Position numbers and translations under genes: made by a program
Part shown: piece by piece, positions 1 through 40,652 of the stretch
How the letters are laid out: each line of letters starts with the position of its first letter
Position numbering within the stretch: position 1 is the stretch's first letter
Origin: Pirellulales bacterium
GTDB taxonomy: Bacteria > Planctomycetota > Planctomycetia > Pirellulales > JAICIG01
Reading direction: 5' to 3'
NCBI GenBank assembly: GCA_040877345.1
Contig: JBBDNX010000061.1
Span: forward strand, 1-40,652
DNA length: 40,652 bases
Notes under the pieces: generated by a model
Seen by the model: only the letters and a program-made list of their open reading frames with translations
What the model was told of the DNA's origin: nothing
Databases searched by the model: none

Positions 1-735
1 CCGGCGCCTGCCGGCGATGGGCTCGAGGCGGCGGCACGCCAGGCGCGCTACGCGTTTTTGAAAGCGGCCGCCGCGCGCCGGGGGGCCCGCTACGTGACCA
101 CCGCCCACACGGCCGACGACCAGGCACTGACGATTTTGCACCGCGTGCTGCGGGGCACGGGCCTGGCCGGGCTGGCGGGCATCCCGCGCGTCCGCCGGCT
201 CGCGCGCGGCACGGCGCTGGTGCGGCCTTTGTTGACCGTGCGGCGGCAGGAGCTGCTGGCATATCTGGAGGAGCTTGGGCAGACGTACCGAGTGGACTCG
301 AGCAACCTCCAGACGCTTCACACCCGCAATCGGCTGCGGCTGGAGCTGTTGCCGCAACTGGAGCAGCACTACAACCCGCGCGTGGTCGAGGCCCTGGTGC
401 GGCTCGGGACCCTGGCCGGCGAGGCGCAGCGGGCGCTGGAGCCGATGATCGAATCGCTGACCGAGCAGGCTGTCCGCGGGCAGCCGGGTCGGATGGCGAT
501 CGACTGCTCCGCCCTGGCGGGCCAGCCGAGGTACCTGGTGCGCGAGATGTTCGTGGCCGCCTGGCGGCAGCAGGGCTGGCCCGAGCAATCGATGGGCTTC
601 GAGCAATGGGAGCGGCTGGCCGACCTGGCGATGGCCGGGCGCGCGAGCCAGGAAGTCAAGATCACGCTGCCCGGAGCCATAGCCGCGCATAAAAAAGGCG
701 AGCAGCTTACGCTGGCTCGCCTGGAGCAAGACTGA
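1..735 (+). CDS. tilS: tRNA(Ile)-lysidine synthetase, 3' part (5' end lies outside the window)
   Basis: The frame is open from nt 1. The translation EAAARQARYAFLKAAA...TTAHTADDQALTILHRVLRGTG matches the TilS HxxDDQxET segment and is followed by a C-terminal substrate-binding-like region. Stop TGA at 733-735. Confidence 0.8.
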   Translation, partial: PAPAGDGLEAAARQARYAFLKAAAARRGARYVTTAHTADDQALTILHRVLRGTGLAGLAGIPRVRRLARGTALVRPLLTVRRQELLAYLEELGQTYRVDSSNLQTLHTRNRLRLELLPQLEQHYNPRVVEALVRLGTLAGEAQRALEPMIESLTEQAVRGQPGRMAIDCSALAGQPRYLVREMFVAAWRQQGWPEQSMGFEQWERLADLAMAGRASQEVKITLPGAIAAHKKGEQLTLARLEQD

Positions 736-788
736 AGTGCACGGCCCGTGCGCCGCGACGGCCATGCTTGCAGCGGATCCGGGCCGGT

Positions 789-2258
789 TTACTGGATCGG
801 ACCTTCCACGCCGCCGGACAGCTTTTCGGGATCAATCCGGCCCGCCAAGATCTCCGGTTGGTAGCCGCCGCGCGCTTTGTCGTACAGCGCGATGCCGCCG
901 AAGATGAAGATCAACGCCGCGGGCAGAATGCTGACCCAGCGGAAAGCCATCGAAAAGCCGATGCGCTCGGCCGACTCGGCCACCTCGCGAGGCGGACTCT
1001 GCTCGGGCAGGCTTTGGACCGCCTGGGCATCCAGGCCGGTGTACTTGCCCTTGTCATCGGCCTTCAGAATGGTCGATACCGGCACGGAACCCAACGACTC
1101 TTCGTTTTCGACCACGTGGGTTACGGCGTAGCGGTCGACAATCTTGCCCATCTGGGGCAGCACGAAGGCGACCGAGATATTCCCGGCTGATCCCATCAGG
1201 GCCAGGATCAAAGCGCCCCCCTTGGGGAACCGTTCGGCCGCCACGCCCAGCATGGTGGGCCAGAAATAGGCGATCCCCAGGCCATAGATCGTTGCATACG
1301 CAAAGGCGGTCTGAACTGAATCGGCATAGCTCAACAGGTAGAGCCCGACCGCGGAGAGCACCGCCGAGCCGGTGAGCATGCCCACGGGCGAAAGCCGGTG
1401 GGCGATCGGGCCGGCAAAGTGCCGCAGCACGAACATCATGCCGGAAGTATAGACCAGAATCAGCGTGCCCGCCGAAGCCTGGTCGAGCAGGCTCGTCATG
1501 ACGGAGTTCTGCCATTTTTGGGGGCCCAGCTCGGTGGCGGCCGTGAGCAGCATGCAGAAGGCCCACAGCAAGAACATTGGGCGGAACACCTGGCCGAACA
1601 TTTCACCGGTCGAGACACCCGATTCGACCCGTTCGGTGGCCGGAAAGATCGAGCCGATCAGGATGAACCCATACACCAGGGCCGGAATCACGATCAGCAT
1701 CAAGCAGCATTGCCAGTACTCAAAGCCCGCGATTAGATCGTTGGCCTTGGTGCCCGTGGAGAAGACGACCTTGCGCATGAAGACGGCCAGCAAACCGCCG
1801 ATGATCAGCCCGCCGGGCCACCAGGCGTGCAGGATGTTGAGGAAGTGCGTCTTTTGTTTGTGATAGAGCGTCGCCACCAGCGGATTGATGCCGACTTCGG
1901 TGAAGCCGTTGCCGAATCCCATCAAGAGCCCGGAAACGTAAAGCCACCAATACGCGTTGTCACTGCTGGTGAAATCCACGTTCTTGGAGAAAACCATGCC
2001 CAGCGTGCCGGAGAGGTGGCTGGCCAAGGCCAGGAACATGATCCGCTTGATACCGAGTGAATCGCAGATAAATCCGCCGAACAGCATCGAGATGGCCATG
2101 CCGTAGAAGATGGCCTTGCCGATTTCGCCGTTTTGTTGTTGTTTGAAGTTGAAGGTCGTACCCATCTCCTGCATCACGTCGCCGTGCAAGCTGAAAGTGA
2201 ATGCCGACGTGACCAGGGCGATACAGCTACAGATGAACAGGCGACGGTTGTTGAACAT
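789..2258 (-). CDS. MFS transporter (FucP/sugar-permease-like, about 12 TM helices)
   Basis: Long hydrophobic ORF with MFS-like repeated helices. I prefer the ATG at 2258 (MFNNRRLFICSCIALV...) over the ORF-track start at 2315. Convergent with tilS. Confidence 0.8.
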   Translation of the reverse strand: MFNNRRLFICSCIALVTSAFTFSLHGDVMQEMGTTFNFKQQQNGEIGKAIFYGMAISMLFGGFICDSLGIKRIMFLALASHLSGTLGMVFSKNVDFTSSDNAYWWLYVSGLLMGFGNGFTEVGINPLVATLYHKQKTHFLNILHAWWPGGLIIGGLLAVFMRKVVFSTGTKANDLIAGFEYWQCCLMLIVIPALVYGFILIGSIFPATERVESGVSTGEMFGQVFRPMFLLWAFCMLLTAATELGPQKWQNSVMTSLLDQASAGTLILVYTSGMMFVLRHFAGPIAHRLSPVGMLTGSAVLSAVGLYLLSYADSVQTAFAYATIYGLGIAYFWPTMLGVAAERFPKGGALILALMGSAGNISVAFVLPQMGKIVDRYAVTHVVENEESLGSVPVSTILKADDKGKYTGLDAQAVQSLPEQSPPREVAESAERIGFSMAFRWVSILPAALIFIFGGIALYDKARGGYQPEILAGRIDPEKLSGGVEGPIQ

Positions 2259-2315
2259 CCGGTGACTCCTCGTGACTGCGGTGGGCGGGTGCTCTTGGCG
2301 CGCGGTAAAATCCAC

Positions 2316-2348
2316 GCCGCATCGCGCCGGCCAGCCACGCGATGCGGC
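2316..2348. promoter_or_regulatory. Perfect 11-bp-stem hairpin or palindrome in a divergent intergenic region
   Basis: gccgcatcgcg (2316-2326) and cgcgatgcggc (2338-2348) are exact reverse complements around an 11-nt loop. The element lies 58-90 nt upstream of the MFS ATG on the minus strand. Confidence 0.35.
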
Positions 2349-2628
2349 TCATGCTGCTCGGGAGCGATCCGACAAGGACGGCCGGATTCGAGTATACAAG
2401 CGGCCCAAGCAAAGTAAATCCGCCGCTCGTAGTGATTTGTGGCGCGACGGCCGATTGCGCCTCGGCACGCCACGCACGATCCGTCCGGATCGCCTGGCTT
2501 ACCCAATCGGTTGGCACAACCACAATGCCCCGCGATCGAATCTGCCTTGACCGCCTGCGCCGCCTCAACGTACCATTCCACGCCTTTATCTTTTTTGCCC
2601 GCAGCCGGATATGTAAACGGAACCGCCT

Positions 2629-3870
2629 ATGCGGCCACCTTCGAGCGAGTGGATCAGGCTCGGGGGGCTGTTGCTCGTGGCGCTCGGCACGCGGCTGGCG
2701 GCCGCCGGCTGGTGGCAGGCCCGGCTGGACCCCAACGCCAGCTTCGCCTTTCCAGACAGCCAGACGTATTGGATCCTGGGCCAGGCCCTGGCCAACGGCG
2801 AGCCCTTTCAGTACGGCTCGCCCGACGCCAGCATCTTTCGGATGCCCGGCTACCCGTGGCTCTTGTCGCTCTTGTTTCGGCTGCTGGGAACCGATGCCTC
2901 CGTGATGTGGGCCCGCGGCCTGGGAGCCGTGCTCGGAACGCTGGCCGTGGCGGCCCTGTACGCGCTGGCGCGGCAGATGTTCGACCGCTCTTCGGCGCTC
3001 ATCGCCGCCGCCATGGGGGCCGTCTATCCCGGAGCCGTCGGCATGAGCGTGTTCGTGCTGAGCGAAGCGCTGTTCTGCCCGCTGATGCTGGCGCAGCTCG
3101 CGCTTTGGGCCGCAAGCTGGCAGTCCGCCAGCCGCCGCGGCTCGATCTGGCTGGCGGCAGCGTCCGGGCTGGTGGCCGGCCTGGCCACGCTGACGCGGCC
3201 GAGCTGGCTGGCCTTTGTCCCCTTTGCCATCCTGGCTGGCCTGGTGGGCGGCCAGCGGCGGAGGCACCTCGTGCTGGGAGCGGTGGCAGTGGCCGGCCTG
3301 GCGCTGGCCATGCTCCCCTGGTGGGTCCGCAACGCGCGGCTGGTGGGCCACTTCGTGCCGACGACGCTGCAGGTCGGCGCCAGCTTGTACGACGGCTTGA
3401 ATCCGCGGGCCGACGGCGGCAGCGACATGTCGTTCGTGCCCCGTTTCGAGGCGCTGGAGCGAGCCAACGCGGCGGCCGGCGAGCCGTTCGAATACCGGCT
3501 CGACCGGCGAATGCGCAACGAAGCCATCGAGTACGCCCGGAACAATCCGGGGCGGGCGCTGGCCCTGGCCGCGATCAAGGCGGCGCGGATGTGGAACGTC
3601 TGGCCCAACGAGCCGATTTCAGGCGGCTGGCTCGTGGGCCTCGTGATGCTTCTGACCTACGTGCCGGCCTTGGGCTTGGCGCTGGCCGGCGCTTGGAAAT
3701 ACCGGCGGTTGGGATGGCCCTACGCGCTGTGCTGGCTCCCGGCGGGGTATCTCACGCTGCTGCACATGATTTTCGTCAGTTCGATCCGTTACCGCGAGCC
3801 GGCCATGCTGGCCCTGCTGGTGCTGTCGGCCGCCACTGTGCGAGGAGTACTGGCATCGCGAGGGGAGTGA
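2629..3870 (+). CDS. GT-C fold membrane glycosyltransferase (ArnT/PMT_2-like, GT39/GT83 type)
   Basis: Polytopic membrane protein. The first loop, FPDSQTYWILGQALANGEPFQY...RMPGYPWLLSLLF, is typical of the ArnT/PMT_2 family. The stop TGA at 3868-3870 overlaps the next gene's GTG. Confidence 0.7.
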   Translation: MRPPSSEWIRLGGLLLVALGTRLAAAGWWQARLDPNASFAFPDSQTYWILGQALANGEPFQYGSPDASIFRMPGYPWLLSLLFRLLGTDASVMWARGLGAVLGTLAVAALYALARQMFDRSSALIAAAMGAVYPGAVGMSVFVLSEALFCPLMLAQLALWAASWQSASRRGSIWLAAASGLVAGLATLTRPSWLAFVPFAILAGLVGGQRRRHLVLGAVAVAGLALAMLPWWVRNARLVGHFVPTTLQVGASLYDGLNPRADGGSDMSFVPRFEALERANAAAGEPFEYRLDRRMRNEAIEYARNNPGRALALAAIKAARMWNVWPNEPISGGWLVGLVMLLTYVPALGLALAGAWKYRRLGWPYALCWLPAGYLTLLHMIFVSSIRYREPAMLALLVLSAATVRGVLASRGE

Positions 3871-5666
3871 TCCATCTCTGTTGGAGCGGTTGCAAACGGG
3901 GGCTGCTAGCCGTACTGCTGGCCGCCTCGGTGGGAGTGCTGTATTTCCACAACCGCATGGACGAAGAGATTCGCCGCGCGGTCGAGGAGCGGATTGCCGA
4001 GCAGTACCCGAACCTGGCGGTGAGCGTGCGAGGGGCCCAGTGGGTCAAGGGCGAAGGGATCGAGGTCCGCGGCCTGTCGATTGTCGAGCCCGGCGCCAGC
4101 GGGCCGGCAGCCCAACTGGCGTACCTGGAAGAGTTATTCCTGTTCAGCGACGTCCAGTGGCAAGACCTGATCCGGGGCGAGCTGGTCATCTCGCACTTTG
4201 CCATTCGCCGGCCGCTGGTCCGGATGACCCGCCGGCCCGACGGCACGTGGAGCGCTGCCAAACTGCTGCCGCTGCCGAAGCTGAGCAAGGACACGCCGCA
4301 AGGTACTATTGAAGGCGCCGTTTTCGAGATCTCCGACCCGTCGAGAGACCCGGCCGCCACGCTGACGCTGCGGGAGATCGACCTCGAGTTCGGCCCGGCC
4401 GCCAACCAGCAACCAGGCGCCGATGGGCGCCGACCGCTGCGTGTGAAGGGCGCGATGCTGGGCGATCATCTGAAGCGGATCGACCTGGACGCAATCTTCC
4501 ACCCCAGCGGGGCTTCGTTCGACGCGGCGGGCAAAGTCGAGGCCCTGGACTTTTCGCAGGAGCTGATCAAGTCGCTCCCCGCCGAGGCGGCGAACTGTCT
4601 GGCCGAATTGAGCACGCTTCGCGGCCAGGTGCAGGCAAGCTTCCGGGTCCGGCGCGATCCGGCGGCGGCTCCCGCACTGACTTACGAGCTGCAGGGCGAA
4701 CTTTTCCGGGGCCGCATCGATGATAAGCGGCTCCCTTATCCTCTCACCGACATCCGCGGGTCGTTCCGCTGCGACCAACTCGGTTTTTCCGCGCGGGAGC
4801 TGACGGCCCGCAGCGGGCCGACGACATTCCGCCTGGACCTGGCACACACGGGCTACGGCAAGCAAGGGGAGCTGAAACTGAAGGCGGAGAGCCGCCAGAT
4901 GCCCCTGGACGAGAACCTGTTGGCGGTGCTGCCGCTATCGTGGCAGAACCAGTGGAATCGATTTCGCCCGGCCGGATGGATCAACGTCGAGCTGCTGGAG
5001 CTGGACTTCGACGGCCAGAACTGGCGGCCGCACCTGGTCGTGAAATGCCTGGACGTGGGTTTCACCTACCATCAATTTCCCTACCGGCTGGAACATGCCA
5101 AGGGCGAGCTGACGTTCAAGGACAATCGGCTCACGATCGACCTGAAGGCCTACAGCCAGGGGAAGGACTATCGGCAGGGGGACGAGGTGCGGCTGAAGGC
5201 CACCCTGGTCAACCCCGGTCCGGCTCCGCTGGTGGACCTGGAGGTCTGGGCGGACCGCATCCAGCTCGACGACAAGTTGTTCGATGCCTTGGGCGATGGG
5301 CCGCGCCGTTTCGTGCGCTCGCTGGGCCCCGAAGGCACCGCCCGAGTGCATTTCCGCTGCTTCAGCGCCGAGACGGCTCCAGGCGTATTGCACAAGGACC
5401 TGAGCATGGTGCTCAACCACTGCAAGCTGCGGTACGCCAACTTTCCCTATCCGCTGGAGAACATTCGCGGCAAGATTACGATGCTGGACGGCGCCTGGAA
5501 CTTCAGGGAACTGGAAGGAACCAACGATACGGGGCGGATCACGTGCTCGGGGCACCTGGCGCCCGTGGGCAAAGCCTTCCAGTATTCGTTCGCCTTCCAC
5601 GGCGACAACGTGCCGCTGGATCAGGAGCTGCGCCAAGCGCTCAGCCCGGGCGCTGCGCGGCTCTGA
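3867..5666 (+). CDS. AsmA/TamB/YhdP-like envelope protein, N-terminal 599 codons (ends at an in-frame TGA)
   Basis: GTG at 3867 forms a GTGA overlap with the GT-C stop. An N-terminal membrane anchor (GLLAVLLAASVGVLYF) is followed by a long beta-rich repetitive region. The supplied ORF 2439-5666 is the same frame, but its first 1.4 kb is overprinted on the GT-C gene. Confidence 0.65.
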   Translation: MIHLCWSGCKRGLLAVLLAASVGVLYFHNRMDEEIRRAVEERIAEQYPNLAVSVRGAQWVKGEGIEVRGLSIVEPGASGPAAQLAYLEELFLFSDVQWQDLIRGELVISHFAIRRPLVRMTRRPDGTWSAAKLLPLPKLSKDTPQGTIEGAVFEISDPSRDPAATLTLREIDLEFGPAANQQPGADGRRPLRVKGAMLGDHLKRIDLDAIFHPSGASFDAAGKVEALDFSQELIKSLPAEAANCLAELSTLRGQVQASFRVRRDPAAAPALTYELQGELFRGRIDDKRLPYPLTDIRGSFRCDQLGFSARELTARSGPTTFRLDLAHTGYGKQGELKLKAESRQMPLDENLLAVLPLSWQNQWNRFRPAGWINVELLELDFDGQNWRPHLVVKCLDVGFTYHQFPYRLEHAKGELTFKDNRLTIDLKAYSQGKDYRQGDEVRLKATLVNPGPAPLVDLEVWADRIQLDDKLFDALGDGPRRFVRSLGPEGTARVHFRCFSAETAPGVLHKDLSMVLNHCKLRYANFPYPLENIRGKITMLDGAWNFRELEGTNDTGRITCSGHLAPVGKAFQYSFAFHGDNVPLDQELRQALSPGAARL

Positions 5667-5684
5667 CAGGACCTGAAGCCGCGC
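5655..5684 (+). other. Hairpin that carries the in-frame TGA in its loop
   Basis: gcgcggct (5655-5662) pairs with agccgcgc (5677-5684). The 14-nt loop ctgacaggacctga contains the TGA at 5664-5666. Confidence 0.4.
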
Positions 5685-5819
5685 GGAGCGATCCAACTGG
5701 ATGCCATCGTCAGCTATGAACCGGGCGATCTCAAGCCGCGCGTCTGGGTCCAGGCGCGCCCGCTGGAAGGGCCCTCGTATCCTTCCGCCTCGATCGAGCC
5801 CAGCTATTTCCCCTATCGC

Positions 5820-7073
5820 TTGGAAAAACTGCAAGGAAAGTTCACCTACTGCGACGGCCGGGTCGAGCTGGAAAACTTCCGAGCCGAGCATGGCACCACC
5901 CGCCTGGCCGCTCATGGCAACTGCCAACTCAGTAGCGACGGCACCTGGCGGTTGAAGCTCGATCCCATGTCGGTCGACCGGCTCAGGGCCGACCGCGACC
6001 TGGTGCAGGCGCTGAGCGGCCGCTTGAAGAAGGCGATGATGGACTTGCGCCCCACCGGCGGCCCGATCAATCTGCGCGGCACGCTGGAGCTGGCCAGCGG
6101 AGGCAGCCCAGGCAGCCCGATCACGGCCGCCTGGGACCTGGAACTGCACCTCCAGCAGTGCCATCTCGATTGCGGCGTTGAGCTGGCGCATCTCAACGGC
6201 CGGATCCACCTGGCCGGAGCGTTCGACGGCCTGCAGTACCACGCCTACGGCGGGTTGAAGATCGACTCGGTGATCTACAAGGGTTTTCAATTCACCGAGG
6301 TGATGGGCCCGATCTGGCTGGACGACAAGCAGGTTCTGCTGGGTCTGTGGGCGGATCAGCAGCGAGGCGTCAAGCCACAGCACCACGTGACGGCCCGTTT
6401 GTACGGAGGCCGGCTGGTGGGCGACCTATGGGTGAAGACCGGCCCCAGCCCGCGCTACGCGCTGCAAGCCACCCTTACCGAGGCCGACCTGGGGAGGTGG
6501 GCGCGCGAAAGCGCGGCGGGGCCACAGCAGCTCAGCGGCCAGGTGTGGGCCACGCTCAATCTGCGCGGCAAGGGTCAGGGCGCGCATAACCTGGGCGGCA
6601 ATGGCAGCGTCCAGCTCCGCAATGCCGACTTGTACGAGCTGCCGGTGATGCTGGCGCTGTTGAAGACGTTGAGCGGGCGGCCCCCCGACACCACCGCCTT
6701 CACCACCAGCGACGTCGATTTCGTCGTTGAAGGCGAACACGTGTACCTGAAGCGGATCGACTGCAACGGCGATGCGATCAGCCTGCGAGGAACGGGCGAG
6801 CTGGGGCTCGACCGCGGCATCAACATGACCTTTTACACCATTGTCGGCCGGGGTGGACTGCGGATCCCGCTGGTGGACCAGATCGGCGGTTTTGCCAGCC
6901 AGCAGATCCTGCGGATCCACGTCGGCGGAACGCTCGACAACCCCCAGACGCGCCGCGAAGTGCTCCCCGTGGTCGCACAGACGCTGCAACAGCTTCAACT
7001 TCCACCACCTGCCGAGCCGGCGGCCGGCGGCCTGGCGCCGCGCCGCGGCCCGGCGCCGCCCAGGAGGTACTAA
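5820..7073 (+). CDS. AsmA/TamB-like protein, C-terminal part (same frame as 3867-5666; the coding signal already resumes at 5667)
   Basis: The C-terminal motif region, DFVVEGEHVYLKRIDCNGDAISLRGTGELGLDRGINMTFYTIV...ILRIHVGGTLDNPQ, resembles AsmA/TamB C-terminal domains. The ORF-track start at 5820 is a TTG inside a continuous reading frame. Confidence 0.65.
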   Translation: MEKLQGKFTYCDGRVELENFRAEHGTTRLAAHGNCQLSSDGTWRLKLDPMSVDRLRADRDLVQALSGRLKKAMMDLRPTGGPINLRGTLELASGGSPGSPITAAWDLELHLQQCHLDCGVELAHLNGRIHLAGAFDGLQYHAYGGLKIDSVIYKGFQFTEVMGPIWLDDKQVLLGLWADQQRGVKPQHHVTARLYGGRLVGDLWVKTGPSPRYALQATLTEADLGRWARESAAGPQQLSGQVWATLNLRGKGQGAHNLGGNGSVQLRNADLYELPVMLALLKTLSGRPPDTTAFTTSDVDFVVEGEHVYLKRIDCNGDAISLRGTGELGLDRGINMTFYTIVGRGGLRIPLVDQIGGFASQQILRIHVGGTLDNPQTRREVLPVVAQTLQQLQLPPPAEPAAGGLAPRRGPAPPRRY

Positions 7074-7109
7074 AGGTTTGATTGGGCAAGTCTTCTTGAG
7101 AGGTGAGCG

Positions 7110-7430
7110 ATGAGCATCGCTTCGACGTCGGTAGTGGGCGGCGCGGCCGGCTCGCCTTGGGCCCAGGGCAAGGGCTCGGAGCTCCAGCGGTCGCAGCACG
7201 AGACCGCCGCCCAGCAGCGCCAGGTCCAATCGGAGTTGAAGGCCGAGGCGGCCGCGGGCATCGGCGCCACCGACGCCGAGGACAACCAGGTGACCGATCG
7301 CGATGCCGACGGCCGCCGTTTGTGGGACCCGCCGCCAGCGCCAAGCGACACGGACGAAGCTGCCAGTCCAACCCCTTGTTCCCAGACCCCCAGCGGCCAA
7401 AGCGGCAATCAATTGGACCTCACCGCCTGA
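7110..7430 (+). CDS. Small acidic, Gln/Ala-rich hypothetical protein (106 aa)
   Basis: The ATG is preceded by gagaggtgagcg (SD-like). It lies 36 nt after the AsmA-like stop. Third codon positions are G/C-biased. No family recognised. Confidence 0.5.
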
Positions 7431-7491
7431 AGGCAGTAAAATCTCCTGCTCACGAGCAGTTCCGGCCGGATGGGAGACGGGAGCAGTTGAC

Positions 7492-8391
7492 ATGCAGTTC
7501 ACAAAAATGCAGGGAGCCGGCAACGACTACATTTACCTCGATTGCTTTCGCGAGGCGCTGTCCGAGCCCCCCGCCGAGCTGGCCAGGCGGATCGCCGATC
7601 GGCACTTTGGAGTGGGCGCCGACGGACTGATCCTGATCGCCCCCTCGGAGGTGGCCGACGCGCGGATGCGGATGTTCAACGCCGACGGCTCCGAGGCCGA
7701 AATGTGCGGCAATGGAGTCCGCTGCCTGGCCAAGTACGTCCACGATCACGGCTTGAGCGACAAGGAAACGCTCAAAATCGAAACCGGCGCCGGCATATTG
7801 TCGCTCGACCTGGAAGTCGTCGACGGCCTGGTCGAGCGCGTACGCGTCGACATGGGCGAGCCGATCCTCGAAGCATCCCGGATCCCCACCACGCTGCCGG
7901 GAAACCCCGTGGTCGATGCCCGCCTGGAGGTCGACGGGCGCGAGCTGGCACTCACCTGCGTTTCCATGGGCAACCCCCACGCGGTCGCCTACTTGGACGA
8001 GTTGTCCGACGAGTGGGTGCTGGGGATTGGCCCCAAGCTGGAGGCGCACCGCGCTTTTCCCCGGCGGGTGAATGCCGAGTTCGTCCGGGTCGTCTCGCCC
8101 GATGAAGTGCACGTCCGCGTCTGGGAGCGCGGCAGCGGCGAGACGCTGGCCTGCGGCACCGGCGCCTGTGCCGTCTGCGTGGCCGGCGTGCTCTCCGGAC
8201 GCACCGGCCGCAAGCTGCTGGTGCACCTGCCGGGTGGAGACCTCGAGCTGGAGTGGGCCGAGAACAATCACGTTTACCTGACCGGGCCGGCCGTCGAGGT
8301 CTTTTCCGGCGATTGGCCCCGGCAGACCGCTGCAATCTCCCGGCAGGGCCCTGGCCGGCCGGCGCCGTCCATTCATTCCGCGGCCCGCTGA
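7492..8391 (+). CDS. dapF: Diaminopimelate epimerase
   Basis: [19 protein letters not shown]..., [16 protein letters not shown] and [16 protein letters not shown] are the two DapF active-site Cys motifs. I chose the ATG at 7492 because the ORF-track start at 7303 would add a non-homologous leader. Confidence 0.9.
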
Positions 8392-8436
8392 CAACACGCC
8401 GGCCATGGTCCGCTAAGAAAGGCAAGGAAGCCTGTC

Positions 8437-9276
8437 ATGAAACTTCGCAGCCCCACGTTAGTCAAAGCCGGCGGCCTGTTGGGCGCCGCCGCCATTCGGG
8501 CCTGGATGTCGACGCTCGACTACCGGGTGGCCTACTACGATCCGGCCGTCGACCCGGTGCACCCCGACTACGCGGGCCCGAAGATCTACATCTTCTGGCA
8601 CGAGTACATCCTGTTTCCGATTTTCCTGCGAGGCCACTCGAACCTGGCGATGCTCTTGAGCCGCCACGCCGACGCCGAAATGCTCGCGCGGGCCGCCTAC
8701 CACCTCGGCTTCGACTGCGTGCGCGGATCCACCGCGCGGGGCGGCGCCACGGCCCTGCGAAAGCTCTTGGAAGCGAGCCGCGGCATGAACCTGACCATAA
8801 CGCCCGATGGCCCTCGCGGCCCGCGGCGCCGGTTGGCGGCCGGCAGCATCTGGCTGGCGAGCAAGCTGGGCTTGCCGCTGGTGCTCTTGGGCCTGGGCTA
8901 CGATCATCCCTGGCGGTTCGGCAGTTGGGACCGCTTTGCCGTGCCGCGTTTGTTTTCTCGTGCCCGTGCCGTGGTCAGCCCTCCCGTCCTGCTGCCAGGG
9001 GACCTGGACCGCGGAGGTCTGGAGCATTACCGTGGCGAGGTCGAGCGCCTGTTGAACCGCTTAACGTTGGAAGCCGAGGCCTGGGCCGAATCGGGCAGCC
9101 GCAAGCTGGCCGAGCAACCGCTGCGGCGTGAGCATCCCCGCCGCCCCTTGCGGGCCGACGCGCTGCACCATCTCGCCGGGCCTCACGGTCTCCGAGCGCT
9201 AGGTTTAGCCGAGCGCCAGGCGGCGGTCATCGCAGGCGGTTCGAGCTTGAACGGCAGTGCTGGCAGGGACAGGTAA
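8437..9276 (+). CDS. DUF374 / lysophospholipid-acyltransferase-like protein
   Basis: YIFWHEYILFP...LLSRHADAEMLARAAYHLGFDCVRGSTARGGATALRKLL...LTITPDGPRGP matches the DUF374 pattern. SD-like aaggaag lies upstream. Confidence 0.7.
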   Translation: MKLRSPTLVKAGGLLGAAAIRAWMSTLDYRVAYYDPAVDPVHPDYAGPKIYIFWHEYILFPIFLRGHSNLAMLLSRHADAEMLARAAYHLGFDCVRGSTARGGATALRKLLEASRGMNLTITPDGPRGPRRRLAAGSIWLASKLGLPLVLLGLGYDHPWRFGSWDRFAVPRLFSRARAVVSPPVLLPGDLDRGGLEHYRGEVERLLNRLTLEAEAWAESGSRKLAEQPLRREHPRRPLRADALHHLAGPHGLRALGLAERQAAVIAGGSSLNGSAGRDR

Positions 9277-9384
9277 TAGCTAATCGCCCGGCGCCTACCT
9301 GATCAGCGTCCAGCATGCGGCGGACCGCGAAGGGCTTGGCCATTGCCCGCGGATGGTTACGAGAAAGCTTCTTCAGCGGTGACG

Positions 9385-9500
9385 CCTTGTTTCGCCCTTT
9401 CAGGGCATCTTTTTTGGATGGCGATGTTGCCCAGGGCGGCGCTTGCGGCTTACGCCGCTGCGCTCTGCCCTGGGCTGATGTGTTGCGCCCCTTGGGGGCG
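9385..9500. repeat. REP-like arm (left), made of three short hairpins
   Basis: About 85% identical (by eye) to the reverse complement of 10178-10296. Internal palindromes: gccctttcagggc, cccagggcggcgc...gcgctctgccctggg and cgccccttgggggcg. Confidence 0.75.
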
Positions 9501-9547
9501 GACGGACGGGTCATCAGCCGATTCCGTCCTGAAAGGCAAGCAACAAG

Positions 9548-10000
9548 TCAATCCCATACGTATCGTTCATCGAAGTCGATTCTGTGACGTTTGAGCAGCG
9601 CACGCAGCTCGTCCTGAAACGTCATTGTGCGGTGATGCTCTTCCTGGTTCTCGATGTATCGCTTCACGTCGGCCAGGTTAGACTGGCTCACGGAAAACGC
9701 GGCGTAACCGGCTTGCCAACAGAACTCCGCCATTCGTGGTGCTCGCGCCTTCATCCATTTCGAGCTTCCCTTCTTCACCTCCTCGACGATCTTCTTGAGC
9801 GCATGGTTTTTCGAGAGCGAGAATAGGGCGTGCACGTGATCCTCGACGCCGCCTATCGCCACCGCGGGGCTCTCCCATTCCTTGAAAATCCCAGCTTGGT
9901 ACGCGTACAAGGCGTCGCGGTCGGCCTCGCGAATCCAGCGCTGATGGTGCTTTGTGCTGTAAACGAGATGAACCAGGTTCTTCACCAGCGATTGGGACAT
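9548..10000 (-). CDS. REP-associated tyrosine transposase (RAYT, IS200/IS605 TnpA Y1 family)
   Basis: MSQSLVKNLVHLVYSTKHH...VEDHVHALFSL (HUH motif)...WQAGYAAFSVS...YIENQEEHH. I prefer the ATG at 10000 over the ORF-track start at 10090. Confidence 0.85.
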   Translation of the reverse strand: MSQSLVKNLVHLVYSTKHHQRWIREADRDALYAYQAGIFKEWESPAVAIGGVEDHVHALFSLSKNHALKKIVEEVKKGSSKWMKARAPRMAEFCWQAGYAAFSVSQSNLADVKRYIENQEEHHRTMTFQDELRALLKRHRIDFDERYVWD

Positions 10001-10177
10001 GTCTTGGTACTCGAATTCTGTCGCCCTTGAAGTGGCTTGATGCAACTCTTGGCCACAAATGGTTGCCGTCTTCACGTAGGTTGCGGACATTCCGGAGAGG
10101 TGCGCGCGCGACCGAAAGCCCTGTTGACAAAGGTATCGGCGCTGGGCTCGCCCCGATACCGCGCTGCGCGGAGTTCA

Positions 10178-10296
10178 CGCCCCGAAGGGGCCCAACATAC
10201 CAGCCCAGGGCAGAGCGCAGCGGCGTCAGCCGCGCAGCGCCGCCCTGGGAACGTTAGCCCATCCACAAAAGTAGCCCTGAAAGGGCGAAACAAGGT
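10178..10296. repeat. REP-like arm (right), inverted copy of 9385-9500
   Basis: Its reverse complement aligns with the left arm over the full length with about 16 differences (hand alignment). Confidence 0.75.
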
Positions 10297-10365
10297 AAAC
10301 TGCAGGTTCGTTGAATTACCTGCTCCGGCGCGGCCCGAATCCAACTCGCGGATCTTGGATTGATA

Positions 10366-11607
10366 ATGAGTCTATTTGCCGAACAGGAAGCCAGGCGGGT
10401 GCTGTCGGTGGCGGAATTGACGGCGCAGGTCAAGGATCTGCTGGAGACGAGCTTTCCCTCGGTATGGGTCGGCGGCGAGATCTCCAACCTTTCGCGCCCC
10501 CGGTCGGGGCACTGCTACCTCACGCTCAAGGACGATCGGGCGCAACTGCGGGCCGTGCTGTGGCGCACCGCGGCCGAGCGGCTGCGGTTCGAGCTCCAGG
10601 ACGGCTTGGAGGTAGTGTGCCAAGGCGACCTGGAGTTGTACGCCCCCCGCGGCACCTACCAGTTGGTCATCCGCCATATCGAGCCCCGCGGGATCGGCGA
10701 GCTCGAGCTGGCGCTGCGGAAGCTCCGTGAGAAGCTGGCCGCCGAAGGGCTGTTCGACCCGGCGCGTAAACGGCCGCTGCCACGCTTCCCTCGCAAGATC
10801 GCCTTTGTCACCAGCCCCAGCGGAGCCGCGGTCCGCGACTTCCTGGAGGTGCTCCGCCGGCGATGGCGCGGCGTCGACGTGCTGATCGTGCCGGTCCGCG
10901 TGCAAGGCACAGGGGCCGCCGCCGAAATCGCCGCGGGCATCCGGCTGGTACACCGCCTGGCCGACCCGGTCGACGTGCTGGTGGTCGGACGCGGCGGCGG
11001 CAGCCTGGAAGACCTGTGGGCCTTCAACGAGGAAGCCGTGGTGCGGGCGATCCATGGCTCGCGCATCCCGGTGGTCTCCGCCGTGGGGCACGAGATCGAC
11101 GTCACGCTGGCCGACCTGGTGGCCGACGTGCGGGCGCTCACGCCCAGCGAAGCGGCCGAACGCGTCGTGCCGGCCTCCGACGACATCGCGGCCGCCTTGC
11201 GGTCGCACCAGCAGCGGCTGCTATCGGCCCTCGGACGGCGCGCCACGCTCATCCGCACGCGCCTCGATTGGCTGGCCCAACGCCGCGCGCTGGCCCGCCC
11301 ATTCCAGCGCATCCGGGACCTCGAGCGGCGCCTGGACGAGCTGTCGAGCCGCTCGGCCAGGGCCGTGCGCCGTCGGTGGCAAGAGGCCCGTCGGCGAGCC
11401 GCCGCCGGCGCGGCCCGGCTGGAGTCGCTGAGCCCGCTGGCCGTCTTGGGCCGCGGCTACAGCCTGACCCACCGGCTGGCCGACGGCAGCCTGGTCCGGG
11501 ACGGCAGCCAGTTGACGGCGGGCGAGCGGATTGTAACCAGGTTCGACCGCGGGCGAGCCGTCAGCCGAGTGGAAGAGATAGAGCCTGACGGTATCGGAGA
11601 GACCTAA
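10366..11607 (+). CDS. xseA: Exodeoxyribonuclease VII large subunit
   Basis: SVAELTAQVKDLLETSFPSVWVGGEISNLSRPRSGHCYLTLKD (OB fold)...VTSPSGAAVRDF...VVGRGGGSLEDLWAFNEE. ATG at 10366, with an alternative TTG at 10360. Confidence 0.9.
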   Translation: MSLFAEQEARRVLSVAELTAQVKDLLETSFPSVWVGGEISNLSRPRSGHCYLTLKDDRAQLRAVLWRTAAERLRFELQDGLEVVCQGDLELYAPRGTYQLVIRHIEPRGIGELELALRKLREKLAAEGLFDPARKRPLPRFPRKIAFVTSPSGAAVRDFLEVLRRRWRGVDVLIVPVRVQGTGAAAEIAAGIRLVHRLADPVDVLVVGRGGGSLEDLWAFNEEAVVRAIHGSRIPVVSAVGHEIDVTLADLVADVRALTPSEAAERVVPASDDIAAALRSHQQRLLSALGRRATLIRTRLDWLAQRRALARPFQRIRDLERRLDELSSRSARAVRRRWQEARRRAAAGAARLESLSPLAVLGRGYSLTHRLADGSLVRDGSQLTAGERIVTRFDRGRAVSRVEEIEPDGIGET

Positions 11608-11639
11608 TCTGGACTGGAACGTCCAGCTCCTTGATTCGA

Positions 11640-11822
11640 TCAGCGTTCGAGCAGACCCTGATCCTGGAGCCTGCCGAAGACCCGATCGAAGACGCTCATC
11701 TCCGTCGCATCTCGCAGAATGGCATCGATGTCGTCGGATCGGCCAACGGCTGCAATCACGTCGTCGAGGGGAATCGTCCGCGAAGAACCTGCGGCAGGCT
11801 CGTTCTGGATTGTATTGTACAT
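11640..11822 (-). CDS. Hypothetical 60-aa protein antisense to the xseA-xseB spacer (tentative)
   Basis: ATG at 11822 (GTG at 11828 in the ORF track). Third-position G+C is about 70% by hand count, lower than neighbouring genes. No family recognised. Confidence 0.3.
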   Translation of the reverse strand: MYNTIQNEPAAGSSRTIPLDDVIAAVGRSDDIDAILRDATEMSVFDRVFGRLQDQGLLER

Positions 11823-11933
11823 CGCCACGGTTTGTGTTCAACTGTATAGTATTATGCTGCGCATCCCGAGGACAGGTGCAGCTTCGGAAATGACCGCGGC
11901 TGACTGCCTCTGACACGCCCGGGGATTACACGC

Positions 11934-12320
11934 TTGTCTAACGAGAACAAACCGCAGGAGGCCCCCTGTCCGCCCAGCTTCGAGGAGGCGCTGGCCCGGC
12001 TGGAGGCGATCGTCGAGTTGCTCGAAGAGGGCGAGATCGGCCTGGCCGACGCGCTCGCCCGGTACGAGGAAGGGGTTGCACTGCTCAAGCAGTGCTACGG
12101 CCTCTTGGAACACGCCGAGCGGCGGATCGAGCTGCTCAGCGGCGTCGATGCTCAAGGCAACCCCATCACGGCCCCATTCGACGATTCCGCGTCACTGGAT
12201 GCTGACCCGAATGGCCCGTCGGCCACCCGGCGGAGGGCCGGCACGGCGGCACGGCCGAAGCCGCGGCCCGAGCCTCCGGCCCCCCAGGCCGACATAGACG
12301 CGGAACGGGGCCTGTTTTAG
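11934..12320 (+). CDS. xseB: Exodeoxyribonuclease VII small subunit with a long Pro/Arg-rich C-terminal tail
   Basis: SFEEALARLEAIVELLEEGEIGLADALARYEEGVALLKQCYGLLEHAERRIELL is the XseB helical hairpin. The extra ~50 aa tail is low complexity. Confidence 0.85.
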   Translation: MSNENKPQEAPCPPSFEEALARLEAIVELLEEGEIGLADALARYEEGVALLKQCYGLLEHAERRIELLSGVDAQGNPITAPFDDSASLDADPNGPSATRRRAGTAARPKPRPEPPAPQADIDAERGLF

Positions 12321-12409
12321 AATGGCGGGGGTCGCGGCGCCATGGCGGCGGATAGGGCCGGGTGCTGTCGGCGGGCAGAGCTATCCAATGGCCAAGGTCT
12401 TCGCCGGTG

Positions 12410-13342
12410 ATGGTACAAAGCCCGTCGTCCTCCCTCCAGCGGTACGCGACCGACGTGCGTCCGCGAATCGAGCAGGCATTGGAAGCTTATACCCGCTTCG
12501 GACCCGGCTGCCCGCAGCCGCTGGCCGAGGCGATCCGCTACAGCTTGTTGGCCCCCGGCAAGCGTTTACGCCCGCTCTTGGTGTTAATGGCTGCCGAGGC
12601 CTGCGGTGGAAACATAGAGCCTTCGCTTCCCGCCGCGTGCGCCGTGGAGATGGTCCACGCCTACTCGTTGGTGCACGACGACCTGCCGGCCATGGACGAC
12701 GACGACCTGCGGCGGGGGCGGCCGACCAGCCACAAGGTGTTCGGCGAGGCAACCGCCATCCTGGCCGGCGATGCGCTGCTCAGCATGGCTTTCGAGGTGC
12801 TGGCCCGCGACACGCGGCCGGCGGAAGTGGCGGCGGCCTGCTGCGCGGCCCTGGCCCAGGCGGCCGGCCCGGCTGCCTTGGTCGGTGGGCAGGCCGACGA
12901 CCTGGAGGCAGGGGGCGGCACTGCCGCGGCGATGCCGGAAGATATAGAAGATATAACCGAGCGGCTGGCGGTGCTCGAATCGATTCATCAGCGTAAGACC
13001 GGGGCGATGTTCCTGGTGTCGCTGAAGTTGGGGGCGTTGACGGCGGGGGGCGACTCGCGGCAGATCAAAGCGCTGGACGAGTATGGCCGAAGGTTGGGGC
13101 TGGCCTTCCAGATCATGGACGACCTGCTCGACGTGAACGGAGACGAGACGGCAATGGGCAAACGCGTTGGCAAGGATGCGGATCGGGGAAAGCTGACTTT
13201 TCCTGCTTTGCTGGGGGCCGGCGAAAGCCGCGCACGGGCCGGGCGGCTGGTCGCCGAGGCCTGCGACGCGCTGGCGCCGCTGGGCCCGCCAGCCGAGGGA
13301 CTGGTCATGCTGGCTCGATACGTGGTGGAAAGGGACCGTTGA
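12410..13342 (+). CDS. ispA: (2E,6E)-farnesyl diphosphate synthase-type polyprenyl synthetase
   Basis: FARM motif HAYSLVHDDLPAMDDDDLRRGRPT and SARM motif FQIMDDLLDV. I prefer the ATG at 12410 over the GTG at 12362. Confidence 0.85.
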   Translation: MVQSPSSSLQRYATDVRPRIEQALEAYTRFGPGCPQPLAEAIRYSLLAPGKRLRPLLVLMAAEACGGNIEPSLPAACAVEMVHAYSLVHDDLPAMDDDDLRRGRPTSHKVFGEATAILAGDALLSMAFEVLARDTRPAEVAAACCAALAQAAGPAALVGGQADDLEAGGGTAAAMPEDIEDITERLAVLESIHQRKTGAMFLVSLKLGALTAGGDSRQIKALDEYGRRLGLAFQIMDDLLDVNGDETAMGKRVGKDADRGKLTFPALLGAGESRARAGRLVAEACDALAPLGPPAEGLVMLARYVVERDR

Positions 13343-15255
13343 TGCACGAGTTGCTGTCCAAAATCGAGTCGCCGCGCGACCTGCAGTCGTTCACGCTGGC
13401 CGAGTTGGAGCAACTGGCCGGCGAAATGCGCGAAGCGCTGTGCAACCTGGTGTCCAACCGCACGGCACACTTCGCCTCGAACCTGGGCGTGATCGAGCTG
13501 TGCCTGGCCCTGCACACCAGCTTCGACTTCAGCCGCGATCGCCTGATCTGGGACACCGGCCATCAGATCTACCCGCACAAGTTGATCACCGGCCGCTATC
13601 ACGAGTTCGGGACCATGCGGATCAAGGGGGGCCTGATGGGCTACCCCAATCCCCACGAGAGCGACTACGACCTGTTCATGACCGGGCACGCCGGCTGCAG
13701 CGTTTCGGCCGTCCTGGGGCTGAAGACCGGCGACGATCTTTTGCGCGGCGAGGAGGACCGGCACGCCGTGGCGGTGATCGGCGACGGTGCGCTCCCCTCG
13801 GGCATCGTGTTCGAAGCCTTGAACAACGCCGGCGGCATGAAGAAGCGGCTGCTGGTGATCCTCAACGACAACAAAATGTCGATCTGCCCGCGCGTCGGAG
13901 GGCTGGCCGACTACCTGGACCGCCTGCGGATGAACCCGTTGTACACCGGGCTGAAGCAGGAAGTGGTCAAGGCGCTGGCCCGCGTGCCGCTGCTGGGCGA
14001 TCCGGTCGAGCGCCTGCTCTGGCAGGCCAAGGAATCGATCAAGGCCGGCCTGCACGGCGGAATGCTGTTCGAGGAGCTGGGCCTGCGCTACATGGGTCCG
14101 ATCGACGGCCACAACATCGGGCAATTGCGCAAGTACCTCAAGCTGGTCAAGGACGTTGAGGGGCCGGTGCTGCTGCACGTGGTGACCGAGAAGGGGCACG
14201 GTTTCAAGCCGGCCGCCGAAGACCCCGTGTTCTTCCATACTCCGGCGCCCTTCCAGCGCGATTCCAACGGAGCGGTGTCGGTCAAGAAATCATCCTCGCG
14301 CAGTTACACCAACGTGGCCAGCGAAGCCATCCATGCCGAGATGCAGCGCAGCCCGCGCGTCACCACCTTGACGGCGGCCATGTGCCAGGGGAACAACCTG
14401 GAAAGCGTCCGCAACGACTTCCCCCAGCGGTTCTTCGATACCGGCATTTGCGAGGCGCACGCCGTGGCATTCGCCGCCGGCCAGGCCAAGGCGGGCCTGC
14501 GGCCGATCGTCGACATCTACAGCACCTTCCTGCAGCGGACCTACGATCAGATCTTCCAGGAGGTGACGCTGCAGAACCTGCCGGTCACCTTCATGCTCGA
14601 CCGCGCCGGGCTCACCGGCCCCGACGGACCGACGCACCACGGCATGTTCGACCTCGGCTACATGCGGCTGCTGCCCAACATGGTGGTCATGGCCCCCGGC
14701 GACGAATACGACCTGGCTCCCATGCTCAGCTTTGCACTGGGGCATAACGGTCCGGCCTCGCTGCGCTACCCCAAGGCCGCCAGCGAACGGCACGACCGCC
14801 CGCTGGCCCCCATCGAGCTGGGCCGTGCCGAAGTCATCGACTGGGGCCACGACGGCATGTTGATCGCTTGCGGCACGCTGTTGGCCGGTGCGATCAAGGC
14901 GGCCGCGGCCCTGCGGCAGGAGGGCCTCGACGTGGGCGTGATCAATGCCCGCTTTGTCAAGCCGCTGGACACCGAGACGATCTTGCGGGCCATCGAGTCG
15001 TGCTCGTTCGTGCTCACCGTCGAAGAAGCGGCCCTGCTGGGGGGCTTTGGCAGCGCGGTGCTGGAGGCGGCCTCGGATGCCGGGGTGGCGGCGGGCCACG
15101 TCGGCCGGCTGGGCATACCCGACCGCTTCATCGAGCATGGCGATCGGGGCGAATTGCTGGCCGACCTGGGACTCGATGCCAAGGGGATCGCCGAGGCGGC
15201 CCGCGCCCAGGCGGCCCGCGTGGCTCTGCCCGGCACGAGCCGCCGCGTCAGCTAG
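13342..15255 (+). CDS. dxs: 1-deoxy-D-xylulose-5-phosphate synthase
   Basis: The ATG at 13342 overlaps the ispA stop (ATGA). WDTGHQIYPHKLITGR, VIGDGALPSGIVFEALN and FDTGICEAHAV are Dxs/transketolase-like motifs. Confidence 0.95.
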   Translation: MHELLSKIESPRDLQSFTLAELEQLAGEMREALCNLVSNRTAHFASNLGVIELCLALHTSFDFSRDRLIWDTGHQIYPHKLITGRYHEFGTMRIKGGLMGYPNPHESDYDLFMTGHAGCSVSAVLGLKTGDDLLRGEEDRHAVAVIGDGALPSGIVFEALNNAGGMKKRLLVILNDNKMSICPRVGGLADYLDRLRMNPLYTGLKQEVVKALARVPLLGDPVERLLWQAKESIKAGLHGGMLFEELGLRYMGPIDGHNIGQLRKYLKLVKDVEGPVLLHVVTEKGHGFKPAAEDPVFFHTPAPFQRDSNGAVSVKKSSSRSYTNVASEAIHAEMQRSPRVTTLTAAMCQGNNLESVRNDFPQRFFDTGICEAHAVAFAAGQAKAGLRPIVDIYSTFLQRTYDQIFQEVTLQNLPVTFMLDRAGLTGPDGPTHHGMFDLGYMRLLPNMVVMAPGDEYDLAPMLSFALGHNGPASLRYPKAASERHDRPLAPIELGRAEVIDWGHDGMLIACGTLLAGAIKAAAALRQEGLDVGVINARFVKPLDTETILRAIESCSFVLTVEEAALLGGFGSAVLEAASDAGVAAGHVGRLGIPDRFIEHGDRGELLADLGLDAKGIAEAARAQAARVALPGTSRRVS

Positions 15256-15367
15256 GCGCGGCTTGAAGGGGCAGCCGCTGTGACTCTATCATCTGGCGTA
15301 TTGGGTCCGTTCACCTTGTCGCCTGGTCCGTTGGTCCGCCGAAGGTGGATCGCCTTGTCGTGATCCG

Positions 15368-16294
15368 ATGGGTACTTCCACTTATTCGCCCCGCCTGCCC
15401 GATCGCCCGCGCGTGATGGTGCTGGGATCGGGCGACAGGCCGCACGTAGCGGCCGAGGCCGAGCGCCTGCGCGACGTGATCGAACAGTGCGCCGAGGTGG
15501 TGGCCTGGGACCTGAGTTTCACGGCCGACCTGAGCGGCGTGGATGCGGACCTGGCGATCGTGCTGGGCGGAGACGGCTCGATCCTGCGTGCCGCACATCA
15601 GATGGGGTATCGCCAGGCGCCGGTGGTCGGCGTCAACCTGGGCAAGCTGGGTTTCCTGGCCGATCTTTCTCCCGCTGACTTGCGAGGACTGATGCCCGAC
15701 ATCTGCGCGGGCCGGTTTCGGGTGGTCGAGCACCTGATGTTCGAGTGTTCGCTTGGGCGAGTGGGGGTATCGGCGAGCCTGGAGGTGCCCGGGCCGCGCA
15801 GGGAGGTTTGGCGGCAACTCGGCTTGAACGAGACCGCGGTGATGGCAGGCGCGCCGTTTGCCATGCTGGAAGTGCATCTCTACGTTGACTCGGAATTGGT
15901 GACTACCTATAGTTGCGACGGCCTGATCGTCAGCACTCCCGTCGGCTCGACCGCGCACAGCCTTTCGGCCGGAGGACCGATCCTGCGGAAGGACCTGCAG
16001 GCATTTGTCATTTCGCCGATCAGCCCGCACACACTGACCAATCGCCCGGTGGTCGATTCCGCCGAGCGCACCTACGAAATGGTGGTGCCCTGCCCGCACG
16101 AGGGGACTTCGTTGGTGGTCGATGGCCGCGTGCTGGGCAGGCTGGAGGCGGGCGACCGCGTGCGAATCGAGCGGGCCGAACCGAGGTTCAAGCTGGTCGA
16201 GGTGCCGGGTCGTGGTTACTACCGGACGCTCCGCGAAAAGCTGGGGTGGGGAGGCAGTTTGCAACTGGGTGGCGATTCACCTTCTGTAGCGTAG
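15368..16294 (+). CDS. nadK: NAD+ kinase
   Basis: DLAIVLGGDGSILRAA, GVNLGKLGFLAD, NETAV and CDGLIVSTPVGSTAHSLSAGGPIL. Confidence 0.9.
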   Translation: MGTSTYSPRLPDRPRVMVLGSGDRPHVAAEAERLRDVIEQCAEVVAWDLSFTADLSGVDADLAIVLGGDGSILRAAHQMGYRQAPVVGVNLGKLGFLADLSPADLRGLMPDICAGRFRVVEHLMFECSLGRVGVSASLEVPGPRREVWRQLGLNETAVMAGAPFAMLEVHLYVDSELVTTYSCDGLIVSTPVGSTAHSLSAGGPILRKDLQAFVISPISPHTLTNRPVVDSAERTYEMVVPCPHEGTSLVVDGRVLGRLEAGDRVRIERAEPRFKLVEVPGRGYYRTLREKLGWGGSLQLGGDSPSVA

Positions 16295-16331
16295 GCTTCC
16301 AGCCTGCGAGTAGCGTCGGCTTCCAGCCTGC
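16286..16331. repeat. Two-copy tandem repeat, 22-nt unit, 24-nt period
   Basis: gtagcgtaggcttccagcctgc (16286-16307) and gtagcgtcggcttccagcctgc (16310-16331) differ at 1 position. Copy 1 contains the nadK stop codon (16292-16294). Confidence 0.8.
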
Positions 16332-16386
16332 CGGTGCAGACGAGCGTTGGTCCGCGATGAGAACTCGAAAGGAAGCGAGTGACTCG

Positions 16387-17346
16387 ATGAAAACACGGAT
16401 GTTGCTATCTTGGGCGGCCTGCGCCTGCCTGGTCACGACCGATCTCCAGGCCGCTGACGACGCCTCGGCGACCACGACTGACCAGGCGGCTGAATCGAGC
16501 CGGCAGAAATATCTGCTGCGATACAAGTTCGAGGCGGGCGAGACGATCCGCTGGGAAGTGGTGCACCAGGCCCAGATCCGCACCACCGTGTCCGGCACGA
16601 CGCAAACGGCCGAGACCCTGAGCAAGTCGATCAAGGTCTGGCAAGTGGCCTCGGTCGACGACCAGGGGCAGGCGGTGTTCGTGCACTCGGTCGAGAGCGT
16701 CGACATGCGCCAGAAACTGACCGGGCGGCAGGAGGTGCGTTACAACAGCCTCACCGAATCGAGTCCGCCGGAAGGGTTTGCCGACGTGGCGGACGCCGTG
16801 GGCGTTCCATTGGCGACGATCACGCTCGACGCCCTGGGCAACGTCGTCCGCCGCGAGCATCAGCGGCCCAAGACCAGCGCCAGTGCCGGGATGATCACGA
16901 TCCCTCTGCCCGACGAACCGGTTGCCGTCGGTCACGAATGGTTCTTGCCAGCCGACGTGCAAGTGAGCCTGAAGGAGGGGGGCTTCAAGAAGATCAAGAC
17001 GCGCCAGCGATTCACTCTCGTGGAGGTCGACGACGGCCTGGCCACGATCCGGGTCGAGACGCAGGTGCTCTCGCCCGTTCGCGACCCCAACATCGAGGCG
17101 CAGTTGATCCAGACCGAGTCGAACGGCACGGCCCGCTTCGACATCTCCGCCGGCCGCATTGTTTCCCAGCAGACCGACGTCGACAAGCGGGTGCACGGCG
17201 CGCCGAACGAAGCGAGCAGCCTGCACTGTCTGACCCGTTTCACCGAGAAGCTGCTGCCGGCCCCCGCGCAGACCACGCGCCGCCCGCAGCCTGCCGGCCC
17301 TGCGCCTCCGCCGAGTGCCTCCACCGGCGGCGCCACCGTCCGCTGA
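16387..17346 (+). CDS. Secreted hypothetical protein (signal peptide MKTRMLLSWAACACLVTTDLQA/AD)
   Basis: The coding bias is clear. The ATG at 16387 follows aggaag, with an alternative ATG at 16357. No family recognised. Confidence 0.6.
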   Translation: MKTRMLLSWAACACLVTTDLQAADDASATTTDQAAESSRQKYLLRYKFEAGETIRWEVVHQAQIRTTVSGTTQTAETLSKSIKVWQVASVDDQGQAVFVHSVESVDMRQKLTGRQEVRYNSLTESSPPEGFADVADAVGVPLATITLDALGNVVRREHQRPKTSASAGMITIPLPDEPVAVGHEWFLPADVQVSLKEGGFKKIKTRQRFTLVEVDDGLATIRVETQVLSPVRDPNIEAQLIQTESNGTARFDISAGRIVSQQTDVDKRVHGAPNEASSLHCLTRFTEKLLPAPAQTTRRPQPAGPAPPPSASTGGATVR

Positions 17347-17348
17347 AC

Positions 17349-17401
17349 CGGCGGGCACGCCCTGGGGCAGACAAGGCGCAAATGCTGTCTTCTGCCCGCC
17401 G
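17349..17401 (+). terminator. Terminator-like stem-loop after the secreted-protein gene
   Basis: cggcgggca (17349-17357) pairs with tgcccgccg (17393-17401), with an inner imperfect stem gcagaca/tgtcttctgc. There is no T-run. Confidence 0.3.
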
Positions 17402-17626
17402 ATCTGGTATCCTGGGGGTGCTCCTGGTGGAGGCGTGCCATGGCCCTCTTCTATTTGTCTTCCATTGCGCTTGCGGCAATTCTGCTGGCTGTGGCGATCG
17501 TAGTTGGCCGCAGCCGACTCGGAGCAGGCGGGGTGTGCTGGCTGGCGCTTGCCGCGGCCGTGGTGTCCTGCCTGGGGTTTTGGCCGGCTCTGTTTCTGCA
17601 ACCGGATCGGATACGTCCAGGGGCCG

Positions 17627-18058
17627 ATGCGCGTGGCCGGGTTTCAGTCGCATCGTTTCCTGGCGGTTCCCAGGCTGCCCTCGAAAGACCAGGCAAATGC
17701 CCAGTGGCAAGTGAGCCGGCTGGAGCTGGTGAGCCTGCTCAAGCACGATCTGCCCGTGGCCTATGTATCCAGGCTGCTTCCCCGGATGGACCAGTTGGCC
17801 GACAGTCCGACCCGAACCTTGGACGACTTTGAAAAAAGGGCGCTTGAGCGGTTGCGGCACGATGAAGACCTGGTGATCCAGGACGGTGTGCAGCGTATCC
17901 GCATGGTCGGTTCGATCCGCGCCGCAAAGGACTGTCTCGACTGCCACTCGGTTGATCGCGGCCATCTGCTCGGCGCCTTCACGTATGAACTTGTTCCCGA
18001 ACAGCCACGAGGCAAGCGGCCGGCAGAAACATCCGCCCGCCCGCCCCCACCGCTTTGA
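17627..18058 (+). CDS. CXXCH-motif protein (DUF3365-like?), probably the 3' part of a frameshifted gene that starts at 17440
   Basis: RMVGSIRAAKDCLDCHSVDRGHLLGAFTYEL contains CLDCH. The in-frame ATGs at 17504 and 17627 lack a good SD, whereas a GGAGG-6nt-ATG start at 17440 opens a two-helix membrane N-terminus in the adjacent frame. Confidence 0.5.
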   Translation: MRVAGFQSHRFLAVPRLPSKDQANAQWQVSRLELVSLLKHDLPVAYVSRLLPRMDQLADSPTRTLDDFEKRALERLRHDEDLVIQDGVQRIRMVGSIRAAKDCLDCHSVDRGHLLGAFTYELVPEQPRGKRPAETSARPPPPL

Positions 18059-18140
18059 GCTTGATGGAGAAACAACGGCCTTAGCTCTCGTGAGCCACAA
18101 CGGGCCCGCGAGCGCGAATCCCGAAAGAGGTTTTCGATCC

Positions 18141-18374
18141 ATGGCGCATGCGAAGCATTCCAAGGCGCGCGAATTGTCCATCCACACTCTGTTGCGGTCG
18201 ATCCAGGCAGGTAACCGGCTGGCGCTGGGCACGCTGAGCACCGACCGGCAGCGCGCGGCGATCACGGCTGCCAAGCGGGCGCGGATCCAAGCCAGCGGCC
18301 TTGTCACGCGGATCCGTTCTCACATGTCGGCCCGCGGCAGGCGTTCGCAGTTCCGCCGCGATGCCAGAAGCTAG
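18141..18374 (+). CDS. Small basic hypothetical protein (77 aa), tentative
   Basis: The ATG is preceded by gaaagagg. Third codon positions are strongly G/C-biased. The C-terminus is Arg-rich (SHMSARGRRSQFRRDARS). No family recognised. Confidence 0.35.
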   Translation: MAHAKHSKARELSIHTLLRSIQAGNRLALGTLSTDRQRAAITAAKRARIQASGLVTRIRSHMSARGRRSQFRRDARS

Positions 18375-18410
18375 CCCAGCGGGCGGAAGCCCGGCGCAGC
18401 GGCACACGAA

Positions 18411-19445
18411 TTAGAACAACTCTTCGATCAAGCCGCCGCTGGGAAGGATCGAAATGGGGCGGCCGGCCCGATCCAGGTACTGCTTTTCTGTATCGATGTC
18501 CAGGTGATCGTAGAGCGTGGCCAGCACGTCCTGCGGCGTCGTGGCACGCTCCTTGGGAAACGCGCCGCGGGCATCCGACTGGCCGACGACGCGGCCTGGC
18601 TGCACCGGCCCGCCAGCCACGGCCGCGCTGAACACGTTGGGATAATGGTCGCGACCGGCGTCCGCGTTCACCCGCGGCGTCCGACCGAACTCGCCCCAAG
18701 CAATCACGAACGTCGACGCCAGCAAGCCCCGCTGGTCCAGATCGTCGATCAGGGCCGAATACGCCTGGTCGAACCGCGGCAGGAAACCGCGCCGCAACGA
18801 ATCGAATCCCTGGACGTGAGTGTCCCACCAGCGCAGGTCAACCGTCACCAACGGCACACCGGCCTCAACCAGCCGCCGCGCCAGCAGGATCCGCTGACTC
18901 CAGGCCGGCGCGCCGCAACGGTTCGAGGCCTTGGGATCGAAAGCGGGCATGAATCCGTATCGCCGGCGGACTTCCGCCGGCTCCGCATCGAGATCAAAGG
19001 CCCGCCGTGCCGCCGGCGAAGTGATCATGTTCCAGGCCTGTTGCTGGAAGGTGTCCATGGCTTGCATCTGGCCGCTGGCATCGGCGCCGCGGCGCATGCG
19101 GTCGAAGCCGTCCAGCAGCGTCTTGCGGTCGTCGAGCCGCTGCGGCGACAAGCCCACTGCCGGATCGAAGTGCGGCAACCGGAACGGGCCCGCCGCGGCC
19201 GGGTCGGCTCCCGTCTCGAACGGCTGGTTCGCCACGCCTAAATAGGCCGGTCCGGTGCCGGGCACTTGCCGTGGAATCGTCACGTACGAGGGGAGATCGG
19301 GACGCAGGCCGCCCAGTTGCTCCGAGACGATCGACCCGCAACTGGGCATGACGTTCTCGTCCGGATTGGGCCCGGCGGGATAGCCGGTGAAGCAAATCTG
19401 ATCGGCCCCGTGTCGTCGAGCCTGCGCGCCGACCTCGGCTAGCAA
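18411..19445 (-). pseudogene. DUF1501 (sulfatase-fold) protein, 5'-truncated
   Basis: WGEFGRTPRVNADAGRDHYPNVF, LLARRLVEAGVPLVTV and the C-terminal ...LPSGGLIEELF are DUF1501-like. The frame opens with TTG directly after an in-frame TGA (19449-19451). The Tat-signal/N-terminal metal-site region, roughly 100 aa, is absent. Confidence 0.65.
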
Positions 19446-19555
19446 TCCTCATGCCGGCCCGATCGGGCCCAGGCTCTCATCCGGACCGTTGGGTTTTTCG
19501 TACCAGGTTCGCCGGCGCTACCGTTGCGCCTTCAACTTTTTACGTGAGAGCAAGC

Positions 19556-19969
19556 ATGAAACGTCAGAAACCATCGCGAAAGCGGCTGCTTTCGCTGTGC
19601 GCCGAGGTCCATCCCGACGACGGAGCCGATCCGAAAGATTTCTTTGGCAAGCAAAATCCCCACGGCAAATCCGATCGAAAGGTCCGCCAACTTTGCAGCC
19701 AGACGGGCGAAGCGCTGAGCTACGTGCTGTCCGGCGAGTGCAACGACGACCTGCTCCGCAATCTCGAGATCATGCGAGTCGAGCCCGCGCCCGACTCGTC
19801 TCGACTGCTGGTGGTCGTGCGGGTCAATCCGCCCGATGCGGAGGCACGGCGGCTGCGGGACGAGTCGCCGGCGGCCTACAAGGACATCCATGGGGTGATG
19901 CGCGCGCAGCGCGAGCTGACGCGGATCGTGAGGACATTGCGCCCCTTGCTCAGCTACAAGGGCGCTTGA
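19556..19969 (+). CDS. Small conserved protein, possibly RbfA-like (tentative)
   Basis: RKVRQLCSQTGEALSYVLSGECNDDLLRNLEIMRVEPAPDSSRLLVVVRV resembles the RbfA alpha-beta pattern, but the N-terminus is atypical. Confidence 0.45.
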   Translation: MKRQKPSRKRLLSLCAEVHPDDGADPKDFFGKQNPHGKSDRKVRQLCSQTGEALSYVLSGECNDDLLRNLEIMRVEPAPDSSRLLVVVRVNPPDAEARRLRDESPAAYKDIHGVMRAQRELTRIVRTLRPLLSYKGA

Positions 19970-20146
19970 GGCCGATGCTTTGTTTATCCAGGCTGGCTAA
20001 ACGAACCAGTCGTGATAGACCTGCACGTAGTCCGCGTAGTGCAGGACGGCTTCAAGCAGGCCGCCCGCGGTCAAGGAGGCTGCCAGCAACAACAGGTGCT
20101 TCGTGCTCATCCGATCTTTCGGTGATTCGATTCGGCGGCCGGCCCG

Positions 20147-20587
20147 CTACGATGAGGTGGGTTCTTGGTGCAGGGCCGCCGTGGCCTCGATGCCCCGCAC
20201 GTCGGCGTCGTTGTGCAGGCAATGCTCGACGATCAAGATCAGGGCCCGGGTGCTGAAGGGCTTGGAGACCAGGGCCCGCACGCCCAACTCCTCGCGCAGC
20301 CACTGCAGCTCGTGCCCCAGGTGCTTGGCCGTCACCATCACAATCGGCATCCTGGCCAGCAAAGGCTGCTGCCTGAGACGCTGGCAGACTTCCGAGCCGG
20401 ACATGCCGGGCATCCATTCGTCGGTCACAAACACGTCGAACCGCTCGGTCTGCAGCATCCTCCAAGCCTCGATCCCATTACACGCGGTGCGGACCTCAAA
20501 GCCGGCCGATTCGAGGCCGAATTGGATCGTCGTCGCCGTGATGAAATCGTCTTCGGCCACCAGGATCCGTTTCACGGGACTGGTCAT
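20147..20587 (-). CDS. Stand-alone CheY-like response-regulator receiver
   Basis: ILVAEDD...DVFVTDEWMPGMSG...VMVTAK...SKPFS shows the acidic pocket, phospho-Asp, Thr and Lys signatures. There is no output domain. I prefer the ATG at 20587. Confidence 0.85.
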   Translation of the reverse strand: MTSPVKRILVAEDDFITATTIQFGLESAGFEVRTACNGIEAWRMLQTERFDVFVTDEWMPGMSGSEVCQRLRQQPLLARMPIVMVTAKHLGHELQWLREELGVRALVSKPFSTRALILIVEHCLHNDADVRGIEATAALHQEPTSS

Positions 20588-20925
20588 GACGGGAAACCTT
20601 GGATGGATCATTCGGGCACCAACACCGCGGCGGCCTCGATCGAAGTGCAGGTAGGACGGGCGGCTAGCGGGTCCAGCGGCCTGCCCCTGCGCCGGGATTC
20701 AAGCGTGGCCAGAGTTTCTATACCTTGCAAAAGGCAGTTCGGCAAACCGGGTTGTCCGGAATAGATCGACAGGCGTTGATCCGCCGCCTTCGATCAGGTC
20801 TAATACCAGCAACGACTTGGATCGATGCCTCCCCTGAGATCGAGGACCGCTTCGGCCGGCCGCCGCGGTTGAGATTTTCCCGCGATTTTGGCATGGAGGA
20901 GCCGGCCCGGTACGATTGCTGATAG

Positions 20926-22395
20926 ATGGCAAACACCGCCTGGTCGCTGCTCCGCGAGTTACAGAGCCAGTTCCGCCTGGCCGATCTCTTCGACATCCTG
21001 CTGGTCGCGCTGTTTCTGTACCTCGTCATTACCTGGTTCAGGACCTCGGCATCTCGCCGCATGGCCGTGGGCGTGCTGGTGCTGGGCGTCGTCTACGTGC
21101 TCGCCCGCGTGTTCGACATGTACCTGACCACGCAGTTGCTGCGGACCGGCTTGACCGTGGGCCTGGTCGCGATGGTGGTCATCTTCCAGGAAGACCTGCG
21201 GCGGGCATTCGAGTGGATCGCCAGTTGGGGTCGATTCCCCCAGCCGCCGGCCGCTGACGCAGCGTCCCGCTTCAGCGAGGTGCTGGCCGATGGCTTGACG
21301 CTGTTGGCATCGCTCAAGCGCGGCGGCCTGGTGGTCGTCGAGGGTCACGGCGCCGTGGACCGCCACATCTCGGCGGGCACGCCCCTGGACGGCCAGATCA
21401 GCGTGCCGCTCTTGTGTTCCATCTTCGACCCGCATTCACCCGGCCACGACGGGGCCATCGTCGTCGAAGACAATAGGATCCGGCAGTTCGCAGTGCACCT
21501 CCCCCTTTCGACCAGTTCGCACGAGCTGAAAGGGCTGGGCACGCGGCACGCCGCGGCCCTGGGCCTCTCGGAACGCTGCGACGCGCTGGTGCTGGTGGTT
21601 TCCGAGGAGCGGGGCGAGATCAGCGCCGCCGAAGGGGGCAGATTGTCGCAGCTCAATTCGCCGGCCGAGCTGCGGCAGCGGCTCGCCGGCTTCCACGAAA
21701 GCCGCTTCCCGCGGCGCGGCGGTCCATCCTGGAAACGCCGCCTCTGGCGCGATGGAGGGACCAAGGCCTTGGCCGTCACCTTGGCCGCTTTGGCCTGGCT
21801 TTCGCTGGCCTTCCGCACAGAAACCGTGCAGCGGACATTCCTCGTGCCCATCGAATACCGCAACCTGCAAGCCGACTGGCAACTGGGCGAAACCCGGCCC
21901 CGCGACATCCGCGCAACGCTGTCCGGCTCCGAGCGGGCGTTCAACCTGATGGAACCGGGTGAGCTGCGGGCCTCCGTCGACCTGGCGGGCGTGCGGCAGG
22001 GAGAGCAGCAGATCGCATTGACCGCCGCTAATCTGAACAACCCGTCCGACCTGGAGGTGCTTCAGCTCGAACCCCGTTCGTTGTCCCTGGAGGCTTTTCC
22101 CGTCACGCGCATCCGGCTGGCGGTCGAGCCGCGGACCCGCGGCCAACTGCCGGTCCACCTCGAGCTGGATGGCATCTCCGTCGTTCCGAGCCAGGTCCGC
22201 GTCACGGTCTCCCGAGAGGACCGGGGCAAACTCCAGCAGATTCAGACCATGCCCGTCGACCTGGCCGAAATCACCCGCACTACTACCGTCAGCACGCTCT
22301 TGGACCTGCCGGAGGGCGTCGGCTACGTGTCGGCCGACGTCAGCGAAGTCGACGTCACCGTCCGCGTTCGCGAGAAACGATCCGCTCAACGATAA
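20926..22395 (+). CDS. cdaA: Diadenylate cyclase CdaA fused to a YbbR-repeat (CdaR-like) C-terminal domain
   Basis: Three N-terminal TM helices precede the DAC domain (SPGHDGAIVV, GTRHAAALGLSE, VSEERGEIS). A fourth TM helix (ALAVTLAALAWLSLAF) is followed by about 190 aa of YbbR-like beta repeats. Confidence 0.85.
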   Translation: MANTAWSLLRELQSQFRLADLFDILLVALFLYLVITWFRTSASRRMAVGVLVLGVVYVLARVFDMYLTTQLLRTGLTVGLVAMVVIFQEDLRRAFEWIASWGRFPQPPAADAASRFSEVLADGLTLLASLKRGGLVVVEGHGAVDRHISAGTPLDGQISVPLLCSIFDPHSPGHDGAIVVEDNRIRQFAVHLPLSTSSHELKGLGTRHAAALGLSERCDALVLVVSEERGEISAAEGGRLSQLNSPAELRQRLAGFHESRFPRRGGPSWKRRLWRDGGTKALAVTLAALAWLSLAFRTETVQRTFLVPIEYRNLQADWQLGETRPRDIRATLSGSERAFNLMEPGELRASVDLAGVRQGEQQIALTAANLNNPSDLEVLQLEPRSLSLEAFPVTRIRLAVEPRTRGQLPVHLELDGISVVPSQVRVTVSREDRGKLQQIQTMPVDLAEITRTTTVSTLLDLPEGVGYVSADVSEVDVTVRVREKRSAQR

Positions 22396-22459
22396 AGACC
22401 GCTGCCATCGACTCCTCTGATCGGCGGGCACTCGGCCGGCCCCTGCCTGGACATCGACT

Positions 22460-23401
22460 ATGAACAACTGGGCGGCCAAAACCTGGCAAATACTCAAGGA
22501 AACCTTCCAGGAATGGCGGCAGGACAAGGTGCCTCGCCTGGGGGCCGCCCTGGCCTACTATTCCATCTTCTCGTTGGCGCCCCTGTTGATCATCGCCGTC
22601 ACGGCCGCGAGCTGGTTTTATCGCGAGGACGCCATCCGCGGGCAACTGGCCATTCAGCTCGAGGGGCTGCTGGGCCGGCAGGGAGCGACGACGGTCGAGC
22701 AAATGATCAACAACGTCAATACCACCGGCCAGGGACGGCTGGCCACCTGGCTGGGGATCGCGGCCTTGCTGTTCGGGGCCACCGGCGCCGTCGTCGCGTT
22801 GAAGGACGCCATGAACACGATCTGGGGCGTGATGCCGAGCCCCGATCGCGGCTGGTGGGGAACCATTCGCGATCGGCTGCTGTCGCTGGCCATCGTGCTG
22901 GCGGTCGGTTTTTTGCTTTTGACCTCGCTGGTGCTCACGGCCGTGCTCAATGCTTTGAGCGCCCTGGCGGTCGATTGGATCCCCGCCTGGCTGCCGCAGG
23001 CCCGGCTGAGCAACCTGTTTGTCTCCTTCGTGGTCATCACGCTCTTGTTTGCGATGATCTTCAAATGGCTGCCCGACGTGATCATCGGCTGGCGCGACGT
23101 GTGGGTGGGGGCCGTGATCACGGCGCTGCTGTTCATGGCCGGCAAGGAGCTGATCGGCATGTACCTGGGCAGGGTCGGCGCCGGGTCGGCCTACGGTGCG
23201 GCCGGGTCGCTGGTGATCGTGCTGTTGTGGACTTATTACTCGGCGCAGATTCTTTTCCTGGGCGCGGAGTTCACCCAGGTGTACGCCCGCAACAACGGCT
23301 CGCGGATCGCGCTTAGGCCGGGAGCCATGCGGATCACCCAGGCAAGCCTGCAAAGCAAAACGGCCTCGCGCAAGCATGAGCGGCAGGCGAAGGAAGGATG
23401 A
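22460..23401 (+). CDS. YihY/BrkB family membrane protein
   Basis: LGAALAYYSIFSLAPLLII...YGAAGSLVIVLLWTYYSAQILFLGAEFT is the YihY signature. Confidence 0.85.
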   Translation: MNNWAAKTWQILKETFQEWRQDKVPRLGAALAYYSIFSLAPLLIIAVTAASWFYREDAIRGQLAIQLEGLLGRQGATTVEQMINNVNTTGQGRLATWLGIAALLFGATGAVVALKDAMNTIWGVMPSPDRGWWGTIRDRLLSLAIVLAVGFLLLTSLVLTAVLNALSALAVDWIPAWLPQARLSNLFVSFVVITLLFAMIFKWLPDVIIGWRDVWVGAVITALLFMAGKELIGMYLGRVGAGSAYGAAGSLVIVLLWTYYSAQILFLGAEFTQVYARNNGSRIALRPGAMRITQASLQSKTASRKHERQAKEG

Positions 23402-23420
23402 AGGATGAATAGGACAGAAA

Positions 23421-23472
23421 TCTTCCGTGTCCCCTCTTCCCCCGCTCCCCCCCTTCCCCCCTTCCTCTTCCT
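23421..23472. repeat. 52-nt polypyrimidine tract (3 G only), preceded by a purine-rich run at 23390-23420
   Basis: tcttccgtgtcccctcttcccccgctcccccccttccccccttcctcttcct. It fills the convergent gap between yihY and the PilZ gene and overlaps the PilZ stop codon. Confidence 0.8.
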
Positions 23473-23851
23473 AGGCGGGGGGCTGCATCGGCTGATCGTC
23501 GAGGATCTCGTTCAGAAACATCTCGCCTAATGTTTCCATCGAGACCTCGGTGACAAACTCGCAGCCCATGAGCCAACGGCCCGCGTGCGAGGGAGCCTGC
23601 CAGCGCAGCTCGCCGGCCAACGTGAGCGCCATTCCCGATTTCGAATGGGTCAGAAGCAGCATGAACTGCTCGCCGTCTTCCAGCGGGCTGCCGACAGCCA
23701 GCCGCGCTCCGTGACGCGAAAAATTGACCAGCTCCGCCGGCACGATGGGGGGCAACCGGCCGCTGCGTTCAATGCACAGTTGGGCCTGGTGGCCCGCACG
23801 CGCCTCGTAGCGGGGCCTGCGAGCCCAACATTTAGCGTAGTCAAAGCCCAT
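23471..23851 (-). CDS. Single-domain PilZ protein (c-di-GMP receptor type)
   Basis: RRPRYEAR contains RxxxR, and NFSRHG matches (D/N)xSxxG at the expected spacing. Confidence 0.75.
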   Translation of the reverse strand: MGFDYAKCWARRPRYEARAGHQAQLCIERSGRLPPIVPAELVNFSRHGARLAVGSPLEDGEQFMLLLTHSKSGMALTLAGELRWQAPSHAGRWLMGCEFVTEVSMETLGEMFLNEILDDQPMQPPA

Positions 23852-24031
23852 GGATCACTGCCAAAAGTTGCGGGTCGTGCATGAACCGGCGGCCGGAACC
23901 GCTTAAGCGTAGCTCACTTCCGAAACCTTGCCCCGCCCGGCACACCCCGGGCGGCTGCCGGTTGTAACGGCTGATCGGCCCTTGGCACCCTGCCTACAAT
24001 TCAGCGGTAGACCAATCACCGGGAGAAACAC

Positions 24032-25069
24032 ATGCGCCCCCTCGACTCGCCCTATCGAAAACCATTGCACTGGATCCAGGACCCCGGCACCACGGGTCCG
24101 CTGAATCCCGGCGACTCACCCGGCAATACCCAGCCGGGCGGCCCTGCCGATGCCGAGCTACTCGACGCCTATTCGCAGGCCGTGATTCGCGTCGTCGAGG
24201 AGGTCGGCCCGTCGGTCGTGCTGGTGAGCGGTCCCGGCGCATCGCGCCAAGGGGGTATCGGCTCCGGCGTCTTGGTCTCCGCCGATGGATATGCCCTTAC
24301 CAACAGCCACGTCGTCGCGGCCCGCCAGCGGCTTTCAGTGACGACCCATGAAGGCGATCGCCTCGACGCCCGGCTGGTCGGCGACGACCCGGCCACCGAC
24401 CTGGCCGTGTTGCGCGTCTCGGCAGCCGACTTGCCGCTGGCTCGCCTGGGCGACTCGGCCGGCATTCGCGTGGGCCAACTGGTGATCGCCATGGGCAATC
24501 CCTATGGCTTCCAATCCACGGTTTCGACCGGCGTGGTCAGCGCCGTGGGCCGCTCGCTGCGCAGCCAGCAGGGCCGGCTGATCGAGAACGTCATCCAACA
24601 CACGGCTCCCCTGAATCCGGGCAACTCCGGTGGTCCGCTGGTCGATTCGCACGGCCGCGTGTTGGGAATCAACACGGCCATTATCGCCATGGCCCAAGGT
24701 CTGGGCTTCGCCGTCGGAGCCGACACGGCCCGTTGGGTATTGGCCGAGGTGCTCGCTTACGGGCGTGTCCGGCGGGTTTCGCTGGGCGTTTCGGTAACGG
24801 TGCAGGTGGTCGGCCGCCAACTCGCCCGCCGCATGGATCTGCTCAACGACATGGCGATCGAGATCGTCTCGGTCGACCGCGGCGGCCCGGCCCACGCCGC
24901 CGGCCTCCGCGAGGGCGACCTGGTGGTTGCCGTCAACGGTCGCATCGTGACCGCGGTCGACGACGTGCACCGGCTACTGGCCCGCTCGGCCCAGGACCAG
25001 ACCATCACGCTGACCGTGCTCAGGGGCGACCGCAAGCTCGATCTCGACGTAAGTGTTGCGAAGGCCTGA
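24032..25069 (+). CDS. HtrA/DegP-family S1C serine protease with one PDZ domain
   Basis: Catalytic triad context TNSHVV, DLAVLRV and GNSGGPLV. C-terminal PDZ: GGPAHAAGLREGDLVVAVNG. There is no hydrophobic N-terminal segment. Confidence 0.85.
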   Translation: MRPLDSPYRKPLHWIQDPGTTGPLNPGDSPGNTQPGGPADAELLDAYSQAVIRVVEEVGPSVVLVSGPGASRQGGIGSGVLVSADGYALTNSHVVAARQRLSVTTHEGDRLDARLVGDDPATDLAVLRVSAADLPLARLGDSAGIRVGQLVIAMGNPYGFQSTVSTGVVSAVGRSLRSQQGRLIENVIQHTAPLNPGNSGGPLVDSHGRVLGINTAIIAMAQGLGFAVGADTARWVLAEVLAYGRVRRVSLGVSVTVQVVGRQLARRMDLLNDMAIEIVSVDRGGPAHAAGLREGDLVVAVNGRIVTAVDDVHRLLARSAQDQTITLTVLRGDRKLDLDVSVAKA

Positions 25070-25072
25070 GAG

Positions 25073-25093
25073 CGGTCTTCCGCCGGGAAGCCG
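25073..25093. terminator. Short hairpin in the 31-nt convergent gap (possible bidirectional terminator)
   Basis: In cggtcttccgccgggaagccg, cttcc pairs with ggaag around the loop gccg, extended by three G:C pairs across a 1-nt bulge. Confidence 0.3.
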
Positions 25094-25100
25094 CGGCGCT

Positions 25101-26408
25101 TTAACGCTTTTTGAACTGCCGTGGCGCCTGCCGGATGGTCGGCCGGGCCTGCGGATCGGCCCCCTCGGGCGGCAGCTCGACGACCCGCTCGACCCCGTGC
25201 GAGAGCTCGGCCGATTCCGATACCTTGCCGTCTTCGTTCCACCAGAGCCAGCGGCCGATCGGGTTGCCGTCGGCATACTCGCCCTGCGTCGACTTCTGCC
25301 CGTTGGAGTGCCACCAGGACCACTCGCCGTACTGCTTGCCATTGTCGTACGAGCCTTCGATGGCCTTCTGCCCGTTGGGATACCACCAGGTGAAGCGGCC
25401 CACCTGGACGTCGTTGCGATACTCGCCTTCGAGCTGCTTCTGGCCCGTCGAGTACCACGAGACCCAGGGACCGTGCTTTTCTCCCGTGTCTTGCTTCGCA
25501 TACACGGCAAGCTTGGCAGTCCACCAGTCGTCCGGCGTCTCCACCGTCGACCGGCCGTACAGGTACGTGCCGGCGAGCTTCTTGTTCTGCGTGCCCTTGT
25601 AATACTCGACCTTGGCCGCCAGTTTGCGGCCCTTCTGGTAAACGTCTTTCGTCAGCAGGCGGCTGTCCGGCCCCCATTCCAGCAGTTCGCCGTCGATCTC
25701 GCCGTCGCGGTAGACCATGTCGCGCAGCATGCGTCCGTCGGCATACCACCACTGCGAGCGCCCGTGACGGTTGCCATGGGCGAACTCCCACTCGCTGATC
25801 TTGCGCTGCTTGCTGTCGTAAATCGTCCACTTTCCGTGCAGCTTGCCGTTCTCGAAGCTGGCCTGGGAAACAAACGGTGCATTGAAGTACTGGTATGGCG
25901 TCTTGGAAAGGATTTCCGCCTCATTGCTGCGGTGATACCAACGGTTCCAGACGCCGGTTCGCTCGCCATTGCGATACTGCCCTTCGGCGACCAGGTTGCC
26001 GCGCTCGTCGAACATCTTCCACAGGCCGTGGTTCACGTAGTTGCCCTGGGCATCCTGGGCGACTTCGCGTTCGAGCTTGATGGCCCGGTTCGGGTACCGC
26101 TCCTGAATCAACTCGGGCTCTCCGGCGGCCAGCGGCACGGCTCGAGCGGTGCCGCCGTCGGTCACCAGCGCGTCGGAACCGAGCAGCTCCTCGTCGGCTG
26201 GTTCGCCGAAAAACTCGTCCAGACCGTCCAGACCAAGGTCGGCCGGCGCAGCCTCGTCCTCGGTGGCTTCAGGGACTTTGGTCGCGTCCGCGAAGATCAA
26301 CCGGGATGGCGCTCCGGCACCGTCGATCGGTTCCTCCCCGCCGAAAGCCGTGCCGCCCATGGGCAGCATCAGGCAGGCGGCCAACAGCAATCCGGGTCGA
26401 TGTGCCAT
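25101..26408 (-). CDS. Secreted MORN-variant repeat protein (YwqK-like repeats)
   Basis: Signal-like N-terminus MAHRPGLLLAACLMLPMGGTAFG. Repeats of the form G-W-WY-NGQK-EG-Y-G. The ATG at 26408 follows aaggag. Confidence 0.75.
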   Translation of the reverse strand: MAHRPGLLLAACLMLPMGGTAFGGEEPIDGAGAPSRLIFADATKVPEATEDEAAPADLGLDGLDEFFGEPADEELLGSDALVTDGGTARAVPLAAGEPELIQERYPNRAIKLEREVAQDAQGNYVNHGLWKMFDERGNLVAEGQYRNGERTGVWNRWYHRSNEAEILSKTPYQYFNAPFVSQASFENGKLHGKWTIYDSKQRKISEWEFAHGNRHGRSQWWYADGRMLRDMVYRDGEIDGELLEWGPDSRLLTKDVYQKGRKLAAKVEYYKGTQNKKLAGTYLYGRSTVETPDDWWTAKLAVYAKQDTGEKHGPWVSWYSTGQKQLEGEYRNDVQVGRFTWWYPNGQKAIEGSYDNGKQYGEWSWWHSNGQKSTQGEYADGNPIGRWLWWNEDGKVSESAELSHGVERVVELPPEGADPQARPTIRQAPRQFKKR

Positions 26409-26715
26409 GATGCACTCCTTTGCTTTGATTCTCTGCCGAGGCCGGCCAGAGCAGCGGCCTGGTTCGTGCCTGGATTCACCCTCCATCAACGATTTCATCG
26501 TCCGCCCAAGGCAATAAGCTTTCGTGGATTTGCCGGTTCTTCGCTAAAGCCGCAAAGAGGGGGTCATGCGTGGCTGCCCCGTTAAAGCGATCGTAAGGCG
26601 TGCGGGGTGTGGGATGGGCGGGAGAAGTTTTCGGCGCGCCGGGCCGCGATATCGAGGTTCTGTGTCGATCGGCTGTTGGCCAAGCGACCGTTACAAACCT
26701 CGGCGACCGCGCAGT

Positions 26716-26743
26716 TTGACATTCCCCCTCGCGGACTTATAGT
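26716..26743 (+). promoter_or_regulatory. Near-consensus sigma70-type promoter candidate for the pilus-like operon
   Basis: TTGACA (26716-26721), a 16-nt spacer, then TATAGT (26738-26743). It lies about 85-130 nt upstream of the candidate starts of the first pseudopilin gene. Confidence 0.4.
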
Positions 26744-26827
26744 TGCCATGCACCTGTGGCGCGAAGAAGAAGGCTACTGGTCATTCGGGCGCGGCAGGGA
26801 TAGCTGGGAGCTAGAGGGGACCCTGCC

Positions 26828-27466
26828 GTGCCTTTTATTTTGCCGCCGCGGGGCCAGGTGGGGGATCCAGCCGTGCACGCTCGCCGCCGCCGCCCCCGCG
26901 GATTCACACTCGTCGAGGCGCTTGTCTCCACTTCGATCATTGCCATCGCCGGCACGTCCGTCCTGCTGGGGATCGCCGCTTCCATCCAAGCCACCGACGA
27001 CGCACTGACCCATTCGATTGCCCTGGGCATGGCCAGGCAGCTCATCGACGAAGTGTCCGGACAGCGTTACATGGAAGCCGGCGCCGGCCCCTACGACACT
27101 CGGCTCGAGCCGGAGGCGGACGAGTCGGCCGGGCCCGGACGCAGCCTCTACGACGACATCGACGACTACAACGGCTTCAGCTCGCAGCCACCCACCGACC
27201 CGTGGGGAATCGGCCTGGCGCGCGACGACGGCCGCTCGGCCGAGCGCCATCCGCGTTTTCAACCCGCCGCCGGCTATTTCAGGCATTGGCGCCAAAGGGT
27301 CGATGTCCACTATGTCGATGAGGCGGACCTCTCGGCGCCCTTGCCGGCGGGAGTCACCAGCGATTATCGGGCCGTGCACGTGCGGATCTATGTCGACGAT
27401 CCCCTTCGCGGACCGCGGGAAATGGCCCATCTCACGCGAGTTTTCGCCCATGTGCCCCTGCCATGA
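26828..27466 (+). CDS. Prepilin-type minor pseudopilin (GspI/PilV-like)
   Basis: RRRRPRG/FTLVEALVSTSIIAIAG has Gly-1, Phe+1 and Glu+5. Possible starts are GTG 26828, TTG 26840, GTG 26858 and GTG 26873. The last gives a 10-aa leader. Confidence 0.7.
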   Translation: MPFILPPRGQVGDPAVHARRRRPRGFTLVEALVSTSIIAIAGTSVLLGIAASIQATDDALTHSIALGMARQLIDEVSGQRYMEAGAGPYDTRLEPEADESAGPGRSLYDDIDDYNGFSSQPPTDPWGIGLARDDGRSAERHPRFQPAAGYFRHWRQRVDVHYVDEADLSAPLPAGVTSDYRAVHVRIYVDDPLRGPREMAHLTRVFAHVPLP

Positions 27467-28259
27467 TGCGCCGCGGCGGTCCGGCCTCACGCTCGTCGAG
27501 CTGCTGCTGGCCGTTTCGATCATGACCGTCATGGCCGGCGTGCTGGGCGCGCTGGCCACGGCGGCCCATCAAAGCGCCGCCTACAGTCACGGCCATGGCA
27601 CGGCGACGCAACATGCCCGTGTCGCCATCGAGCGGATCGCCGGCACCGTCAGCCGCGCCACCGCGACCGAAGGCTATCCCGGCGCCGTCGTGCTCTGGGA
27701 AGAAGCCGATGGCTGGCGATTCCCGGACACGTTGGTGGTCTGGCATCCGTCCGGTCCTGCGGCCAATCCGGCCGGACCGCCGCTGATGAACGAACTGGTC
27801 ATCTTCTGCCCCGACCCGGATAGCCCGCATCAACTGGTCGAGGTCACCGCGCCGGCCGATACCCGGCCGGTTCCGCTCAACGAAACTTTGAACGACGACG
27901 CCTGGCGGACCGAGTTTGAGTCGGTGGCCCGCTCCTCGACGAGCCGCAAGGTGGTATTGACCAACCTGCTGCGGGCCGGCGCGCTCGACGGGAGCAGTCC
28001 GCGCGCCGCGGTGCGGTTCGAGTGCCGACTGAGCCCCACTTCCAGTCAATGGGCCTCGTACCAGGCCGGAACCGCAAGCTTCAACAACCTGCACTGGCCG
28101 CAGGGCATGTACGGCTCCCAGACCGGCGTCCGGCAAGTCTGGGTCCGCGTCGAACTCCAACTGCTCCCCGAACAAGCAGCCGGCCGCGCCGATCCGCACG
28201 GCGAGCTGGCCATCCCGTTTTTTGGATCGGCATCGCTCTACTACGCCATGCATCGTTGA
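27450..28259 (+). CDS. Prepilin-type minor pseudopilin (GspJ/PilW-like)
   Basis: APRRSG/LTLVELLLAVSIMTVMAG has Glu+5. The ATG at 27450 overlaps the previous gene by 17 nt. Confidence 0.65.
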   Translation: MCPCHDAPRRSGLTLVELLLAVSIMTVMAGVLGALATAAHQSAAYSHGHGTATQHARVAIERIAGTVSRATATEGYPGAVVLWEEADGWRFPDTLVVWHPSGPAANPAGPPLMNELVIFCPDPDSPHQLVEVTAPADTRPVPLNETLNDDAWRTEFESVARSSTSRKVVLTNLLRAGALDGSSPRAAVRFECRLSPTSSQWASYQAGTASFNNLHWPQGMYGSQTGVRQVWVRVELQLLPEQAAGRADPHGELAIPFFGSASLYYAMHR

Positions 28260-28262
28260 TCT

Positions 28263-29861
28263 GTGGAGGCGGCCTGGCGGCCGCGCGCGATGAACCGACC
28301 GCATCAGTTCAGAGGGCCGAGGAGGCAGGCCGCGGCGGCGCGGGAAACCGGCCGCACGGCCTCGGGCGGCGCGGCCCGCCACAGGTGCCGCAAGTCCCGC
28401 CGCGGAATGACCGTGGTGCTGGTGCTGGCCGTGATATCGATCGCCCTGGCGCTCTCCTATTCCGTCATGCGCTCGCAAGCCATGGCGCTGCGGATCGAGC
28501 ACAACAGCCAGCTCGGCTTGCTGGCAAGGCAGAGCGCCTTGACGGGATTTGCCATCGGTTGGCGCAAGATGCACCAAACTGATTGGCCGGGAGTCAACAG
28601 CACCATTGCCGGCAAGATCAGCAGCTCGGAGAGCTACAGCGTTGTCTACCGGTCTGGCGACCCGCAACTGACCCCGGGCAGCGCCGAGGATGCCGACTGG
28701 CCCTACCGCGTCAGCCTGGTGGTGACCGGCACCGCCACCGATCCGATCCAGCCCGGCGTCCAGACCACCTGCCGTCTCGTGGCAGTCGCCCGGCTGGTTC
28801 CGCGCCAGTTGGCCCCCGAGCCCGCGGCCTGGCCCGACATGCAGCAGTACACTGTATACCAGTGGGCCACGGACGACTTCTCGCTAGAGTTGCCCTGCCG
28901 GCTCGAGGGCCCGGTGCGGCTGCAGGGTCGTTTGCTGCTGGCCCAGGCGTATCCTGAGCCGTCGGCCGCCAACGGGCGCCATCTATCCGATTTGAATGCC
29001 ATGCGCGGCGAGGGCCACCCGGATCACCGGCCTCTCAACGGTCCCGTGTACCTCCCCTTTTCGCGGACCGACTCCGCCACGCTCTCGCGCTTGACCGCCA
29101 ACCTCGGTCTTTCGGTGACCGACATTCCGGAGACCACCATCTCCGATTGGGACTATCCCGGACCGATTCTGTCCTACCAGGTTTATCCGGGCGGAGAGAC
29201 CTACCAGGTTCCCACACTGGCCGGCGAGCTGGCCGACGTGACGCTTGGACCCGATCCGCGCGCCAACCCGCTCGGCCTGTTCTACCGTGCCGGCGACCTC
29301 TGGCTGCGCGACAACGTTTCAGTTCGAGGCACGCTGATCACCGAGGGACGCCTGCACATCAGCGGCGCGAACATCCGCCTGGAATCGATCGGCTTGCCCG
29401 CTTTGGACAACGATACACGTCCCGTCCACTTGCCGGCCGCCGTCGTCGCCGACGACGTCATCGTGGCCGACCGGGCACAAGTCGCCATCCAGGGAGTGAT
29501 GGCCGCCTGGGATGTATTCGATGTGGAGAACGGGTCGGTCACCACGTCGTTGAACCTCGACGGCAAGCTGATCGTCAAGAAGCTTTTCATTCGCGAACGC
29601 ACCGAATGGGACCAGCCCTCCACGACCTGGGAGGTTTGGTGGCTCGACTTCTTGGTCCAGGAGACCCTGCTGGGAGGCCAGAAATTCTTTCCCATCTGGC
29701 TCGAACAGTACGGCTGCAAGCCGGCATCGCTCTTGACGGTCAGGCCGCCGGCCGCTTCACTGACGCACCACTGGAAACGACGCGACGACCCGGTCTACGT
29801 GCCGCACCCGGCCGACCCCGGCTTGCGGTGGGATCTACTCAGCCTCTCGGACGCCCCCTGA
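28263..29861 (+). CDS. Large PilX_N/GspK-like pseudopilin (up to 532 aa) with a beta-rich C-terminal region
   Basis: RRGMTVVLVLAVISIALALSYSVMRSQAMALRIEHN has a PilX_N/GspK-type N-terminus without Glu+5. Starts: GTG 28263, or ATG 28290 or 28407. Confidence 0.55.
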   Translation: MEAAWRPRAMNRPHQFRGPRRQAAAARETGRTASGGAARHRCRKSRRGMTVVLVLAVISIALALSYSVMRSQAMALRIEHNSQLGLLARQSALTGFAIGWRKMHQTDWPGVNSTIAGKISSSESYSVVYRSGDPQLTPGSAEDADWPYRVSLVVTGTATDPIQPGVQTTCRLVAVARLVPRQLAPEPAAWPDMQQYTVYQWATDDFSLELPCRLEGPVRLQGRLLLAQAYPEPSAANGRHLSDLNAMRGEGHPDHRPLNGPVYLPFSRTDSATLSRLTANLGLSVTDIPETTISDWDYPGPILSYQVYPGGETYQVPTLAGELADVTLGPDPRANPLGLFYRAGDLWLRDNVSVRGTLITEGRLHISGANIRLESIGLPALDNDTRPVHLPAAVVADDVIVADRAQVAIQGVMAAWDVFDVENGSVTTSLNLDGKLIVKKLFIRERTEWDQPSTTWEVWWLDFLVQETLLGGQKFFPIWLEQYGCKPASLLTVRPPAASLTHHWKRRDDPVYVPHPADPGLRWDLLSLSDAP

Positions 29862-29888
29862 TCGCCACAACCTCGTAAGGAGACACTC

Positions 29889-30140
29889 ATGCAGCGCATC
29901 TCGAACCGCCGCTGGGCCCTGCTGGCGGCCGCCAATGTCCTATGTTTCTGCGTGCTAGGCTTTTACCAGCCGTCAGGCGCTGAGCCCCGCAGGTCGAACC
30001 AGCCGTTCGCCAATGCCGAGGAGCAGCGCGAGGAAATGATCAATCTGCTGCGGGACCTCAATGCCCTGGTCAAGGAGCAGAACGCCCTGTTGCGTTCAGG
30101 CAACTTGAACGTGGTCCTGCGCGAGCCGAAAAAACGCTGA
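29889..30140 (+). CDS. 83-aa membrane-anchored/secreted coiled-coil protein, unknown family
   Basis: Strong SD: AAGGAG (29877-29882) lies 6 nt before the ATG. Hydrophobic N-terminus WALLAAANVLCFCVLGF, then a helical EEQREEMINLLRDLNALVKEQNALL segment. Confidence 0.6.
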   Translation: MQRISNRRWALLAAANVLCFCVLGFYQPSGAEPRRSNQPFANAEEQREEMINLLRDLNALVKEQNALLRSGNLNVVLREPKKR

Positions 30141-30153
30141 CCCAAAACTATCG

Positions 30154-30753
30154 ATGCCCCGCCCAACACGACAATCCCCCGGATTCTCGCTGGTCGAGCT
30201 GCTGATTGTCATTTCGCTCCTGGGCATTCTGGCGGCCCTGGCCCTGCCCAGCCTGAACCCCGGCATTCACGAACGGCTCGAAGGCGCCGGACGCATCGTC
30301 GCCGCCGATCTCGCCTACGGCCGCAGCCTGGCGGTCATGAACAACAGCCACTACCGCTTCACGTTCGACCTGGCGAACAACCGCTATTCGTTCGAGCACA
30401 CAGGATCGAACCCGGCCCTGGACGTTCTCCCCCCCAATCCGTTCCATGCCTCCGGCCCAACGCCCGATCGCCATGCATTCGACCTCTCGGAGTTTCCCTA
30501 CCTGGGTGGCGCGGTCCGGCTGGGCGCCGTAGGCACGGCCGGCACCAACCCTGCTCCCGAGACCGAGCTGGAGTTCGGGCCGCTGGGCCAAACCGGCCGG
30601 GCCCACCCAACGGTCATTTGGCTTACCGCCGGCACCGGTGCCGCCCAACGCTGGACCTCGGTGAGCGTGAACCCCGTTACCGGACTGGCCAGCATCGAAT
30701 CGTTTCAGGCAACGGGCCCTCCCCCGGCGCTCGCGGCTGAATCGACTTTTTGA
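30154..30753 (+). CDS. Prepilin-type pseudopilin (GspH/FimT-like)
   Basis: QSPG/FSLVELLIVISLLGILAALALPS followed by RIVAADLAYGRSLAVMNN, which resembles the GspH/FimT domain. Confidence 0.75.
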   Translation: MPRPTRQSPGFSLVELLIVISLLGILAALALPSLNPGIHERLEGAGRIVAADLAYGRSLAVMNNSHYRFTFDLANNRYSFEHTGSNPALDVLPPNPFHASGPTPDRHAFDLSEFPYLGGAVRLGAVGTAGTNPAPETELEFGPLGQTGRAHPTVIWLTAGTGAAQRWTSVSVNPVTGLASIESFQATGPPPALAAESTF

Positions 30754-30784
30754 TCAATCGGACCGGGCAACAGCAGGTGCATCG

Positions 30785-31834
30785 ATGGTAGGTTGGTGGA
30801 CGAACCGGCGGGCGGGTCCGATCGGTGTGGACATCGGCAGCCACTCCGTCAAGCTTCTCCAGCTCAATGGCGACCGGACGAGTCTGATCGAACGCTCGCG
30901 ATGGGATCTGCCAGCCGCTGCCGAGCGGCAAGCCCCCGCCGCCGGGCTGGCCGAGGCCTTGAAGCGGGCCTACGAAGGCCGCGGCTTCCAGGGCCGCGAT
31001 GCGGTGGTTTCCCTTGGCTCGCGCGAGCTGTTCGTGCAAAACGTGCGGGTCGACAAAGTGGCCGGAGGCGACCTGGACCGGATGATCCGCCAGGAAGTCG
31101 CCGAGCGGATCCCCTTCGCCCTGGAGGAGGCCGAGATCCGCTATCTCGAGGCGGCCGACGTCCGCCAGCAAGAGGTGACGCGCAGGGAGGTGATCGTGCT
31201 GGCCTGCCACCGCCCCGTATTGGAACAATTGCTCTTGGCTGTCCGCGAGGCGGGTCTGCACCCCGTGGCCGTCGACGTCGAGCCGGCCGCCTTGCTGCGC
31301 TGTTACGCAACCCAGTTCCGCCGCGACGAGGACAAGGCCCAGCGGGCCCTGTTTGTCCACGTGGGGGCGGCCAACACCGCCGTGGTCATCGCCCAGGGCA
31401 CCGACGCCCTGTTCATCAAGTACCTCGACGTCGGCGGCCGCAACCTCGACGAGTCGGTGGCCCGCCACCTGGGTATGGAGCCGGCCGAAGCCTGGGCCTT
31501 GCGCCGGCACAACGGCGACCGCCGGACCGACCAGCAGGACCCGGAGGTTGCTCTCAGCCTGATGGAGTCGACCCGGCCGGTCGTCGATCGCCTGGCCAAC
31601 GAGATCTCGCTCTGCGTCCGGTACCACAGCGTCACGTTCCGTGGTCAGCCGCTGGCCAGGCTGGTTCTCGGTGGAGGCGAGGCCAGCCAGGCGCTGGCCG
31701 ATACGTTGGCCACGCGGCTCAACTTGAAATGCGAGCTTGGCGACCCGTTGCGGCCCTACGAGCCGGCGGCCGGCGGCGGCCGCAAATCGCAGTGGGACGT
31801 GGCCGCCGGCCTCGCCATGCGCGACTTGAACTGA
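30785..31834 (+). CDS. pilM: Type IV pilus assembly protein PilM (actin-like ATPase fold)
   Basis: IGVDIGSHSVKLLQL...VAVDVEPAALLRCY...LFVHVGAANTAVVIA...LDVGGRNLDE. Confidence 0.85.
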   Translation: MVGWWTNRRAGPIGVDIGSHSVKLLQLNGDRTSLIERSRWDLPAAAERQAPAAGLAEALKRAYEGRGFQGRDAVVSLGSRELFVQNVRVDKVAGGDLDRMIRQEVAERIPFALEEAEIRYLEAADVRQQEVTRREVIVLACHRPVLEQLLLAVREAGLHPVAVDVEPAALLRCYATQFRRDEDKAQRALFVHVGAANTAVVIAQGTDALFIKYLDVGGRNLDESVARHLGMEPAEAWALRRHNGDRRTDQQDPEVALSLMESTRPVVDRLANEISLCVRYHSVTFRGQPLARLVLGGGEASQALADTLATRLNLKCELGDPLRPYEPAAGGGRKSQWDVAAGLAMRDLN

Positions 31835-31862
31835 ACACCCGTTTGCGGACATCGGCTGCGAA

Positions 31863-32648
31863 ATGAAAAACATCGACTTCCTGCCCGCCGAGTACCGCCG
31901 GCAGACGGCCGATCGCAAGACGCGCCGCGTGCGCTGGGCCGTGCTGGCGTTGTTCGCCGCCGTGCTGGCCGCCGCCACGGCGGGTCAGTTCGCCCTGCGC
32001 CGCCGGCTCCAGGCCGAGCTGGAACTGGTGCGCGGCCAACACGACGAGGCGGTTGCAACCGGCCAGCGGCTGGCGGCCCTGCAGTCCGAGTTCGCCGGCG
32101 AGCAGGCTGTCGCCCAACTGGTCACCTGGCTGCGGCACCCCTGGCCGCGCACCCGGATCCTGGCCGCCGCGCTGGAGCCGCTGCCCGGCCCCGTGACCCT
32201 GGGCAAGCTCGACCTCACGCACGATGTTCCGGCCGCATCGTCGGCGTTCGACAAGCCGGCGCGTCCCCCCGTCCAGACCGGCGAGTTGAAGCATCTTCCG
32301 CCGGCCCACCGCGATCTGGCCCGCTTGCGCAACGAGTTCGATTCGCTGCGGACCGTCGTGAACCTGGAAGGCACCACCACCAGTGGCACCGCGTTGCACG
32401 ACTATCTCGGCGCCCTGGCCGCAATCGAGCTCTTCTCCAAGGCCGAGCTGGTCGCCATCGTGCGCGTGCACAACGAGCAACAAGAGTCGTTTCGCTTTCA
32501 CATTCGCCTGATTGTTCGACCCGGATATGGGCAGCCCCAAGGTCCCGCGCCCCAATCGGCCGGGGACTCCAACCGGGTGACCGCCGCCGGCGGCCCGAAC
32601 GCCTCTTCGATCGGTGCGGAGGGACCTCATGTCCAGCACGTCCGCTGA
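31863..32648 (+). CDS. pilN: PilN-like bitopic assembly protein
   Basis: MKNIDFLPAEYRRQ, then a TM helix (WAVLALFAAVLAAATA) and a coiled coil. Its position is immediately after pilM. Confidence 0.6.
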   Translation: MKNIDFLPAEYRRQTADRKTRRVRWAVLALFAAVLAAATAGQFALRRRLQAELELVRGQHDEAVATGQRLAALQSEFAGEQAVAQLVTWLRHPWPRTRILAAALEPLPGPVTLGKLDLTHDVPAASSAFDKPARPPVQTGELKHLPPAHRDLARLRNEFDSLRTVVNLEGTTTSGTALHDYLGALAAIELFSKAELVAIVRVHNEQQESFRFHIRLIVRPGYGQPQGPAPQSAGDSNRVTAAGGPNASSIGAEGPHVQHVR

Positions 32649-33177
32649 CCGTGGCAAGTGGTTGCTGCCGCTGACGCTGGTGGTGGGCACGGCGGCCTGG
32701 CTCCCCCTCCTGTTCCTGCCGGGAAAAAAAGCCATCGCCGACCTGCGCCACGATCTCAAGACCAGGCAGGACTACGTGACGTCGGCGAGCCGGTCGGGAG
32801 CCTTGCTCGAAAGTACCGCGCGCGACCTCGAGCGCACGCGCGCTTACAACGCCCGCTGGCGGGGCCGCCTGGCCGATTCGGCCCAACTCGCCTCGCTGTT
32901 CAGCGAAATCGCTCAGCTTGTCCGGGAGTCGGGTGCGGCCACCACGAGGTTCGCGCCCCAAAGTCCCATCCAATACGACCACGTCCGTCGGATCCCGCTG
33001 GCCGTGGCCTGCGAGGGAACTTTCGAACAGCTTCAGGCCCTGCTGCTGGCCGTGGAGCAGCTTGGCCAGCGACTTTGGGTCAGCCAGATCAAGCTGGAGG
33101 CTGGCGAAGCCGGGCAACTTGTGAAGTGCGAGCTAACTTTGGTCATTTTTGCCGATCAATCGGCGGTTTCGGATTAG
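32629..33177 (+). CDS. pilO: PilO-like bitopic assembly protein
   Basis: TM helix (WLLPLTLVVGTAAWLPLLFL), a coiled coil, then a ferredoxin-like C-terminus (IPLAVACEGTFEQLQALLLAVEQL...VKCELTLVIF). The ATG at 32629 overlaps pilN by 20 nt. Confidence 0.6.
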   Translation: MSSTSADRGKWLLPLTLVVGTAAWLPLLFLPGKKAIADLRHDLKTRQDYVTSASRSGALLESTARDLERTRAYNARWRGRLADSAQLASLFSEIAQLVRESGAATTRFAPQSPIQYDHVRRIPLAVACEGTFEQLQALLLAVEQLGQRLWVSQIKLEAGEAGQLVKCELTLVIFADQSAVSD

Positions 33178-33233
33178 GGAAGCCCTCCGGCCGGCCGATA
33201 CTTGATAGGGACTCTTCTCAGGACGCCATCCAA

Positions 33234-33860
33234 GTGACCGCAAAACTGATCAGACAACTGCGACGCGAGGCGCGGGCCAACCCGAAAAAGGCCGGCTTCC
33301 TGGCGCTGATGCTCGTGGTAGCCATCTACGCCTGGGCGCCCGTCGCGATGAACTGGGCGGCCCCGCAGCCGTTGGCGGCTGCGCCGCCGGCGCCCGCCGG
33401 CGCCCAGCCCGGCAGCCAGATGGCCAGCACCTCCGACCACCGTCCACTGGCCCTGCCTCCATGGCAGCTCGTCGCAGCGTGGATCGATGGCGACCCGCTG
33501 ATGCGGCCCGGCTGGGGCGGCCAAGAACACCTGGCCTACGGGCGCAATCCATTTGCCCCGGATCAATCCGCGCAGCGGGCGGCCGGGAGTCGCCCAGACG
33601 ATGAGGCCCCGGGCAATGCCAGCCCGGCCGAGTTGGGAATGGTGCTCTCGAGCACCGTGATCGGGCCTCTGCGGCGGACCGCCATGATCAATGGGAAGGC
33701 CTATCCCCAGGGAGCCGAAGTACAAGCGGCCGATGGAACCCGCTTCGTGCTCAGCCGGGTCGAGCCCCGGCGCGTCGTGCTGAGCCGAGGAGGCCGCCAC
33801 TTCGAGCTGGCCATCGTGCGCCAAGCGGCCGGCCGAATAGCCATCGGAGCGGCCCACTAA
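33234..33860 (+). CDS. PilP/GspC-HR-like secretin-interacting protein (tentative)
   Basis: GTG start, TM helix (GFLALMLVVAIYAW), a Pro/Ala linker and a C-terminal small beta domain (GMVLSSTVIG..RRTAMINGKAYPQGAEV..FVLSRVEPRRVVLSRGGRHFEL). Confidence 0.45.
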   Translation: MTAKLIRQLRREARANPKKAGFLALMLVVAIYAWAPVAMNWAAPQPLAAAPPAPAGAQPGSQMASTSDHRPLALPPWQLVAAWIDGDPLMRPGWGGQEHLAYGRNPFAPDQSAQRAAGSRPDDEAPGNASPAELGMVLSSTVIGPLRRTAMINGKAYPQGAEVQAADGTRFVLSRVEPRRVVLSRGGRHFELAIVRQAAGRIAIGAAH

Positions 33861-33907
33861 AACGACCTTTTCCACAAGGCTGAACTTCGCTGGGTCATGG
33901 AAGACCG

Positions 33908-36127
33908 ATGAAGCATTCTCTTACCTGGATCGTGTTGGCTTGTTGCGGAGCGCTTGGGGCCGGCGCAGCCGTTTGGTTGGGGCTTTCGCTGGAGCCGCCC
34001 GGCGACGATCCGGCCGGCGGCGCTGACGGCCCTGGGCCAAGCATCGTTGCCATGGCCAGCCCGCGCCCGCTAGGCACGCGCCTAGCGGCCCGGCGTCAGG
34101 CAATCGAGCCGCCGGCCTTGCCGGACCGCTCGCTGGTCGAACCGATCGTCGAACCGGCCCATCCACCGCGGACCAGCCAGGTCGCACCCGAACCGGCCGA
34201 CTCGGTCACCAGCGGCGCCGTGCTCAAAGCGCTGGAGCAATTCGCGCAGGCGGCCGCCGCCGGCCGGCCCGACGGCCAGACCCCTTCCGCCGCGCCGCCG
34301 GTTGACGATCCGGGCGAGTCCCGCGAACTGCCGCCGGCCGAGCAGGTTCCCGCCGGCCGCGACCCCCTGCCCCGCATCGAGCGGATTCGCGGCAACGGCG
34401 AGGGAGACAACCAGCTTGTGATCCACATTCAGGACGAAGACCTTCGCCAGGTCCTGGCCCTGCTGAGCGAGCAAGGAGGCTTGAACATCCTGGCCGGACC
34501 CAGCGTGCAGGGCAAGGTGTCGGCCACGCTCAACGGCGTCTCGGTCGAAGCCGCCCTGGAGGCGATTCTCAAATCCACCGGTTTCATCGCCCACCGCGAC
34601 GGCCAGTTCATCTACGTGGGAACCAGCCAGGAGTTCGAGGCCATGCGGCAGTCGCTCGATCGTATCGGCACCCGCATCTACCGGCCGAACTTCGTAACGG
34701 CCAGGGACCTGCAAACGCTGATTGCCCCCTTGCTCACCACCGCCAGCGGCAAGATCAGCGTCACCGCGCCGGCCGAGGTGGGCATTGCCACCGATACCAC
34801 CGACGCCGGCGGCGATTCGATGGCCGGCGGTGAAGCCGTGCTAGTGCAGGACTACGAGGACGTCTTGGCGCATATCGACCAGGTCGTCCAGGAGATCGAC
34901 CGGCGGCCGGCCCAGGTCTCGATCGAGGCCATGATCCTTTCGGTCAAGCTCAACGACCAGAACCAGTTCGGCGTCGACTTCCAGTTGCTGCGCGACAAGA
35001 GCAACGTAAGGTTCGGCCTCGGCAGCCCGCGCATCAATCCACTCGAAGGAGGCGGACAGATCAACCCGGTAACCGGCGGCACGATCGGCGAGTTCGACTT
35101 CGACGGCGGAGGAATGAGCTTTGCCTTTCTCGACGACAGCCTGGGGGCCTTCTTGACCGCCCTGGAGACCATCGGCGATACCAACGTCATCGCCACGCCC
35201 CGTCTGATGTGCCTCAACAAGCAGCGCGCCGAGATCCTCATCGGAGCGCAGCTCGGCTACATCAGCACCACGCTCACGTCGACCAGCACCTCGCAGAACG
35301 TCAACTTCCTCGAGGTGGGAGCCCAGTTGCGCATCCGGCCCTTCATCTCCAGCGACGGTCTGATCCGCATGGAAGTGCACCCCGAACTGTCGACCGGCAG
35401 CGTCCGCGTCGAGCAAGGCTTCACGCTCCCCGACAAGGAGGTCACCCAGGTCACCACCAATATCATGGTCCGCGACGGCTGCACCGTGATCATCGGCGGC
35501 CTGATGCGCGAGGACCTGAGCACCTCCACAAGCCAGATCCCCCTGGTGGGCAGCCTGCCGATCGTGGGGGCCCTGTTTCGCAACAAGACCGAAAAGATCG
35601 ACCGGCGAGAAATACTCGTTTTGATCACGCCGCGGATCGTCGGCGAGCCGGCCACCTGCGTCGAAGGAGCCGAACAGGCCCACGCCTTCCTGGCACGCCA
35701 GGCGGTCGTGGCCGACGCAATGACCCCGCTGGGCAAACGTTACCTGGGACGGAAGAACCTGCGCAAGGCCCAGCAGGCCGCTGCCGCCGGAGACCGCGCC
35801 TCGGCGATCAGGCTCGCCGAGCTGGCCGTGCATTTCGATCCGCTCAATCTCGAAGCGGTCGAGTTCTCTCGCTCGTTGACGGTCAGGGGCGGCGGAAAAC
35901 CCGAGGTCGTCGTTGAGGGCCCGATCGATGCGGCTGACCATCCGCTGGACGGCGAAACGATCCCTCCCTGGGTCCTCGACCAATTGGAGGCGGATGGCGG
36001 AAACTCAATCGAACATCCCGGCAGCATGCCTCGCGAGCTGGCGCCCCCCGCCGGCCCGCGGGCTTCCCTCCCTCGCCGGCCCGCTGTTCCCATCCAGCGG
36101 CCAGGAGCACCGGATGCCAATCGCTAG
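33908..36127 (+). CDS. Secretin (PilQ/GspD family) with a C-terminal helical extension
   Basis: N-domains (LRQVLALLSEQGGLNILAGPSVQGKVS...; IYRPNFVTARDLQTLIAPLL) and the secretin core (NVIATPRLMCLNKQRAEILIG...IPLVGSLPIVGALFRNKTEKIDRREILVLITPRIV). Confidence 0.9.
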   Translation: MKHSLTWIVLACCGALGAGAAVWLGLSLEPPGDDPAGGADGPGPSIVAMASPRPLGTRLAARRQAIEPPALPDRSLVEPIVEPAHPPRTSQVAPEPADSVTSGAVLKALEQFAQAAAAGRPDGQTPSAAPPVDDPGESRELPPAEQVPAGRDPLPRIERIRGNGEGDNQLVIHIQDEDLRQVLALLSEQGGLNILAGPSVQGKVSATLNGVSVEAALEAILKSTGFIAHRDGQFIYVGTSQEFEAMRQSLDRIGTRIYRPNFVTARDLQTLIAPLLTTASGKISVTAPAEVGIATDTTDAGGDSMAGGEAVLVQDYEDVLAHIDQVVQEIDRRPAQVSIEAMILSVKLNDQNQFGVDFQLLRDKSNVRFGLGSPRINPLEGGGQINPVTGGTIGEFDFDGGGMSFAFLDDSLGAFLTALETIGDTNVIATPRLMCLNKQRAEILIGAQLGYISTTLTSTSTSQNVNFLEVGAQLRIRPFISSDGLIRMEVHPELSTGSVRVEQGFTLPDKEVTQVTTNIMVRDGCTVIIGGLMREDLSTSTSQIPLVGSLPIVGALFRNKTEKIDRREILVLITPRIVGEPATCVEGAEQAHAFLARQAVVADAMTPLGKRYLGRKNLRKAQQAAAAGDRASAIRLAELAVHFDPLNLEAVEFSRSLTVRGGGKPEVVVEGPIDAADHPLDGETIPPWVLDQLEADGGNSIEHPGSMPRELAPPAGPRASLPRRPAVPIQRPGAPDANR

Positions 36128-37166
36128 GCGATCACCCGCCGCCGCCAGCCGGGCCCGGCCAACCGCGCTGCCCGCAAGCCTGGTCCTGGGCATGGCTGTT
36201 CTGCTGCCCTGCTGCGGCTGCGCGAAGCTCAAATCGTGGAAAGGCGCCGACGATGTTCGGCCCGAGCGCATCGGCCGCGCGCAGGCCGCCGCCAAATCGT
36301 TCGATCTTCAACGCGAGCAGGGCGAATACCAATCGGCCCTCGCCCGCTGGCGGCAGGCAGATTTCGACGGGTGCCGCCAGACCCTCCAACGCCTGCTGGC
36401 TCGGAATCCCGACCATCGCGACGCCCGGCTGATGATGGCCGAACTGTGCATGCTGGCTGCCCAGCCCGGCGAGGCCCTGAACCATCTCGACCATGCCCTG
36501 GCCGGCCACCCCGACGACCCCCGGGTCCAGCACGCCATGGCCATGCTGTTAGACGCCCAAGACCAGGGCGAAGCCGCCCTGGGCCACTACCAGCGGGCCG
36601 CCGAACTGGCGCCTCACGATCAGGCCTACGCCGCCAGCTATCGTTCGGCATTGGCCAGCTTGCGGCGCGGGCCCCCTGCCGGCACGGCCGTCCGCACCTC
36701 GCACGCCGTTGCCGCCCTCCCCCTTCCTGCACTCGCTCCGCAGGCGCGGCTCTGGCTCGACGAGGCCGACCGGGCGCTTGCCGGGCGCGAGATCGACCAG
36801 GCACGCCAGTCCATTCAGCGGGCCATCGCGGCTGATCCGCGCAACCCGCAAGCGAGGCTCTCCGCGTCCGTGCTCGCGCTGCGGCATGACGAATTGGAAC
36901 TTTCCATCGAGCTGGCCCGTACCGGTTGCTCCGCTTTTCCCGATTCGGCCGCCCTACACCGCGTCCTGGGCGCGGCACACTACCGCCTCGGGGACCTGGC
37001 CGCATCTCAAGTCGCACTGACGCAAGCACTTTACTTGGACAACGCGGATCCCCTGTCCTACTTTTTATTGGCTTCCACGCTGGCCAGGCTGGGACAAGCC
37101 GATTCGGCCGACTGGCATTATCGCCAGGCTCGACGGCTGGACCCGCGTTACGCCCGCGTTCGGTAG
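36114..37166 (+). CDS. TPR-repeat lipoprotein (PilF/PilW-pilotin-like)
   Basis: AGGAG lies 8 nt before the ATG. Lipobox-like VLLPCCGC. Several TPR-like helical pairs. Overlaps the secretin gene by 14 nt. Confidence 0.65.
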   Translation: MPIARRSPAAASRARPTALPASLVLGMAVLLPCCGCAKLKSWKGADDVRPERIGRAQAAAKSFDLQREQGEYQSALARWRQADFDGCRQTLQRLLARNPDHRDARLMMAELCMLAAQPGEALNHLDHALAGHPDDPRVQHAMAMLLDAQDQGEAALGHYQRAAELAPHDQAYAASYRSALASLRRGPPAGTAVRTSHAVAALPLPALAPQARLWLDEADRALAGREIDQARQSIQRAIAADPRNPQARLSASVLALRHDELELSIELARTGCSAFPDSAALHRVLGAAHYRLGDLAASQVALTQALYLDNADPLSYFLLASTLARLGQADSADWHYRQARRLDPRYARVR

Positions 37167-37190
37167 CCCGGCCGGCCCCGCCCAGCGGCG

Positions 37191-38744
37191 ATGGCCCGCC
37201 GCGCTTGTCTGCCCGGCAACCAAGACCCACTGCGTCCAATGCACGACTTCAAAGGCAAACTACTCTGGGCCGCGCCGGCCCTGGCCGCCTCCCTGCTGGC
37301 CGGCTTGACATGGGCCGCCGGAAGCAGCCTGGGGGGTTGGAGCTGGCTGGCGTTGATCGGCTGGTTCGTGTTGGGTGCCGTGGCAGCCGGTGGTCCGCTC
37401 GCTGTCGTCTGCCGGCGAATGCAGCACCGGCAGCAAATCGCCCGGAATTACCTGGAGCGGCTCTCGCGGCTCGAACATCACCAGCTCGGCCCCGACGCGC
37501 CGTGCGAGCTGGGGCCGGCTTTGCACGAGGGCCATCTTTGGGCGGGGCTCTTGAACCAGATCAAGGACAACCTGGCCACTCAAGCGGCCCGGTGGGCCGA
37601 GGCCGAACATGCCCGGGCCGCCCTCGAGATCCGGGCTCGCCGGCATGCCGCCGAGGCGGATAGGGCCAGCAAAATTCTCTGCGGGCTTCCGGAGCCGGTG
37701 CTCGCCGTCGGCGCTTACGACGAACTGTTGCTGGCCAACCCCAGCGCGGCCCGGTTGTTCGACTTCGATCCCACCGCCTGCGGCCGGCAGGCGCTGGGCG
37801 GCGTGGTGCACTGCGAAAAACTGTTGGCCCTGCTCAACGATACCCGCCGGCGCAAGTCGCCGCTGCCCCGCAGCGAGGAGCTGGAGCTGGACGGTCCCGA
37901 CGGCGCCGCGCGGTGGTACAGCGTCTGCACGTCGGCCTTGCCGTTGGACGGCGATGCCGCGCGGCCCTCGGACGCCGGCTACGGTGCGGTGGCCGTCCTG
38001 CGCGACGTCAGTTCGCAGAAGCGGGTCCAGCGGACCAACGCCGAGTTCGTTTCGGCCGCCAGCCACGAGATGAAAACCCCCTTGGCCGGCATCAAGGCTT
38101 ACGTCGAATTGCTGGCCGACGGCGATGCCCAGGACGAGGCGACGCGCGAGGAGTTCCTCCAAGTCATCAATGGCCAGGCCGACCGCCTCGAGCGGTTGAT
38201 CGACAACTTGCTCAACCTGGCGCGGATCGAGGCCGGCGTCGTCAAGGTCAGCAAGCAAAGCCAGCCGCTCAACGAAATCCTCTGCGAGGCGGTCCGCGTG
38301 GTCCAACCTTCGGCCGAGGCCAAGAGGATCGAGCTCTCGCACGAGCTCAGTCCACTCTACCTTGGCGTGCTGGCCGACCGCGACATGTTGCTGCAAGCGG
38401 CCATGAACTTGTTGTCCAACGCGGTCAAATACACGCCGCCCGGCGGAAGCGTAGTGCTGCGCAGCCGCCTGGTGGACCGCGACGTGCAGTTCGAAGTCGA
38501 GGACACGGGCGTCGGCCTGTCGAGCGAAGACTGCCAGCGGGTGTTCGACAAGTTCTATCGGGTCGACAAGGACAAGCAGATGGCGTCGGGCACCGGTCTC
38601 GGTCTGCCTTTGGCCAAGTACATCATCGAGGACGTGCACAACGGACGCTTGACGGTCGAAAGCCAGCTCGGCGCCGGCAGCACCTTCCAGGTCACGCTGC
38701 CCGGTGCGGGCCAATTGAACTCGAAACAGGAGCGGCGGGCCTGA
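37191..38744 (+). CDS. Sensor histidine kinase (two TM helices with a very short external loop, PAS-like domain, HisKA, HATPase_c)
   Basis: H-box FVSAASHEMKTPLAGI, N-box NLLSNAVKYTP, G-boxes EDTGVGL and GTGLGLPLAK. Alternative start at ATG 37239. Confidence 0.85.
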   Translation: MARRACLPGNQDPLRPMHDFKGKLLWAAPALAASLLAGLTWAAGSSLGGWSWLALIGWFVLGAVAAGGPLAVVCRRMQHRQQIARNYLERLSRLEHHQLGPDAPCELGPALHEGHLWAGLLNQIKDNLATQAARWAEAEHARAALEIRARRHAAEADRASKILCGLPEPVLAVGAYDELLLANPSAARLFDFDPTACGRQALGGVVHCEKLLALLNDTRRRKSPLPRSEELELDGPDGAARWYSVCTSALPLDGDAARPSDAGYGAVAVLRDVSSQKRVQRTNAEFVSAASHEMKTPLAGIKAYVELLADGDAQDEATREEFLQVINGQADRLERLIDNLLNLARIEAGVVKVSKQSQPLNEILCEAVRVVQPSAEAKRIELSHELSPLYLGVLADRDMLLQAAMNLLSNAVKYTPPGGSVVLRSRLVDRDVQFEVEDTGVGLSSEDCQRVFDKFYRVDKDKQMASGTGLGLPLAKYIIEDVHNGRLTVESQLGAGSTFQVTLPGAGQLNSKQERRA

Positions 38745-38766
38745 GGCGGCCGTCCGGGAGACCACC

Positions 38767-39180
38767 ATGAGCAAGCGCGTGCTCTTGTGCGACGACGAAA
38801 TCCACATCCTGCGGGCCGCGGAGTTCAAGCTCTCCCGCGCCGGCTTCCACGTCCGCTGTGCCGCGGATGGGCTCGAAGCCTGGGAAGCCATCCAGCAGGA
38901 GTGCCCGGACTTGCTGGTCACCGACTTTCAGATGCCGCGGCTGACCGGGCTGGAGTTGATCCAGCGCCTGCGCCAGAACGAGTCCACTCGGCACCTGCGG
39001 GTCGTGGTGCTCACGGCCAAGGGCCTCGAACTGTCGGCCACCGAGCTGGCCGAGAAGTGGGGAGTGCTGGCGGTGCTCGGCAAGCCCTTCAGTCCCCGCG
39101 AGCTCCTGCGGATCGTCGAAAGCATTGTCGCCACCGGTGCCCCGCCCGACCCACGCCCACTCGATCCCACCGCGCCATGA
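38767..39180 (+). CDS. Stand-alone CheY-like response-regulator receiver
   Basis: VLLCDDE...DLLVTDFQMPRLTG...VLTAKG...GKPFS. No output domain. Collinear with the receiver at 20147-20587. Confidence 0.85.
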   Translation: MSKRVLLCDDEIHILRAAEFKLSRAGFHVRCAADGLEAWEAIQQECPDLLVTDFQMPRLTGLELIQRLRQNESTRHLRVVVLTAKGLELSATELAEKWGVLAVLGKPFSPRELLRIVESIVATGAPPDPRPLDPTAP

Positions 39181-39503
39181 ACCTGCCCACGGAAACCTTC
39201 GGCGAAGTCATCGTGGTCCACACGCCCGAGGAGCTCGGCGCCGACCAGGCGGCCGCCTTCGAGGCGCTGCTGGTGTCGCTCGAGCGCCGTCACGTCGTCT
39301 TGGATCTCGACAGCACCGAGACGCTCGACAGCCAGGGCCTGACCGCCTTGCTCAACTCGCAGGACAACCTCCGCGAGCTGGGCGGCGACGTCAAGCTGGC
39401 CACCAGCAACTCCAGCAACCGCAAGATCCTGGAGATCACCCGGCTCGACCGGCAACTGGAAGTCTTCGAAAACGTGATCGACGCGGTCAAGAGCTTCCGT
39501 TAA
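39177..39503 (+). CDS. STAS-domain protein (anti-sigma-factor-antagonist type)
   Basis: The ATG overlaps the receiver stop (ATGA at 39177-39180). VVLDLDSTETLDSQGLTALL carries the conserved phosphorylatable Ser context (Ser52, nt 39330-39332). Confidence 0.8.
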   Translation: MNLPTETFGEVIVVHTPEELGADQAAAFEALLVSLERRHVVLDLDSTETLDSQGLTALLNSQDNLRELGGDVKLATSNSSNRKILEITRLDRQLEVFENVIDAVKSFR

Positions 39504-39524
39504 AAACCTCGCGGGGCCCGCGCC

Positions 39525-40652
39525 ATGCCAAACCACAACGAATCGCCGCAGCGGCTGGGCGCCCTGCTCGTCGAGCGGGGCTATCTCACGCCCGAAGGGC
39601 TGGCCGCGGCCCTGGCCCAGCAACAGGGCGGCAACCAGCAAAAACTGCTCGGCGAGATCCTGATCGAGACGGCGGTCTGTACCGAGGAGCAGGTCGTCGA
39701 GTGCCTGGGCCTGGAATACGGCGTTCCCTATGCCCGGCTCGAGGCCCGCACGCACGATCCCAAGGTCATCGAAATCCTGCCTCGCGAGTACATCGAAAAG
39801 AACCTGGTGCTGCCGCTGTTCGTGGTCCGCAACGTGCTCACCGTGGCGGTGGCCGAGCCCTCGAACCTTTTTCTCATCGACGAGATCCAGGGCATCAGCC
39901 GGCTCGACGTGCAGATCGTGGTGGCCACGTCGAAAGACATCCGCCGCGTCATCACCCACCTGCCGAATTCCAAGGTCTTCGTGATCGACGACATCATCGA
40001 AGGCGCCGATACCGCCGACGTCACGCTCATCGACGAAGCCATCGAGGACATCGGCGACCTCGCCGAGATCGCCGGCCAGTCGCCGGTCATCCGGCTGGTG
40101 AACTACATCATCTACAACGCGGTCAAGGAGGGCGCCAGCGACATCCACATCGAACCGGCCGAACGCTGCCTGCGGGTCCGCTACCGTATCGACGGCCGGC
40201 TCTACAAATCGTTGGAAGTTCCGCTGCACCTGTTGTCCGCCGTGACCAGCCGCATCAAGATCATGGCCTCGCTCGATATCAGCGAGCGCCGGCTGCCCCA
40301 GGACGGCCGCATCAACGTGCTCTTGGACAAGCGGAAGATCGACCTGCGCACCAGCACCTTCCCCATGAGCCGCGGCGAGAAGACCGCGATCCGCGTGCTC
40401 GATACCCGTACCGTGTCCCTGGTGCTCGAGGAGCTGGGCTTCGCCGAGGACATCCTGGCCAGCTTGCGCGAGCAGATCCGCGCCCCCAACGGCATCGTGC
40501 TGGTCACCGGCCCCACCGGCAGCGGCAAGTCGACCACGCTCTACGCGGCCCTGAACGCCATCAGCTCGATGGAGAACAACATCTGCACCGTCGAAGACCC
40601 GATCGAGTACCACCTGCCGCTCATCAACCAGTTCCAGGTGCAGGAGCGGGTG
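39525..40652 (+). CDS. GspE/PilB-family secretion ATPase, 5' part (runs off the window; absent from the supplied ORF track)
   Basis: My own translation: MPNHNESPQRLGALLVERGYLTPEGLAAALAQQ...SPVIRLVNYIIYNAVKEGASDIHIEP...RYRIDGRLY...LPQDGRI...GIVLVTGPTGSGKSTT (Walker A). There is no stop before nt 40652. Confidence 0.9.
   Translation, partial: MPNHNESPQRLGALLVERGYLTPEGLAAALAQQQGGNQQKLLGEILIETAVCTEEQVVECLGLEYGVPYARLEARTHDPKVIEILPREYIEKNLVLPLFVVRNVLTVAVAEPSNLFLIDEIQGISRLDVQIVVATSKDIRRVITHLPNSKVFVIDDIIEGADTADVTLIDEAIEDIGDLAEIAGQSPVIRLVNYIIYNAVKEGASDIHIEPAERCLRVRYRIDGRLYKSLEVPLHLLSAVTSRIKIMASLDISERRLPQDGRINVLLDKRKIDLRTSTFPMSRGEKTAIRVLDTRTVSLVLEELGFAEDILASLREQIRAPNGIVLVTGPTGSGKSTTLYAALNAISSMENNICTVEDPIEYHLPLINQFQVQERV

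Follow-up and report, generated by a model that had tools for sequence, protein, structure and literature searches.

What kind of machine does the one-strand gene series at the end of this Pirellulales contig encode? An earlier note on the window (the whole stretch of DNA analysed, 40,652 nt) had proposed a hybrid of type II secretion (T2SS) pseudopilins and a type IV pilus (T4P) module. Our analysis indicates that the locus is probably the assembly operon of a type IVa pilus (T4aP)-class machine, a type IV filament conserved in Pirellulales and known from its genes alone. It represents a divergent variant of this lineage that carries its own signalling trio, not a pilus/secretion hybrid.

Layout and limits of the operon

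Families were assigned by Pfam and NCBIfam profile searches, which upheld the parts list of the earlier note. The features, all on the + strand, are:

26716..26743, +, putative sigma-70-like promoter (TTGACA-16 nt-TATAGT) upstream of G1
26828..27466, +, G1, prepilin-type minor pilin (putative PilV/GspI position); N_methyl 26.9 bits
27450..28259, +, G2, prepilin-type minor pilin (putative PilW/GspJ position); N_methyl 23.1 bits
28263..29861, +, G3, large tip pilin-like protein, ComZ-like by predicted fold
29889..30140, +, G4, 83-aa protein with hydrophobic N-terminus and helical C-terminus; positional conservation
30154..30753, +, G5, GspH/FimU-type minor pilin, not a major pilin; N_methyl 29.2 bits
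30785..31834, +, G6, PilM, cytoplasmic actin-like protein; PilM_2 94.8 bits, full model
31863..32648, +, G7, PilN with N-terminal IDFLP peptide; PF05137 24.5 bits (cutoff 22.8)
32629..33177, +, G8, PilO/GspM-type protein; PilO 38.6 and T2SSM_b 34.6 bits, both above cutoff
33234..33860, +, G9, membrane-anchored connector with C-terminal GspC-HR/PilP-like domain; weak profile matches
33908..36127, +, G10, PilQ-type secretin; Secretin 137 bits, STN 28.9 bits
36114..37166, +, G11, TPR protein, candidate secretin pilotin/assembly factor; several TPR families
37191..38744, +, G12, membrane histidine kinase, PhoR/PnpS/WalK-like core; HisKA 71.9 and HATPase_c 92.6 bits
38767..39180, +, G13, single-domain response-regulator receiver; Response_reg 79 bits
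39177..39503, +, G14, STAS (anti-sigma-antagonist-type) protein; STAS 43.6 bits
39525..40652, +, G15, PilB/GspE-family assembly ATPase, first 376 aa, gene cut by the window end; T2SSE 226 bits

The ORF listing and a third-position GC test confirm an unbroken + strand series of 15 genes from 26828 to 40652, as had been claimed, and the minus-strand ORFs in this interval are antisense shadows only. The four overlaps lie where the earlier note placed them, with start codons exactly at 27450, 32629, 36114, and 39177 (17, 20, 14, and 4 nt, the last an ATGA), and the other junctions have gaps of 3-56 nt. The promoter-like site matches 11 of 12 consensus positions, with 1.2 such sites expected in the region. 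Plus-strand terminator-like sites are absent from the intergenic gaps of the cluster, and two weak ones both fall within pilM. The promoter-like site and these gaps support the single-unit look of the locus: it is a real, tightly packed operon, and the whole cluster may form one transcript.

Across all six frames of the 40.6-kb window, no canonical prepilin motif was found beyond those of G1, G2, and G5, which argues that a major pilin is absent from the whole window and not just from the 14 kb for which this had been claimed; PilT and a prepilin peptidase were not found in it either. The region beyond nt 40652, where the earlier note had suggested looking, was read from orthologous loci. There, a 16th gene encodes a T2SSF platform protein, the locus ends, and convergent unrelated genes follow; PilT, a major pilin, and a peptidase were not found past the ATPase gene as far as these loci show the DNA (at most 10 kb). 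On the 5' side, nadC or other housekeeping genes precede G1 in four G3-anchored loci (L082-L085).

Alignment complex, secretin and ATPase of T4aP type

The alignment complex, secretin, and ATPase have a T4aP-type architecture, which does not support the hybrid proposal: PilM and PilN are separate proteins and the secretin is colinear with PilQ. PilM passes its NCBIfam cutoff (TIGR01175, 138.4 bits against 133). Of the ORFs previously described as PilN-, PilO-, and PilP-like, the first two pass Pfam cutoffs, whereas the PilP/GspC-like G9 has weak matches only. The PilM-binding motif of PilN is INLLP, to which the IDFLP of G7 is similar, and [ILV][DE]FLP lies three to four residues past the start Met in 50 of the 51 PilN orthologues. 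G8 also matches GspM_XpsM (30.1 bits, under the cutoff of 60). The likeliest start codon of G9 is GTG 33234 rather than one immediately behind pilO; the protein scores 24.3 bits against T2SSB, below cutoff, and a profile of 38 orthologues matches the GspC HR domain (2lnv) with E 3.4e-4.

The secretin G10 consists of N0/STN, one N1 domain, the secretin domain, and a Pro-rich C-terminal extension. It covers the PilQ model end to end (3-427/428) with 205.7 bits, below cutoff; GspD gives 215.2 bits for the whole protein, also below cutoff, with its best stretch at model positions 283-595. PilQ proteins fill the first five places among the PDB matches, and colinearity with them runs from N0 through the secretin domain (residues 168-586). 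The best NCBIfam match of the TPR protein G11 is PilW/PilF (TIGR02521, 68.4 bits, cutoff 154), Tgl reaches 25 bits, and its N-terminus (LLPCCGC) is no more than lipobox-like.

The ATPase begins with an MshE-type c-di-GMP-binding motif (MshEN 71.5 bits; NF053729 45.1 bits, cutoff 38), found as RLGxxLVxxGxLxxxxLxxALxxQ in 77 of 80 orthologues, and it has the CxxC...CxxC typical of assembly ATPases. Scores for PilB and GspE are 327 and 301 bits for the G15 fragment, 605 and 604 for a full orthologue (both sub-threshold), and 419 and 412 for the equidistant core domain over the same 405 residues. The full-length orthologue spans the PilB model end to end (2-562/564), including an N-terminal extension absent from the GspE model, and its alignments to the PilB structures of Geobacter and Myxococcus likewise run end to end (500 bits). 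The platform orthologue scores 359 bits against GspF and 330 against PilC, sub-threshold. Such mixed, sub-threshold best matches are consistent with deep divergence between homologous families, which would give them. Counting against T4aP are the equidistant ATPase core, the slightly better platform match to GspF, a G9 nearer the GspC HR domain than a PilP lipoprotein, and the absence of PilT, a major pilin, and a peptidase from the window and from the downstream DNA of related loci (at most 10 kb).

These matches could also reflect a divergent T2SS, in which a short periplasmic endopilus with GspG-like subunits encoded elsewhere would drive folded exoproteins (e.g. CAZymes) through the secretin. 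GspF (359 bits), GspD (215), GspM (30), GspH/XpsH, and the GspC HR domain are all best or near-best matches, and the locus has no retraction ATPase. Related genomes, moreover, have an H-X9-DG prepilin family, which we take to be DUF1559. These prepilins have a GspG-like N-terminus and the H-X9-DG C-terminal domain (PMC8567305, PMC10632474). We nevertheless consider a T2SS unlikely: there are a PilM and a separate PilN with the IDFLP peptide instead of a fused GspL, the secretin layout is PilQ-type with PilQ proteins as best PDB matches, its partner is a TPR protein rather than a small PulS/AspS-type pilotin, and the ATPase carries the PilB/MshE-type N-terminal c-di-GMP extension. Canonical T2SS operons carry gspG, which is absent here; the tip is a predicted 484-aa solenoid protein, with lectin-type domains added in some relatives, and every T2SS equivalog score is below its cutoff.

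The c-di-GMP motif of the ATPase recalls the MSH pilus, encoded in a single locus with a c-di-GMP-controlled MshE-like ATPase and no peptidase. The order of alignment proteins, secretin, TPR protein, ATPase, and platform is shared, being reportedly that of the V. cholerae msh locus. MSH loci are single-locus, lack a peptidase, and sometimes have mshA as a loner (PMC6668835). However, Pfam finds no MshM-type AAA protein, a component that the MSH model requires (PMC6668835). The MshL score of the secretin is 147 bits (under both the cutoff of 250 and the 206 of PilQ), PilM is a protein distinct from PilN, and the minor pilins are encoded upstream instead of downstream. Hence, we give an MSH-type locus very little credence.

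Tip pilin-like genes

The core T4aP minor pilins FimU, PilV, PilW, and PilX are homologues of GspH, GspI, GspJ, and GspK. Those of the Thermus T4P are more T2SS-pseudopilin-like in appearance (PMC6561018). G1 has the prepilin motif RG/FTLVE, orthologues in L082-L085, and a true start probably at GTG 26858 or 26873. Its N-terminus matches PilV (25.7 bits, the best in NCBIfam) and GspI (19.5), both below cutoff, and its globular part has no match by sequence in the PDB. G2 has 393 relatives in the database, one called PilW by its source; Foldseek with its AF2 model (pLDDT 92.6) returned nothing significant, EpsJ being the sole pilin-related match (target TM 0.40-0.43, E 0.4). Both genes are thus placed by N-terminal motif, size, and position only, and their assignments are tentative. 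The N-terminal-only matches of G5 are XpsH (32.9 bits) and GspH (27.6) in NCBIfam; 14 of 20 orthologues reach Pfam GspH (PF12019, best E 1.2e-6), and the window copy falls below it.

G3 had been described as a 532-aa protein lacking Glu+5. The lack of Glu+5 stands, at a prepilin-like junction (RRG/MTVVL), but the length probably does not: translation is likely to start at ATG 28407, which retains the junction and gives 484 aa, the length of a database protein with 94% identity. Pfam and NCBIfam give no hit for G3, and no significant family match for G4 either. The named G3 homologues are all planctomycete 'hypothetical' proteins, and some have a Laminin_G_3 lectin-type domain, which fits an exposed tip position. 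With the AF2 model (pLDDT 92.7, pTM 0.83, helix 2-54), the only significant Foldseek match in the PDB is ComZ (6qvi_B; E 1.3e-4, prob 0.99, TM only 0.25); next come beta-solenoid ice-binding proteins. This pairing of similarities is also on record for ComZ itself (PMC6561018). G3 is predicted to resemble this Thermus protein, a GspK-like tip pilin with an N-terminal pilin helix and a beta-solenoid. G4 is kept at its position (40-71% identity, a 77-95 aa gene call in L082-L085), and Pfam gives it a weak T2SSM match only (17.7 bits, cutoff 27.8).

For the tip genes as well, a mix of T2SS pseudopilins and T4P parts is not supported: PilV is ahead of GspI for G1, and the protein that G3 is predicted to resemble is the tip pilin of a true T4P.

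ComZ caps the competence pilus and binds DNA (PMC6561018). A competence (DNA-uptake) pilus as in Thermus thermophilus, with G3 as tip DNA receptor, would fit ComZ as its only significant structural relative, and L082-L085 have a ComEA-type helix-hairpin-helix gene (TIGR00426, 55.9 bits, cutoff 53.1) some 1.3 kb ahead of G1. This linkage may be incidental since the gene, flanked by uvrB and nadC in these other loci, runs in the opposite direction, and there is no ComEA-like gene near the cluster in the window. Furthermore, comEC was not seen, a solenoid fold need not mean DNA binding, and we know of no report of natural transformation in Pirellulales. We regard a DNA-uptake role as distinctly improbable.

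Conservation, signalling and comparison with known systems

The ATPase is 72-86% identical across 80 species-level genomes of Pirellulales/Thermoguttaceae. Gene order from PilM through STAS to the ATPase is colinear in 51 of the 55 species-level loci in which 8 kb or more ahead of the ATPase can be seen, and the same order is found in L082-L085, so the arrangement, conserved across dozens of genomes of these Planctomycetota, is far beyond chance. The proposal of a dedicated regulatory insert held up: in 74 of 74 loci, the receiver and STAS genes immediately precede that of the ATPase. In four loci and one MAG (blocks L049 and L083), the kinase-receiver-STAS-ATPase-platform block is apart from the tip/alignment/secretin block; in L061 the separate block is receiver-STAS-ATPase-platform, with the kinase not adjacent. 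The locus therefore consists of two modules, with the signalling genes in the motor module. The arrangement had also been called undescribed. Our literature search found no published description of this planctomycete locus, but single-locus layouts as such are known, the M. xanthus pil cluster reportedly being one. MSH loci are others on record (PMC6668835).

G12 scores 263 bits against PnpS, below cutoff. Across 54 orthologues, G13 keeps its acidic pocket along with the phospho-Asp, Thr, and Lys positions; G14 is 52-83% identical between loci, and where SpoIIAA has its phospho-serine, a DS pair is conserved to at least 95% (n=61 sequences). The trio, which travels with the ATPase-platform pair (except for the kinase in L061), may switch the motor on and off post-translationally, by phosphotransfer and partner switching. 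A transcription circuit seems less likely because no DNA-binding domain was detected in G13 or G14.

In the T4aP-class machine that we favour, a single transcript would begin at position 26716, where the promoter-like site lies. A prepilin peptidase from another locus would cleave G1, G2, G3, and G5, yielding a priming and tip complex of PilV/GspI-like G1, PilW/GspJ-like G2, a ComZ/GspK-like cap without Glu+5 (G3), and GspH/FimU-like G5. Cytoplasmic PilM would clamp the IDFLP N-terminus of PilN, and PilN, PilO, and the GspC-HR/PilP-like G9 would connect the inner membrane with N0 of the PilQ-type secretin, whose assembly the translationally coupled TPR protein may help. The PilB-like hexameric ATPase, probably c-di-GMP-responsive, would act with the platform protein encoded just beyond the window end to polymerise a major subunit, encoded elsewhere in the genome, under the tip complex and drive it through the secretin.

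Compared with the T2SS (GspC-M), parts are homologous throughout, with a GspC-HR-like connector, a GspF-like platform score, a GspM-like PilO-type protein, and no retraction ATPase in the locus; in contrast, the operon has no GspG and no fused GspL, the secretin is PilQ-type where GspD has an N0-N3 layout, it has a TPR partner, and the ATPase N-terminus is c-di-GMP-type. The Vibrio MSH locus (mshIJKLMNEGF) shares the single-locus organisation, the order from alignment proteins through secretin, TPR protein, and ATPase to platform, the c-di-GMP-binding-type ATPase N-terminus, and the lack of a peptidase. Here, however, MshM is missing, the secretin is nearer PilQ than MshL, pilin genes lie upstream without a major pilin, and the signalling trio is inserted before the ATPase. 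The Thermus thermophilus pilus (pilA1-3, comZ, pilA4; pilMNOWQ; PilF) shares a large GspK-like tip pilin with an inserted beta-solenoid (predicted here), small T2SS-like minor pilins beside it, and a PilMNO-type alignment complex with secretin. Thermus PilF has c-di-GMP-binding N-terminal domains, and the ATPase here has domains of that type. Sequence similarity to ComZ is undetectable in G3, the match being of predicted fold only, and the tip gene is not followed by a major pilin, the order being I, J, K, small ORF, H. The T4aP of P. aeruginosa and M. xanthus (PilMNOPQ, PilF/Tgl, FimU-PilVWX, PilB, PilC) differs in having three operons in Pseudomonas against one here. This locus lacks the major pilin, PilT, and PilD, its PilP counterpart is membrane-anchored and GspC-HR-like, its tip is ComZ-like instead of PilX plus PilY1, it has an additional 83-aa gene and the kinase-receiver-STAS trio in place of PilS/PilR, and it reaches none of the PilB, PilC, and PilQ equivalog cutoffs. 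Shared with T4aP are a separate PilM, PilN with a PilM-binding-type peptide, and PilO, the PilQ-type secretin layout with an adjoining TPR partner, the platform protein, four prepilin-like core minor pilins, one without Glu+5, and a PilB-type ATPase with an N-terminal c-di-GMP motif.

Gene series and extent of the locus

With a GC content of about 66% in the window and crowded raw ORF lists, we chose genes with a test of GC at third codon positions. A single unbroken series of plus-strand genes runs from 26828 to the window end. Translations and start-codon checks bear out the four overlaps claimed by the earlier note (27450-27466, 32629-32648, 36114-36127 and ATGA at 39177-39180), and the remaining intergenic gaps are of 3-56 nt. 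All intergenic gaps are free of terminator-like sites on the plus strand; two weak ones were found, both within pilM. The starts of two genes call for small corrections to the earlier gene calls: that of the 532-aa ORF is probably ATG 28407, as in a database protein which has 484 aa and is 94% identical, and that of the PilP/GspC-like gene is most likely GTG 33234.

Features of the window named in the text
20926-22395, plus strand: 489-aa ORF, diadenylate cyclase (CdaA N-terminal domain and DAC) fused to a YbbR-like domain
23471-23854, minus strand: small PilZ-domain protein (Pfam, 35.2 bits), 3 kb upstream of the series
25101-26498, minus strand: 465-aa MORN-repeat protein, divergent, directly upstream of the promoter region
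26716-26743, plus strand: predicted near-consensus sigma-70-type promoter, TTGACA-16-TATAGT, beginning where the earlier note had started the cluster
28263-29861, plus strand: 532-aa tip pilin-like protein (G3)
33908-36127, plus strand: secretin

Upstream of the series, the window holds the MORN-repeat gene, HtrA, BrkB, CdaA, DUF1501 and other housekeeping genes. The MORN-repeat protein is weakly similar to a Leptospira adhesin family, and nadC takes its place in related genomes. As a rule, CdaA and its regulator CdaR, which has the YbbR domain, are two distinct proteins.

To collect relatives, the ATPase fragment was searched against a single genome of each species, which gave 80 loci at 72-86% identity, nearly all in Pirellulales, Thermoguttaceae or other planctomycete taxa. 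The colinearity count was limited to the 55 loci with at least 8 kb visible upstream, and in 51 of these the order PilM-PilN-PilO-PilP/GspC-like-secretin-TPR-kinase-receiver-STAS-ATPase is kept. Exact-sequence look-ups did not extend the contig (the STAS and kinase genes were unmatched and the receiver matched solely a 967-bp contig), and the region past the window end was read from orthologous loci. There, one platform gene of the T2SSF family always lies 3' of the ATPase gene, followed by unrelated, often convergent genes. At the 5' end, the four loci anchored on G3 have housekeeping genes, typically nadC, then the prepilin-type genes G1 and G2, G3, the small ORF and a third prepilin-type gene, G5. 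With these two ends, the complete unit has 16 genes, platform gene included.

A minority of genomes have the locus split, with the motor genes at a distance from the others: four loci (L009, L059, L061 and L078) and one MAG (L083, DATAXP010000096.1, and L049, DATAXP010000032.1). One block of the split genomes carries the genes for the tip and alignment proteins, the secretin and the TPR protein; the other, the motor block, carries those for the kinase, receiver, STAS protein, ATPase and platform, although in L061 no kinase is adjacent to it. The split genomes define two evolutionary modules, and since they keep the motor block separate, the signalling trio belongs to the motor module. Neither in the 40.6 kb of the window nor next to the locus of related genomes did we find a major pilin, PilT or prepilin peptidase. 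As T4aP genes are usually scattered over several loci (PMC6668835), the genomes need not lack them.

Tip proteins and candidate subunits

Searches with Pfam and NCBIfam found N-terminal prepilin motifs in G1, G2 and G5; the whole 40.6-kb window has no others. A GspG-like globular part is absent from all three proteins, and their profiles matched PDB sequences over the N-terminal pilin helix only. Pfam GspH is matched by 14 of the 20 orthologues of G5, by which G5 is assigned as a GspH/FimU-type minor pilin; it was considered as the major pilin and ruled out on the same ground. G1 and G2 are putative assignments, based on motif, size and position beside the weak N-terminal matches. The structure model of G2 is confident and gave no significant match with Foldseek, EpsJ being matched weakly. 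The 83-aa ORF that precedes G5 is a genuine gene; it is conserved, and annotated as a gene in other genomes.

G3 has no family match in Pfam or NCBIfam, and its named relatives are all "hypothetical" proteins of planctomycetes. Its AlphaFold (AF2) model (pLDDT 92.7) predicts a pilin helix of 53 residues followed by beta structure. With Foldseek, the model has a single significant match in the PDB, to the Thermus thermophilus protein ComZ (E 1.3e-4, probability 0.99, TM 0.25); next in rank are beta-solenoid ice-binding proteins. In ComZ, which caps the pilus, a solenoid resembling ice-binding proteins is inserted into a pilin domain of GspK-like type (PMC6561018); the same combination of pilin helix and GspK-like domain with inserted beta-solenoid is predicted for G3. 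Since the model matches such a protein, the initial description of the 532-aa product as GspK-like without Glu+5 was right in spirit, and is here sharpened to ComZ-like. Three homologues of G3 (P0033, P0035 and P0039), of 717-792 aa, carry a lectin-type Laminin_G_3 domain (PF13385), which suggests that some proteins of the family are modular tip adhesins.

The predicted ComZ-like tip would also suit a DNA-uptake pilus, as would a ComEA-type helix-hairpin-helix gene that four related genomes have close to the locus. This gene (L082, 6705-7109, minus strand; TIGR00426, 55.9 bits for a cutoff of 53.1) has equivalents in L083, L084 and L085. In all four G3-anchored loci it is flanked by nadC and uvrB (the latter not seen in L083), some 1.3 kb upstream of where the pilin genes begin. 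However, the window has no ComEA-type gene near the cluster, and we regard a DNA-uptake function as quite improbable.

Some of the related genomes encode GspG-like prepilins with an H-X9-DG C-terminal domain, which we take to be the DUF1559 proteins. Two with a GspG-like N-terminus are in L016 (17753-18793 and 19485-20504, both minus strand), and others are found at about 16206 in L009, 19990 in L028 and 17488 in L066. They lie several kb from the locus, never inside it, and the missing major subunit may be among them. In published counts, the numbers per planctomycete genome reach 68 for DUF1559 paralogues and about 100 for proteins with prepilin motifs.

Envelope, motor and signalling proteins

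The PilM protein matches TIGR01175 with 138.4 bits (cutoff 133) and PF11104 with 94.8 bits over model positions 1-338 of 340. PilN matches PF05137 (24.5 bits, cutoff 22.8) and PilO matches PF04350 (38.6 bits, cutoff 22). An IDFLP-type peptide at the N-terminus of PilN, present in 50 of 51 orthologues, resembles INLLP, the PilN peptide bound by PilM. In the manner of T4aP, the locus encodes a separate actin-like PilM, and a PilN with a conserved putative PilM-binding peptide together with PilO. The next product, without a PilP family match, has a membrane anchor rather than a lipobox at its N-terminus, and its C-terminal domain resembles the HR domain of GspC (E 3.4e-4, profile of 38 orthologues), a homologue of the PilP core.

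The secretin has STN/N0 and one N1 domain (Pfam and NCBIfam) and lacks an AMIN domain. It matches the PilQ model end to end, with 205.7 bits, below the cutoff of 284, and its five best relatives in the PDB are PilQ proteins. It is colinear with PilQ from N0 to the end, and the best-scoring GspD stretch is the C-terminal part of the GspD model. Long Pro/Ala-rich low-complexity extensions at both termini (residues about 1-170 and 580-739) lie outside the PilQ-like core; the orthologues are 814 to 905 aa long. The TPR protein, whose best match is PilW/PilF, is encoded by a gene overlapping that of the secretin, and is comparable to PilF/PilW/Tgl of T4aP.

The last gene of the window encodes the first 376 residues of an ATPase of the PilB/GspE family, with an N-terminal MshE-type c-di-GMP motif (NF053729, 45.1 bits, cutoff 38). 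In the motif pair RLGxx(L/V/I)(L/V/I)xxG... of MshEN, the first copy is exact and occurs in 77 of 80 orthologues, and the second is degenerate, which points to the MshEN-type N-terminus of c-di-GMP receptor ATPases. The PilZ-domain protein encoded upstream is another possible c-di-GMP receptor near an ATPase that itself carries a c-di-GMP motif.

The genes between those of the TPR protein and the ATPase encode a histidine kinase similar to PhoR/WalK, a receiver made up of a single domain, and a STAS protein. In the receiver the phospho-acceptor residues are retained, as is in the STAS protein a serine at the SpoIIAA phosphorylation position. No DNA-binding domain was detected in either of these two, and in all of the 74 loci counted their genes lie ahead of that of the ATPase. 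Because the phospho-sites are kept, no DNA-binding domain was detected and both genes are inseparable from that of the ATPase, we infer that they may control the motor post-translationally, alongside c-di-GMP. In the machine that we propose, G1, G2, G3 and G5 would prime assembly, and PilM, PilN, PilO and the PilP/GspC-like protein would bring the platform in the inner membrane into line with the secretin, in whose assembly the TPR protein would assist. The ATPase and platform would then polymerise a major subunit encoded elsewhere.

Relation to known systems

Scores of core proteins, all below the curated cutoffs (bits)
ATPase orthologue (L003): PilB 605 (cutoff 676); GspE 604 (cutoff 630)
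Platform orthologue (gene beyond the window): PilC 330; GspF 359 (cutoff 424)
Secretin: PilQ 206; GspD 215 (cutoff 351)

These scores are ambiguous between T4aP and T2SS models, and the catalytic core of the ATPase alone gives a tie between PilB and EpsE structures (419 and 412 bits). The architecture appears T4aP-like, with separate PilM and PilN, the IDFLP peptide, a PilQ-colinear secretin, a TPR partner and an ATPase sharing the N-terminal extension with c-di-GMP motif of the PilB/MshE type. In favour of a divergent T2SS are the GspF-, GspC- and GspM-like matches, the lack of PilT, and the large number of GspG-like prepilins with H-X9-DG domains in these genomes (PMC8567305, PMC10632474). 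However, its hallmarks, judged from sequence, fail: the major pseudopilin GspG is absent from the operon, PilM and PilN are separate genes without a GspL match instead of the equivalent fused GspL, and no T2SS score is at equivalog level, PilO reaching only 30 bits for GspM (cutoff 60). We therefore consider a divergent T2SS unlikely.

The order alignment proteins, secretin, TPR protein, ATPase and platform is common to this locus and to msh. MSH systems are also encoded in a single locus without peptidase, and their pilin gene can be a loner (Denise et al., PMC6668835). However, MshM and MshL are mandatory in the TFF-SF model of the MSH pilus; none of the 15 ORFs encodes an MshM-like AAA protein and the secretin reaches only 147 bits for MshL (cutoff 250), which makes membership in this class very improbable.

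The T4aP-class reading places the locus among known parts and known logic, as what seems a lineage-specific single-operon system. It has a predicted ComZ-like tip pilin, an extra small gene and a motor-linked kinase-receiver-STAS module. Literature searches found no described planctomycete locus of this kind and no STAS-PilB link. Planctomycetes are not mentioned in the main text of Denise et al. 2019, and the sole mention naming a system in its supplement is a Tad system of Pirellula.

Planctomycetes have unusual envelopes, surface fibres and crateriform structures, and their prepilin-like proteins form a family that is very large and so far unexplained. A highly conserved single operon of the type IV filament class, in which a predicted ComZ-like tip protein is combined with motor genes to which a kinase-receiver-STAS block is invariably joined, offers the obvious genetic handle on what builds and switches their fibres. 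Its significance would rise sharply if the machine handled the expanded DUF1559 prepilins, or if the STAS protein and receiver gated PilB directly. It is a speculative and rather unlikely proposal that both apply, i.e. that this is a multi-substrate fibre or pilin-display apparatus for DUF1559/H-X9-DG prepilins, with a motor under the direct control of a partner switch made of receiver and STAS protein; fibres in crateriform structures, for polymer capture, may be an example. We found no report of such gating of PilB-family ATPases in the searchable literature.

The earlier view of the locus as a T2SS/T4P hybrid is not supported: we rejected a true chimera because the mixed best matches are all sub-threshold and between homologous families. 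The minor pilins of T4aP are homologues of GspH-K. Those of the Thermus T4P have moreover been reported as T2SS-like in appearance (PMC6561018), so that "T2SS-type pseudopilins" in a T4P machine are its normal state and not the sign of a hybrid. In deep-branching phyla, "T2SS-like" or "T4P-like" best matches are not evidence of chimerism.
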